Below are positions 1-64,000 of a stretch of DNA of 64,000 nt, one piece after another. A program made the translations under genes and the position numbers. The stretch is taken from the NCBI GenBank assembly GCA_958009085.1, contig OY253669.1, forward strand, positions 558,001-622,000, written 5' to 3'. Under the pieces are notes generated by a model that was given only the letters and a program-made list of their open reading frames with translations, had not been told where the DNA came from and made no database searches. The first letter of the stretch is position 1, and every line of letters begins with the position of its first letter. Source of the stretch: Protoeuglena noctilucae. Taxonomy: Eukaryota.

Positions 1-2739
<2,739 letters not shown>

Positions 2740-2746
<7 letters not shown>

Positions 2747-2783
2747 GAGACTGACATTGGTTCTATAAGAGACTGGAATTGGT
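2740..2783 (+). repeat. 22-nt tandem duplication spanning the TBCD stop codon
   Basis: tctataagagactgacattggt followed by tctataagagactggaattggt (2 mismatches). Confidence 0.8.
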
Positions 2784-2884
2784 TGCAAAACCTTGAAGAG
2801 CAGAGGGGAAGAGGAGCATTAGCAGCCCGGTCAGCGCTGGCCCCACAGCGTCTACGCGCAACGTCTGCTCGCGACGGGATGCCC

Positions 2885-4138
2885 TCAGCCCTCGCATTCG
2901 CCCGGCTGTGATCGCGGCCGCTCTTCCGAACCCTCACCGGTCGCTTCCCCGCCCTCTCCAGCCCCCCTCTCCTGCCCCAGCGCGGTCCCCTCCGCACCCT
3001 CTCTCTCTCCCCCGCCCCCCCCTGCCGCATCCCCGCCATCTCCTGCACCCGTCCCCTGCCCTGACTTGCTGCCCTCCGCACCCTGCCTAGCTCCCCCCTC
3101 TCCCTGTCGCTCTCCCCCGCTGCCCCGTGGCCGCTCCTTCCCATCCACGCTCCTCTCCGCCACGATCCGGTACTGGTGCTCGAACAGCCACAGGAGGTTG
3201 TCGTAGCAATCGCACGTGGACCCCTCCGCGTGCCGCCCACTGCGGGACTCGCACCACTGCCGGCAGAAGTAGTAGATGGCCTCCACCGTGCAGCAGCCCT
3301 CCTCCGCCACCCCTTTCGTGTGGTACCGCCAGTACGACGTCCGCGTGCCCTCGTCCAGCTTCACGTACCGGTAGCGGTGCGGCTCCCGCGCCTGCAGCTC
3401 GCTCACGAACCGCTTGGCCTGGTACCACTTGCCATCCAGCACCGCGATGTGGGTTACGGCGTCCGGGGTGTCCCCCGCCGGCAGCTCGGATGGCTGCACC
3501 GCGTCGTCTGTGGGGAACATTAGGGCCAGGCCCTCCCTGCGACGGCGAGGGGCGGAGAAGAGTCACATCTTGGCGGGACAAGGGAGCAGGAGCAAGCGCA
3601 GCCTGCCGCGTGCCTGGGTAGCTCGGCCAGCTCCTCGAAGCCCCGGACGAGCGTGCAGTGCTCCGGGGCGAGGACGGGGGCGTGGCCGGCCGTGTTGCGG
3701 GCGGCGGACTCCCCCGGGTGCATCAGCACCGTGAAGCGGAAGGGGAGAGTCAGGCGCGGGAAGCCGTCGACGAGTGGCACGCAGCACTGGTAGCACCAGC
3801 CCGGGCAGCGCTTGTCGCAGTGGGGGCACCGCCTCCGCCCCTGGGACAGCTCCTGCGGGGCACGGGCGGGGGCGAGGGCATCAGTGACATGGGTCATGAG
3901 ACTAGGCTGCGGGGTTCCCTATGCGCGTTGCCGCACTCCGTGCCTTGGGCCAGGGAGCGAGGCGCAGGCCGGTGTGGTTTTCCGGGAACGACCAGTCCGG
4001 CCTGCGCGTGGCGATGTGCGCCGCTTTGACCAAACCCTGCACCGAGCGGGGCTCCGCGTCTTCTGACGCATTCCCAGCGCTGTGTGGAGCCTCGGGGGGC
4101 GCGGTCTTGCGCCGCTTGGGGTTCGGCTGGGAGTCCAT
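2885..4138 (-). CDS. DTWD1: DTW-domain tRNA-uridine aminocarboxypropyltransferase (DTWD1-like)
   Basis: RRRCPHC..WCYQCCVP zinc motif, LMHPGE..NTAGHAPVLAP, LMFP, VLDGKWYQAK, YWRY, CTVEAIYYF, YDNLLWLF. Two introns. Confidence 0.85.
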
Positions 4139-4420
4139 CCGCGCAGCGCAGCCAACGCACCCGCCCCGCGTTGAGTGGCACTGACAAGCCTTTGTTCAAA
4201 ACGATGCGCGCAACTGGTCAGCCAAAGCCTTAAATATCCATTCGCTACGGCTGGGGCACTGGCAGGGGGGCGCCAGTCGCTCCAATGCCTCCATGCAGCT
4301 CCTCGTAAAGTGTGGCGCCCCAGTGCCCATTCTCCATTCCTCGAGTCGTCCCTGCACTCTGAGACCGTGACAACTGCGCACAGCAATAGCTCAGGCTCGT
4401 CTGCGACGAAGAGAGAAAAG

Positions 4421-5265
4421 ATGGCGGTAACGGGGGCCCTCGCGGGGGCTCTCGCAGTTAATGGACGCACGATGGGAGCGAGCGTGGTTGCGGCGACGCT
4501 GATGGCCGCTGGGGTCGATTGCGCGCGCGCGGGACCTGCCCAGGTGACCAACGGGGCCTTTTCTGGTGGCGAGAGTCATCATGTCGATGCTCTTTTTCAA
4601 TTTGTGGCACCACGCGAGCTGTCGGGGCGTCGAACCGCACACGCACGAGGCGTGAAACTTTTTTTGGCGTCGACCGTCACGTCGAGCCCCGACGACTCGC
4701 AAGCGCAGCATTATGAATTCATTAGCTGACTCGCATCCACATCGTCCGCGCAGACTCCCCCGTCGTGCTCGGGATCCCCTCCGCGGGGTGGGGGGACGAT
4801 GGGGCGCGTTACGCGCGTGGGCGCCACGCCGCAGTTTGCGCCCTCGCGGACCAAGGCCCGCAAGAGGTGAGTCCGACATGCAACGCCGGAGGGGCGCCTG
4901 CAGGCTCTTCGATGATGAGCCTGATGCGACGTTAGGGCGTTCGCTGCGTTCGCAGGCGTGCCACGGGCGGGGGCGATGGGGGAGACTCCGGGGACTTTGG
5001 AGGGGGCTGGTGGGATAACTGGGGTAGCGGGGGCGGCGGGGAGGGCGACGGGGGAGCGGGGGGACGTGGCGGGGGAGGGTCTGGGCCCGAGGGGTGGAGC
5101 GCAGGGGGGGACGGGATGGGCAGCTGGTCCGGAGTGGGCCCTGAACTGCTCTTCGTCCTCTGCTCCCTGGCCATGGCAAGAAGCTGCCACTTCATCCTGG
5201 CGCAAGACGGGCGGGGTGCCGCGCTTGCCATGCTGTCGCTAACTGGGATCATGCACGCCCGCTAG
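4421..5265 (+). CDS. Glycine-rich hypothetical membrane protein resembling an uncharacterised green-lineage family
   Basis: Three exons join in phase: a hydrophobic N-terminus, then ..ATPQFAPSRTKARKR|RATGGGDGGDSGDFGGGWWDNWGSGGG...ELLFVLCSLAMARSCHFIL..HAR* (TAG 5263-5265). The first donor is uncertain. Confidence 0.6.
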
Positions 5266-5681
5266 AACTCTAGAACTCTACCTAGGCTTTGGCGAAGCCG
5301 GAAGCCGAATAATTTGAAACGGCTTGCAGTTTATACACTACTCACAACCGCGACGTGCGTAGAGAACAACTCGCTGCTCCGTGTGCGCCAGCGCGACGCT
5401 GGTCGAGGATGGAGAGCGGCGAGACCAGGGGGGCGTCGGATGGCGCGGGCCCCAGCAGCAGGCGAGGCCAGCGAGCGTGCCAAATTTAAGCACATGCGTC
5501 TGGCCCCGGCGCCTCTGGTTTCGACCCCCGCTGTGATGGGAGTGATCACCTGCATACTGTCTGCCCTCCGCGATGCCACGGGAGCCCTCCTTGCGTCCCC
5601 AGGCCCGCGTACGACCTCGTCGGTAGGGACAACCCGGCTGGGCGCCTGATTTACAATCTCTACGCCAACACGGAGGGCGAC

Positions 5682-6910
5682 ATGTACGGGAGAGCAGCGG
5701 GGAGGAAGTTCTCGGCTGCAAACAGGTCCGAGGCTCGGTCACAAGGCCAGGCTGTCCACTCAAATGGCTTCCGCCCACCTCCTGAAAGCGACGCTGACCC
5801 GGGCCCGCGATGCAGGAGGACGCTCGAGGAGAAGCTGGCGTCGGGCTGGGTCCCACCACCTGTCGAGCCCTCGAAGCCCCCTCCCCGGAAGGCGGTCCAA
5901 GTGCGCGTCCCCCGCGTGGGGCGCCACCGGCCCGGGGATGAGAAGTCCTCTTCGCCGCAGAGGCTGCAGAGGAAGCCCCTGGAGGCCATCCAGATGGAGA
6001 CGGCGCGGGATCTCCAGCTGGACAGGTGCGTCGCTGGCTGATGTCGCATGCGGCGTGCTTTGGCAGTGACCCTGCCCAGACCGACCGTCCGCATGGGCCC
6101 TGCAGGACCCAAGTCCCGGTCCCCAAAGGGCCCCTGCTGGACGATAAGGAGAAGGAGCGGCTAGCGCGCATGATGCAGTACAGGTGAGCCCGGTGCTGTT
6201 GGGTAGTGCCTTCAACATGGGCGGCGCGGGCAGGGGCACGCGGTCAATCCTCCCTTCGCGACGCAGGGGCAAGCCTCCCGAGGCAGAGCCGGTCGCGCCG
6301 GTCGCGCCCCGCGCCCCACTGACTCAGCGGGAGATGCTCGAGGACATGTTTGCCCAGATCGCAGCGGAGATTGACGAGCGCAAGGCGAGCGGCGGGGGCT
6401 GGGAGACGGCCATGCCGGGACTCGCTGTCACACAGTCAAGAGCTTGCGCTGCTAAGCTAGGCATGCGGCTCGCGGAGAACGCTTTACGGATCTCAGGCCG
6501 GGTTTCTCCCCCAGGAGTTCCTCAGCCGCATGACCCAGGCGGGGCGCACGAGGGAGTTCCAGGGCCAGATCCAGGGCGAGATCGCCACGCGCATTCGGGA
6601 GATGGAGCGACTCGACCGCCTGATCAAGACGTGCCCCGAGCGAGCGGCGTCACGCCCACCGCGCCCGGCCCTCGTCCGTGCACGCCGTGGCCCCGTCGGC
6701 CGTGACGAGGACGTCGACGCGGCAGTCGTGGTCGCCCATGGGGACGGAAGGGAGGACCTGACACCGCAGGCCCAGCGCCACCAGCAGCGGCCGCCGCCAC
6801 CCCTGCGGAGGGGCCGCGGGTGCCGTTGCCTGCGCACCCTGCGCCGCTGCGTGGCCCCCGCTGCACGCCACGCACCTCCCGGTCGGCCACGCCGTTCACG
6901 CGCTGAATGA
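5682..6910 (+). CDS. UPF0193/EVG1 family protein (C22orf23-like)
   Basis: RKPLEAIQ, DKEKERLARMMQY, FAQIAAEIDERK|EFLSRM..G..REFQGQIQGEIATRIREMERLD. Homology ends near 6630; the first in-frame stop is at 6908-6910. Confidence 0.75.
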
Positions 6911-7593
6911 AGGCGTCGTAGTAGCCCCCCCCGCGCCCCAGTCGCGCCCCGTCCGCCCCAAAGGCCAGCCCCGGCATCAGGACCAGGTCCAGGGGCCCCT
7001 CCCCACACTCCTCCCGGTCCTGCCCGCTGGCGTAGGCGGGGGAGGGCTCGAGGATGTCGAACGGCGGCGCAGGGACGCACTCGGACAGCGACGACACGTG
7101 CAGCATGCGCATGTTCGAGTTCCTGCGGGAGGCCAGGAGGTGGTCCCACTGCGACGGTCCCCGGCTGCCGTGCGGGCGACGACGAGAGCTGCAGCTGGGT
7201 CACCTGTCGTCGACCTTGGGAAGGAAGACGCGGAAGGAGGGCCGAGACAGCGCGGCGTCGACGAGTTGTTGCGTGGAGACCTCGCGCAGCCTCTCCGTGC
7301 TGACGTAGAGGGCCAGGCGTCGCGCTTGCTGGAACGCGGACGAGGCGAGGATCGTGTCGCTGATTGCGGAACTGCACGAGGGAGAGAAATCGCCTTCTTC
7401 CGCCAGGGATGGCGCACTGCACAAGGGTTCGCGGGCCCAACGCGATGACCCTCGCGCACCTTTCCTCCTGGATCCCCCGCGGTGACAGGCACTTGAGAGC
7501 AGCGCGGACGAGTTGCCTGGCCTCCGCTTTCGCTTTCATCAGCTCCTGGCTGGACGACCCCATGACCTTGCCCGGCCCGGCCCAGCTGCCCAT
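6650..7593 (-). CDS. MTHFS: 5-formyltetrahydrofolate cyclo-ligase (MTHFS/5-FCL)
   Basis: KAEARQLVRAAL, LALYVSTERLREVST, VFLPKV, DILEP, LDLVLMPGLAFGADGARLGRGGGYYD, VPMGDHDCRVDVLVT. Start is at 7593 or 7563. Confidence 0.92.
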
Positions 7594-7945
7594 CCGTGGG
7601 ATGCTCGACGACAAGCGCAGCGGTGACAAGTGCAAAACCAGAGATCGCGGGACGATGCAGAAACGCTGCACGCGGCGTCCACGCAGGAGGCCTCGTCAGC
7701 ATGCCCTAGTCTGGCGACGCACCTGCCGGTCCAACCGCACGCAGCCGTCCAAGGGCCGCTGCGACGAGTTGGCGGTGCCAGATGATTGTCGCGTGCCGGT
7801 CCTGACCATCCCAGCCGTCCGCGAGGGCCGCCTGTCCCGAGAGCGGTCGCGCCTGCCTGATCTCTGCGTTCAAACTTCAGGGGGTCAGCGCGGCCGATCC
7901 GGAGCTTTCCGCGCCGCCGCGGCCTCTGAGTGGTCAAAACTGATA

Positions 7946-9021
7946 ATGTTATGCCAGCGCGCACGCGTGGAGGCGGCGTTTGGGGCCGTGCAGCGCGGCG
8001 TCGGGCCAACTGCCCAGCGTCGTCGTGGCCACCTTTCGCGCGCCGAGCTCGACGACTGGCGCTCCTTCAGGGCGGCGCTCGTCTTCGATCAGACGTCTTG
8101 GAAGCGGGGAGACCCTAACGCGGCGAACCTGGACCTCCTGCGCCGGCAGAGCCCGGCGCTGGCGGCGGAGGAGACGTGGTGCCACCCTACCGGGCTCGCG
8201 GAGGTGGGAGGGCTGCTCCTCGCGACGCCCAGGTGCCAAGACATTCTTCAGGACGAGAAGCTGTGGCAAATCGTCGTTCTCATCGTCAGCTTGGGCGAAC
8301 AGGGTGCGGTCGGGCTGACCCTTAACCGACCCACGGACCTTAACATGGGCGTGCGCACGCGGGGGGCCTTCCCCATGGACGTCGGAGGTCTGAGCAACCA
8401 GCACAGGCGAGTGACCGGGGCACTGACTGTCACGGCGCTTCTGTCGCACGGCACGGCTCTCCGACCGCGAACTGCTGCCTTGCGCAGGGCTCACCTGGGC
8501 GCGTGCCGCATCTACTCGGGCGGGCCGACGGCGCAGCAGAGGCTGCAGGTTCTCCACAGGCACGGGTGGCTCGGTGAGTGGAGGATTACATGCGGCGTGG
8601 AGGTGCAGAGCAGTTGGCAACGAGCTGAGATCTCTCCCTTTCCCGCGCGGCAGAGGGGGCCGTGGAGCTCGTCAGGGGCATCTACACCGGGGGGGCGCCG
8701 GCCGCTGCTGAGGCTATCGCTGCGGGGAAAGCCAGCCCCGCTGATTTCCGGTTCTTCGCCGGCGTCCTCGCCTGGCCCAGCGACCGCCTGGGGAGCGAGA
8801 TCGCCGCGGGCGCGTGGGTGAGTGCCCCTGCGCGCTTAGTCTCCATCTCATGGTCGGTGCTTGCAGGGGGCTCTGAGCGAACGGTACTTCTGGCCTTGTC
8901 GCGCCCGCAGGTCACGGCTGCGTGCTCGCGCAACATCGTGCTCAGGCAGTACATCGACCTCCCGACGCCGCTGTGGGAGGAGCTGCGGTGCATGGCTGGC
9001 GCCACGGACGTGCCAGAGTAG
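7946..9021 (+). CDS. DUF179/AlgH (UPF0301) family protein, probably plastid-targeted
   Basis: DWRSFRAALV, EVGGLLLA, GAVGLTLNRPT, IYSGGP, DFRFFAGVLAW..LGSEIAAGAW, TPLWEEL. Three introns. Confidence 0.88.
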
Positions 9022-9241
9022 CAGCGCTGCTGTTTCACCCATTGGGTAGGGTAGCCCGAGCTCGTGCTTGTTACCAGCAGCCGCTCCCGCACCCGGCCCA
9101 GGTGCTCCCGCACGGCCTGCGGCCCGTGGGCGGCCTCCGTCACCTGCTATCGTTCTAGGTAGAGAGACGCGACCTACATAAATGAACGCCCACCTCCCAC
9201 GCACTGCTCTCTCCCACCCTCGTGCCCCCCACGCACTCTAC

Positions 9242-11660
9242 TCAGCTCCTGCGCCACTGCCATTCATCCAAAAACCCCTCCTCGTCGGCCACCCTCTCGA
9301 TCTTCCGGCTGCACTTCGGGCACTCCCCCTTCGTCTTCCGGCACTTCTTCACGCAATCCAAGCAGCAGATCTGGTGCCCGCATGGCATAAAGGTGACAGA
9401 GCGCTCGTCGTCCTGCAAATAAAGACGTCCATGGGCACTCTGCGCTTGAGCCCGGCACCGCACTGCTGGTCCAGCGCGCTGTGCACCCACGCACCATGCA
9501 CACGATGCAAGTGAGGTCGTCGTCCTCCTCCTCCTGTCCGCTAATGCTGGCGTAGGCTGGTGCCAATGGACTCGCCCCATCTGAGGCGGGCCCCTGGGTC
9601 GGCGCAAGCTGCCACACCTGCGCGAGTGCAGGCGTGACAGATCTGGGAAGGGCCGCACCGATGCCTTCCATCGAAATCCCTACCAAAGGCGGCGCTCCCA
9701 CCGCAGCAACCGGGGCGTGTGTGCCAGAGGCCCCCACAATGCTCTGCAGTTGCGTCCTCGAGATGGCACCCGTCAGTTGCGCCTGCATCGCCCGCAGCGC
9801 CGCCACCGCGTCGGCGCCAACCGCGCCCTGGTCGGCACGCGCCAGTCTCAACGCGACGCGGCGCTTGGCCCGCGACAGCGCCTTCAGGTCCGCCCCGGCG
9901 CCCAGGGCCAGCAGAGAGCGCGCCTCAGTTACCGCCGCCCAGGGGTCCCCGGCACCCCCTGCCCGTGGCGGCGGCAAGACCTCCCCCAGCACCGCAGTCG
10001 ACGTCGGTGGGTAGACGCGGGGCTCCGCGGCCACGGGCGTCCTCGCCGGGGGCGCAGGTGCTGGAGTCGCGGGCGCCCTCGCGGGGGTGGTGGGACGCGA
10101 GCCCGTCGGGGGCGCGTCCCTCCGGGTTCCTGGCTCCGCGCGCCGCGTGTCGCTCGCCGGCGCCTGGCTGGGGGCGGAGGTGGGACGTGAAGGTGCGCTG
10201 CGGGTCTCTGGGCCTGCCCTGACCACGCCACTGCCTGCCTCCACCGCGTACGAGTCCGGGAGGTTCCCCGACGCGACCTGCCGCTGCACGGTGAGGATGG
10301 CCGTCTCGATCGACTCCATCTCTTTGGCTGCGGGCGCGACGGTCACTCGCCATCGCCAGGCGCAAGTGGGGCGCCGTGCCTGCCTGCGAGCCGCGCGTCG
10401 GCTCACCCGAGGCATCCAATGCACCCCGCGACTGCCCGTTCGCGCCCTCCCAGGCGCCCTTGACGAAAGTCAGTAGCTCCGCGCGCCACGTGACCGCGTC
10501 CTCGTCGGTCTCAGCATCCTCCGTCAGCAGATCCGTCGCCGTCAAGGGCATGTCGTTGGCCCTGGGGGGGGCAGCGTCCAGGAACGTGCTGCTGCGATGA
10601 CCCGCCGCTCTGGCCAGTCACAGCGGGGTTGTTCGGGTAATCCTCATCGTACACGCTTACCTCAGAAAGGCCATGACCACAGCGAACGTGTAGGCCTCCT
10701 TGACGCCGCCCATCATAGACACGCAGAGCACGCGCAACCACGTCACGCGCTTGGACGCTGACGAAGTCGTCTTGGGCGTCGTCAGCCCGCGGCTGAGGGC
10801 CGCAAGGAGGGCCGCGCGGGTTGGCGTGGGAAGGTACCGTCCGTCGCCGATGCAGGGCTCCACCTGGAGACGAGACTGGGGCACAGCCTGGGTCACAGCA
10901 CGGGGAGCCCGGCACCCGTGGCGCGCAGCGACGCCCAACTCACCAGCTGCTTGATCAGCTCCTGCACTGCTTGAAACGCTGCCAGTGCGTCGGCATCGCA
11001 CGCCCGCACCGAGCTCTCCCACATCATGGCGTCTAGCGGCCGACCTTGCACCTTGAGCGACAAGTGCAGGCGCGCTGCCTGCGCCAGCTCGGTCCACCAC
11101 GCCTTCCTCGCCACCAGTAACGGGTCTGGTTCGGAAGACTGACCGCTGCTTAGATCCAGCTCCCCCACCCGATCGAGGGCCGCCTGGACCGCGGTTCGTG
11201 ACCCCAGCGACCCGCGTGCATCCGCATTCACGCCCCCCGGGCGCCTCGTTCTACGCTTTCCCCTGCTCCCATCGCCCTCCGCCTTGGCTGCCGCGCCTGC
11301 CTCCTCCTCCTCCGCCAGCAGCTCCGCAGCGATGCGCTGTGCTCTGCGGGTGGGAGGCCGTGTGCGAGCCCTGCCGTGGCGAGGCAAGCGGCAATCCTGC
11401 AACTCGCCAAAGAGCATTGTTCGCAGGGCACGTATGGTCACCTTGTCTCCGTATCCTCGGGTGCCGCTCGCCTTGAGGTCGTGGGACCCCTGTGAGCACC
11501 GGAGGAAGGCTTTGAAGGATAGCGTCGTACTCTTCTCATGAGTCAAGTGCGCGCGGTTATGTGTGCAGCGGGGGCCGGCCACGAGGCTTGAAGGTGAAGC
11601 ACACTGGTCTGACATCTGCCAGATCGACGGGTTTCCCAAGCTCTGCCCTAAATTGGACAT
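9242..11660 (-). CDS. C-terminal C3HC4 RING-finger protein (putative E3 ligase)
   Basis: Spliced C-terminus CIVCM|DDERSVTFMPCGHQICCLDCVKKCRKTKGECPKCSRKI; N-terminal RAQRIAAELLAEEEEA helix. Internal exons and start are uncertain. Confidence 0.7.
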
Positions 11661-11887
11661 TTTTTCCACTTTCTTTTAACCACAATACCCGGCGAGTTCA
11701 TTGCCTCGTCGCGGAAGGGTCCGGTGCTGCGGGTGCCGCTCGAACCTGAGCGGCTAGCGGGGGACGGGGCGTCCATGCGGCCAGGTAATCCCACCGCGTG
11801 AAGGTGTTGGCGACATGGAATAGCCGGGAAGCTGCATCTGAGGTTGCCGCGGTCTCCCCGCGCGCAGATACCTGGTCCCGTGTGCTC

Positions 11888-12939
11888 ATGACGGATGCTG
11901 TGCGAGAGAGCGAGGAGCGCGCGGTTTCATCGGCCAGGCGAAAGGCGAGCTCGATCGCTGATAGTGCGGACGCGGAAGGAGACGGAACGACTCTGGCGAG
12001 GGTGCTGGTGCGGCTGCGGCTGGAGGCATTCGCGTCACAGCAGAGGGACGGCTGCGCTGCGGCCTCCTCGGCCGAGGCCGGCGTCCTGGACCTGACGCTC
12101 GAGCCGTCCGCTCCGGCTGTGGAGGGCCCGAGTGCCGCTGGCCGGTGCCAGGCCCTCCCTGCGTCTCCTCACGCATGGAGGGACCAGGGGCTCCACGACT
12201 CGCGGCCCGAAGTGGGTCTGTCCGCGCACGGCGTGCGCGGCATCGAGGGGCGGGGCTCCATCGACGTGCCTGAGCCGCCCGCTCCGCAAGTCGAGTCAGC
12301 TTTCCACGGCAACCGCCCCGTCGAGCCGGCGCCGGCCCCGGTCGTGACGCCAGTGGAGGCACGGGCCCCGCAGACCGCAGCGCGTGGCGGGGGACTTATT
12401 CGTGCGGTCCCTGACAGGGACGTCCAGGCACAGGTTCGTGCGCCCCAGGTTCACGCGGCCGCGCAGACGGACCCGCCGAGCGCTTCTGCAGTGCACCCTG
12501 CCTCCACCCGGTCCGTCCTTGAGGCAAGCGGCATGATAACCGAGTCAGTGGATTGCATTGGCTCGCTTCGGAGTATGCGAGTCGCCGCCCCTGTCCCTCT
12601 CGGCACAGGACCTGGATCTCCAAGTCGAGGCGGACCGCGTGCAGTCCCTGGTGGCGCGGCTCCGGGAGGCTTTGCGTGGGGGGACCGACGAGGTGACCAT
12701 GGGACGGACGCCCAGCAATCCCGCTCGGGGCCCCGCGCCCCGCCACATGTGACATGGCCTATTGCCCTGGACCTTTGCAGGAGCCCGCACAGCACCTGGC
12801 CGACGCCCTCTGTGGCGCACTGCACCGGCTGGAGCTGCGCGTCGCGCCCCTGCTGAGTTTGGCCGAGCGGTTTGCCGGACTGAAGGCGGATGCGCACCGA
12901 GTGCTCCTGCATCACAGCCAGCGCAGCGCACGGCCCTAG
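11888..12939 (+). CDS. Hypothetical protein
   Basis: One long exon plus two short helical exons (DLDLQVEADRVQSLVARLREALRG; EPAQHLADALCGALHRLELRV..) bounded by GT-AG sites. No family recognised. Confidence 0.45.
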
Positions 12940-12990
12940 GCCTCGCAGCAGATGCGCGTGGCTGTGTGCCGCGCTCTTCGCTTGTGACCT

Positions 12991-14446
12991 TCAAAGCACG
13001 GCGAGGTAGGCCTCCAGCTGTTGGATCTGCCTGCCCTTGGCCTGTATGGCCGACTTGGTGGCCTCCATGGCCCTGTCCAGCTCCTCCTTGTCTGCCGACA
13101 GCTGCGCGTCGTCGCCCCCGTCTCCTGCGGCCAGGCGCGTGGTTCCGTACGTCGGGCCCGGAGAACTCTTCGCCACGCTCGAAAGCATGCCTAAGCAACG
13201 CGGCCTTCACCCGACTTCATCCGCTCTGTCAGCGCCTCAGCGTCCGCCAGCAGCCCCGCGTACTTGCTGTCGAGTACGGCGAGCTCGTCTTCGAGGCTCC
13301 CCAGGACGCCCAGGACCTGCGCCCTGGTCTCGGGGGCGCCCACCTCTTTTGCAGCCCGCAGCCGGGGGTCCCCACAGCCGTCGCGGTGGGCGCGGGAGGC
13401 AGCGCGCAGATGGCCGGGCGCGGGCCTCAAGGTGGCGCCACGGGTGCTCGGCAGCGAGCGCTGCACGCGCTGCACCCCCCCCAGGCGCGCAACGGAGGCG
13501 AGGGAATCGCCTTCGCCCACCCTCAGCACGGGCTGCAGCAGGGCCGTGGCCGACGCGAGCCCCACGTTCTCGAGAGACGGCACAGTCGGATGAGTGCGGA
13601 GGACCGTGTCAGTCATCGCGTCGACGAGGCTGCTGGAGAATGAAAGCACGCACCGCAGCGTCTGCTCCGCACGCTCCAGCTTCTGCAGCACGTCCCGCCG
13701 CAGGGCGCGCTCCCCGTTCGCGCGTCGCAGCGCTGCGGGTGCGGAAGGAGCGACCGGTTGGCGGGGGAACACGGGTCCCTTCCCTTGCACACGTGGGCAC
13801 GCGCCGAACCGCGCCCTTGCCATGGGATGTGGTTTCCCGGGCTTGCTCCATCTCCACCACGTTTCGTTGGATGGCGTCTCTCAGCGTCGCGGCCTCCGCC
13901 AACGAAGCCTGCGCCTCGCCCCTCGCGAGGCAGGCCAGGCTGTCAGCCTGCAGCAGAGGGCGGCAGGGGTCGGTGGAAGGAAAACAAGGCAAGGACAAGT
14001 GGCGCAGGAGAGACCTGCACCCCCTCACCTCGCGTAAGCGTGCTGTCAGCGCCTCAATTTCCTTCTCCTGCTCGCGGCAGCGCTCCTCGGCCCGCCCCTT
14101 CTCCGCTGAAAGACTTGCCACTTGACGTTCCAGCTGTGCAGCCTTCTCGGCCGCTCCTCTGGAGGAACTGTTCTCCTCCACGGCTTTCTGCAAAGCCGTC
14201 TGCATCTCTACCAGCATCTCCCGCATGCGCCTGGCCTCCGCCCGAATCTGCGGGCACAGGAAGTGGGCAGGCGACCGCTCATCGACCGAGGGCGCGCGCG
14301 TGGCCGCCATGGGGCGACCCTCACATCCTCACTTCATCTCTTTCAGCTGCAGTCTTCCGGCTGCGCTCCTGAAGAACCCGGATGGCCTCCGCGGCCGTCT
14401 GGGAAAATGATTCCTGCGCTCGGGGCAACAACGCCAGCGACGCCAT
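12991..14446 (-). CDS. CEP57: CEP57/translokin-like centrosomal coiled-coil protein
   Basis: N-terminal AAEAIRVLQERSRKTAAERDE resembles Cep57_CLD. C-terminal VLGSLEDELAVLDSKY...ELDRAMEATKSAIQAKGRQIQQL resembles Cep57_MT_bd. Confidence 0.6.
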
Positions 14447-14774
14447 CGTCGCGCCCCCGATGCGGCCCGCCGCGGCCAATGACGGCGAGTGTCCGCTTCT
14501 CCAGAGCCACGCAAGCAACAAGGGACGTCAACCGTGCGTTCGCGGAGCACCCACGGACGGAGCAAGTGACGCTGCCTCTTCCCGCTTGTCCTGGCCCGTG
14601 GCGACAAAGTTCAGGTTTGGCGGTGGTGAGCATTAGGGGAATGGAATTCAGTGGGGCCCAGGAAGTGCCACATCAAGTGGGGAAATGAGAGAGCCCTACC
14701 CGCCAGAGTGAGTTGTACAATGTCTATCATTTGTTTCGACCAACGCGCGGTCCCCTCATCAGTCACTTTGGAGC

Positions 14775-15306
14775 ATGGCGGGGGCTGCAAGGACTCCCAC
14801 TGCGGCGCCAGCCTGGCTGCTGGCCGCGTGCTATGGGTCACTCATTCTCGGCGCGGGTGAGCCCTCTCTCGCGGTAAGGAGCGCGTGACATGAGCTACGT
14901 GACCAGTAACAAACTACTCTCGCAGAGCTGTGCTGCTTGAGCCTCGTCGGCCTCTATATCGTGGCATCGCGCTTGGAAGGGGGCGCGGGGGCTCAGGCAT
15001 CGGCGTTGGCGTCCACCTCGCTCGGCGCGTGGTGGATTAAGGTGAGAACGAGAGGATTAAGACGCTTCATACCGTCGATGTGCCCACCCGGCCGAGTCAC
15101 GTGACCTACCTGGCATATGGATACCACGTGGCGTCCACCTTCCGCAGATGGTCGATTGGAAGCCCATCGTGATGCCGGCGTCGCTGGTGGCTTCGGTCCT
15201 CATGATGGCTCTGCCGGGGGCGCGCCTTCAGGAGCATTTCACGGCAGGCAGGTCCGCAGGGGAGAGGGACGGCGCAAAGGAGGCGGAGAGTAAGAAGAAG
15301 CAATAG
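14775..15306 (+). CDS. Small TMEM14/FAX-like membrane protein, absent from the ORF track
   Basis: Three short exons: MAGAARTPTAAPAWLLAACYGSLILGA(GEPSLA)|LCCLSLVGLYIVASRL...SLGAWWIK|MVDWKPIVMPASLVASVLMMAL...ESKKKQ*. YGxL and MPAxLVA recall TMEM14. C-terminal dilysine motif. Confidence 0.55.
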
Positions 15307-15325
15307 GGCTAGGCCCTATTGTAGC

Positions 15326-16872
15326 CTAGGCGAGCTGCCACCGGGTGCGCCCGGCCAAAAGGTGAACGTTGTCGTCGGTCACGCGCCAGCCCTTGTCCTC
15401 CAGCTCGGCCACGAAGGCGTCGAAGAGGCCCGCGACTGCCTCATACTCTCGCGCCTCGTCCTGCCACTCCCCACGCCTGCCCTGGAGCAGAACGTAGCAG
15501 TGGAAAAGCCCCGCCAGGCGGTCGAGGCGCGTCCCGCCCTCGCGCAGCAGCACGTACCCCCGCTGGCCGTCCGTGGCAGCCAGGTAACCCCGCGTCGATG
15601 CTGCCGCGTGGCGCGCGATGGCCGCCTCGTCCCCGACGCAGCGAAGGAACTCGCCGCGTGTGCATCCGATGCGCACGCGCGGCTGCAGCACGCCGTCCAG
15701 GCGCAGCACACTCTCCCCCGCGCTGCACGACTCGGGGGTGGGGACGCGTCCCTGCGCCTCAAGCAGCGCCCAGGCGCGCTTGTAGTTGACGGAGGTGATG
15801 CGGAGCTGCTCCAGCGACTTGAGACGCAGCCAGGCGTGAGAGGCGTGCACTGCAACCCACGTGCCGATGACCGTCTCGGGGCCCGGGGCGTCGTCCAAGT
15901 GATGGAGCAGGGCGACACTGCAGGCGACGAGGACGCGGTGGCGTTCGGACATGCCTGCCACGCGCGAGAGTGCCACCGGAGAGGTCCAGCCAGCGCCCCT
16001 CGCCTGCACGCCAGGCCCGTCATCTGCCCCACCACCTCCCACAGCTCCTCCTTCGCCGCCACGTCCCCGACGTTGCCGCGCGAGAAGTGAGTCTGTATGA
16101 CGCGGGAACACGGCCGGGCGACGCCTCTGCCCACGGCGCGCAGGAGTGTTCCCCCGCCAGCGAGTAGCAGGAAAGCATCGGGGTACAGCTGGGCACTGAT
16201 CTCCATGGCCAGACCCCTGCGGGCGCGACGAGGACCCCGTCGCGCAATACGCCGAGGTCGCGTGGCGGGTGCATGGCCCGGCCTCGGGTACGCACATAGT
16301 AGAGACGCCCTCTGCGGCCATGCGCCACAGGCGCGGGTCCTCGTCGATGTGCTCGCCACCCGCCACGCCGACGACCAGGCGGCCCAAGCTGCCGATCCCA
16401 TCCTTCAGCACCCACTTGACCGCCACGCTCGCTGCGACGGTCCCCGCAGGGTCCGCGCCCACCCCAGCCGCCTGCGGGTGACGGCAGGCAGCTCCTCGGG
16501 CGTGCCGGGCACGAGAGCGGGATGTCGGCCATTAGCCAGGTCCAGGGCGCCTGGCCTCCAGCCTCAGCACCTTGCCTTCAGCAATGACGACGTGGTCAGG
16601 CTCGCAGAGACCCAGCCCGTGACGTGCACCGGCAGCGTCGCGAGCTGGTACGGAAGGTAGTCCGATGTGCAGTTGGCGGGCAGGAAGAGGGCCCGCAGAT
16701 CCAACCCCAGCTTTTGGGGCCCTTCTCCGTTCGTCGTGGTGACAACGTTTGTGGCCTCCACCCTCGGCAGCGCAGGGATGCGTGGCCAATCGCGCGACCG
16801 CTTCATCCAGTGCCTCGCCAACGAGCCTCGCCAGCGAACCGGGCTCGTCCGCGCATTTCCTCGCACGCACAT
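15326..16872 (-). CDS. RUS1 / root UVB-sensitive (DUF647) family protein
   Basis: FLPANCTSDYLPYQ, AVKWVLKDGIGSLGRL, DEDPRLWRM, HFSRGNVGDVAAKEE, LNYKRA-like VNYKRA, FVAELEDKGW. Confidence 0.9.
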
Positions 16873-17127
16873 TGCGACATGAGTCGCACGGCGTCAACAG
16901 AGGGGACCCGGAGGAGGGTTTGGAGTGTAAATAAGCGAATTCGCGCTTGACGTGCCACTTTGTTCGATTCGCCACTTCACATAGGAAAGATGTCAAGGAA
17001 TGCAAGACGCTGAAGGCAAAACCCGCAAGGTTTCGCCGGTGTGGAGTCCTGGAAAGGACGGGTAGGGCAGGGTCAAGCGTGCATGAGAAGCGGTGTCAAA
17101 AACTGTGGCCTCATCGCCCCAGCGATG

Positions 17128-18869
17128 TCAGAGTCGCGCGACGAAGAGGTCAACGTGCCCAGGCCGGAGCGTTATGACGGGCTGCGCCTCCACCGGCCTG
17201 GGAGGGCGGGGGCGGGACACGTTCGCATGACGTGGGCAGCGTCGCCATGGCTCGGCGGCTGGCCAGGCCCCCAGCTCACCTGGCGAACTTAGCACCGAAT
17301 CGCAGCGAGTGGCGCTGCAGGATCATGGCCAGGACGAGAATGCCCTCGAGGAGGGCGAAGCCCGTCCCGATGCAGTTCCGTGGACCAGCGCCGAACGGGA
17401 TGTAGTTGCCGGCAGGGCCCATCCCCGAGCATATGCGGACTGCATTGCCCCCCGCGTCCCGCAGGGCGCCGTCCCAGCGCGAGGGGTCGAAGGAGAGCGG
17501 GTCCTGCCACAGGCGCACGTCCCGGTGCAGCAGGTACGGGCTCAGCAGCGCCGACGTCCCCGCCGCCACGTCAAAGCCCCCGACCTGGACGTCCTCGCGC
17601 GCGCACCTGCCCACGAGGTAGGCCGGCGGCATGAGGCGCATGGACTCGAGCAGCACCGCCTGCACCGTCAGCAGGCGAGTCACGTCCTCGTGCGTGGGCC
17701 CGGACGAGGCGCCGAGCTGCATGACCTCCTCCCTTGCGCGGTCCTGCCACTCGGGATGCCGGGCGAGGAAGAAGCACGACCAGGCAAGCACAATGGCGCT
17801 CGTCTCCTGGCCGGCAATAAGCAGCGTCATGAGCCTGCAGGCATCCTCGGGAAGGGTTGCTGAGGCGTGTGGCCAAGGAAAACCCGTCATATGCGCCGCA
17901 TTCCGGGGGAGGAGATGGCGACGCGCTCAACTCGTCACGCAGGCTTTGATCGTCCATGGACGTGCCGCTGTCGTCAGTTGCGGACAGGAGGCGCGCCATG
18001 AGGTCCCCCTTGGGGGCCGCGGCGCCGGCGGCACGCCTGGCGCGGATCAGACCGTAGACGACGTCATCCAGCTCTGCTACTGCCGCCTTGTACTGCGGGG
18101 GGTGTGGAATACGCCAGCTGCTCTCGAATGGCCACCGAGGGGGCGGCGTCGGCGATGGGTGGGGAATCTGCCAGCTGCTCTCGGATTGCCCCGGGGGGGT
18201 GGGGTGGGCAGGGGCCATCGCACACACCTGGAGGTTCGTGGGCGTCAGGACCGATTCTGGGACGATGAAACCCGATGCGGCGCGCTGTGCGAAGAAAGAG
18301 ACGGCCGTTGCGACCGCCGCCGTGATGCGCTGCGAGTCCGGCCCCTCCAAGTCGGCACCGAACAGCGTCCTCGCGACCACGTCGAGCGTCAGCGCGTTGA
18401 AGTCGTCATACAAATCGCGCACGCCGTCCCGGTGCCATCTTTGGTCCAGGAAGGCGCTGGTGGCGTCGCGGATGGCGGAAGAGTACGAGTGGACGGCGGC
18501 CTCGCGGAAGGCCGGGTTGGCGAGTCGTCGCTGGCGCGCCCACACGTCGCCGTCCGTCACGAGCAGCCCCTGCCCTGCCAAGCTACTCCCCGGGAAGAAG
18601 GCCGTCCCTTGCTTTTGGAAGCTCGCGGCTTTGCTGATGAGCACCTGCTCGATCGCATCACGCCCGCCCACGACGATGACGGGCCGCCCCGCGAGGTTCG
18701 CACCCACCACATCGCCGTTTTCCCGCTGAATGCGCTCCAGCGTGCCGAGGGGGTCCCTCGCTATGGAGATGGCAAGGTCTTGGCTCAGCGCAGGAGGCAG
18801 GGCGCGAGGTGAAGCGCCCCTGCATGCGCGCGTCCGGCGTGCTGCGGCATCCCATCGACGCTGCAGCAT
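17128..18869 (-). CDS. Cytochrome P450, bacterial-like type (CYP746-like; family assignment tentative)
   Basis: GLLVTDGDVWARQRRLANPAF, I-helix AGQETSA, ExxR (ESMR), FDPSRW, heme motif FGAGPRNCIG; last exon VITLRP..ARL*. Confidence 0.92.
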
Positions 18870-19128
18870 CGCGCGGAGGCGCGGCGGGAACCCGGGCGCG
18901 ACGGACTGCTGTGACCGGTGCGCCGAAGCCCCCCTTCAAGCGAGCAACTGCAGCACACACTGACGGCGATCCAATCCAGACTGCCGTTGCGAGGGCGACG
19001 ACGGACGACACGAAGCTATGCTATGCGAGCGCGAGAGACCTGCGGCTGCGTGCCACGGCATCACGCAGGCGGGGTTATGACCACGAGCAACAACCCATCG
19101 CCGCCCCACAGCTGCACGAGCGCGTGCA

Positions 19129-19678
19129 CTATGCCCTTGTCACTCGGGCTTCACGGGGATGGCCCGCATGGCGCCACCGTCCAGCTTCTGCCCCGCGCGC
19201 GCCATGGCGTTCCAAGGCGTGGTGCGGTACTCGTGCCAGGCGTCCATGTACGCCAGCGCCAGCTGCAGGGGTGTCAACAGAGACAGATGTGGCACCAAGC
19301 AAATCCGCGCTCTCCTCATGGAACCTGAAGAACGACCCTCCGCAGCGACCCGGAGCTGAAATGCCCCTCACCTTCCGGCACTCCTCCTTGTAGTTCACGC
19401 CGGCGTGGAAGTAGCACTTCTTCATCTTCTCTCGCAAGATCTGAGCGCGTGGCGGCGGCGGCGCGGTCGCGAGCGGGTCCCGTCCTCTGTGCACGGGCGC
19501 GGTCGCCTCGCCCACGGCCCTGCGCGCGGCCCTGTCCGCGCAACACAGCGCAGCGCGTCACCAACGCACTCACCGACAGCTGCTGCACCCGGATGAACCG
19601 CTCCTTCCCCCTCTCCTGCTGCTCACGCCACGCGACGTAGGAGCGGGGCAGCTCCCCCTCCGCGGCCATGTCCGCCAT
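19129..19678 (-). CDS. NDUFB10: Mitochondrial complex I subunit NDUFB10 (PDSW)
   Basis: KERFIRVQQLS|ILREKMKKCYFHAGVNYKEECRK|LALAYMD matches the PDSW Cx11C pattern. Two GT-AG introns. Confidence 0.82.
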
Positions 19679-20171
19679 GGCTCCCCTTCCACCCGGCGTT
19701 CCAGAGCCCGATGATGCTGCGGCTACTGGAATCGGGGCCGCACAGAGGCAAGCGGGGAAGGCAAGCGGGGAAGGGAACTCGATGAACCTCGCGGGCCGCA
19801 GTCCTCCGCACCGATTGCCCGTACGACTGTGCCCGGCATGATTAGAAGCCCGCCCGGCTGCCAGTCTCGCAATGTCAGCAAAACAACTTTTGGTAACCGC
19901 GCGCCGGGCCTTCGAGCACGCGCGTAGAACAGCTCGTATTATTTGTAGATCAGCCAACAGACGTCTCGCTTTTCGCCGGGCCTCGCGAAACCTGGGATGC
20001 ACGGAGTATCTGCGCTTGGCGCCTCCCACGGCGCGAGCGCGAGCTCTCGCTGCCTGTCGCTTGCACATTTGCGGGTGGGGCGACCATGCGTGCAGTGTTC
20101 CGATCCCGCGACGGAGCGTCGAGCATCCCGACTGGGCGCGGAGCCGTGCACGGCGGAGCCGTGGCTCGGCA

Positions 20172-21598
20172 ATGTCGCGCTTCGTGGACGGAGTACTGGC
20201 CCGTTTCGGAACAGGATGCGCGCGGTGGAGGAGCGGGCGGTGGACGCGTCGGGCGCGGACGCGCGGGGGGACGTGGAGTGGCCCGCGGGGCAAGACCAGG
20301 TGCTGCGGGCGCCGCGGCGGATGCCGAACCGCGAAATCTGAAGACGTTGTCGTTCGGTCCGTTGTCGGGGGCCTCCCAGTCTGCACCCGGTCGACGGGGC
20401 ATGTCGAGCATGCCGAGTGCGGGTGGGCCAGGGCCTTAACAGCGGCGAGGCGCCCCCCCCTCCGCCGCAGGAGCCGAACGCGGACGCGGCAGGCGGACAT
20501 GGTATGAGGGAGTCGCTTCTGAAGGCGAGATGGCGCAGGGCCGGCACGTGGGGCCGCCCTCGACGGGCTGGGCATGGCAAAGAGCGTGTCCTGCCGGGGC
20601 TGCCCGCAGATCCTTTTGCCATTGATGGGGTTCGGCATCCTCGCGGCTCTGGCGTACGTGGGCCTGTCCAACAAGGAGGCTCTGAAGGGCTTCCTGGAGC
20701 ACTTCACTGACATTGTGGACGACTGGTGCGTGCGGCAGAGGGCCGCAGCGATGCCAACGCCACCCGGCTGCGCGCATGCAGCGTGTGCTTCGTCCTGACC
20801 TTCTCTCGGCAGCTCGTCGCCGCGCAGGGGCGTCATGGGGTACGTGGCGTACATCCTCATGTACGCGGGCCTGGAGGTCCTGGCCCTCCCTGCCATACCA
20901 CTCACCATGACGGCGGGGGCGCTTTTTGGCGTCGGACCGGGCACCATTGCCGTCTCGATCGCCGCCACCCTCGGCGCCTCGATCGCCTTCCTCATCTCAC
21001 GGTACCTGGCCAGGTGACAGACGCGCGGACCTTCACTGCGCCGCAGCTGTTGGGGTGCCGCAGCGCCCGAGTCTCTGAGCCCTGCAGCGCGCGTGCCAGC
21101 CTCCCTCCCACCCCCACCCCCCCGCGCAGGGACCGCGTGCTGCGGCTGGCCAAGGGCAACAAGCAGTTCCTGGCCATGGACCGCGCCATCTCCAAGGACG
21201 GCTTCAAGGTCGTGACGCTCCTGCGCCTCTCCCCGCTCCTCCCCTTCGCCCTCTCCAACTACCTCTACGGCCTCACGTCCGTGGACCTGGGGTCGTACGT
21301 GGCGGGGTCCTGGCTCGGGATGCTCCCGGGGACCTTCGCGTACGTGGCCGCGGGGAGCTATGGGAAGGAGGTGAGTCAACCAGCGAGGCGCAAGGCAGGG
21401 GGGTTTACTGAGGAAGCCCTCCCGCACCGACACGTGGCGGCATGCCCACCGCAGGTCCTGCTCACGGGGGGGAAGCATGCGGGCCCCGAGGTGTGGCAGC
21501 TGGTCTTGGTGGGGGGCTTCACGTTCGGCATCATCGCCTACATCGGGCGACTGGCCAAGGCCGCCATGGCAGAGATCGAGGCCGAGGCGAGCGGCTGA
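20172..21598 (+). CDS. TVP38/TMEM64 (DedA/VTT, SNARE-associated) membrane protein, likely plastid
   Basis: YAGLEVLALPAIPLTMTAGALFG, ATLGASIAFLISRYLAR, GFKVVTLLRLSPLLPFALSNYLYGLTSV, GSWLGMLPGTFAYV. Start is approximate. Confidence 0.92.
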
Positions 21599-21805
21599 CC
21601 ACCGCACGGGTGCTGCCACCGGGCGTGGTTTTACCTCATGAGCTCGCCCTCGCCCCATCCCACCCATGTGCAGCGCATGCACCCTTCACGTGTAGTTCTC
21701 TAGCCATCCATCTATCGATGCTCGAGCCGAGCACTGTAGTCGAGCAGCGCCTATCGCCACGATTGGAGAGAAAGAGGGCGAAGAAACTTGCCACCACACT
21801 AACGG

Positions 21806-22342
21806 TCACTTCAAGTGCATGGCCAGGATGTCTGGGCTGCCGCGCATGACGTGGCACTTGATGGTCTCGAGGCCCAGCCGCTGGCACGCCTCGAACCTGT
21901 GACAGCCGCTGAAGTTGTAATACACCCCGTCCACCTCGATGACGTCGATGGGGACCTGGGCAGGAGCGGGATGCAGGCCTCATGAGCGAGGTCCGTCTCG
22001 TCGCGCACGTGCCAGGGAAACCGGCAGCGGTCCTCGCCTGCTGGCCGATCTCCGCGATCGATTCCATCAGGCTCTTCACTTTGGCCTCGTCGTTCGTACG
22101 AGTGCCGTCGAGTGGCCTCCGGATCTCTGTCAGGGGCAACACGACGACGCGGCGCGACACGCGGGGGACTCTGCGGGCTCGGTGTGCATGGCACGTCCAT
22201 CGAGTTGCTCAGCAGTGGAGGGCCCACTGCTGAGCAACCACTGCTGCTCTGGCCAGGGCGAGCACCGAGGCACCCCCACTGAGCCTCACCTCCGGTACCT
22301 CCCCTTCGCGTCCACAGCGCTAGCAGCCACAACCGCACGCAT
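21806..22342 (-). CDS. SRX: Sulfiredoxin
   Basis: IRRPL..TRTNDEAKVKSLMESIAEIGQQ|VPIDVIEVDGVYYNFSGCHRFEA (catalytic FSGCHR), ending MHLK*. Confidence 0.93.
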
Positions 22343-22545
22343 AACGGGGAGCGCCGGATGGTTCGGACTCTCTAGTTGGGCGGCTGATGATGATGAGAAA
22401 TTCAACAGACGAGGGGTGCTATGACTCTTGGGCGGCTGGATTTACTCGAGCTGGAATGCCACTTCTACCTGATAAGACTCGAAGAGACCAAGAAGGGCGA
22501 CTGTAGAGTCAAGAGTTTAGAATCCAGAGTTTAGAAGGGGTAGTA

Positions 22546-22560
22546 CCCTAAAACCCTAAA
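22546..22560. repeat. Telomere-like/telo-box repeat in a divergent intergenic region
   Basis: ccctaaaaccctaaa, about 2 units of (TTTTAGGG) on the minus strand, containing AAACCCTA. Preceded by duplicated agagtttagaa. Confidence 0.5.
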
Positions 22561-22738
22561 CGCGCAAGAACTTTCTTAAAAGGCCAAATCTAGAGAAGTG
22601 CCGGCGGCGTGCACCCGCCAAGTAACTCTTTGGTACTTCACGGATCGTCTCAGGGAGTCCGCTACTCGATTGCTGACCGTGTTCCCGCCAGCTCTGTCCC
22701 GCCCACTGCTGGGGCCCTTGAACGCATCGCCTGGGCGC

Positions 22739-23618
22739 ATGGCCCCGTCCGGCCAGGGGCGGGACGAGGAGGGCCAGGTCCTCCGTCAGCGTCTACCGTT
22801 CTACAGGTTTCCGGGTGAGGGGACCTGTCGCGGTGCGAGTAAACGCACGACGCATGCAAGCAGTGCTTCTGCCTCGAGCCTGCGCCTTGCCGCGCTGCGA
22901 CGAGTTTGCGCGCCAGCGAAGTTGATAACGGCAAGTTGAAGCCCTCGTCTCTTCGCGCGCAGAGCTCGCGAACCTGCGGACGGACGAGCTCCCATCCATG
23001 AGCATGTCGACCTCGGCGCAGTGGGGGCAGGACCCGGTGGACGCGTTCCGGTCCACTGTCTTGAAACCTCGAAGAGGCCGCAATTGCATGCCCGTGGACG
23101 AGGGGAGCGGCGCAGCTGCGGCACGGCGGCCGGCACACCCACGGGAGCGCGCCCCCTTCCGGCCGGCAAATCCATACCAGGCCCGCAAGGATGTCTCACG
23201 CAAGCCTGCCGAGTCGTTCATCAGCCTTGAGAGCCCATATTTGCTGGAGCACGAGCAGGTTAGGACTTGTCTGCTTAAGTGCGCACGCGTCGCTGCACAC
23301 ATTCCGCAGCTCTCACACAAGGCTTTCTGTGGATCTTCGCAGTACGTCCATGACGTCGTGCATGACACGAGGAAGTCGATGGGTCCGTTCCACCCGTCCT
23401 CCGCGGCTCAGGCCCGGGAGTCCATACGCCTGGACGTGTATCTGACGTCGGCCGACGAGACGACCAAGCTGGCTGAGCGCATTGCCACCCGGCAGAGGGC
23501 GGCGAAGAACATGCGGGACTTCCTGTCGACGACGGGCCGGGTGACGGGCCGCGGGCACGCGAAGGCCGCGGGGGAGGAGGGCCACGTCGCGCCTGCTTCC
23601 AAGGTGCCCGTCGGATGA
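22739..23618 (+). CDS. Hypothetical protein
   Basis: Exons join in phase: MAPSGQG..RLPFYRFP|ELANLRTDELP..APFRPANPY..SPYLLEHEQ|YVHDVV..GPFHPSS..KVPVG*. Confidence 0.55.
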
Positions 23619-23750
23619 CTCACAGGGGAAGGTCCACGTGGGAGCTCACGTCGCGAGGCGCTCGTCCTTGCACGTAGTTTAGGTCCCTGCCGACTATCGC
23701 GGTTAGATGCCTGCCGGTTCCTGAGCGTTGCAGCATTGAACCCGTAAACC

Positions 23751-25270
23751 ATGGGTGGCCTTACGCTCCTCCTCTGCCTGGCGATGCCGGCGCTGTGCCT
23801 GGCATACCCCGTCGGAGCGGTCGACCAGTACCCGTGGTGCGCTCTCAATACAGTAGTCTGCGCCTGGAGACCCTGCACATTGCAGCCCAGTGTATAGGGA
23901 CCTGCACCCTTGGGGCATGTCCCAAGGTGCTGGCGCCGCGTTCTGTGCCACTCACGGGGCGCCCACCCGCTGCTCCCAGGGTCCGTATGTCGGAAAATTC
24001 ACCCGTCGTCGCGGATGCATCCACGCCTTATGCTTCCACACCCCCTGTTTATGTTGTGTCGGCACACTCACCCAGCACTGTGCCCCCAAACCAGTCCGTG
24101 CCGCCACCACCTGAGGTCGCCGTGCCCCCAACCGTGGCTGTTCCACCAGTCAGGGTCGTGCCCCCAGCCGAGGCTGCTGCTCCTCTGACCGCGGCTGCGG
24201 CCCCCGCCAGGGCTGTGCCGCCAACCGCGGCTGCCTCTTCACCCAGGGCCGTGCAGTGTTGGGTGCGGGACGACGCCTCGCAGCCCTTCCAGTCATGCAA
24301 AGTGTCAACCTTCCCATCCATCTGCCAGAACGGCAGCTCCTATCCAACGGAGGAGGCGTGCTGTGCGCAGGTCAGCTACCCTCCGATCACATGAGGTGCT
24401 GTGATCCTGCACAATGCTGCCACGACACGAGCTTTCCCCGACCCCGGCCCCTCCCGCAGAACGCGGCGTACTCGGACGGCTGCCGGGAGCCCCCCGCGCA
24501 GTGCTGGGTCCCAGAGAGCAACGAGACCCGCACGTGCGTCATGTCCTTGACCTGCATGAACCCCAACAACGACCCCAGCAAGATCTTCGCCAGCGAGGAC
24601 GTGTGCTGCAGCCGGGTGAGTCGCATGGCGGGGGCAGCGAGACGAACGCTGACGAGCCTCGGCGACGTGCGTGTGGGGATCGCGCGATGCCGCCATGTCC
24701 GCAGAACGTGGTGTGGCCGGAGGGTTGCAGCGAGACGCAAGCGGAGGCCAGGGCCAAGGCGGGAGGGGTCCCGTGCTGGGTGCGAGGCACTTTCTACCCG
24801 GCCAAGCGCTGCCGGTCTTCCTACGCACTGTGCCAGGCGAGGAGCGGGGGCTCGACCGGGCGTGGCGCAGTGTGCGCCGCTGCCCCTGCGCTGTCATCCG
24901 GCTCGCCTGTGGCTCCCGTGCCTCCCAGAAGGACACCACGGGCACGGGCATCTACCCGACGGAGGCCGACTGTTGCGCGCCGGGAGGGGCCTTCTCCGAC
25001 GGATGCGACCACCCCCTGCCCACGACCTGCTGGATCGTGGGTGACCTGCTAGAGCTGACAGTCAGTGCAGCAGCGGCGCTGTGCGCTGAGAGTTGGGCAT
25101 TTGCACGACGGCCGCCTCCTTAAGCCCTTGCAGACGAGTACGATCCGCGCTCCTGCCGCCACGAGTCCCGGGCCTACGTCTGCCTCCGAGGGTGGGGCAC
25201 GTACGACAGCAACGCCGCGTGCTGTGCGGGGGCGTTTGGCACGCAGGGCTGTCAGGTCGAGCCCGCGTGA
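23751..25270 (+). CDS. Secreted Pro-rich protein with four Cys-rich repeats
   Basis: Signal peptide MGGLTLLLCLAMPALCLA, a Pro/Ala/Val-rich linker, then four CW..C..C..(Y/F)xxxxxCC..GC units, ending GCQVEPA*. Confidence 0.75.
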
Positions 25271-25364
25271 CACATGACGCCGCTCAGTCTCGTGAGATAT
25301 GCATGCACGGTTCGACGGGTCTCTCGCTTCTAGGCAGCAGCCACGTGCGACCATGCCATGCGCC

Positions 25365-27971
25365 CTAGGTGGCGTGCCCGAGCCGCAGCGCGCCGACCAG
25401 CGACGCCCCACCCCCCTTGAAAGCACACGAGGTCACCAGCTTGCTGTGGCCGAACGTCTCCGCTACGAACTGCGCCCTCTGCTCGACCTGGGCGCGCTCT
25501 GCGGCACAAGCGCAGGACGGGGTGGGCAAGCGCCCAGGCCTGCCTGCGAGGTGGCCCCGGCAGCTGCTGTCCTCACCGGAACCGCCCCTCGTCCGGGTCG
25601 CCCTGGCCGCGGAGTGCTGGGGCGTGGTGGGCGCGGGAAGGAGCCCCACGTCACACTCTCTGCTCTGGGCCTCACTGCAGGCACGGCTGGGCATTGCCGT
25701 GCCGTCGTCGCTGCCAGCCTAGGCAGCCCAACCGTCCCCGCCCCCGCCTCACCTGCCACCCAAAGTCTGCCAAGCGCCCCACTCCCCCTCCACACGCAAC
25801 GATGGACCCTGCGCAGACGCGCCATCGCGCAGGGACCCTGGGTGGGGAGACGCGCGAGTGGCTTTGTGACTGCCCACACAACGTCTGATAGCTGCTGAGC
25901 GGTGCATACGCGGCAGCGATGGCGTCTCACGCACCCGTGTGGGTGTGGTACGCGACCGCGTGCGAGTGCCGGACGTTGCGTGGCCTCTCGGAGGTGGCGT
26001 CCCCGCGCGTTGGCCACGGGAACTGGAGTGACTTGGGTGTCGAGTCGGCAAACTGCGGCGAACAAATGGGCGGAGACGTCCCTAAAGGCGCCCGTAGGAC
26101 CCACGCACACGCCAGCACAGAGCCAAGCTCTCCCAACTTGCCTTGTGAGATGCGATGTGAACGACGGCGGTGGGTCCTCCCGGGACCTCGAGCCGGCCCT
26201 GCAGGACGCCACCGACGCTCCCCGCCACGTGCCGATCCAGCACGCACGCCACCTGCGCCGGCGCGTTGGGCGTGAAGGGACGAGGGGAGCCCGCCCCTTC
26301 CTCCACCTCTGCGCGCACCGAGGACGTCGCATCCGACGGCGGGCCAGCCAGGGATCGACACAGCGCGCCCCACACTGTCCCAGCTGAAGCTCACCCGCAC
26401 TCCCGCAAGCAGTGAAGGTCGGCCCGGGGAGCTCTCCGGTGTTCCGCCGACGCCCTGGGACCGCAGGCGCGGGGACTGGGGCACCGGGCTCAGCCCCTGC
26501 CACCGCCACTGCCGTTGCTGGCCGCTGGCCAGTCAACCCCCTCCCAACAGTGCGGGGTCCACCCTCCCGGGCGCCGTGTCGCGCGGCGTCCCGCGCCGCA
26601 CCCAAGGTGCCGCCCGCTTCCCCCAGGTGGGCCCCCGCCGCGTCCAAGGGCTGCGCAGGCACGGTGGCAGGCCTCCGCCGGGCCACTGGGCCATCCCATC
26701 CCCGCCCCACGCTGCCCTGCCATATCGGTGGCGGATCGAGGGGATTCGACCGCTGTGACAGCGACACCCGCTGGGACTCAGGCATTTCCAAGGGCCATGG
26801 GCCCAGCATCCTGCGCAGGGGCCCCTCCTCTCCATCCTCTCCCGCAAACGCGCGCCCCTCCTTCGCGTCCATCGGCTCCTGGCTCAGTAGGGGACCGGTG
26901 GGGGCCTCCCCTCCCCTAAGGCCCGCCAGGGGCAGCCGGCCATCGTCCGCGTCACTCTGGGAGGGTGGCGACGCGCCCAGCCCGCGGAACAGCGCGTCTA
27001 GCGAGCGGAGCATGCGCCGCGTGGCAGCCCTGCGAGGAAGGGGAGCACGTGCATGCACATGACGCGGCGCCTCTCTCACTGCAGCGCGGTGAGGGGCAGC
27101 ACCGTCCCCGCCGCGGCCATCCCTCGCCTGTCGGCCACCACGGCAGGCGCGTCCGCCCTCGGCGCGGCGCCGCGCAAAGGCGGGGCGGAGCGGTCCAGGG
27201 GCGTCATCTGCAGCCCTGCGTACGCCACGCCGGGGCGCCCCGGCCCCTGGCTCCCCTCCAACAGCAGCAACAGGCCCCTGCGCGCCGCCTCCACCTCCCG
27301 GAGCGTCTGGGGGCCGATCTCGGCATACGACGCCGCGCGGTGGACGTGGGCGTTGGCCCGTTCGGGGCTGGCGTGGCGGGCGGGGGACGCCCTGCGACGA
27401 CACGACGGGTCTTCCCACTAAGAGTGTGAGTCTAAGCCCGCTCAAGACCACACATGGCACAGAGGAGCGGTGCGTGCTCCTGTGGGCTGACGACTCGGAA
27501 CTAAGCGCCTCACCTGCGCGACGTGGACGGCTGCGACGACGCGCCTGCCGACAGCTGCGGCACAGACACCCCGACCACCACGTTTGCCAGCCCACGGGGC
27601 CGCGAGGGGACGGCCCCCGCGCGTGGGGTGCTCGGCCCCTCTGGCTCGTCCTCAATGGGGGCGGGGGGTGTGGGGTGCACGGAGGGGTTGCCCAGCAGGA
27701 GGAGGGAGGGCTGGTGCGGCGGCGGCGAGAGCGACGCTGCGTCGGACATGCTGTCGAGGGAGAAGGCGTGCACGTGCTCGGGGGCCGCGGGGACGCGGAC
27801 ACGCGTGGGGAGGACGGCGCGGAGGGGGCCGGGGGGGCTGGCGCCCGAGGCCTCTGACCCGTGCCGTGGCAGTGGCAGGCGCAGGGAGCGGGGCGGCGAG
27901 GGCGGACAGGCGGGGTCGGGGGGCGCCATCTCCGGAAGGAGGACGCCGATGGGGAGGGGCTGGGACTGCAT
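25365..27971 (-). CDS. Hypothetical multi-exon protein
   Basis: Protein-like segments (MEAARRGLLLLLEG, VACVLDRHVAGSVGGVL, VEQRAQFVAETFGHSKLVTSCAF) bounded by splice sites. The full model is not resolved. Confidence 0.4.
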
Positions 27972-28147
27972 CGTGAGGAGCCTGGACGGGCGGTGGGGCC
28001 CGAGGCGGCCGGGGGAGAAGCCCGCGAATCCTTGCTGGTCCCTGCGCGGAGCGTCGGCGTGGGTCGCGCACCCGGGGGGGGTTGGCATCACAAGCGCAAC
28101 GGCCAGGGGCGAATCCCGCCCACACAGCCAACTCCGTTCGCGGCCAC

Positions 28148-29473
28148 TCACCGGATCGCCGTGCCCCGCAGTCCCGACACGGGTTGGAACTGGAACTGCC
28201 ACCCCGTCACCGCCTCCTTGCCCGCCTCGTCGGCCTCGTCAGCCTCGGCATCCTTGGACTGGACCACGGGCGTCTCGGGGGGAGTCTCGGCCCACGCCTT
28301 GCGGTACACGCGGTCCCGCGGGCGCATCTGCCCGGGCCCGCGGCTGCCCATCCTCTGCGCGGCACCCACGGGGGGCAAGGTCGTGAGGGCAGCGAGGCGG
28401 TGGGGGGTTGGAGAGAGGCGCGGGTGGCCCTCGCCTTGCGCATGAACTCGAGCTGCTGCTGTCGGTTGCGCTCGTTGATCCTGGCCCACTTGCGCTCGAG
28501 CGCGTCCTCCCGCCTACGCCGCTCGTCCGCCTCCTGCGCCTGCAGCCACTCGGCCGCCTCCGTGCCCACGCGCTCGGCGCGCTCCCGGACGAGGCGCTGC
28601 CGCTCGCGCGCGACCACCGAGCGCCAGCTCCAGAACCGCCGCCACGCGCGCTGGATCACGACGGCGGCCTCCTCCCTGCGCCGGGCCTCGGCAGCCATGG
28701 TGCGGTAATGCGCCTTAGACTGCTCCAGGTGGTGCTCCTCCAGGCGGCGGTAGTGCTCCTCGCGCTCCCTGCGAGGACGCAGGAGCTGCGGGTCCGCCCG
28801 CGCTTCGGCCGCTATCTGAGCGCACGGGGCCGGCTGCGCCCTCACTGGATCCGCGCCAGCCGCAAGCGGTGCAAGTTGTTGGTCTGCTGCTCCACCGTCG
28901 CCAGGAAGCCCCACCCTCCCCGGACCGCATCGGCCTGGTCCACGCTGTACTTGGGGGGGGAGCTGCGGGCGCTGCTGCCTGACGCATCCGTGACGTTGCT
29001 GCGCACGCTCCTGCAGGCAGCGTTGCCGGCGAGATCGAGGGATGCCGGGGGCATCCGCGCTGGCCTGGCGCTGGCGTCCGCGGCCTCACCCGAGCCGTGA
29101 CGCATGTGTCGCGTGCGGGACGCGAGGGTGGGGCTCGAGCTGGGGAGAAGGGTGCGCGGCATCCTCCGTCACCGATGACAGCGAGTAGCTGCTGTAGTTG
29201 TCTCGATGCTCCGACGACTCCGCGGCAAGAGAGCTCTCCTGCCGGCTCCCTGCGCGGGCCAGCGACGGACTTCCGCACGTGGCATACACGCAGACCCGTC
29301 AGGACAGCCAACAGCCGGTGCATCGCGCAATTACCTCGTGATTGCACACGCTCGGTGTACTCCCTCGTCGCCTTGACGACGAGCTTCCCTCCCGGGGTGC
29401 TCGCGTCCCGCAGCTGCGATATGGTGGTCGCGCGCGACAGGTCGCGGCGCCGGAGCGACGGTGAGATATCCAT
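28148..29473 (-). CDS. IQ-motif coiled-coil protein
   Basis: IQ motif AAVVIQRAWRRF within a charged helix; last exon ends GTAIR*. The 5' end is uncertain. Confidence 0.6.
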
Positions 29474-29911
29474 GACTCCTGTGACACTGCGCGCACGTAG
29501 GTTCGGCGTGAGGGCATCGTGAGCGACCGCCGAGATGTCTTTTGCATGCCGTTTAACGCTCACCAAGAAGCAGCCTCCTAGGGCCAGCGCCCTTCAATGG
29601 ATCGGTGCCGCGACACCGTTTCGCATCACAGAACCTGCATCATCTTGAAAAACACTGACAAAGCAAGGATGGAAAGCGCACCCGCCCGCTGAAGACCTGC
29701 GGACGGGCCCCGCCTCCGTCCCGGAGGTATCCGATGAAACGAGCGGATAGCCCGTCGCGGAATCACGGAGTGGGAGGGTGGGGGGAACTGCAATCAACTT
29801 GCCAGGCCCTTCGTCACTGACTTGCAGCACGCCAGTTGCTTGCTTTTCCCTATCAGTGCCTCTCAGCCGTTCCCTTTCTCTCAGCGGCATTCCTGTCAGC
29901 TTTCTGATGCT

Positions 29912-31120
29912 ATGGCGGGATGTGCGTGTTTGCCACAACACCTTGGGGTGTCATGCCGGCTCTCTAAGCGATGCCGCCCGTGGCCGTGGCGCCTTCGATG
30001 GGTCCCCATGTCTGGGACATTATCGAGTCCGCGATTCAGGGACTCCATAAGTCGGCTTCGCCCTGCAAAGGCACAGGCAGGCGACGTGGGCGATGGGAAC
30101 CATCCGGGGATGGACAAGCGGGCCATTTCAATACCCAGGGATCTGCATAGCGCCGGAAGGTAGGTGACGGTGTCGGGCTCGTCGGGCACGCGAGACGGGT
30201 CGCGTGGTGCGCGAGGGCTCGCTGTGGCTGCCTGTGCAGGGTCTTCATGTTTGCCGGCCTCCTGAAGGTCATGCAGGCGTCCATTCCGGGCGGGAGCGCC
30301 GGTGCGCTAATCCTAGCGAGTCGGAACTTTGGATGGGGCTTGGAACCGGGGGTGCTTTTGGGGATGACGACGGCTGCTGCGGGGCTGGTGCTGGTGAGCG
30401 CTGCCCTGCGTAGAGCCCAGCGCAAGTACTCATCTCGCACCTCGCGCACGCGCAATAACGGGCCTACGTGCTCCGTCGTGCGCCTGGCAGGCCTACCTCG
30501 CCAAGCGGCTGCTGGACGACGGCCTGTGGGAGCGCCGGTGGGTCCGGGCCGTGGTGCTGGGCACCTGTGCCGCCTTCACGGCCCTCATGACGGTGCGGGC
30601 CAAGGGCCACGCGCGGCGTGTCGCCCAGGAGGCGGAGCGGCGCCTGGCAAGGTGACGTGATGCGCAAGACCTGAGCCCCCCCTGCCTCGCGGCGTCGGAG
30701 TGCCATGGGCGAACATGGGCGTCAGGTGGCGCGACGGCGTAGCGATTGATGGTGGCTCCGTCGCCGTCTCTGACACGCAGGGCGACAACCCAGCTGGAGG
30801 CACAGCGCGCCGGCGCCAGGAGGTGACGGTGACGGCTTGGACATGAAATGCCGTGGTTGGATGTCGTCAATTTACTCAAGTCCCGAGTTTCAACCGCAGG
30901 AACCCTCAAGTGTTGGAAATCCCGGACGGCGCCTGGGAGAGCTTTGACAGGTGAGAGCCTCCCCAGGGATGAGGGCAGGGGTCAACGTGCAATCGGTCCG
31001 GGCCCCCCTCAATCGGACTCGGTCCGCCCTCGCAGCCAAGCCATGCCGAACAAACTCCCGCCGACGGGCGTGAACCGGTCAGCGCTCGAGGCCATTCGCC
31101 GGGCGCAACGCGGGGCCTGA
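29912..31120 (+). CDS. Hypothetical (probably plastid) membrane protein, six exons
   Basis: All junctions are phase-compatible: ..LHSAG|RVFMFAGLLK..AAGLVL|AYLAKRLL..VVLGTCAAFTALM..ERRLA|RATTQLE..|NPQVLEIPDGAWESFD|SQAMPNKLPP..AQRGA*. Start is at 29912 or 30110. Confidence 0.55.
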
Positions 31121-31188
31121 GATTCGGGGGGCACGCAGGCACAGACGCGCCTCTGGCATCACGGCAGGCGCCACGTGCGCAGGCGCTG

Positions 31189-32084
31189 CTATCGGATGTA
31201 GAACGTGCGGAACAGGAACTCCTCCAGCAGCGGCGTGAACTCGGGCTCCTCGATGACGCCGCTCCCGTCCTCGTCGAACTTGGCCAGGATGACGGGGACC
31301 TCCTTGACGTGGAAGAGCGCCTGGGGGTCGATGAAGCCCTGGGCCTGGAAGCCCAGGTGGAGCTCGCGGAGGATGGCCGCGAGGGTGTGCTGGTCCATGG
31401 AGCCGCCGACCTCCTTGAACATGGTGCCGATCAGCGAGTCAAGCTCCTCGCCCCCGTCGCCCTTGCGCTTGGCGGTCATGGAGTTGACCACGGACCGGCA
31501 GAAGGCCTTGACGGACCGTTCGTCCTGGAAAGGCCGCGTGAGGAGCTGGGCGGCAATGTCCTGCGGCGGAGTGCATGCTACATTCTGCTGCCCGCCCCCA
31601 GCAGCGCGGGGCTCTCGCGCCGCCTCTCCCACCGGCACTCGCCTTGAACTCGAGGAAGTCAACGGTACCGTCCCCGTTCTTGTCAAAGTTGCGGAAAATC
31701 TCCATCGTCTGCTCGTACGTCACCGTCATGCTCTCATGGAACATGCCTGCGCCAGCAGCGAAGCACCTCGTGGGGTTCGAGCCCGCCATGCCGCTCGTGC
31801 GGAGCCTGCCACGTCCCGGACCCGTCACCTGCTTGCTTGAGTTGCCACACCACGACCATGAGGGCCTTGTGCAGCTCCCCGACCTGAAGCTTCCCGTCTC
31901 CTGCGGCATGCAAAGCGCCCCGAGTTTCAAATGCGCGCGACTGAATCGACAAGAGCCGCGAAAAGTGGCTCTAGCGCGCACTGAGCCCCTCACTGCTTGT
32001 ATCGGCGCGTTTGAACTCCTTCTCCAGGTGGTCCACCATCTCGGGCCTTTGAAACAGGCTCCGGACCCACCCCTTCCCCGGCAT
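31189..32084 (-). CDS. EF-hand calcium-binding protein
   Basis: Loops ADTSRDGKLQVGEL, FDKNGDGTVDFLEF and FDEDGSGVIEEPEF, plus one degenerate loop. Three introns. Confidence 0.85.
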
Positions 32085-32281
32085 CGCGGCCCACTTGCAG
32101 TTTCCACCTAGGCCGCGCAATAGCTACGGTAGCCGGGCCGTGCCCAAAGAGAAACCGTGGTGGCTTCGATGGTGCGCTAAAAGATGGGGAACGGTCGCAG
32201 TTCTTCACCGAAAGCTAGCAATGAGGTGTCTGAGGGGTGCGCAACGGCTGCCACTGCCGCTGACGATTCGAGAACAGATCG

Positions 32282-32360
32282 ATTGGTCCGTGGAGAGCGA
32301 CGTGATGGCGTCCGCTGGCGCGTTTGTTTACTGGCGCTCCGCAGATTACCGCGAGCCAAT
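32282..32360. promoter_or_regulatory. Two oppositely oriented CCAAT boxes in the EF-hand/CDC27 divergent promoter
   Basis: ATTGG at 32282-32286 and AGCCAATCAG centred at 32356-32360. Confidence 0.35.
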
Positions 32361-32543
32361 CAGCCACTTGCCGCGCCGAATAGAATCGGTCTCTGCATGC
32401 CGATGCTGCGCGAGGGTGCCTGCGCCGGTCATCGGGCCCACTAGCGTGAATCCCTTCACGAGGGGATCCATTCCAAGCGCCTGCTGGCCGGCCACTGAGT
32501 GAGCGCTTGCTGGAGGGTGGTCAGATCGCTCGGCTGCGTCATC

Positions 32544-35409
32544 ATGGGTCAGTCCCACCTGATCTCCCAGTTGGCAGCGACGGTTGAGGAGTCAGTGCGG
32601 TGAGTGCCGGTTCCCGGGATCGGACGCGCACTGACTCGCCCATGCATCGTTGCCCGTGCTGTGGTGCTGAATCCCGCGCATCGCGTTGATTCCCACATGA
32701 GGCGCCGGGCTCACGCGGCGCAGGCTTCATCTCCATGACAACGCCGTCTTTTTGGCCGAATGCCTCTTCTCCGCCACCGATTCCGACGCGCACGCCGCGC
32801 TCCTTGCTGACTGGTGCGTGGTGCATGCCCGGGGCCTCGTGGTGGCCTGCGAGCTCGCCCACCGCCTGCGCAGCGCACACGTGCCTCGCGGCCTGCACCT
32901 GCCCGCAGCTACCTGCGCCAGGGCAAGCCGCGCCGAGCCTACCAGGTGCTCAGCAACGGCCGCGCCAAGGATGCCAATGCCCGGTACCTCCTCGCCGTCG
33001 CCGCGGTGCAGCTCGAGCTTTACGAGGAAGCCGAGGTGGCGCTGACCCAGGGGCGGCAGGGTGCCCCAGCAGCCACGGACGCCCCGTCACGCTACCTCCT
33101 CGGCCGCATCTGCCTGCTGACGTCCCGCCACGACGCCGCCCGCGAGCACTTCCGCGCCGCGACCCGGGCCGACCCGCTCCTCTTCTCGGCCTACGCCGAG
33201 CTCTGCCAGCTCGGGGCGGCGGACCCGTGGCCCGTGCCCCCCGGGGCACGCGAGGCGCTCCACGTGGAGCTACTGGGCATGGGCGTGGACCCTGCCCCCG
33301 CGGGTTCGGGGCCGGAGGCGCTCGCCGTCGCTCGCGGGGCTACAGGGCCGGGTGCAACCCCGGCCACACCGGCCGGCCCCGTGGCGCCCGTGCTGCTGAG
33401 CGCGCAGTTGCGGGGTGCGCCGCGCCCTGGCCCCGCCCCGGGAGCGTCCGGCGTGGTGCGCGACCACACGGGCACGAGTGGTGCACCGGCCCGGCCGCAA
33501 ACGCGGGCGTGGGCGGCGGGCGCCGGCCGCCACATCCAGTTCGACGAGGCGACGCCTATGAGCACGAGCGACGCGTCCTCTGCCCGCGGACCTGACAGCC
33601 CCGAGGAGTTCCGGGGTTTCCACGTGGGCCCGGTTGGGGAGGACCACCACACCCCGGTGGTGGGGCCGGCAGCGCCAGGTGCCTTCTACACCCCCCCCGT
33701 CGGTGTGTCCAACGCCACCGCGGGCCCCCCACCGCTCCCACGAGCAGCCCGCGCCGAGGTGAGCAAGCCGTGACCGGTGCAGGCATCCGCAGCGCCTCCT
33801 CCGCCATACCATGCACTGTTGCGGGACCGTGAAGGCCCTCGTACCGCTGCGTCTGTCAAACAACTCCACGGCCCCCGGTCTCAGCGTTACGCGGCGCGGG
33901 TGGGCGCGACCCCTCAGGGAGACACGCCCGTGCCGCCTGGACTGACGCCGCCCTTGCCGGCCGCCGCACCCGGGAGGAAGTTCACCGACCACGGGGGGAA
34001 GCTGCGGAAGCTGTCCAATCGGCTCTTTGCGGAGAGCGCCGCGCCCATGCAGGACGCCGGCGACCTGGCGGGGAGGGCCGAGGGGGACCGGGGGGAGGGA
34101 CCGCCGCCGTGGCCGTCGCCCCAGGGGCAGGCGGCGGCTTGCGCGCTGCTGGAGCCCTTTGCGTCCGGCATGCGCCTCCTCGGCCTCATGCAGTGCCCGG
34201 AGGCGGTGGAGGCGCTGCAGCAGCTCCCCGCGGCCCTGTACATGTCCTCCTGGGTGCTGGGGTGCGTGGGGCGCGCCCTCCTCGAGCACGGGGACCACGC
34301 GGGCGCGGCGGAGGTGTTTCGGGAGATGCGCCGCGTCGACCCCGCCTGCGACGAGGGCCTCGTGCATTTCTCGACTGCCCTGTGGTACCTGGGCCACGCG
34401 GCGGAGCTGTCGGCTCTCGCGCACGAGGCCGTGCAGCTGGACAGGCGAGGGCGGGGCGTGTTACGGCAAGCACTCGGGTGGCAGATGCGCGTCCGCCAGA
34501 CGCTGCCCCCGCCGCGCGACCGCAGGCACTCGGCCCAGGCGTGGTGCGCGGCAGGCAACTGCGTGAGCCTGCAGCGGGACCACCGCAAAGCCCTCCGCTA
34601 CTTCCGCAAGGCCCTCGAGGTCGACCGGCACAACGCCTACGCCCACACGCTATGCGGCCACGAGCTGCTCGCGATGGAGGAGCTGGAGGCGGCGCTGGCG
34701 AGTTACCGCGCCGCGCTCGTCCTGCAGCCCCGGCACTACAACGCGTGGTACGGGATGGGGCAGGTGCGTGGCGCACTCGGCGGCTGCCTCGGCCTCTCGG
34801 GGCGTGCCACCCCTGCTCACGCCTTGGCCCACGCCGGTGTGCCTAGCGTAGGTCTTCATGCGGCAGGAGAAGCTCGAGATGGCGGAGTACCACTTCCAAC
34901 GCGCCATACAGGTCCACCCGCGCTCGAGCGTCCTCAAGTGCCACTGCGCCGTCGCCATGGCCAAGGCCTCCCGCCGCCTGCAGGCCCTGTCGTTGATCCA
35001 GGACGCCATCCGCCAGGACCCCAAGAACCCTCTTGCGAGGTGCGCCGCGCAAGAGGCTCGGTCGGGGCCGCTGCGGGGTTTTGTGCGCGGCAAACCCGCC
35101 AGGGCGCCTGATGCGGCCGTCGCTTGCCCTTGCTCCCCCAGGTATGAGCGCGCCGTGATGCTGCTGGAGGCCAAGCAAGCGCGGGACGCACTGGAGGAGC
35201 TCTTGGTATTGCGAGAGCTCGCCCCGAAGGAGGTGCCGGTGCACGTGAGCCTGGGCCGCGCGTACCGCATGCTGGGGGAGCACGGCCAGGCGCTCGCCGC
35301 CTACACGGCCGCGCTCGACCTGTCACCCCCCGACGCCGACACGGCGGCGATCAAGGCCGCCATGGAGCGCGTGACCCAGGCGCAGGACCCGGGCGGAGAG
35401 GCGCTGTAG
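32544..35409 (+). CDS. CDC27: Anaphase-promoting complex subunit 3 (CDC27)
   Basis: HDNAVFLAE, CYLRQGKPRRAY, DPLLFSAYAELCQLG, and TPRs AWCAAGNCVSLQRDH, AYAHTLCGHE, RHYNAWYGMG. Confidence 0.95.
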
Positions 35410-36097
35410 GCAATGCTCGACAGCCGCGCGTGGCGGTTGGGTTGTTCAAGTGAAGTGCGCTTGAAAAGCAAAAACGCCGCGAGCGGCGAGCAGGCCGGGA
35501 CTGGCGACGGGGCCTTCGGGAGCTCTCCCAAGTTCCCAAGCCCCATGCGTCCGCGACCACCCGCGTCGCGAATGCCAAGCAAGGCACGGAGGCGCCTGGG
35601 CAATGCTGGTTGCCCGAGGCTCCTCCGCGCTGAGACGGGCCAGGTGCCCGAAACTGCAGCAAGGGTGCACACAAAGGGACGCATCTGAACTCAGAGTTAC
35701 GAGGAAGTCCCACCTGTCACGGGGCTGGCCGGGAAGGAGCGGTCCCCAGAGGGAAGGTGTGGAGGGGCAACGGGGGGGGGAGCGAGCACTCCCCGTATGA
35801 CCGTGACCGACTCGGCAAACAGGGCGGCAAAGGAGGGCGGCAAAGGTCGGGGGGGGGGGGGTACGTATTTGCGCCTGCATGGTCGCTGGGCGGAGCTCGC
35901 CACTGCGTGGGTCCCAAACATGGGCGGCGCAGAAAGTGAACATATCGGGAGCGGGTGCGAGGAAAGGAAACATGGACATCGCAAGACGGGGTTCGTGGTG
36001 AAAGGGGCGCAGAGGGTACATGATGTGAGGGTGAGACGGCGCCGAGCGACATCCCTCCTAACAGCTTGCGCATGTAAACAGGGCGGCCCTCATATGT

Positions 36098-38865
36098 CTA
36101 CAAACACGCAAGTGCAGGGATTACGGACGATTGGCGCACGGTGCTCGAGGCCTCCGCGCTGCACAGCGCCAGGCTGGGAGGGCGCCTTGCCGCCCTCAGG
36201 CCGCGGCGCCCTCCCCCGCCACCACCGTCAGACTGCCGCCCTCCGAGTAGGGCGCTCCCAGGCCCACCCTCGCCTTCTTCCGACTCCCCTCCTCCGCCTG
36301 CGACACAGCCGGGAGGGACGCGTCCCCAGTCGCAGCTCAGGGCTGAAGTCAGCCCCCCAAACGAGTGGCCCCTCCCAACCTGTCCCGGCACTCCACTCAC
36401 CGCCTTGGCGACCAGGTGGGTCCCAGTCCGGGTGGCGTGGTCAGGGGCCGTGACCGGCCCCGCGTGTCCCATCAGCGCGGCAAGGAACTGGTTGGGCAGG
36501 GTGACCGGCTCCCCCGTCGGCGACGCCGGCTTCCCCCCCTCCAGGGGCTCGTCCTTGATCCCCCGCAGCTCCTCCATGACCGCCAGCTCCGCCAGCTCCG
36601 CCGACCGGGCCGGGTGGGCCACGCCATTCGCCCCCGCGCCTGCGTCCGCGCGCTCGGAAGACGGCGCGGCGCGGGAAGCGGGCGGCGCGGAGGCCCAGGG
36701 ACCCGGCCCCTGCATGGCCGCGAACAGGTGCGCGGCCGCGTCCGGGCGTGGGCCCCCAGGCCCTGCCCAGGGCCCGTACGACGCGACCCGGTCAGGCGGG
36801 CCGTCGCGGACCCAGCTCGGGGGCGCGGGAGGGGGGGCGTCCGCGCGGTGTGGCGCGAAGGCCCCGCCGCCCACGGCCTTGTCGGCCCATGCGCCCCAGT
36901 GCCCCATGCCCGGGACCCACTGCCCCGGTCCTCGGGCCCAGGCATGCGCGGCGGCCATCATCTGGGCACGGACGTCCGCATCGGGGCCCCAAGACCGAGG
37001 GCCCCAGGGCTGCGGCGGGAACCTTGGGGGCTGGCCCTGCCCTCCAGCGCTCTTGGAGGCCTCGTCCGCCTGCAGCGAGGGACCCGGTGCGGACCCGGTC
37101 GGCATGGCCCACCGCGCAGACTCCGCGCATCCATGGACAGCGCGCCCGCACCTTGTTGCGCAGGCTGAAGAGCGCCGATGCGACGGCCATGTCCTCCCAG
37201 TTCCCCCCCGAGCCTGGGGGCGCCGAGTTCGGCTTGGGCACTTCGCGTGGTGCGCCCGGGTGGCCGCCCCACCAGCGCTCCTCCGGGTTGGCGCCAGGCC
37301 AGTCTGCCGCAGAGAGAGCCCTGTGAACAAGGAGGGGGGGTGCCTCACACATCCCCGGCTCGTGGCGCCCACTCCCGATTAGCCGTGAAAGACGTGCCCC
37401 CGCGCATCACACCTGCCGTGTGCGTGGGCCGCGGCTTCCGCCTCGGCCATCGCCCAGTGGCGCCCGGCGAGGAACCCGTGCTCCCACACGCGCATCAGCG
37501 CCTCCGACTGGGCCACGGACGCAGGCGGCAGGTAGCTGGCGGCCGCGGGGTGCAAGTGGAATGCTAAGGCCTCAGGGCCCGCACCGCAGCTCGCGTGCCC
37601 AGCCAGACCGCGGGAGTCCTCCCAAGCCCGGCGCGGGCGCTTCAGACCCGCGAAAGCGCCCTCCGCGCCCGCGCCGTCCGAGTCCGCGTCCTGGAGGATG
37701 GACGATGCCTCGTGGCTGCGAGGCTTGTCCCCCCCACGGCCGTCGCGCTCGCGACGGGCGGCGTCCGCCACCGCACCCGAGTGGTGCAGCGCAGCGTAGT
37801 CGACGGGGCCTCGCGCCGTCCGCGCAGTGCGGACGGTGGGGCTTTCCCGCTCGTCCGAGGGATGGCCCGACCGCTCGCGGCTGCTCTTCTTCTGCGGACC
37901 CAGGAGCGGAGATTGCTGGAACGGCGCCTACAGGCAACGTCGTCGCAGCGCGCCAGATAGGCCGCCAGCATCGCTCGCGTCGCCACCCCGCACCTCCTTC
38001 TGCGAGTCGTGCGTCCGCACGAACGGCCGCGAGTACGTGGTGCGGAGGACCTGCTTGGGCCCGACAAAGACGCGCTCGTGGACGGCAGCCACGTTGACAG
38101 GGAACGGGTCCGCCGGCGGCAGGTGGGGCTTCTTCCTGCAGCCAGGTCTTGACGGGAAAGGTGGGTGTGCGAGCAGGCGTGCGGCAGGGCCGCCGCCAGC
38201 CTGGCGCAACTCTTGCGGCGCACCTGCACGCCGGACACGCGTAGTGCTCCCCCTCGAGAGGCGTCCAGTCGCCCGTGCGTTGGGCCTCGGCCTCCTCGCA
38301 GTCGAGGTGCATCCAGCTGCCGCAGTAGTCACAGGGCATCCATTTGTCGACCTCGGCGACGCCCGGTACCTTACGATACACGCACTGGCACAACGTGCAG
38401 TGCCAGCCGCGCTTGAACAGGATGCCACAGGCGTTGCACAAGGGGACGTGGCGGCCGTACTGCGGTTGGGGAGGCGAGCGTATCCGCGTTCACGGTGGCA
38501 AAATCCATCGGCATATCATGGAGGAAAACTCGCGGGAGGGGGCGGCGAGGCGGCGCCGGCCCCGGGCCCGCGGCCAGCCCGAAACAGCCATGCCAGGCCG
38601 CCGTGGCCAAGGGTGCGCGCGCGCTGCCCCGGCGCCAGACCCTACGAGCAGACAGCTTAGCGTATGATGCAGAGGAGGTAGGGACGCGCCCGGCAAGGAC
38701 GGCCGGGACAAGGCACGCTGATCCCATCCGAACGGCCGGGGAGGTGTCTGCCGCCCCCCTCCCTGCCCTTACCTCATCCAGCCACCCCTTCCGCCACATG
38801 GGGGGAGACTTGGACGTTGGACAACATGGGTTGGCGCACTTTTCCTGCACGCCTCGGTCCCCCAT
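36098..38865 (-). CDS. GATA-like zinc finger plus PHD-finger protein with a long low-complexity C-terminus
   Basis: CANPCC..PPMWRKGWLDE|YGRHVPLCNACGILFKRGWHCTLCQCVY..WMPCDYCGSWMHLDC..YACPACR. The 3' end is approximate. Confidence 0.75.
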
Positions 38866-39380
38866 TGCTTATGTTGTGGCCGGGCGGAGGCCCCCCGTTT
38901 GAACACGCGCCGTCCGTGGCCGCGGCGTTCGTGCGACAGGTCGTATCAGATCGAAAACGCGTCGGCAACGGCGCAGTCCGGCGGGATATGGCCGGGGGAG
39001 TCGGCGAGGCCCCACTCGACCGGTCACGCGACAGTTGCTGGGAAAAGAGACGGCCGCGCGCCATCTAACGCGCCAGAATGCTGCAGGGGGCGAGATATGC
39101 GCGCGGGGCTCGGCGCGGTGGGACGGTGGTCAGGCCTGAGGGTAAATCAGCGTCGCTCCCCCGTCACGCCCTTCGGCCCGGAGTCTTGTTAAAAATGGAG
39201 TTCCGACGCGCCGGGCACGCCTGCGCTTAGTCGGGTGCGGGGATTCGCGCGACCCCTGCATCGCCGCTGCATCACCGCGTCGTAGCGCTTGCTGTCGGTA
39301 CTTGTGGGCGGGCCCGCCTTGGGCGTCGCGGGACGGTCGGGCGCGCGCGAACGCGGAACGCGCAGGGCCCGGGAGTCGCG

Positions 39381-42300
39381 ATGTTATCCGTGCCGAGCTG
39401 GGCCACCAGGCGCCTGTGAGTAACGCGTGGTAGGAGGGAAGCGTCACGCCCGACCGCGTGCTGCCGCTTCTGCGCCGCGGGGCCAGCGCCTTGCCCTCCA
39501 ACCCCCGTGCTCTTTGCTCCCAGCTTGGCGCTCCTCATTCGGTCCTTCCTCGGAAGCTTCCTCGATTCCGAGTTCGACACGGCACAGCTCGAAGTGCAGC
39601 TAGGATCGGGATACATCGGCTTCTCAAACCTGGGGCTGGTGAGGAGCGGCGCTCGGACGCGCGCTAGGGCGCGTGCCCTTCCCGCGCGTCGCCGGTCACG
39701 AGATGCCCTCGTGCGCATCTCCGAGTTCAACTGGTCACGTTCCGTTTCTCCTGCATCGCAGGACTGCGCCAAGGTGAACGAGGCGGTGGGCGCCGCGTCC
39801 CCGCTCCTCGTCACGGGCGGTCGCGTCCGCACTGTCGAAGTGCGCGTCCCCGTCTCGCTCGATTTCACCCTCCCTGTCGTCGTGTCCCTCTCTGGCGTCT
39901 CCGTGGACGTGGCCCCGCGAGACCACGGCGGGGGACGGGAGCAGGGGCACAGCGGCCCCCGTGACGGCCCCGGTTCCGGCCTGGGTCCCAGGCCGCCCGC
40001 ACCCGGCGCCCGGTCGTGGTGGAGCCTGCCTGGCATTGGCGCCGTGTCGAACTACATCGAGTCCGCGACGTCTTTCCTGGCCGCCTCGGTCGCGGCCACC
40101 CTGCAGCCCCAAGTGCAGCGGCTGGCCGAGGCGCTTGTTCTACGACTCCAGGTTCGCATTGCCGATGCCGATGTCCGCCTCGCCGTCCCCGGGACACCGG
40201 GTGGGCGTCGCCAAGGGGCCCAGTCGAGGGAGCGGGCGGCTGCGCCCGACGATGCCACGTCGGGGCCCTCTGTGCTGCAACTCCGCTTCGACGAGCTCGA
40301 GATCCGCCGCGACGTCAGCCACGGAGCCAAGAGCGATGGCCACGTGCCCGGGGAAGGGCTGCCCAGGTGCGGGCGGGCAGCTGCCGACGATGACCGGTCA
40401 CAGGCCACTGCTGCTGAGCCAGGCCCCGAGGTCTCCGCTGCCGCCGCCGCACGCAGGAGCAGAAAGGGCAAGGTTCTGGCGTGGCTGGCGGGGCGTCGCC
40501 TGTCGTGGTCTGGTCTGCAAGTGGAGGTGTCGCGCCCCTGGGTGGCACCGCCAGGGGCCCACCGCAGCTGCCGTCCTCCACCTGAGGCGGACGATGGGCC
40601 CGGGACTTTCAACTGCCAGCGTCCGCAACCGGGGGCCTCGCCGCGAGGCGCCGTGGCCGACGCTCGCCCTGCTGCGAGCGCCGTCGAGCAGGCCGCGGCG
40701 CACCCCCAGGAAGCACGGCCCGGTGTTTCCGGAGCATTCGAAGCGGCTTGCCTTGCGGAAGGGAGGTTTGAGCCGGGTGATGGAGCCGGAAGCTTGTTCG
40801 CGAGTGTGTTCGAGGGCTCTCCTGGTGGCGCAGGCATCTGGGAAAGCGTGATGGCCGAGGGGGACCCTGGTTCTGATTCGTCGCCTGCGGAGGGGGCATC
40901 CCTCGTGGATAGAGCTGCATCTCGCGCAGAGCTCCAAGGGAGTTTGAGGCCTCTGGAAGCGGAGGGACCTGGTCGACACGCGGCAGTCTCGTGGGTGCTG
41001 CTGGGGTCGGGGTCGAGGCTGGGTGACGGGGTCGGCGGGTCGGTGTCATTTGCCGTCGAGGTGCTGCAGGGGCAGAGCGATGGGGGGGACACGGGGACGG
41101 GTACGGCGGAGGGATCCTCACTGGCGCGCGATGGTGGGGAGGGTGCCGGCGGCCCGGGGGCCGAGAGCGATCTCCCAGTGTCGCTCTTGCTTGCCTGCGC
41201 AGTTGGGAGCGTCTGCTTGGGCCTCGCCCCTGAGCCCATCTCCGTGCTGGCGCGCCTCGCGGAGACCCTCGCAGGCAGCCAGAAACGCGACGTGCTCCGC
41301 GGCGCTCAGGCATCTGCGCCGCGTTGGGAGGAGACACGCGGTTTCCCTGGCGACGGGGGGCGCCCTGCGAGTGACGCCGGCGCTTCCAGCCCCGTCCCAC
41401 CCCTCTCTCATGCCCATTCGCGTTCTGAGTCGTTTGACTCCGCAGTGTCCGAAGCTGCTGACTTGGGAGGTAGCTTTGTGGCGGGGGAGAACATGGTGGG
41501 GCAGGACTGTCCCAGGCCGGCCGGTCTTCCCACCGCGGCGGGCTTCTTTGGGGCGCGGGTGGCAGAGTCCCTGGGTCTCCCCCCCTCGCTTCTCGGGGCT
41601 CTGGCCATGTCCCCCTCCGGCAATCAGCGACGGAAGGCGTCTGATTGCCGTTGGCTGCCAGCAGGGGTTGTGAGGCATGAGCTGGTGCGTATAGCGGCCG
41701 GATGCGCGCCCTCCGATGCTGCTCAGGCGGACAATGCTCCAACACAGGCAGGTGGATGGGTCAGGGAAGCCACTGTGCCGGTCACGTCTGCACTAGTGGA
41801 TGGGGTGGACCCAGCAAGGCAGAGCCAGTCGCCACGCGCCCGCCTCCGCGTTGCTGTCGCAACCATGCAGCTTTCTGTGGACGCCCTGTCCATAGTTTGC
41901 AGCGGCGGCAGGGGGTGTGGGGGGAAAGCGGAGCCCGACGCACCGGGTGACGCAGGTCAGCGGGCCGACGAGCATGCGCCAGCCATCCTCGTAGAGTTGC
42001 AAGGCATTGCCGGCACCGCGTCTGCGTTGCCTGCCGGGCCGTCTGGAGGGGTCCTGTCCCTCCAACTTGCGGGGTTGAGGGCGTGGGCTTTGCCGCGGGA
42101 CCAGCCCCCATCACCGAGCAATAGTGCAGGGCTGTTTACCTCCATGGACTCCGTGGCCAAAAGCTCCGGTGGCGAATGTTTGCCGTTCAGCGCCACTCCC
42201 CTGGCCCCCTCTCCTAGCTGCGTGTCTGCAGCGCTCGGCATGGATGGCGAAGCAGCGGGAAGCACGTGGGGAAGACGTGCCGAGGGGGCTCAGTCATTGC

Positions 42301-45300
42301 CGTGCATTCCGATGCTGCAGCTCATGGGCTCTGCATCTTCGCAAGACCCTTGCATGGAAGCGTTCTTGGCGCTCACGCCTGATCCCAAGTCAGACGACAG
42401 GCTCAGCGGGGGTCTGTGTGCCGAGATCGGTCATCTGGCCGTATGGGGGGATGCGTCGGCGTTGACAACTGCGGCTGAAGTGGTGGGGTGTTTCTCGGTT
42501 GCAAGGGGCACGGAGGGGTCTAGCCCTGACCTGGGGAAGGCCACCGCGAACTCGGTTGCGGACGGGATGGGAAGGCCAGCTGACCATGAGTTCTTTGTCT
42601 TCGGGGTCAGGTCGGCAGAGTCCTTTCGGATGGAAGCTTGCTGCAAGTCGGTTTCCGTTGTGCTCCACTCGAGCGATGCTCCCATCGCAGTTGGCCTGCA
42701 CGTTCAGTCGTGGCCAACAGAGTGGGGCACATCCGCGACGGAGACGCGTGCGCTGTCCCTAGATCAGAAGCTATTGCCGGAGACGCACCCTGCATGCCTG
42801 ACGGTGGAGATGCCGTGGGAGGGCTCTGGAACTGGCCGGCCAAAAGCCCAGATCTATTGTGGCGCGGCAGCTGTTCGTCTGATGGTCCTCTCAGCTCCGG
42901 GCGTTGCCAACGAGTCTTGCGGAAACGACTCAAATGCGGGTGGGTGCGGCCGCTCATGTGGCAGCGGTAGGAGCGTGGTGGACGTCATAGCGTGGACAGC
43001 TCCCTGTGTAAATCATGACAGCGTCGGTGCGTTTAGCTGCTCGGTATCGGCCCGGGTGGCGCTCGGAGAACCCCCTGGCTACGGAAGCGCGGTTGACTCC
43101 GGACAGGCGTTTCGCGTGGACCGGCGGCTGATGCGAGCTTGGGAGGAGTTTGGGCGCTCGCTGGCAACCTCGGCGCCTGACAAGGCAGGGACCGTTCCCG
43201 CTGCACATCGCGCGTTCCCAGACACCATGGGGGGCTACCGTGGCGCGCCTGGCCGGGGAGCTAACCCACCAGGCATACAGGAGGATCGAGACGTGGGTGT
43301 GGCCGCCTTAGGTTCGGATTCTACGGACGAGTGGTACTTGCACCACATCACTGCCGAGGCGTCGCACACGTACGTGGATGTGTGTCTCCCGATGGTTTCG
43401 ATTCGCCTTCGGCATCAGCTTATTCTCGACCTGGGCGCCCTGCTGAAGGATCTCTCGGAGGCGGCCTCGTCAGGCAAGCTATACAGGGAGGGGGGGGAGC
43501 ATCACAGTGTCCTATTCAGGTGGATATCTGTCTACCGCGCAATGAGTTGTGGTTGCAGGTGGCTCTGTCCGGTCGACAGGGGCAAGTGATGCAGACGCGG
43601 GCGAAGATCAGCAAGGCGGTGTCCGCAGCCACAAGATTGCACGCAAAGCGGGGAGTGGGATGGTGACAGTGGCCGTCACGGCTACACAGGCATCTGTCGA
43701 GGTGGCCAGTCAGCAGACGCTGACGCTGCCCCTGCAGCTCCACCAGCACCGGTACCAGCTCCCTCGGCGGCGCTTCAACAGTGCCTTCAGGGGCATGGCT
43801 GGCCGGCTAGCGGTGGTGAGGATCATGTTTGAGGGATGACGGATGAGCTGCTGTCAGCAGCTCACTTGATATGGCTTTTTTTTTGTTGCCGTTGCAGACG
43901 ACCGTGTCAAATTTGGCTGGGCACCCCCTGTGTTCCGCGCTGGGCGTGTCTGCGGGTGCTATCTCGGTGCAGGAGCTTTCGGCAGCTGTGCCAACGTTCC
44001 CACTCGGGACGGCAGGGGACCCTGCACTTCTGCCTATGGGACTTGGGTTTGAGGACTGGCCAGGGGCATGGCAGGTGAGGTTAGGGTAAGCACTGTACAG
44101 CGGATGGATGGTAAGTCCATCATCATCATTACCACAAGTTCACATCATCACAGCACGTGCGTTGCCCCCCGTCCGCAGTGGGACCGTGGCTCTGCTGGTC
44201 CTGGTCCCGGCTTGGCGGTTTGGTCCGTAGTCACCGGGCACGAGCGTCTCGTCGCGGGTCTCTCTGCTACTCATGTGCCTTCTTCACGACCCGGTACGCT
44301 CTCGCGAGGGGTGTCGCCGACGGATGACCTGGGGATGTCGATGCACCTGGGCGTATGCAGAGAGGAGGAGCGGAGTCCTGTCTGGGGTTGGGACTCTGAC
44401 AGTTCGGGCGGTGAGAGGGGCTCTTTGAGACCTAATGCCGAAGAGCTGACAGACCGTGCGCGTCGGAATGCTTCGCATTTGTTGTTCGGTGGGGCTTTTC
44501 AGACGACGTTTGAGGATGCGACGGGGGAAGCGCAAGCCGAAACCAATTGCGTCAATGATCGGGGCCCACCGGACGAGGCAGTCAAGAAACAGCTTGCCGG
44601 GAGAGCTGAAGACATATCCGTGTGGCAAGACGTGGGCTTGTTAGTGGGGGGACAGCGCGAGGCTCTCTGGACGCTTCACAGCCATTTGGCAGGCAAGGCC
44701 GCCCATGATTGTGTGATACAGCTTGTGGACGGAAGCTATTGCTGACTGACTCCGTGTTTGGATCCTGTTTGCAGTGGACGGAAGCGCGTTAGTGCTGACC
44801 ACGGACCCGGGCCGGGCCTCTGCGGACTGGCTGGAAGCGTTTCTCGACACGCTCAAGATCCCTGCTCCAATTGCACCGTCGGTGCAGTCAGATGTCCGAT
44901 CGTGTGTTGTCCGACTGAAACAAGCACAGCTACGCCTCCGGCCGATTCCGGGGAGCCGGGCGTTTGCGTCTCTCAGCTGCGAGGAGGTCGATTACGTCTC
45001 TGGGACGCACGTGCGCGACACGCATCACATCGTTTTGCGGGGCTTGGAGCTCGCTGTTGGCGTCAGTGCCCAAACGCAGAACAGCGGCGCATCGGGTCCC
45101 CAAGTGCATCCGTCCACTATACCCTGGCAGGCGCTCCCAGTCATTGCCTCCGACTCCTCTCTGGTCATCACGGTTTGCTCTCGCAACAAGGAGGCCACAC
45201 GCCCGCGAGTGGTGCACGCATCGCAGGAGGCTTTTGTCCCCCCTGTTTGGGAGGTCCTTGTAACAAATGCACACTTGCGGGTTGCTACGACGCCCGAAGA

Positions 45301-48300
45301 CCTCGTGGCCCTCAAGCACTTGGCAGGAGACGTTGGCAAGGCGCCTGCCAGGTGCAGTCATTTCCAGCACGTTGCAACGGCTTGCTTTCTCATCCTCGCC
45401 GACGCGCAGGTAGCGTTGACTCACACCACTTGCTGTGTAATTCTCTCTGTGCAGGCCGGGATTCGAAGAACGTGTACCAGAAGAGGTCGCGGCTGCCATC
45501 ATCGGGGACATGCTGCTTGACTCAGGCGAGCGGCAGTTTGAGCCCTTGCAGCTTTGGGTGTTCGCAAACCCGCCTCATTCACATTGGCTCGCTCCTCGTC
45601 TTGCAGCCGTTTTGGAGGAAGTCAAACGCGAGCAGGGCGGCGTTAAAAGGCTCCAAGACCTTGTCACGGACCGCATCACGGAGGCGCTGCTCACCCACGT
45701 CACGGATCCTTCCGAGCCAGTTGCTGGTCGACCGGCGCAGCAACCAGGCAAAGCCAGCCCAAGCATCTCGTGCGATCAAGCGGCGCAGGGGAAGAAGCCC
45801 AGTGGGGACGCAGGGGAGTGGGAGGTCATCAGCGGCAGGGCCATGACGCGTGCAAGCGAGGAGGCAGCGGGCCAGAGTAGCGAAGGAGCTGCACTAAGAT
45901 GGGCATCGGACGTAAGGGACCGTGGAGACGCACCTTTTGGGCCTGACCAGATGTACATGACCAGCGCGGCCCACGCGGCGGGTGTCATGAGGTGAGACAG
46001 GACATCCTTGCTCTTGGTGCACGCACCGCGGCGAAGACACTTGCATTTGCACCTTGGGAACCGCGTGCATGTTTTTTCTTGTGCAGGGTTCGAGCGGACC
46101 CGGACCTCGTGCAGGGTATGCCGCCAGTCCGGGGTCAGATAATCATGCATGATGTCCACGTGTCGTGGGTGCTCGTCGGCGACCGTCCTCTAGGGCGCCT
46201 GGCGCACACCACAGGGCGTGCTGGCCAGCGGGGTTCCTCCCCCGCTGCCTCGGACAATTGCCAGCGCGATGCATTCTCGGCAGATGACAGGGAAGAAGGC
46301 GAGGACGCTTGGCTCGCGGAGGGTGGCGAGCTCGAGTTCTGCTTGGAGGGGCTGTCCGTTGCACACGCCCTCTTCCACAAGTCTGACGGCGTTTCCTCCC
46401 GCACTGTGGTCACGGCAGCAAATGTGATCGTGGTAGACCACAACATGCCGACGGGATCCGCATGGCACCGAGTCCTGGATTGCCATAGCACACGCTGCGC
46501 GCCACGGCGGGACAGCGATCCGGCGGTCAAGGTGGTCCTCACGGTGCTGTCCCCGGTCGGTACCGCTGGAGATGAGCTTGACATCACAGTTCGCGTGCAC
46601 CCGCTTCGGGCCATGGTCGACCAGCACGTGGTGATGCTCCTCCAACGAGTTGTCAGGGCTGTGTCGGCCGAGGAGCGTCCTCACGAGACACATATTGGCG
46701 AGCAGCGCCCGTGTGCTACGCACGCACAAGACAACCAGGATGTTGGGAATTCCGGGGAACGGGGATCGTTGATGCCATCGCCCAACTCACATGCGACCAG
46801 CAGAGGAAGCTTGCTTTCTTCGACAGCGTCGACCGAAATGTTAGTAGGGAGGAGCCCAGGCATCGGGGGGGCTTCCAACAACACAGCAGTGGGTATCACG
46901 GTTGGAAACGGCAGATTAGGGAGCGCGGTGCTCGGGTTGGAGGTGGACTTGGGCCAAGTCGGGAGTGCTGTCGGCAATGGCTTTCGGGCCCTGTCGCAGC
47001 ACGTGTCCCAGGGGCGCGTTGGTTTAGATGTCGGAGATGATCATCGTTGCGGGCGCTACGAGGGCGAAGCCAGCGCAACTTCGGATGCTGGTAGTGCTGG
47101 GAGCTCAGAGAGCATGGCTCCTTTGGAGGCGTTTGTCGAGACGGCGGTCCCAGATAGGGCCGAGGTCTACACCACAGGAACTTGGTCTGTGCATCAGGCT
47201 CCTATTGCTGGTTCCTCGCCCCGAGGAGCCTTTTTCCAGCGCGTCAGGGTGGACGCCACCAGCGTATGCATCGACTACCGCCCACGGCATATGGACGCCA
47301 CGGAACTCGGCAAAGGGAACTTGGCGGAGCTTCTCAACGCTGCGCCATTTCAGGAGGTGCGAGGGACCGCATGGTAGCTTGCCATGTGTCTGGAGCTCAC
47401 GAGTACCAGCCACGCAATGGAGAACTTTTTATGTTCTCAGGTGGCCATCACGCTGAAGGGAATCGAGCTTAAGGGCGTTCTGCTGACGGAGGCTGGGAAT
47501 GAAGTGGGCGCTGCGTGGGCACGGGACATTGCCCTGCACCAGACGCATCGGATTATCCAGGGCTTGCCTGCGTTTCGCTCGGTCCACAGGTACGCTCAAG
47601 CCTGCGCTGTCATTCTCCGGCCATTGGCTCGAGCTTGCATGGATTACGGGCAGTCCCTTGCTGCTTGCAGAATCAGCACGGCTGCGGGGGAGGTCTTTTC
47701 TCGCCCCTGGCGTGAGCTCACACGCCCGGAAGAGGTGCTGTCCCACTATGCCCAGACCTCGATTTCTGAATGGGAAGAGACGGAGGACTGGGATGTGGTC
47801 AGCCACCACAGGGACACGCTGGAAGGGCGGGGCAAGGGGGACGCACCCGCCTGGGAGCTGCTGAAGGATCGCGTGCAGAGAATGCTGTCGGCAACAAGCC
47901 AGGTGGGGGCTCGGTGACGGCGGTTGTGACTCTTGATAAGCTTTCCTTCATATCAGGAGGCCATGTGGTGTGTGGGGTGCTGGGCAGCGCTGCCCCCGGA
48001 CACCTTCATGCTTCTCTCCCCAGGCGGGACAATCTCATCACGTGGGACCGGGTCCCAAGCCATCCCGCCGGCTTCTGGCCCAAGATCGCGTGGTGAAGTC
48101 GTCAGCCGAGTTTGGGAGGGCCCTGCGGCAGCTCGGCAAGGCCGTGGCAACGGAGGTGCGAATTCTTTCTGTGACGCACTCTTTCAGCTCCTTTGATGTC
48201 ACTTTCGTAATGGCGGCAGCACTGTATCTGCAGGTGTGCTCTGTGGGTGTCGGCCTCAGCGAAGGCGCGGAGTTCATCCTCTCGGGCCACACGGGCTCTG

Positions 48301-48714
48301 GGACGGGCGATACGCCGTCTGGTATGAGGGATGGCGCACGCAGGGCATATCACGAGCTCACGTGAGCTTCAAGCGCGGGATCTCTTTGCCGTTACATCAA
48401 TAGCGCCCCAATTGTCATCATTTTCGAGTGAGTTCATTCTTTGTTGACTTAATTGTATTTTGCTTCTGTTGCGCAGGCAAGGCATCGCCGCTGCTCAGGA
48501 CATCTCCGCGCGCACGCACGTGCGTAAAGGCGACGGGCCTCTCCTGGCCGCGGGGGCAGTGGCCCGGGCTGGCGCGGGGGCTTTGAGAGCGGGCGCACAT
48601 GGCTTGCTCAGTGCGGCTCGGGTCGCCATGCAAGGAGCAAAGCGGGACATGGAGCGGGGAAGGCGCCGCCCTCACGGATGGGTGCAGTCGCGGAGGCGCA
48701 AAGACAGCGGGTAG
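39381..48714 (+). CDS. ATG2: Autophagy-related protein 2 (lipid transfer)
   Basis: Chorein_N MLSVPSWATRRL|LALLIRSFLGSFL..QLEVQLGSG; C-terminal FFQRVRV..CIDYRPRHMD..GNLAELLN..ITLKGIELKGV and WARDI..IIQGLPAFRS; ATG_C DTPSGMRDGARRAY. The middle exons are divergent. Confidence 0.88.
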
Positions 48715-48778
48715 AAACTGGGCTGCAGCACGCATGCGGTTTGCACGGCCCCCTGCCAGCACCCCTGTGCCGAAGCGC

Positions 48779-50871
48779 TCAGCCCCTTTGAGCCGCCGGC
48801 GAATGAACAGAGGAGGAAATAGAAACACGAGCTGAAGACGACGGCGGCGACGGGGTCCGAGGGTACCTTGGGTCCTGCAAGCCAGGGTCGGCCGCACGGT
48901 GCTGAGCGCAAGCCACTCGAGCAGGCAACAACAGGGTTGAGTTTGCTCCGCTGACCTTTCTTGGTGATGACCTCGCGTACTCGTCTGTGGGCCAGTACGA
49001 GCTCTCTTGCTGCAACCTGTCAGTAGGCAGAGAGGACGCGGTGGGGAGGCGGCGGACAGGCGACCAACCCATCCCGCTCACGGACTTGGCCGCTGGGGAG
49101 TCTGCGATGGAACGAACGTAAGAAGACTCAGAAGGAAAGATTTTGGCGTTACAGGGCGATGCGCTGTAACGAAGCGTACCTGTCCCTTGCGACGGCTTCG
49201 CTGCTGCTGCTGCCAGCCTGTGGTGGCCACTGTTGACCGGCTGGCCCCCTGCATCTAAACCCCGAGAGCTTCCTCCGAGTGTGTGGATTATGGAATCAAT
49301 AGACACGCGCGCTGCACCGTCTTCGCTCCCTGACCCGTTTGACGTGGCCTGAGCCCCAGGGAGTGCCTCGAGGCCTCGCCCCGCGCCACCAACCCCTCCG
49401 TTGACACGTGCGCCCCGCCCCACTGCGCTCGCCGTGCCCGCGCCCTCGTCTCGAATGGAAAACAATCCAAGCCCATTGCCATCGTGCGACGACCGGGTCG
49501 ACGACCGGCTGCGGCGCTGCGTCGAGGACCCCCCTTCGCCCTCGAGGCTCAGCCGCCGTCGCGTCGAGGGGCGGCCCAGGTCCGGCCAGTCCAGGAACGG
49601 GGCCGCCGCTTCGTTTGAGACTTGAACGGCCTGGGCGTCGTCCACAACATGCGGCCCTGGAGCCCCCAACCACGCCAGCAGGACCTGGACCAGGGCATCC
49701 ACCTCGCATCCAGCGCTGGTCTCTGCCCGCGTCGGGTCCATCCCGTACGCACGACACAGCTCCTGCGTGGAGTTGGGCCGCTCCGTGTTGCCGCCTACCC
49801 ATGAGGACGAGCACAGTTGCGCCGTCTCGCTCGCAACTGCCGGCTCACGCTCAGTGGCCCGCGTCCTTGCTGAGTCGATGCCCCCTCCTCTTGGGGAGGC
49901 ATGGCGGCCTCTCCGATGTCCAAGACGAAGTATCCCTCGAGCAGGGGCGGCAGAGGAACCCCAGACCTGCGGCGCAGTTGAACAGGGAGGGTGACAAAAG
50001 CGACAAGGCATGGCTGGCATGCACGCCATGACTCGCAGACGGGCCCATCCGCGCCTGATCATGTCGTTGCGCAGAGCGCGGTGGTGGTGGGCCAAGGGGC
50101 ACGCTGCGAGCACCACCGTGGGACTTCCATCCACGGCCCTCGCCACCCACGTCCAGAATCGCCCCAGTGCTGCGCTCGTCACGGGCGCCTTCGCGGCCCG
50201 GAGCGCCTCTGGAGTTATGCCATGTGCCTGCATGGCCTTGGGATGGATGAGTCGCTTGCCCGATGTAACATCCGCATCCTGCACCGCAGAAGCCGTGCTC
50301 AAATCGCCACAGCCCCGCCGGACCCATGGTGATCCCCGCCCCGACCCTTCCCGACTCACCACCAACGTGTCGAACGAGTCCCCGGACGCTTTCCAGACCT
50401 TCTCGGCCTCGTCCCACACTACCACTGCTGCTGCCAGCTCCACCATCGCCCCTCGCTGCCCGTGGGGCTGCGGGCCTGTCGACCTCGTGGCGAAGACGAC
50501 GGTGCGCCAGGACTGCGCCCTCGATGGCGAGCCGCGCGACGCTCCACGCGCCGTCAGAGGCAGGCGAGCCGGGGACCCATGGAACGAGGACGCGGGTACA
50601 GGGGACAGCGGGGGGGATGCACGCGGCGACGACGACGGTGTCCCGTCGTCCCACCCCTCCCCGGGGCCCCTCCCCCGTGTCCCGTGTCGCGCCGCAGGAC
50701 ACAAGGCTCCCTCATCAAGCGCTGCTTGCGTGCGGCCAGACTCGTCGCATCCTGGGTCAGCAGAAGAGTGTCACGCAAAGGTGCCAGCTGTCTCTGGGCC
50801 CTGGGAAGGCGATGCCTGTGTGGGAGTGGACACCCCTCGGTCCCCAGGGACGTGATTTTGCGCATGGCCAT
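48779..50871 (-). CDS. DnaQ/DEDDh-like 3'-5' exonuclease domain protein with degenerate catalytic motifs
   Basis: TVVFATRSTG..MVELAA..FDTLV..IHPKAMQAHGITPEAL..AP..ALGRFWTWV..VVLAA follows the DnaQ fold pattern. The start is uncertain. Confidence 0.6.
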
Positions 50872-51663
50872 TCACGCCCTCGAAGACTGCAGTCCCCTCC
50901 GAGCGCTGCTGGCCTGCCTGTGCTGTGGCCCCCACTGTCTGGCGCATGGCCCCCTCGGCCCCGACCGAGGCACCGAGGATACTCGCCCTCGCGCCCTGCG
51001 GCGGACGCGCGCCGGACCCAACAGCAGATCCGAGAGTCGCACGGGCCGCCGCGAGGAGGCGAAGGAGGGTCGTCGCCGTCAGAAGCACGGCGAGGGCGCC
51101 AAGCCAGACTGGCACTGGACTGCGGCGACGAGCGTGCGGGGGTGACGAGAGCGTGCACGACCACCAAACAAGGCCGCGACATCCTCGCGAAGGACGCACC
51201 TGCACGGAGCCGGGGCTCCCCACACGGCTCTCCCCCACACCTCCCAACACGCGGCGGTCGCCATGGAGTCCGCGAGGGCCCTCCACCAGACCCCGACATC
51301 CGCTCGGCGCAGGGATGCAGCTGCGCCGGCGCTCCCGGCTGCAAGCGCCGCCCACATCGCCAGCCATTCGGGTCGCACAGCCGTGCCGCGGACGCAGTGC
51401 TGTCCTCGGGGTGGGACTGCCAGAACGTCCCAGTCCACGTGGCCACCGTTGAGACCCCCGCGAACGTTGAAGTCACCCCAGGGTGGCCAGGCGGCGCGGA
51501 CGGGCGCGAAGTCGCAGCAACTACTCCCGGCCAGGAACGCCCACCTCGTAGTGGCCGCCAGGGCCACGAGGTGCACTGCGACATCTCCGACAGCCCATAA
51601 AAACCATCGCGACCTTGGATGCAAGGGCCGCGCTCTGCAAACGAAGCGACCGGCAAAGGACAT
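50771..51663 (-). CDS. Possible hypothetical membrane protein
   Basis: Hydrophobic, Trp-rich segments in ORFs 51079-51663 and 50771-51367. Splicing is not resolved and these may be 5' exons of the exonuclease-like gene. Confidence 0.25.
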
Positions 51664-52073
51664 TCAAACTAAAGTGTCGGCACTTTGCTCTGCAATGCGC
51701 CGACAGGCCGCGTCCGCATTCCGTCCCCTAGCTCACCCCAGCCCGGTTGCCTCCGCCCCCACAATGTCGCCCCACTCAGCAAGCGTGGGGTGCCTTGGAA
51801 GGCCGTGTCGAGCAGGTTCCAGCCACGAGCCCATTTCCTAACCCAGTCATGCGTGCGCTAAGGACATTCACCGCTGACGCTCTACCCTCCCAAAAAGCAC
51901 AGAGGCAGAGTTCGAGGGGTGTGCACTTCGGTGGGCCGGAGAAAAAGCTGGGCCAGCCGACACGTGCGGCACGTCCGCCCCAACTTAAGCGAAGGCTTCC
52001 AGGTCCAAGATGGGACCAGATTCCCACCCCTTCTGGATAACTGTTTGTGCCACACTCCCCGCCAAGTGTTTCC

Positions 52074-53398
52074 ATGCTTGGCCTCGCCTCCAGGGCCTCG
52101 CTGGCCACGCAGGCTCCCTCGGCCGAGCCCGCGCGAAGGGAAGCATTGCGATGTGCGGCGATCGGCAAGCATGAGGTGGGAGGCGGGGCCATCTGGGCCA
52201 CGGACGCCTTTCGGCGTTTCCCGTCGATCCTTTTCCGCGGGGCCGACTTTGTTCGACGTCCCGAATCAGTACTCGCCTTATTTCGATCGTTTTAGCCGCG
52301 ATGGTCGAGCGGGGGTTGCGCGGAGGAGGCTGTTGGGGCTGCAGCGCTGGTGCCCTGGGAAAATCGGTCCTGATGGAAGCCAGCACCGCGTCGACCGGCG
52401 TGGAGGGTCGCGTCGCCGGCATGACAGTCGTCGGATTCTCCGATGCGACTTGGGATGCCGCGCAGCGACGGATGTGGGTCTCGATCGGACCCTGAGGGCG
52501 AGCCTCCGCGTTCTGTGCGCTTGCAGGAGCCCTCGGCGCTGCAGACGATAGGGAAGCGGCTAAGCAGTCTCGCGCTGTCGGGCCTTCTGGCGTTCGCCCC
52601 TCTCAGCCCCGCGGTGGCCTCGGAGTTTGACGTCCTGGCTGACGATGTGCCGGCAGGCTACCTCATCGACGATGCGGGAATCCTGAACGCCGTCACAAAG
52701 GGCCAGATCAACGCGGAGCTTAAGAGCCTGGAGAATGCCACGGGTGACGCCCAGGCCTTCCTGGGGAGCGCGCGCGAGGGTGCACACAGCACCGCCCTTG
52801 CGGCCCACACTGGGCGCCAGTCCCCGCGCGCAGGGTACAAGGTGGTGGTCATTACGCTGCGCAAGCTGGAGTACGACCCGGACGCCTTCTCGTTCGCGGA
52901 CAAGATCGTGGAGAAGTGGTACCCGACGGCTGAGCTGGGGGACAAGAAGGGGGTGCTGCTGGTCGTCACGGCGGCCAAGGAGGGCGCAGTCTCGGGGGGC
53001 CCTAGCTTCATGAACACGATTGGGGACAACCTCATCGACGGCATCGTCAATGACAACATCCCCATTTTCTCAGGCGAGGAGGATGCATGTGGCGGCGGAC
53101 CACGCGCCTCCTGATCGGGTGCTCTTCGTGCAGCCTCACCCCCGCCCCCCTCCACCCCGCAGAGGAGAAGTACAACGAGGCGGTCACGTCGTCCCTGCGC
53201 CGCATCGAGGCCGTCCTCCAGGGAAAGGAGGACCCGGGTGGGCCGGAGCGCAAGGACAACACGCGGCGCCGGACGTACCGGACGAAGGAGGAGACGGACA
53301 AGTCCAAGACGGTCACGACGACCGTCGTCGCCACGCTGCTGCTCATCGCGTTCGTGGTGCCCATGCTGCAGTTCTATGGATATGTCTCCCGTGACTGA
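52074..53398 (+). CDS. TLP18.3: Thylakoid lumen TPM-domain protein TLP18.3/Psb32
   Basis: Transit peptide MLGLASRASLATQ.., lumen signal ..SPAVA-SEFDVL, YLIDDAGIL, DAFSFADKIVEKWYPT, EEKYNEAV, C-terminal LLLIAFVVPMLQFYGY. Confidence 0.92.
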
Positions 53399-53496
53399 GG
53401 GGGGTGTGCTGCAGGTGACTGGGTCCGCCCCGGTAGTTGAGAACCGCTGGCAGACGCGCGACCCCTTCAACGCGAGCCCGCACCATGCCGTAACAT

Positions 53497-55082
53497 TCAC
53501 GCGAGCGCCCTCAACAGATAGCTGACCAAGTCCCGCACCACGACCACGCTGAGGCTGTTCCCCAGGAGAGCGTACTGCTGCCACACCGTCACCTCCTGCG
53601 GACGGCGAACACAGCTCGATGCACGGCCAAGCACACTGCCATGCCTGCTGACGCTTGTTTGCGTACATGACACACCTCCGGGAACGAGAAGGACGGTGGG
53701 AAACCGTGGAGGTTGGCAATTTCCCGAGGGGAAAAGAAGCGCAGCTTCAGAGCGCTGAGCGTGTCCGGTGTGTGGTAGGGGATTTGTTGCGCGTCGCCCG
53801 CAGATGCAGGCCCCTCTCCGTTGGCCGCCCACGGAGGCGTTTGCCACGACCCGGGGATGCCCAGGGCCGAGAGCTGATCCTCGGCACCCGCACAGGTGGC
53901 CAGCAGAGAACCGGTCCCGCGAATGTACCGCCCGTAGCCTTTGGTGAAGCAGCAGCAACGACCTGCGCCTGCCGTGGTAATGTCCATGCTTCCGCGGAGC
54001 ATCCGCAGCGGCACTGCCAGCGAAGGGGGGTCCCCGGTCGCCGACGACGAATCGGGTCGACTGCCGTGGTCCTCGCACAAGTAGTCCGACAGGGGCCGTA
54101 CCGACATCGCCTGCAGTTCCGAGGACGGGGTGGCACTTGCGCTACCCTTTCACATACAGGGCCCGGTGCCACGAGCAGGACGCACCTCGCTGGAGCAAGG
54201 CTCGCAGCCGGCAGACTGGAGCAGCCGAGCAGGGGAGCAGGTGCAGGGCCTCCCCATCGACGTGGCGGGCTGTGGGAAGGGCTTCTTCGACGCAAGCAAA
54301 AAGTAACGGGGGCGGGAATATGGCACTCCATACTGCGAAAGTGAACGCACACCAGGGCTCGGCACCTCTCAGCGCACTCTCCATCCCCACACAAGGCGGC
54401 GCCCCCCACCTGTGTCGGCGTCAGCACGAAATCCTGGATGTGATACCCACAGGCTTGAAGAACTTCCTCCAGCAGAACGCTGCGAAACAGAAACCTCTCG
54501 CCCTTGCGTGGCACAATCAGGTCAGTGCCTCCTGTCCTTCAAACATATGCGCACAGTCTGCCTGAAGCATTTCCACGCGCCTTGTCTGCGAGGCCTCGAA
54601 CCCCACGACGTTCTCGAGCAGCAGACCTTGGGGCTGGAGGTTGGGCCGCATTTTCTGCAGCTCGTCCATGAGGGACAGGAAGCCCTCGGCCCTCGCGTCG
54701 CCCGACCCTTTCCTGGAGCCGAGGTCGGGGCCCATGGATGCCGCCCGTGCGCCGCAAAGCCGTGCTCGCTCTCTACGCCATGTCTGCGCCCAACCCATCC
54801 TCGCCTGTGGCCGTTCCGGCTGTAGGGCTGGCACGGGGGACTCATCAGCCATATCGTCGCCCCAAACTTCTCGAGGTCGTCGGCAGTGAGCGACTCGCAG
54901 CTTCTTTGACAAGGTCGGTCTCCAAAATTGTGCTCGTAGGTCGCGTTGGCGACCTCGTTTACGTCGAACGCCGCCACGGTCGATACACGCCCTTGCGCCA
55001 CACCCTCCGCGGCGCCCTCCAGCGCAAACCGCAGTCCCCCGATCCCACTGAAGAGCTCTAGCGCAACCACCGGAGTTGCCAT
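53497..55082 (-). CDS. DNMT2: tRNA (cytosine-38-C5) methyltransferase DNMT2/TRDMT1
   Basis: Motifs LELFSGIGG, SPPCQPY, LLENVVGF, PYSRPRYF, DNMT2-specific CFTKGY, LRFFSPREIANLHGFP and LLGNSLSV. ATG at 55082-55080. Confidence 0.95.
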
Positions 55083-55508
55083 CACTCACGCATGGGGTTC
55101 TCGTAGATGTTCCTCCGGAAAAAATCCCGCAAGTGCTTCTTCGCGAAATCGTAGTAGGCCTCCTCGATGAGCACGCGCACCTTGTCGTCCTCGCCCCAAT
55201 CCAGTTCCCCGAGCTTTCTGAGGCGCGACAGAGTGCAGCGTTTGGGCGCCATGAATCTCGTCCCACTCCAAGCGCGCAGCTCTCCCCTGCGCGCCTCCGC
55301 GCGCGATAGCCCTTCCCCCGCGTACCGGTGAAGAAACTTGCGTCCCTCCGTCTGCTGGTCGTCCAAATACTCCAGAAATGCCTTTGTCGCCTCGTCGCAC
55401 TCTGCGAGGACGCCGATGGGCGTGGTGGGCGCAGCCGCGCTCGGCACGGCTTCGCGTCGCGCTCACGGTCCTACCTAGCAAGACCAAGCGTGTTGTCCGC
55501 GTCGGCAT
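55082..55508 (-). CDS. TFB5: TFIIH subunit p8 (Tfb5/GTF2H5, REX1-S-like), 81 aa
   Basis: Three exons give MPTRTTRLVLLECDEATKAFLEYLDDQQTEGRKFLHRKL...LRDFFRRNIYENPMRE*, matching the Tfb5 pattern VLIECDPAMKQFLLYLD..GKKFI. Stop TGA at 55084-55082. Confidence 0.85.
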
Positions 55509-55928
55509 GACCGTGGGCTATCCGAAAACCGCTCAAAAGCTCTCTCCACGTTTGCGCTGCTCCTTGAAAGCTATCGCCCGCTTTGACGTCGATTACCGCG
55601 AGATGTGGCACACCAGAAGAGCGGCACGAAGAGTGTGTCACCATCGGGGGGCGCCGGGGAAGGGTGAAGGTCCTTTGCCATTGGTACTGGCACATGCTGA
55701 ACCGGGTCGCACCGCCAGTCAGTGCTGGTCCGACGGGGTCCTACGCATTCAACGAAGGGAAGTGGCTTGGACAGATCTCGTGCTGCATCGCGCCACCCAA
55801 ACCGGCTTTGGCTCGCATCTATGTCAGGGCGCAGACCGCGTCCCTGCGTGGCCCTGCGGTGATGATCACATGGCACCCATCCTCTACAGGATGTGGGAAG
55901 TCGTCCCGGCTTCGGAGGCAGACCGACG

Positions 55929-57748
55929 CTACCTCGTCCCCAGAGAGAAGCCTGCGATCCAATGGGCAGATGCTGGGCGCGAGTCGGTGCACGGGCTGCC
56001 CACGGCGCATGAACATCGCCAGAGGTTGCCAGCAGGGGCAAGTGCGCTCACCTTGCAGGCTCGGGTCGATCAACGACTGGCTCATGGATGACCGCCGGCG
56101 CTTGGATGCCAGAGCGGGCGGGGGGATGCCCATGCGGTCTCTGCGTGTCGCAGCCGATGGCGCCGGCTGTGCGGTACGACCCTGGCTGCGCCAGCACCAG
56201 GTCCGTGCGCATCCACAGCACTGCGCGCCCCGTTCGCCCAGCAACTTGCCTGATGGGCGTCGTGCGGTCGCTGAAGACAGGGCTGGCGAGCTCCGAGTGC
56301 CCCGAGTGCATCTCCGCCTTGGCTATCTGCACCGCTGACCAGGGACTGAGCTGGGACGTTCCGTTGCTGAAGTGCCTCGACTGCATGAGGGGCCCCGTCC
56401 GCGGTGCACTCTGGTGCAGGACCTGGGGTCAAGCGGAGGACGGCCATGTCACAGGGGACAGCTGCTCCAGAGTCTATCGCTATCGAGCCTATCGCTCACC
56501 AGCTGGTGCCCACCCGGCACCGACGCGTTGCCAGCCCCGGGGCCCCTCGAGCTCCCCCCCATGAGCTGCTGGTTCAACTGGGAGATCTGCGTCCTGCGCA
56601 CAGCACGCGATGACGTGTTCAGCTTGTTGCTGGCGCGGCCGCAGTCTCGCCTGGAGCCACCGCGCACTCGGCGCATAAGTCGTCACACCTGAGCTGCTGG
56701 TTCTCCTGCCGCAGACTCCTGACTTCCCTGTGGGGCAGAGCCAGCGCCACGCTGTCGTGCATGTCTCCAGACGCGAGGCATAGCTGCACTCGACCAACCC
56801 CGGACCTCGCCACGACCTGCTGCTTACCCAGATCGGTGCGAGTACTGCACGGCCATCTCCTGCTCTTTGCGCTCCTGCTGCACCATGGCCTCCTCCATCT
56901 CCGCCAGCTTGCGCTTGTAGCGGTGGTTCTCCTCGTTCAGCTTGCGCAGCTTGTCCTTCGCCTCGGTGAACACGCTCTGGAGCTTCTGCTTGATCTTCTC
57001 CTCCCTCTGCGACCAAAAGCCACAGAAGCCACCACCCTTCCCACTGGCAGCTGCGCAACAGGGCACCTCACCCGTCCGTGCCACGGCTGCACGTCACGCT
57101 GCCAAGCAGGTCGGTCGCACCTTGAGACTGACGAGCTCCTGCTGCGAGTCGTAGAAGTCGATTGCGGCCAGGGCGCAGTTCAGGATGGTCTCGGGGACCT
57201 GCACTGGCCCAGACGCGGGCAGATATATCCATGGCTGGGCCAGCAAGACGAGTGAAGACTGCGCTCAGGTCACGAGCGTCTCACCTGGCCGAAGAGGCAC
57301 GACTGGAGGTTCTCAGAAGGCTGCTGAAGGACATGCACCAGGCGCACATTGGACTTCGTCAGGGGCTGCTCGCAGACAGGGCACGCCGGCGAGTCCTCGA
57401 ACGTTTTCTCCGCGCAGGGGACGCCTGCAAGCGCCGTTAAGAGCGTTGTGGGGCGATGAGCCCACCAGGTGCTGCTACCCGCACGCTCAGCCCCTAGCGC
57501 GCCCTCTTGAGCCCCGCATCTCACAGAGCAGGTGCCCGCAGCTCGTAGCGATTGTCTTGGTCCCCTCGGAGAAGGCCGTCCAGCATTTATTGCACTGCGA
57601 TGGCTAGGATTTGCTGCGGTCAACCGCTGAAGACCAGTGCTGGGGCTGGCGGGCCCAGCCGTGCCAACGCCCGCGAGATCCGGTCTGACGTCGCAGCTCC
57701 GCAAACAGACACACGCGGGTTACACGGCGCACCCGCGCGCACCTTCAT
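55929..57748 (-). CDS. HEI10: Meiotic crossover RING E3 ligase HEI10/CCNB1IP1
   Basis: MK|CNKCWTAF..IATSCGHLLC|..CPVCEQPLTKS..PETILNCALAAIDFYDSQQEL followed by a coiled coil. The 3' exons are approximate. Confidence 0.85.
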
Positions 57749-57999
57749 CGAGCGCCATTATTTGCGCATGCCAGGAATGCTGCTTTTGACGATGGCAGGC
57801 GGCCGACAGTCCCTTTGCAAGAGGCCTAGTGTACACGGACAACTCTCTGCAGGTTGTGGGCTACCCGCTGATGGCTGCGCGCACGGCGCAGGCGAGCTGA
57901 TCGGGTCATGCCAGTGGGTGCGTTGCGGTGCTCGTGCGCTTTGCGGGTGCGACAGGAGGCGTGGCAGACACCGCGGACGCATTCACAGGGGTAAGCGAG

Positions 58000-60711
58000 A
58001 TGTCCAGCCTGGCGTCGGTCTCGTTGGCCGTCGCGGCCCCCGCGTGGGCCGGCCGCAGGCCTGCTGCGTCGGTGGGAGCGCCCCGCTCGCAGGCCGTGGC
58101 CTCCCTGCTTTTGCATTCCCATTTGGACGTGTATGGCCTTCACCGCACGCCTCGGGCCGCGGTTGTCGCGTCGGCACAGGCAACGAAGGGTGAGCCGCCG
58201 GCTGGCGACGGGCTCCCTGGCAATGTCCGCGGAATCGGGCCACATCACGGTCATTTATAAAGTATGACGTCAGCTGGCGCAATCACATGTGAAGCATGCG
58301 GTGCTCGGGGTGCGAGGTGTGAGCTTTCCATGCTTCATCCGCTGCACGGGGGCCCTCCGGCGTGACGGTGCGACGACACGACTAACTGCAGCATTCACAA
58401 TGAGCGTGTAAAGATGTACAGTCTGTGTTTGGCAATTTCTGGGGCCGTCTCTCCGCGGCCCGTCCCTTGCGGGCACTCACGGACGCCTTTGGTGCCGTCC
58501 CGATTGCAGAGAAGGTGGACAAGCTTGTCGTCCAGCCAATTCAGAAGATCGAGGGGCACGTGAAGCTCCCGGGTTCCAAGTCCCTGTCGAATCGGTGCGT
58601 GGGCCGCCTTCCCTCGCCCCAGCTGCCGCAGCAGGAGCTTGTGCGCGCCGCGCATCACCGGGCTCTTACTGCGTCGTCGCCCTCAGCATCCTTCTTCTCG
58701 CTGCGCTGGCGGAGGGCACGACGACCGTGGAGAACCTGTTGGACTCCGACGACATCAGGTGACCAAGGGGAGGGCCACAGCCTGCACCAGCCTGGCTCTG
58801 TCAACCTGCTCCGACGCTGGCCAAGGGCGATATCCTGGGAGCCTGCTGCCGATGGAGAGCCTATGAAGCCTTCTGTTGCAGGTACATGGTGGGCGCCTTG
58901 AAGGACCTGGGGGTCGCAGTGGAGGAGGACTGGGCCAACAGCCGCATGGTCGTGCACGGTTGCGGGGGCACGTTCCCAGCCAAGGCGAGGCCTGCAGCTG
59001 ATGCGTAAGATGTGCTGACCAGCGCGCAGTTCCGTAGCCAAGCGTCCGCGCCGTGGCCTGGGATTTAGAACGACCCTTCCCCTCGGCGAGCCACAGGGTG
59101 CGGAGCTCTTCCTGGGGAATGCAGGCACTGCCATGCGGCCCCTCTGCGCGGCGGTGGCCGCGGCCGGAGAGGGCGTCTTCGTGCTGGACGGCGTGCAGCG
59201 CATGCGGGAGCGTCCCATCCAGGACCTGGTGGACGGCCTGGTGCAGCTGGGGGTCGAGGCGGAGTGCACGATGGGCACGGGATGCCCGCCCGTCCGCGTG
59301 GCGGCGCGGGGCCTGCCCACGGGGCGGGTGCAGCTGAAGGGTTCGGTGTCCTCGCAGTACTTGACGGGTGAGGGGCATGCCTAAGTTTTGTGGAGTCACT
59401 GGCATCGGCGAAGATGATGCACAAGCGTTGTCCCTTCTCTCGCAGCGCTGCTGATGGCGGCGCCGCTCTCCAAGGGCGACGAGGGCATCGAGATCGTCAT
59501 CACCGGTGAGCCATGCTGTTGGCCCCGCCGTGTGCCGGGAGCGGAGCAGACGTGCTGGCTGGCGCTCGGGATTCCAGCGGCTCGGTCCCTCCCGCCCACA
59601 GACGAACTTGTTTCCCAGCCGTACGTGGACATGACGATAAAGCTCATGGAGCGCTTTGGGTGAGGAAGGATGGGTGTGGATGTGAACGGCCAATTGCAAC
59701 CACGATGCGCGGGCCCCCGAACGACAGTCTTTCCCCGGTCCGCGCCTCAGGGTGAAAGTGGAACGCCTTGACGGCTTGCAGCACCTTCGCGTGCCCGGCA
59801 ACCAACGCTACGTGAGCCCCGGCACTGCGTACGTGGAGGGCGACGCCTCCAGGCAAGGCGCTGTCCTAGCTTGCGCGCCTGTGCGTCTGCTCAGCCCCCA
59901 TCCGCCGCGTCCATAATCCGCCGCGAGTCGCTCGCAGCGCTTCTTACTTCCTGGCCGGGGCGACCATCACGGGCGGCACGGTCACGGTCGAGGGCTGCGG
60001 CTCCGACTCGCTCCAGGGCGACGTCCGCTTCGCCGAGGTCATGGGTCTCATGGGGGCGCGGGTGGAGTGGCAGCCGTACGCCATCACCATCACGGGGCCC
60101 TCCGCGTTTGGGGAGAAGCTCAAGGCCGTGGACCACAACTGCAACGACATCCCAGACGCAGCAATGACCCTCGCAGTCGCGGCGCTCTTCGCGGAGGGCG
60201 TCACGACAATCCGGGACGTGTACAACTGGCGCGTCAAGGAGACGGAGGTGAGGGCCAGGGACGGACGACGCGTCGCGCGCCGTGGCTCTGTTCAAGAGAG
60301 GGTGCAACTACTGCTTCCCCCACGCGCCACTTGTTTACAGCGCATGAAGGCCATTGTGAACGAGCTGACGCGCCTGGGGATCAAGGTCACGGAGGGCCAC
60401 GACTTCTGTGTGGTCGAGGGCGCGGGAGGGAAGATCAAGGCCGGTGTCGAGGCGAGGGGATGCCGCGAGTCGCTAATGTCGGGGCAGCCACAGTGCTCTA
60501 CGAACCCTCTTTCTTCGAGGTTTCCGGCAAGACACAAAGGCAGCTGCCCCTGCCTCTTGCGCAGATCGAGACCTATGACGACCACCGCATGGCCATGGCG
60601 TTCGCGCTGGCGGCGTGCTCGGGGACTGCGGTCACCATCCTGGACCCGGGCTGCACCCGCAAGACCTTCCCGACGTACTGGGACGTGCTCCAGTCCGTCG
60701 CCAAGCACTGA
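58000..60711 (+). CDS. EPSPS: Plastid-targeted class I EPSP synthase
   Basis: [77 protein letters not shown]. Ten introns. Confidence 0.97.
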
Positions 60712-60756
60712 CGCGTGTCGGATGACTGTCGGAATATGCGTTGAATCCAGTGGTTC

Positions 60757-61538
60757 TCAGCCCCCACCCGCCTCACTCCCTCGAGCGAGAATCCACTCCC
60801 ACACTGCCGGATCGACTGGCGTGACGGACTGCCGCGGGCGCCGTATCTGCGGGCACCGGCAGGCAGGGGCCTCGACGGCCGCGTGGCCAGGGGCGGTCGC
60901 GCGAGCTGCAGCAGATTCTCGCCAGAAAGAAGTCACGGAGCTGCGGGGGCGCGTCCTCTTGGCTGGCGGCCTGCTTGATGTCCTGAAGCGTCACCGGCCG
61001 CGGGAGTCGTCGCACAAACGTGACATCCACCGCGACCCATCTTGGCTTCTCGCGCGTGGACTTGGGGTCAAAGTACTTGTGACCTTCTTCGAACTGGGTG
61101 GGATCGGGGTACGCCTCGCGGGCTACCGTGCAGACGCCCACAACGGCCGGCACCTTGCAGCTGCTGCGCGCGAGGAGAGAACCGGGCTGCACGTGGATGC
61201 CGCACAGCCGCCTCGGCGCCTCCATGCGATGCACGTGAGGAACGCGCACGACACCTGTGGTAGAACAGCGCGTGGTCGCCAATGCGCATAGCCTTCAGGA
61301 CGTTTTTTGCCACGTGATTGCGCACCCCTTCCCACACGCCGCCCCCCTCGCCCCGCTCGAGGTCTTCTATGCTGTACTCGTCTGGCTCGCTCTGCGGGCA
61401 TCGTCTGAAAAGCCTCAGAGATCGCTCCCACGTATGAAAACCCATCGGGTCTGCACTCGCCTTGAGCAGGAACAGCGATGCTCTGTCATCAACGCTCCCC
61501 ACGCTCTGCGGCGCCTCGCGTTTCCGCTTGATGCCCAT
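60757..61538 (-). CDS. EVE-domain protein (THYN1-like)
   Basis: [68 protein letters not shown]. Confidence 0.92.
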
Positions 61539-61896
61539 GACACTGCGAGTGCGTGCTAGCACTGCTACGCTCGATGACAAGCGGGAAGCCCGCAACGCTT
61601 GGACACCGGGCGAAATGGGCGCTCTGGATGTGCAGGGCCGGAAGCGGCCAGGGGACGCGGCTCGGTAATCGAGCTACTCACATTCCGAACCATGTGTCTC
61701 GCTTCAAAGGCCACTCAGCGCCAAAAATCTGGCTGCCATGACACGTGCCAGCAAACGCAAGGGACAGGAGGCGTCGCCGGAGGTCGTACCGCGTGAAATC
61801 GCAGCGCCTCGGGTACTACGAATACAGAGTCACGCCGCGGGCAGTGCAGCGCAGGATCGAGGATCGAGGGCAGCCGGGGTGGGGCACTTGCACAGG

Positions 61897-64000
61897 TCAC
61901 GCCACCGCGCCGTTGTTCAGCGGCCTGCGGAGGATAGAGGTCTTGGCCCCAAACATGCGTGGCATCGTGTCGTGTCGGTCGCAAAGCGACGCGGGCGTCC
62001 CAGGCCCGGCCTCTGGGTTCCGCGGCATACTCGTCCGGGCCATGGAGAACCGCCCGGCTGCGAGCTCCTCGCTGTCCGGCTCCGGCCCCGTCCACGGCGC
62101 GGCCTCTGCGGTGGAAGGCGAGCCACGAATGAGCCCCTCTTGCGTCGATCCTCCGTTGGCTGGGATGGAGGCGACCGTGCGTGGGCGCACCTTCCAGCGG
62201 CTTGTTGTTCCTCATGTCCACGGTGGGGTTCATGCTAGCCATGAAGCCACGCATGGCCATGCCGACCGTGCGGAGGAGCCGCCACCGCCTCTTGGCCTCG
62301 GCGCGCCTGTCCAGGGACGTGCCGCGCGACAGGCGGCTGAAATCCATCTCCGTCGCAACGGACTGGGCCCCGGGGCCCGCGGACCCCGACGGCGCCACCT
62401 GCCCCTTCCTGCTAGCCTGTCGGCCGCTCCCGGATCGGAACGGCGCCTCCTCGTGGCTCCCCCGTGTTGCCAGGGACAGCGTGTTGCTGGGAGCATCGCG
62501 CAAGACCATGCTCGACGGCCGCTTGGGCACCTCCGACTCCGCGGCCACCGGGACCGTGGCACGGGCCTTCCCGTCCAAGCTGGCGCCGCTGACCCTCCCG
62601 TTGCCATTCCCACTCATCCGCTCGGGCGTCCCCGGGGTGATGTTCCTGCGTGTTTCAAGGGAAGGGGGGGAGGGGTAGTGCGAGGGGAAGGGGAGAGGTA
62701 GTCATGGTGCTCGTTCTCTGTCGCAAGCCGCTCCAAAGATGGGGGCCCGGCTAGCGTTGGTTGCTCACCGGCCCCATGCATCCCCTCGTGGAGCTTGCTT
62801 CGCCGGATTGCCGGGGACGGCGCTGGCGAAGGCAAGCATCTCGATCGCGTTCACAGCATCTGTGTTGAGGGTGCTGTTGGCCGTGTCGTGGCGCGACGGG
62901 TGCCCATGGCTGCCTTGGGGCGCCTCGGCACCGGGGACGGCCGGCGCCATTGCAGGCGCGCGTCGCCACTGCGTGGAGGAGAACGGACAGAGTCTGTGTC
63001 CGGGGTAAGGGGCTGGCGGGCACAGCGCAGCGGAAGATGGCACCAAATCCTTCCACCGAGGGCACGCATGTGCACTGCAATCGCTCGCATTCGTGCGGCG
63101 ACGCACGTGCGTCAACGGCGTGGGCCAAAGAGGCAACGCTAGCATCGGCGAGCCAAACGGAGCCTCGTCCCGGGGGGAAGAAGGCAGTCAATGTGCGTAG
63201 ATACGTGCATCCCCCTGGAGGACAACGCGGCCCCATGGCGTCGGCCACCCCACGCGCCGGAGACACGTGGGAACATGCTAGGCAGGACGGACATCGGGGC
63301 CCGCCAAAGCACGCGCGTTTGGGTTGGGCCACCCGAGGAAAGGGCAAGCGATCGCGGGCGGCCACTCCAAGCTATCAAATGGGCTTCGTTATGCAAGTCA
63401 CGTACCTGTGCTGGTGCGGATAGCCCGGCGCAGAAGCTGACTTCGCTTAGGGTCGCGGAACAAGTCGAGAAAGCACCGTGACGTCTACGCTGGCAATGCA
63501 CGCCAGGTTCATGGAGCTCTAGAAGCCGTGCACGGGCAATGACGGAGCGGTCCAGGACGTTCCACCTGACGTTCCACCGCCTGTCGCTGCAGCACAAGCT
63601 GCCCCTCAGGAGCTCGTGGACTGTTGGCTGTGATTCAACCCCCGTCAGGAGCCGGCTCGCATCACAACGCCACCTGATATGCGTTTGGGTGCTTTCCACC
63701 GACAGCGCTTCAGGAACCTGTCATCCGCACTTCATCAGTGTCGATGCCACCTTGTCTGTGAGGTCCTTCAGCGCCACTGCCTGGGGACTGCCGGCGGGAG
63801 GTCGCCCCTTGCCCTTGGCCATCGCCGCCAGGGCTCCTTTGGCCTTGGCCAGCATGTCCGAAACTGCGAAGGCGACTCAACAGTACGCAGGGCGTCACAC
63901 AATGTCTGGCTCCAGTGGCCCCACGAGCAAAGGCCGCCCGCAGAGGGCCTCACCCGACACCCCGCCCTTGTCCTTGAGGGCGCACATCTTCTTGAGGGGC
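61897..64000 (-). CDS. 3' part of a hypothetical protein (5' end beyond window)
   Basis: Ser-rich exons with an AKRRWRLLRTVGMAMRGF helix and GT-AG boundaries; probable last exon ends NNGAVA*. No family recognised. Confidence 0.4.

Follow-up and report, generated by a model that had tools for sequence, protein, structure and literature searches.

Frequent GC-AG introns with strict donor flanks in a 64-kb window of the green alga Protoeuglena noctilucae

The region analysed is a single 64-kb window from Protoeuglena noctilucae, a GC-rich marine green alga. By bins, the G+C content of the window runs from 0.61 to 0.73 (67% over the whole stretch), and GC3 in the coding sequences of its genes is 89%. 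The genes encode, amongst others, EPSPS, CDC27/APC3, sulfiredoxin, RUS1-like (DUF647), DNMT2-like and ATG2-like proteins, and proteins with EVE and DTW domains. Many of them carry introns that begin with GC rather than GT. The original prediction, made from the letters of the sequence, listed 20 such introns, judged them to be about 15% of the total, and called them exceptionally frequent. A GC does stand at the coordinate and on the strand claimed in 20 of 20 cases and, as had been said, it nearly always follows an exonic AG (18 of 20, the exceptions at 13820 and 60922 following TG). The donor reads GCGAG or GCAAG in 19 of the 20; the one at 3613 reads GCACG.

That segments bounded by GC and AG leave the mRNA can be seen in marine metatranscriptome contigs that match the window at 99% identity or more. 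Fifteen of their 42 joints were listed as RNA junctions. In the TPM/TLP18.3-like gene, contigs from four of four runs join 53070 to 53160 with three ambiguous bases, and the sole canonical-like cut is GC..AG, which places the intron at 53074..53162 on the plus strand (cag/GCGAGG, the slash marking the exon boundary). The DNMT2-like gene has two on the minus strand, each with its joint in four of four runs: 54713..54804 (cag/GCGAGG), for which the sole canonical-like cut reads CT..GC on the plus strand, and 54480..54580 (aag/GCGCGT), likewise shown as CT..GC. The intron at 60847..60922 in the EVE-domain gene (minus strand; ctg/GCGAGA) shows in a contig whose match to the window breaks off at 60847, its loose end resuming at 60924-60936, and its flanking exons correspond to positions 53-117 and 124-144 of the EVE profile. 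Finally, a 6001-nt contig from the large ATG2-like gene joins 44175-44688 to 44771-45348 with a four-base ambiguity, and the cut, again GC..AG, defines an intron at 44693..44774 (plus strand; cag/GCAAGG). Those at 53074, 54804 and 60922 had been predicted; those at 54480-54580 and 44693-44774 are absent from the original list, which was therefore incomplete.

Seven more of the predicted introns come from spliced alignment of proteins to the genome, in which GT and GC donors were priced equally, and their absence from mRNA may be inferred from uninterrupted homology. Three are in the EPSPS gene on the plus strand: 58985..59096 (aag/GCGAGG), from alignment to homologues P0003 and P0005, 59853..59937 (cag/GCAAGG) and 60452..60564 (gag/GCGAGG). 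The alignment keeps all three even when rerun with all 16 donor dinucleotides at the same cost. Removal of the second had been said to rebuild the protein; an alignment confined to GT donors loses conserved residues and requires micro-exons. Across the third junction the Pfam profile passes from 339-371 to 375-417, and two conserved residues would be lost with the GT donor that lies 6 nt further upstream. The stretch 60339-60846 is unspliced in the RNA contigs listed, so this third intron is present there, either retained or overlaid by the convergent EVE transcript.

The RUS1-like gene has two such introns on the minus strand, 15918..16003 (cag/GCGAGG; 12 of 12 homologues) and 16472..16575 (aag/GCAAGG; 10 of 12), the latter with Pfam positions 10-55 and 56-107 on its two sides. 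In the sulfiredoxin gene, the exons around 21956..22037 (minus strand; cag/GCGAGG) abut at residues 55 and 56 of chain 6ky4_A. The intron of the CDC27/APC3 gene, 34445..34525 (plus strand; cag/GCGAGG), is found with six of six homologues. It is 81 nt long, in frame and free of stops, and a GT alternative at 34458-34538, shifted by 13 nt and with a poor donor, scores only 7-37 lower. A protein matching at 100%, P0122, was rejected as a model of this gene, being an unspliced public ORF call that reads through the intron. A script asserted GC..AG at the ends of all 12 introns described so far, five from RNA and seven from homology. Together with 22 GT introns they make up an evidence-backed set of 34.

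Four further predicted introns fit domain coordinates and are probable. One, in the EVE gene (61392..61460, minus strand; aag/GCGAGT), is 69 nt long and in frame. The EVE profile match opens at position 7, on the residue with which the downstream exon begins, and in the read-through translation homology starts only past the intron. The gene finder predicts this intron as well, and the claim that its removal rebuilds the protein is consistent with these matches. The second, in a DUF179/AlgH-like gene (8407..8487, plus strand; cag/GCGAGT), 81 nt and in frame, is flanked by profile positions 3-37 and 55-73, and reading through it would give about 33 residues more than AlgH chain 2mui_A. The third (3537..3613, minus strand; cag/GCACGC) has DTW profile positions 4-52 and 81-192 on either side in different frames, and GT alternatives score at least 15 nats lower. 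The fourth, in a UPF0193-like gene (6385..6514, plus strand; aag/GCGAGC), is followed by an exon that matches UPF0193 positions 173-210 from its first residue. There GT alternatives trail by 12 nats or more, and the intron was found only in a raw gene model beaten by an overlapping one.

The others are ab initio predictions from a gene finder that is rough, recovering 13 of 23 evidence-backed introns. Neither the DNMT2-like nor the ATG2-like gene is among its models, profile positions 197-267 are missing from its P450 model, and its CDC27 model was partly corrected by homology. Predicted in this way are introns in a VTT/TVP38 gene (20525..20609, plus strand; aag/GCGAGA), where the upstream exon has no homology anchor; in a gene for a Cys-rich protein (24837..24928, plus strand; cag/GCGAGG; best GT 6.9 nats worse); in an IQ-motif gene (28355..28434, minus strand; aag/GCGAGG; best GT 22 nats worse); in an EF-hand gene (31561..31642, minus strand; aag/GCGAGT; best GT again 22 nats worse), where the EF-hand_1 profile ends at position 23 of 29 on the exon's last residue; and in the tail of a HEI10-like gene (56141..56249, minus strand; cag/GCAAGT), which falls in a region that the RNA contigs leave uncovered (56007-57340) and so outside the RNA check. 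A coiled-coil gene has an ambiguous donor, the intron 13733..13820 (minus strand) beginning either at 13820 (tg/GCAAGG) or, as the gene finder favours, at 13814 (gg/GCGCGG). Both are GC. Pfam searches with single exons at 20525, 24837, 28434, 56249 and 13820 gave no support for or against. The gene finder also predicts two that were not on the list, at 27030..27127 (minus strand; cag/GCGAGG), in the same gene as 28434, and at 26053..26141 (minus strand; aag/GCAAGT).

Of the 20 introns first claimed, then, ten have an exact junction (three from RNA and seven from homology), four fit domain coordinates, five come from the gene finder alone, one has the ambiguous donor, and none is refuted. The observation of GC-AG introns is confirmed. 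How frequent they are can be judged in three ways. Among the RNA junctions listed, 14 enter the count and three of these are GC (95% confidence interval 5-51%); the binomial probability of at least three in 14 at a rate of 1% is 3.4e-4. In the evidence-backed set the share is 12/34, but this sample is biased: EPSPS, RUS1-like, CDC27 and sulfiredoxin genes were aligned because GC donors had been flagged in them, and the choice inflates both this share and the share of GC in full donor context given below. By the gene finder the share is about 22 of about 90 introns (24 of 91 as called). Of those 24 GC calls, three or more are mistaken or open to doubt: the one at 52445 falls within 52176-52526, an intron seen in RNA; at 58404 GT alternatives score better; and 18036 is weak. 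When GG, CG or CC was offered as a decoy donor at equal prior and with a similar number of candidate sites, it drew 0-4 calls, compared with 21-24 for GC. AGGCGAG occurs 35 times in the window, counting both strands, and is used as a donor 15 times, while AGGGGAG (18 occurrences) and AGCGGAG (16) are never so used. Roughly, by my estimate, 15-25% of the introns in the window are GC-AG. The original figure of about 15% lies within that range and is, if anything, low.

GC donors are not relaxed sites. Their flanks are stricter than those of GT donors. Amongst evidence-backed introns, the full context AG/GYRAG is found with 10 GC donors and two GT donors, and all other contexts with two and 20, respectively (Fisher p=2.8e-5). 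The same is seen in RNA junctions only (three of five GC, none of 11 GT). Outside of positions +1 and +2, GC donors match the consensus complementary to U1 at a mean of 5.25 positions, GT donors at 3.94. By position, GC donors have A-2 in 92%, G-1 in 100%, A+4 in 80% and G+5 in 100% of cases, as against 55%, 96%, 58% and 86% for GT donors. No U12-type 5' end, for which PMC3033335 quotes (A/G)TATCC, is found among the listed GC donors (GCGAG, GCAAG, GCGCG, GCACG and GCGTG). Within the full context, C occupies +2 in 10 of 12 evidence-backed donors (0.83) and in 20 of 31 of all donors (0.65), about the background composition of introns, whose interiors have C/(C+T) of 0.64 and, by dinucleotide, GC/(GC+GT) of 0.72.

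I propose that these are probably ordinary U2-type introns that happen to have C at their second base, the product of GC-biased drift with flanks that compensate. A GC-biased substitution pressure, from mutation bias, biased gene conversion or both, would keep turning T into C at +2 of donors. Such a C would be tolerated, near neutrally, only at donors whose other positions already pair well with U1 and U6, that is, where exonic AG is followed by G+1, R+3, A+4 and G+5, and would be purged in other contexts. If tolerance is limited to strong flanks in this way, then GC donors should pile up in AG/GC(A/G)AG and be rare in weaker contexts. I infer that the change runs from T to C, that it is near neutral, and that the U1/U6 machinery is standard. 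Drift driven by GC pressure had been offered as an explanation in the original prediction, and it fits the G+C content of 61-73%, the GC3 of 89% and a share of C at +2 close to background in full context. Against drift by composition alone is Micromonas RCC299, which at 64% G+C is reported to have only 2.7% GC-AG (PMC3033335).

The alternative offered at the same time was that the recognition of 5' splice sites is relaxed or specialised. A splicing machinery altered in the U1 5' arm or its modifications, in U1C/Luc7, in U6 or in Prp8 might accept C at +2 just as it accepts T, and this would account for a GC share 10-20 times the level in plants and animals. It would also speak to the difference between Micromonas pusilla (22%) and RCC299 (2.7%), which G+C and U1 are reported to leave unexplained, modification or U1 snRNP proteins being proposed instead (PMC3033335). 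But the GC donors of the window demand stricter flanks than GT donors, the opposite of what relaxed recognition predicts, and U1 is described as canonical over its first 11 nt in two algae with the same trait (PMC3033335). For these two reasons an altered machinery is unlikely. An Rfam search of the window gave zero matches, and thus no snRNA gene. A narrower version, to which I give slightly less credence, is that C and T at +2 are functionally equivalent at consensus-flanked donors by way of a shift in U1 snRNP/U6 recognition, through RNA modification or proteins.

Somewhat more doubtful is the idea that GC donors are selected as weak sites that permit regulated intron retention or alternative splicing. 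The EPSPS intron 60452-60564, unspliced in the RNA contigs listed, might be taken in this sense, as might the introns at 8407, 34445 and 61460, which are in frame and free of stops, and Emiliania huxleyi is reported to pair high use of GC-AG with pervasive intron retention (PMC4028052). Contigs, however, are no gauge of retention, and the unspliced stretch may be the EVE transcript from the other strand. Moreover, GC donors are found in housekeeping genes of all kinds, and their flanks are strong, not weak.

Then there are two possibilities that can be given hardly any weight. Introner elements are known from Micromonas pusilla, itself rich in GC-AG introns, and the donors AG/GCGAGG of the window are stereotyped enough to suggest copies of a mobile intron family carrying a GC donor. 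This origin is contradicted in the window: an all-against-all blastn of 102 intron sequences from it gave six non-self matches, four of them overlapping versions of the same intron and two of them chance matches of 15 nt, none of which is a family, and the median length of GC introns (89 nt) is equal, near enough, to that of GT introns (91 nt). Just as improbable are annotation artefacts, where the true donors would be neighbouring GT sites or the segments would be coding, for although half of the claimed sites have support from domain coordinates or the gene finder alone, GC with passable flanks is 2.5 times commoner than GT (2047 vs 797 candidate sites) and a public ORF call reads through intron 34445, the five RNA and seven homology junctions have no GT option at equivalent positions and the decoy dinucleotides favour real GC donors.

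Abundant GC-AG introns have already been published for other GC-rich algae, and the window is a further case of that pattern. "Exceptionally frequent" is accordingly correct relative to plants and animals and incorrect relative to these algae. Iwata & Gotoh (2011; PMC3033335) report GC-AG shares of 39.6% in Aureococcus anophagefferens, 22.2% in Micromonas pusilla and 7.7% in Chlorella sp., and tie them to genomic G+C. As in the window, shares in that set reach tens of times the usual 1%. A close parallel is M. pusilla, like P. noctilucae a marine green alga, described there as having high G+C, short introns and a share of GC-AG about equal to that of the window. The G+C of 0.61-0.73, taken for the window only, is at the level of about 64% or more seen in GC-AG-rich algal genomes. 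The organism is different from those algae, and its genes are intron-rich (nine introns in EPSPS). The dependence on full versus weak flanks found in the window is absent from the available portions of PMC3033335. The protein collection searched holds no close sequenced relative of this alga: matches to the EPSPS exon stop at 91% identity, and among the best 120 there is none from Micromonas or Chlorella variabilis. The 10 best of 80 metagenome loci compared for EPSPS have zero or one intron, none at the positions found in the window.

More distant algae show the same trait. In E. huxleyi, with 65% G+C, about 60% of donors are reported to be GC, verified by RNA and missed by gene predictors, and the authors explain this by G+C content (Feldmesser et al. 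2014, PMC4028052). That organism is a haptophyte in which GC, as reported, is the majority donor, whereas GT is still the majority (about 75-80%) in the window. The pelagophytes A. anophagefferens and Pelagomonas calceolata are given about 14-17% GC-AG and a low-GC relative 0.32%, with high G+C blamed (bioRxiv 10.1101/2024.10.30.620910). Their share is similar to that of the window and has the same attribution, but they are stramenopiles described as having few introns per gene, with figures drawn from gene prediction. A survey of 121 plant genomes puts GC-AG introns of the U2 type, a minor class in plants and animals, at about 1%; the highest counts it gives for "major non-canonical" sites in green algae are 7090/124435 in Chlorella sorokiniana, 8057/114347 in Micractinium and 496/8831 in the annotation of M. 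pusilla (PMC6310983). The plant and animal class has the same dinucleotides as the introns of the window and, like them, a stronger consensus at other positions of the 5' splice site; the frequency in the window is 15-25 times higher. Burset in 2000 and Thanaraj and Clark in 2001 are said to have established that GC-AG introns are compensated in this way.

The practical consequence is that gene predictors confined to GT donors would mis-build about one in five introns here, affecting most multi-exon genes. The cost to annotation is already visible, in the micro-exons invented for EPSPS and in the CDC27 ORF call that runs through an in-frame GC intron. The biological consequence is modest: an intron-rich green alga joins the GC-rich algae in which GC-AG introns abound. 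There is, besides, a small but clean hint that T and C at +2 are near-neutral alternatives only in the full consensus context. If the two are truly equivalent there, then P. noctilucae would provide an independent, intron-rich system in which to see the recognition of 5' splice sites evolving under GC pressure.

Confirmation that GC-AG introns are in excess in the window comes from RNA junctions, homologue alignments and decoy controls. The sequence has GC at the predicted base and strand in all 20 donors of the original prediction, preceded by exonic AG in 18 of them and extending to GCGAG or GCAAG in 19. Four RNA runs, covering two samples from one study, supplied the contigs that were mapped on 44001-64000. 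Fifteen of the 42 joints were listed, and 14 of those skip sequence. Once ambiguous bases are resolved, the 14 fall into 11 GT-AG and three GC-AG introns: 53074-53162 (+) and 54713-54804 (-), both predicted, and 54480-54580 (-). No GT cut exists among the equivalent positions of these three joints. The contigs also point to a GC-donor intron at 60847-60922 (-), where there is a loose contig end at 60847 and a continuation at 60924, and to a GC-AG intron at 44693-44774 (+), where two pieces are contiguous within one 6-kb contig. The predicted list is thus confirmed by RNA at some of its sites and is incomplete, since it lacks 54480-54580 and 44693-44774.

Two peculiarities of the region may be recorded here. 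Near the 5' end of the TLP18.3-like gene, adjoining a 351-nt intron (52176-52526), one contig of a single RNA run (X2) steps back 189, from 52271 to 52083; a back-splice, a duplication or an error of assembly could explain this. RNA contigs over 44-49 kb cover part of a very large ATG2-like gene (39420-48400, +), missed by the gene finder described below. The gene has an open frame of 1389 aa at 39420-43589, and 47441-47587 matches ATG2 weakly. Its composition is unlike that of its neighbours (GC 0.61-0.66, GC skew +0.09).

How common are these introns? The listed RNA junctions give 3/14 (95% CI 5-51%), a result with a probability of 3.4e-4 of being reached or exceeded at a 1% rate. The 20 kb on which RNA contigs were mapped holds at most 41 skipping joints, with five GC introns from RNA and three further ones from homology. 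Junctions from RNA or homologue alignment together number 12 GC and 22 GT, a share biased upward because the aligned genes were chosen from those already flagged. With about 22 of about 90 from the gene finder, I estimate a share in the window of roughly 15-25%, a range that accommodates the predicted 15% or so, which is low if anything.

Homologues were aligned with a purpose-written protein-to-genome aligner in which GT and GC donors cost the same. EPSPS (58400-60711) has at least nine introns; in the aligned part there are nine, three of them GC-AG exactly where predicted, and the alignment scores 1793 with both donors vs 1665 with GT alone, which requires micro-exons. The RNA contigs listed carry 60339-60846 in one piece, so that intron 60452-60564 is unspliced there, which counts against that prediction. 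EPSPS (+, stop 60711) and an EVE-domain gene (-, stop 60757) are convergent within 60339-61540, and a single 2313-nt RNA contig includes spliced exons of both EPSPS and the EVE gene, linked by 60339-60846. The 3' ends of the two genes therefore overlap on opposite strands, and retention of 60452-60564 is indistinguishable from antisense overlap. In the ten best related metagenome EPSPS loci (at most 87% identical to the query exon) each gene carries at most one intron, and none lies at a position seen in the window.

In the RUS1-like gene two of three introns are GC-AG, with donor 16003 supported by 12/12 homologues and 16575 by 10/12. The conserved part of CDC27 has five introns, one of them GC-AG (34445-34525), where a shifted GT alternative with a poor donor scores just 7-37 units lower. 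When all 16 donor dinucleotides are allowed, the same GC sites are picked again, and GC stands above every decoy. The two sulfiredoxin exons meet between residues 55 and 56 of chain 6ky4_A. Pfam profiles on 118 single-exon translations continue exactly across 16575 and approximately across 3613, 8407, 61460, 6385 and 60452. Introns 8407-8487, 34445-34525 and 61392-61460 are 81, 81 and 69 nt long, multiples of three without an in-frame stop, so retention adds 23-27 residues without truncating the protein; in read-through translations of the first and last of them, homology is lost or extra sequence is inserted where the intron lies. A 393-aa ORF call in a public protein collection (P0122), 100% identical to 33930-35108 (+), translates through the CDC27 GC-AG intron and into the next one, and is an example of GC-AG introns annotated as coding.

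A simple ab initio gene finder, which was trained on the evidence-backed set and whose prior for GC was 0.15, independently recovered 17 of the 20 predicted sites. Its 24 gene models contain 91 introns, of which 24 have a GC donor. The finder is rough: 13 of 23 evidence-backed introns were recovered and at least three GC calls are wrong or doubtful. When an equally common decoy (GG, CG or CC) was added to the GT and GC options with an equal prior, it chose 21-24 GC donors vs 0-4 decoys. At every predicted site the best GT alternative was at least 6.9 nats poorer.

The setting is GC-rich: G+C is 61-73% in each 4-kb bin of a window crowded with eukaryotic genes with short introns (73-437 nt where evidence-backed, the majority 75-125 nt), and GC3 is 0.89 in the EPSPS coding sequence. 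An EPSPS exon is nearest to green-algal enzymes: an unnamed environmental protein comes first at 91% identity, followed by Pedinophyceae sp. YPF-701 at 90% and Chlorophyceae at 84-87%; none of the matches listed exceeds 91%. About 0.4-0.45 of sampled words of 52500-62000 are present in marine metatranscriptome runs, and all of them in DNA runs of one coded organism. From the marine content, the EPSPS similarity and the G+C, the host is a marine GC-rich chlorophyte.

By their sequence, the GC-AG introns appear to be ordinary U2-type introns. None of the GC donors is U12-type-like, no sequence families are shared among the window introns compared, and median length does not differ (89 nt GC vs 91 nt GT). 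The flanks of GC donors are stricter than those of GT donors: AG|GYRAG surrounds 10 of 12 evidence-backed GC donors and 2 of 22 GT donors (Fisher p=2.8e-5; 3/5 vs 0/11 for RNA-only junctions), a comparison that carries ascertainment bias, as the motif was used to find sites and the aligned genes were drawn from that list. C/(C+T) is 0.64 in intron interiors; the share of C at +2 is 0.83 in the full context for evidence-backed donors (0.65 for all), and 0.09 elsewhere.

The simplest model would have GC-biased substitution act at donor +2, C being tolerated where the rest of the pairing with U1 and U6 is strong. The drift that had been offered as one cause is thereby favoured. Altered U1/U6 recognition, the other, is disfavoured, for flanks this strict speak against recognition that is "relaxed".

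GC-AG introns make up 39.6% in Aureococcus, 22.2% in Micromonas pusilla, 7.7% in Chlorella sp. and 2.7% in Micromonas RCC299, according to Iwata & Gotoh 2011 (PMC3033335), who tie the fractions to genomic G+C, report a canonical first 11 nt of U1 and call the origin an "enigma". About 60% of donors are GC in E. huxleyi (Feldmesser 2014, PMC4028052), about 14-17% in GC-rich pelagophytes (2024 preprint, bioRxiv 10.1101/2024.10.30.620910), and up to 5.6-7% in green-algal annotations in the supplement table of a survey of 121 plant genomes (PMC6310983). The trait is therefore already known for several GC-rich algae, one of them marine and green; no paper on this organism was found in the literature on GC-AG introns of phytoplankton, green algae, Chlorella, Micromonas and Aureococcus. 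For the annotation of this genome, abundant GC-AG introns carry real practical weight.

Follow-up and report, generated by a model that had tools for sequence, protein, structure and literature searches.

The TFB5-DNMT2 locus and its splice structure

Two adjacent genes, TFB5 and DNMT2, were found on the minus strand of the window (the whole 64,000-nt stretch of Protoeuglena noctilucae DNA that was analysed). The source organism is a marine green alga, in agreement with the context given in an earlier note on this DNA, and both ends of the span proposed there were recovered on re-reading, with the TFB5 ATG beginning at 55508 and the DNMT2 stop finishing at 53497. RNA evidence was taken from contigs of three marine metatranscriptome runs, all belonging to one study, and the DNA run X7 served as control. 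In the spliced model built from the RNA contigs, seven introns in register left two clean ORFs: one of 246 nt in three exons, encoding 81 aa (TFB5), and a far longer one of 1161 nt in six exons, encoding 386 aa (DNMT2). Each of the seven introns was supported by contigs of all three RNA runs, and all seven were present in the DNA run. The transcript model contained no third ORF between or after TFB5 and DNMT2. The features, ordered along the minus strand, are listed below.

55509..55610, minus strand: putative 5′ UTR of the shared transcript; RNA contigs of the three runs (one study) end at 55608-55611
55475..55508, minus strand: TFB5 exon 1, coding part; ATG at 55508-55506; joint 55401>55475 in 3/3 RNA runs and not in DNA run X7
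55402..55474, minus strand: TFB5 intron 1, 73 nt, GT-AG, sometimes retained (RNA contigs)
55326..55401, minus strand: TFB5 exon 2, bearing the most conserved Tfb5 segment; aligns to human GTF2H5 residues 7-39
55218..55325, minus strand: TFB5 intron 2, 108 nt, GT-AG; joint in 3/3 RNA runs and 0 DNA contigs
54805..55217, minus strand: shared exon; TFB5 exon 3 with its stop takes up 55217-55082, and DNMT2 exon 1 takes up 55082-54805; unbroken in X1 rec 4, X2 rec 9 and X4 rec 14
55080..55084, minus strand: TGATG stop-start overlap; TFB5 TGA at 55084-55082, DNMT2 ATG at 55082-55080
54713..54804, minus strand: DNMT2 intron 1, 92 nt, GC-AG; joint in 3/3 RNA runs, junction confirmed by P0003
54581..54712, minus strand: DNMT2 exon 2, with motif VI (ENV) (RNA contigs and translation)
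54480..54580, minus strand: DNMT2 intron 2, 101 nt, GC-AG (RNA contigs)
54410..54479, minus strand: DNMT2 exon 3 (RNA contigs and translation)
54333..54409, minus strand: DNMT2 intron 3, 77 nt, GT-AG (RNA contigs)
54186..54332, minus strand: DNMT2 exon 4 (RNA contigs and translation)
54111..54185, minus strand: DNMT2 intron 4, 75 nt, GT-AG (RNA contigs)
53676..54110, minus strand: DNMT2 exon 5, with the CFTKGYG motif and motif IX (RNA contigs and translation)
53596..53675, minus strand: DNMT2 intron 5, 80 nt, GT-AG, sometimes retained; joint in 3/3 RNA runs
53497..53595, minus strand: DNMT2 exon 6, coding part, with motif X (GNSLSV); stop TGA at 53499-53497
53452..53496, minus strand: short 3′ UTR; X4 rec 13 extends to 53452, overlapping the 3′ end of a convergent TPM-domain gene

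The positions 55608-55611 mark how far the RNA cover extends, not a mapped start site; further upstream, the bins 55708-56400 were without RNA cover and count neither as a start site nor as an empty promoter. No ATG was present in the putative 5′ UTR (55509..55610), and a TAG was found in the TFB5 frame three codons 5′ of the TFB5 ATG. The ends of DNMT2 intron 1 were settled by a 1-nt shift. Unspliced contigs showed retention of TFB5 intron 1 (X2 rec 10, X4 rec 15) and of DNMT2 intron 5 (X1 rec 3, X2 rec 7), and the database proteins P0226 and P0003 were also translated through these two introns, respectively. On the other side of the locus, the convergent plus-strand neighbour was a TPM-domain gene (TPM_phosphatase) whose RNA contigs extend to 53465-53480.

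Family assignment of the two ORFs

Membership of the Tfb5/TTDA class was judged by a full-domain profile match above the curated threshold together with a size of about 70-80 aa. The Tfb5 profile PF06331 matched P0226, a protein from an RNA-derived contig that agrees with the TFB5 model over 70 residues, scoring 33.2 bits (cut-off 23.5) and covering profile positions 7-66 of 67; human GTF2H5 also matched TFB5 (E 2.4e-4). A search for TFB5 relatives yielded two proteins among seven candidates, both belonging to P. noctilucae itself. From the profile above its threshold and the human match, ORF1 is firmly predicted to encode TFB5/TTDA, TFIIH subunit 5, as the earlier note had proposed.

For the second cistron the family was PF00145, and both ORFs exceeded the Pfam thresholds. 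The translation of DNMT2 contained FSGIGG at residue 11, PPCQP at 82, ENV at 126, CFTKGYG at 263, RFFSPREIANL at 333 and GNSLSV at 366, all of them invariant in alignment A1, which we take to be the C5-methyltransferase motifs I, IV (PPCQ, with the catalytic Cys), VI (ENV), IX and X plus the DNMT2-type CFTxxY. The best five solved structures matching the model were all DNMT2 (human, E 6e-56; S. pombe, E 1e-40), and M.HhaI matched more weakly (E 5e-11). The database protein P0003, from an RNA-derived contig, was identical to the model over 354/354 residues up to the retained intron; the 1596-nt contig bearing it was not among the matches of the metagenome scan. With complete motifs and DNMT2 as the nearest structures throughout, the assignment of ORF2 in the earlier note stands firmly as a predicted DNMT2/TRDMT1 tRNA (cytosine38-C5) methyltransferase.

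The stop-start junction

At the junction the minus strand reads directly as ...CCC ATG CGT GAG TGA TG GCA ACT..., and all coordinates that the earlier note had given for the TGATG overlap matched exactly. Base 55082 is common to the TFB5 stop and the DNMT2 start, so that the two ORFs overlap by 1 nt; the abutment of TFB5 and DNMT2 is a plain fact of the sequence. The DNMT2 frame is -1 relative to TFB5 and contains a TGA at 55088-55086, two codons 5′ of the DNMT2 ATG. The next in-frame ATG, at 54845, would drop the SAM-binding motif I, and with the upstream TGA this fixes the DNMT2 start at 55082. The N-terminus obtained in this way is like that of human DNMT2, query residue 4 aligning to residue 5. 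A point absent from the earlier note was the likeness of GTGAGT at 55089-55084 to a 5′ splice site. Among the RNA contigs of the three runs, no splice joint at this GTGAGT was found, and likewise none of these contigs contained the in-frame TFB5-DNMT2 splice that the earlier note had named as contrary evidence. Fusion by a simple frameshift, which the earlier note had excluded from the in-frame TGA, or by splicing was ruled out by that TGA and by the missing RNA joint.

RNA continuity over the junction

It is clear from the RNA contigs that 54804-55217 was covered unbroken, and unspliced over the junction, in all three runs. Furthermore, the 1276-nt contig X1 rec 4 was spliced from 53675 to 55403 and joined TFB5 exon 2 with DNMT2 exon 5. 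No loose ends of RNA contigs were listed at the locus. Short-read contigs trace the genome wherever transcripts overlap and cannot tell overlapping transcripts from one, and because they cannot show both ORFs on one molecule, the shared mRNA is held only as probable. The bicistronic mRNA proposed in the earlier note was thus borne out as far as the unspliced bridge over the junction in 3/3 runs is concerned, and stays probable as a single molecule. The longest contig of P0226 was 3219 nt, exceeding the modelled mRNA of ~1.55 kb; assemblies merging neighbouring transcripts are one possible reason for this length. The contig depth differed between the 5′ and 3′ parts of the locus, and such depths cannot rank the gene parts. 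The motifs TGTAA, AATAAA and TATAA were absent from the minus strand throughout 53300-55700, so that these poly(A) and promoter motifs give no indication of internal end sites either way.

Start codon context and ATG content

The TFB5 start lies in the context ACGGTCATGC, with G at -3 and C at +4, whereas the internal in-frame TFB5 ATG (AACCCCATGC) has a pyrimidine at -3 and the DNMT2 ATG has G at both -3 and +4. Because of its purine at -3 the TFB5 AUG is not obviously weak. In the spliced model, the TFB5 start and the one internal ATG were the only ATGs 5′ of the DNMT2 ATG. One ATG within TFB5 compares with 1.9-2.9 expected (Poisson P(<=1) 0.22 or 0.44), and synonymous-codon resampling gave one or none in 18% of 5000 draws. 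The scarcity of ATGs at the TFB5 locus is within chance and not significant (P 0.18-0.44), and it was dropped as a statistical argument for a single locus. The earlier description of a single internal ATG in weak context, and of a DNMT2 ATG with a purine at -3 and G at +4, held as a reading of the codons, but not as a scarcity better than chance.

DNMT2 loci of related organisms

From 80 related loci, 42 were chosen by a match length of >=900 nt or an identity of >=40% and taken forward to the scan, the 38 set aside being for the most part short matches at 32-37% identity. Upstream sequence was lacking for L008 and L065, and L067 was dropped (coordinates and ORFs identical to L066), which left 39 loci with 287 upstream ORFs. 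In a Pfam scan of these ORFs, Tfb5 was found upstream of DNMT2 in 0/39 loci, 10 of which had less than 400 nt of upstream sequence; the same scan recovered the TFB5 of the P. noctilucae window from unspliced DNA. When the modelled TFB5 was compared by tblastn with all 80 related loci, the single match (E 7.2) was noise. The synteny check suggested in the earlier note hence returned no second case of the pairing among the 39 loci.

The closest DNMT2 relative obtained, L004, had a PLP-enzyme gene upstream instead. At L017/L018, a 214-codon ATG-rich ORF ended 11 nt before DNMT2, with 15 ATGs between; tight spacing by itself is therefore little proof. Scanning through the upstream ORFs of L017/L018 and L004 is impossible, as those ORFs are large and ATG-rich.

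As a separate observation, 9 sequence clusters comprising 19 other marine loci had DNMT2 behind a small same-strand PIGBOS1-like ORF, with 0 ATGs between the two starts against 15.7 expected (joint P 1.5e-7), and one of these clusters has an ATGA overlap. No PIGBOS1-like ORF was found in the P. noctilucae window (best E 0.16).

Discussion

The layout, the splice pattern, the two family assignments and the RNA continuity over the junction were read directly, and we consider it fairly probable that they reflect one nuclear bicistronic TFB5-DNMT2 mRNA decoded by leaky scanning. A single nuclear mRNA of about 1.55 kb would carry two complete, unrelated coding regions, ORF1 of 81 codons (TFB5/TTDA) and ORF2 of 386 codons (DNMT2/TRDMT1), the latter beginning at the last base of the TFB5 stop. 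A scanning 40S would either initiate at the TFB5 AUG or bypass it; a bypassing 40S would meet one further AUG, in poor context, opening a 3-codon ORF closed by the same UGA, and would then initiate DNMT2 from its AUG, which has G at both -3 and +4. Leaky scanning of this kind would hold the DNMT2:TFB5 ratio fixed and low, perhaps with a small contribution from ribosomes that reinitiate behind the 3-codon mini-ORF or behind TFB5. In published work, leaky scanning is the mechanism demonstrated by experiment in two green algae (PMC11291117 for A. protothecoides). The PIGBOS1-like/DNMT2 loci give a comparative hint in favour of this reading; the origin of all RNA runs in a single study, the ATG scarcity within chance, the purine at -3 of the TFB5 AUG and the 0/39 related loci with the pairing speak against it.

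Two separate overlapping mRNAs would require a DNMT2 start site inside TFB5 (intron 2 or exon 3) and polyadenylation of TFB5 in DNMT2 exon 1 or intron 1, the contig being an assembly of both, and we regard this as unlikely. Such an arrangement would suit a compact genome in which the DNMT2 stop lies ~100 nt from that of the convergent neighbour with overlapping RNA contigs, and elsewhere large same-strand ATG-rich ORFs do precede DNMT2 at distances of 11 nt (L017/L018) or 175 nt (L004); the inability of contigs to separate overlapping transcripts from a single one leaves it some weight. However, a promoter and an entire 5′ UTR must then fit into 136 nt of coding sequence or an intron of 108 nt, and the TFB5 poly(A) site must fall within the DNMT2 coding region. 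The absence of contig ends or loose ends at such sites counts weakly against it, and the size of ORF1 and its near-lack of ATGs are typical of proven algal bicistrons.

More doubtful still is one bicistronic mRNA on which DNMT2 would be made mainly by termination-reinitiation at the UGA/AUG overlap. At viral junctions of this type (calicivirus, influenza B BM2), the stop and start codons overlap as UGAUG or AUGA, and a helper element with the core UGGGA lies within about 100 nt upstream of the stop-start. The overlapping codons at the present locus are alike, and they also end the 3-codon mini-ORF, from which a restart would be easy. In contrast to the viral cases, the gene is cellular and nuclear with a long ORF1, and no helper motif was found upstream: TGGGA was absent from TFB5 exon 3, its only copies being at 55265 (intron 2) and 55047 (downstream of the junction). 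Reinitiation is generally inefficient after an 81-codon ORF lacking a helper element, as PMC11291117 also indicates, and it is contradicted by published mutational tests in green algae. A TFB5-DNMT2 fusion protein, made by splicing from GTGAGT, by frameshifting or by readthrough, is scarcely credible, since apart from the resemblance of GTGAGT to a splice site the joint is missing in 3/3 RNA runs, the -1 frame with a TGA two codons before the ATG leaves no room for a shift, and DNMT2 starts where human DNMT2 does.

Taking the leaky-scanning bicistron as our preferred reading, its confirmation would extend the known nuclear bicistrons by a pair of well-understood proteins, found in a marine green alga beyond the three species studied so far, and would indicate that the conserved first cistron TFB5/REX1-S can switch its downstream partner. 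We know of no functional link between the TFB5 and DNMT2 products. More tentatively, and with somewhat less than even confidence, we suggest that marine green algae recurrently have DNMT2 as a downstream cistron with an interchangeable small ORF ahead of it, TFB5 here and PIGBOS1-like in at least nine other marine lineages; short ATG-free first cistrons would then be portable leaky-scanning platforms, behind which genes of low, fixed expression were swapped during genome compaction. Together with the PIGBOS1-like/DNMT2 loci, the locus offers a natural comparison for why some enzymes remain in second place after a small ORF and whether their dosage is set in this way. It is also a warning for annotation, as gene callers will fuse TFB5 and DNMT2 or overlook one of the proteins.

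Comparison with known bicistronic systems

The earlier note had relied on two points of background, and both agree with published work: hundreds of polycistronic nuclear loci have been reported in green algae, some with overlapping stop and start codons, and the Chlamydomonas Tfb5 homologue REX1-S is the upstream ORF of a pair with REX1-B (Gallaher 2021, PMC7896298; Duenas 2025, PMC11892635). According to the same publications, the REX1 pair (Cre16.g683495/Cre16.g683483 in Chlamydomonas reinhardtii) is colinear in Chromochloris, Coccomyxa, Volvox, Auxenochlorella, Prototheca and Chlorella. Both systems have a green-algal host and a TFB5 homologue as first cistron, of 237 nt there and 246 nt here, and the distance between the ORFs is short in the REX1 locus as well (51 nt in Chlamydomonas, 14 nt in Auxenochlorella); they differ in the second cistron, DNMT2 (PF00145) here and REX1-B (PF14966) there, and in the 1-base ORF overlap found here. 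The pairing of TFB5 with DNMT2, which the earlier note did not know to have been described, appeared in no publication of the literature searched, and neither 'DNMT' nor 'cytosine' was found in seven supplementary files of the published algal bicistron work.

The bicistrons of A. protothecoides with an ORF1 stop overlapping the ORF2 start, as described in PMC11291117, are likewise nuclear and without a spacer, and have a short, AUG-poor ORF1. The median lengths published for the class there, 291 nt for ORF1 and 1185 nt for ORF2, are matched by the 246 and 1161 nt of TFB5 and DNMT2. They comprise other gene pairs in another lineage, and leaky scanning was shown there by mutation, whereas contigs are the evidence here. 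In the CDC26-TTM3 bicistron of land plants and algae, a small conserved protein is reported likewise to stand upstream of an enzyme on one mRNA; the genes differ. The TFB5-DNMT2 locus probably adds a new gene pair to the known green-algal class of bicistrons.

Identity of the two genes and of their junction

Direct reading of the minus strand gave ...CCC ATG CGT GAG TGA TG GCA ACT... at the point where TFB5 (three exons) passes into DNMT2 (six exons), with the following features.

55508 to 53497, minus strand: the TFB5-DNMT2 locus
55089-55084, minus strand: GTGAGT, resembling the 5′ splice-site consensus and lying exactly on the stop/start junction; not mentioned in the earlier note
55088-55086, minus strand: TGA in the DNMT2 frame, two codons 5′ of the DNMT2 ATG
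55084-55082, minus strand: TGA closing the TFB5 ORF
55082-55080, minus strand: ATG starting DNMT2, base 55082 being common to both codons
54845, minus strand: next in-frame DNMT2 ATG

The coordinates in the earlier note were all exact, and its assignment of the genes to TFB5 and DNMT2 was borne out by Pfam, solved-structure matches and motifs. The unspliced ORFs matched DNA_methylase (PF00145, E 6.8e-13) and Tfb5 (PF06331, E 3.9e-6), and two database proteins of this organism, encoded on RNA-derived contigs, gave better Pfam scores: P0226 reached 33.2 bits against Tfb5 (cut-off 23.5; profile positions 7-66 of 67), and P0003 matched DNA_methylase at E 1.2e-31. P0226 also matched human TFIIH subunit 5 (E 2.4e-4). 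The top five solved structures for P0003 were all DNMT2 enzymes (human, E 6e-56), with M.HhaI next (5e-11). The DNMT2 model contains FSGIGG, PPCQP, ENV, CFTKGYG, a motif IX stretch and GNSLSV, and its N-terminus is level with that of human DNMT2 (residue 4 aligning to residue 5).

That the host is a green alga is supported by an EPSP synthase exon (59870-61291), whose best named matches were Pedinophyceae sp. YPF-701 (90%), Tetradesmus (87%) and Chlamydomonas (84%), together with the presence of the locus in marine metatranscriptomes at 99% identity or more. The organism names noted among the 120 EPSP synthase matches listed were all green algae or plants. The G+C content of the window is 67.4%.

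Transcript and splicing

In a listing of 14 runs, the sampled words were present at 55-62% in four RNA runs from a single study and in full in four "organism A" runs. Three marine metatranscriptome RNA runs (X1, X2 and X4, all of one study) and one DNA run (X7) were mapped onto 52900-56400; contigs track the genome wherever transcripts overlap. Seven joints were found within the locus, each in all three RNA runs and in no contig of the DNA run, and once 1-nt ambiguities were resolved the introns, all short (73-108 nt), proved to be five GT-AG and two GC-AG. The joined exons encode, with frames intact, TFB5 of 81 aa and DNMT2 of 386 aa; the model equals P0003 over the first 354 residues of that protein and P0226 over its last 70, the two departing from it solely at retained introns.

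It is clear from the mapping that RNA is continuous across the junction, at the level of contigs and not of a single molecule: 54804-55217 (TFB5 exon 3, junction and DNMT2 exon 1) was covered unbroken in three of three RNA runs (contigs X1 rec 4, X2 rec 9 and X4 rec 14), and the spliced X1 rec 4 (1276 nt) spans 53675 to 55403. The longest contig of P0226, at 3219 nt, exceeds the modelled mRNA, and no loose contig ends were listed in the RNA mapping of 52900-56400.

Further features were observed in the mapped region.

55402-55474, minus strand: TFB5 intron 1 (73 nt), read through by P0226; its retention shifts the TFB5 frame
54713-54804 and 54480-54580, minus strand: the GC-AG introns, a high share at two of seven RNA-confirmed introns
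53596-53675, minus strand: intron read through by P0003
53398-53499: about 100 nt between the stops of DNMT2 and a converging plus-strand TPM-domain (TLP18.3-like) gene
53452-53480: overlap of the RNA contigs of these two genes
near 53071-53159: 89-nt intron of the TPM-domain gene
53144-53234: minor contigs in X7 (depth about 5-6 vs about 200) with a one-letter difference

Unspliced RNA contigs span both introns 55402-55474 and 53596-53675, whose retained forms coexist with spliced ones. The minor X7 contigs suggest that this library contains a second strain or a variant at low frequency.

Probable mode of DNMT2 translation

In the modelled mRNA, no ATG occurs in the 102 nt 5′ of the TFB5 start, and a single one lies between the two starts, in poor context (C at -3, C at +4), opening a 3-codon ORF that closes at the same TGA as TFB5. 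The TFB5 start has G at -3 and C at +4, and the DNMT2 start has G at both; the weak internal ATG and the favourable DNMT2 context (purine at -3, G at +4) described in the earlier note are both present in the spliced model. The low ATG count fits leaky scanning, yet is within chance at this locus (1 observed vs 1.9-2.9 expected, P 0.18-0.44, not significant). Neither TGTAA nor AATAAA occurs anywhere in the locus.

The best reading, which we hold to be reasonably probable, is one bicistronic TFB5-DNMT2 mRNA translated mainly by leaky scanning, ribosomes reaching the DNMT2 start for the most part by scanning past TFB5. The bicistronic mRNA had been called probable earlier; the bridging of the junction by RNA in all three runs speaks for it, whereas the ATG scarcity is insignificant and the contigs are not single molecules. 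A pair of separate but overlapping mRNAs, the genome being compact, is rather unlikely. Somewhat less probable again is the same bicistronic mRNA read mainly by reinitiation; TGGGA was absent from TFB5 exon 3 in the motif search. A fusion protein, for which GTGAGT at the junction offers a likeness to a splice donor, is highly improbable, since no RNA contig of the three mapped runs has a joint there and no TFB5 exon is spliced in frame to DNMT2, the outcome that the earlier note had named as fatal to its view; moreover, the reading frame of DNMT2 is -1 to that of TFB5, a stop stands two codons before its ATG (as the earlier note had argued against a simple frameshift fusion) and a start at 54845 would lose motif I, so that the ATG at 55082 is the only workable DNMT2 start and fusion is excluded.

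Search for the pairing in relatives

With the DNMT2 alignment as query, 80 metagenome loci were obtained, the organism's own 1596-nt RNA contig not being among them. Modelled TFB5 gave no tblastn match to the retrieved loci, and no Tfb5 was found by Pfam scan in 287 upstream same-strand ORFs of 39 loci; the synteny search proposed earlier placed Tfb5 5′ of DNMT2 in 0 of these 39. So far, the pairing is known from this organism alone. Of the DNMT2 relatives obtained, the closest comes from locus L004 (57% identity in exon 1); there DNMT2 is preceded, at a distance of 175 nt and on the same strand, by the end of a gene for a PLP-dependent enzyme (PALP, E 3e-42; L004:2001-2995), with five ATGs between, so that the TFB5 pairing is not common to it. 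Two further loci (L017:2237-2893 and L018:2261-2917) carry an ORF for a UPF0020 protein (RMKL-like RNA methyltransferase), at least 214 codons long, that stops 11 nt before the first in-frame DNMT2 ATG; as 15 ATGs lie between, close spacing alone is no proof of bicistronic translation. This layout could be due to a promoter inside the locus or to the two RNA methyltransferases being fused by splicing.

In 19 G+C-rich marine metagenome loci, which form nine clusters at 85% nucleotide identity (L011, L014, L016, L019, L020, L022-L025, L027-L030, L038, L039, L048, L063, L066, L067), a different small ORF stands directly 5′ of DNMT2 and in the same orientation. This ORF has 43-81 codons and ends 35-137 nt before the DNMT2 ATG, except in the cluster L063/L066/L067, where it overlaps the DNMT2 start as ATGA (e.g. 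L063:2720-2965, DNMT2 from 2962). It matched the PIGBOS1-like family PF23670 at E 8e-7 to 1e-3, mostly below the 27-bit cut-off with one ORF above (31.5 bits), and the Atlas lead was the same family (score 0.86). No ATG lies between the two starts in the nine clusters vs 15.7 expected in total (joint Poisson P 1.5e-7, overstated since clusters were treated as independent); equal lengths 3′ of the DNMT2 ATG hold eight. Such an ATG-free stretch is a published signature of leaky-scanning bicistrons (PMC11291117, PMC11892635). The PIGBOS1-like ORF and DNMT2 probably form a second, conserved bicistron, and the signature raises the prior for DNMT2 being expressed via leaky scanning in marine green algae. 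The recurrence of DNMT2 behind a small ATG-free ORF adds somewhat to the interest of the locus.

Comparison with known bicistrons

The literature searched held no report of TFB5 together with DNMT2, in agreement with the earlier note, nor of PIGBOS1 in algae, and for bicistronic DNMT2 in algae it returned only an unrelated review; "DNMT" and "cytosine" did not occur in the supplements of the two algal studies discussed here. The TFB5-DNMT2 pair and the change of TFB5 partner are new relative to the searchable literature. The kind of system is already known, since published algal bicistrons include some with overlapping stop and start codons (Duenas et al., PMC11291117, preprint; PMC11892635, PNAS). 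That work demonstrates leaky scanning by mutations, describes ORF1 as depleted in AUG and gives the Auxenochlorella REX1 spacer as 14 bp. Gallaher et al. (2021; PMC7896298) found 87 exclusively polycistronic loci in one green alga and 173 in a second, and they highlight REX1, the bicistron named in the earlier note, in which TFB5/REX1-S lies 51 nt 5′ of REX1-B (PF14966). Chromochloris, Coccomyxa and Volvox have this locus in colinear form, and the Micromonas and Ostreococcus rows are blank. TFB5/REX1-S thus leads both loci, and the second cistron is REX1-B there but DNMT2 here.
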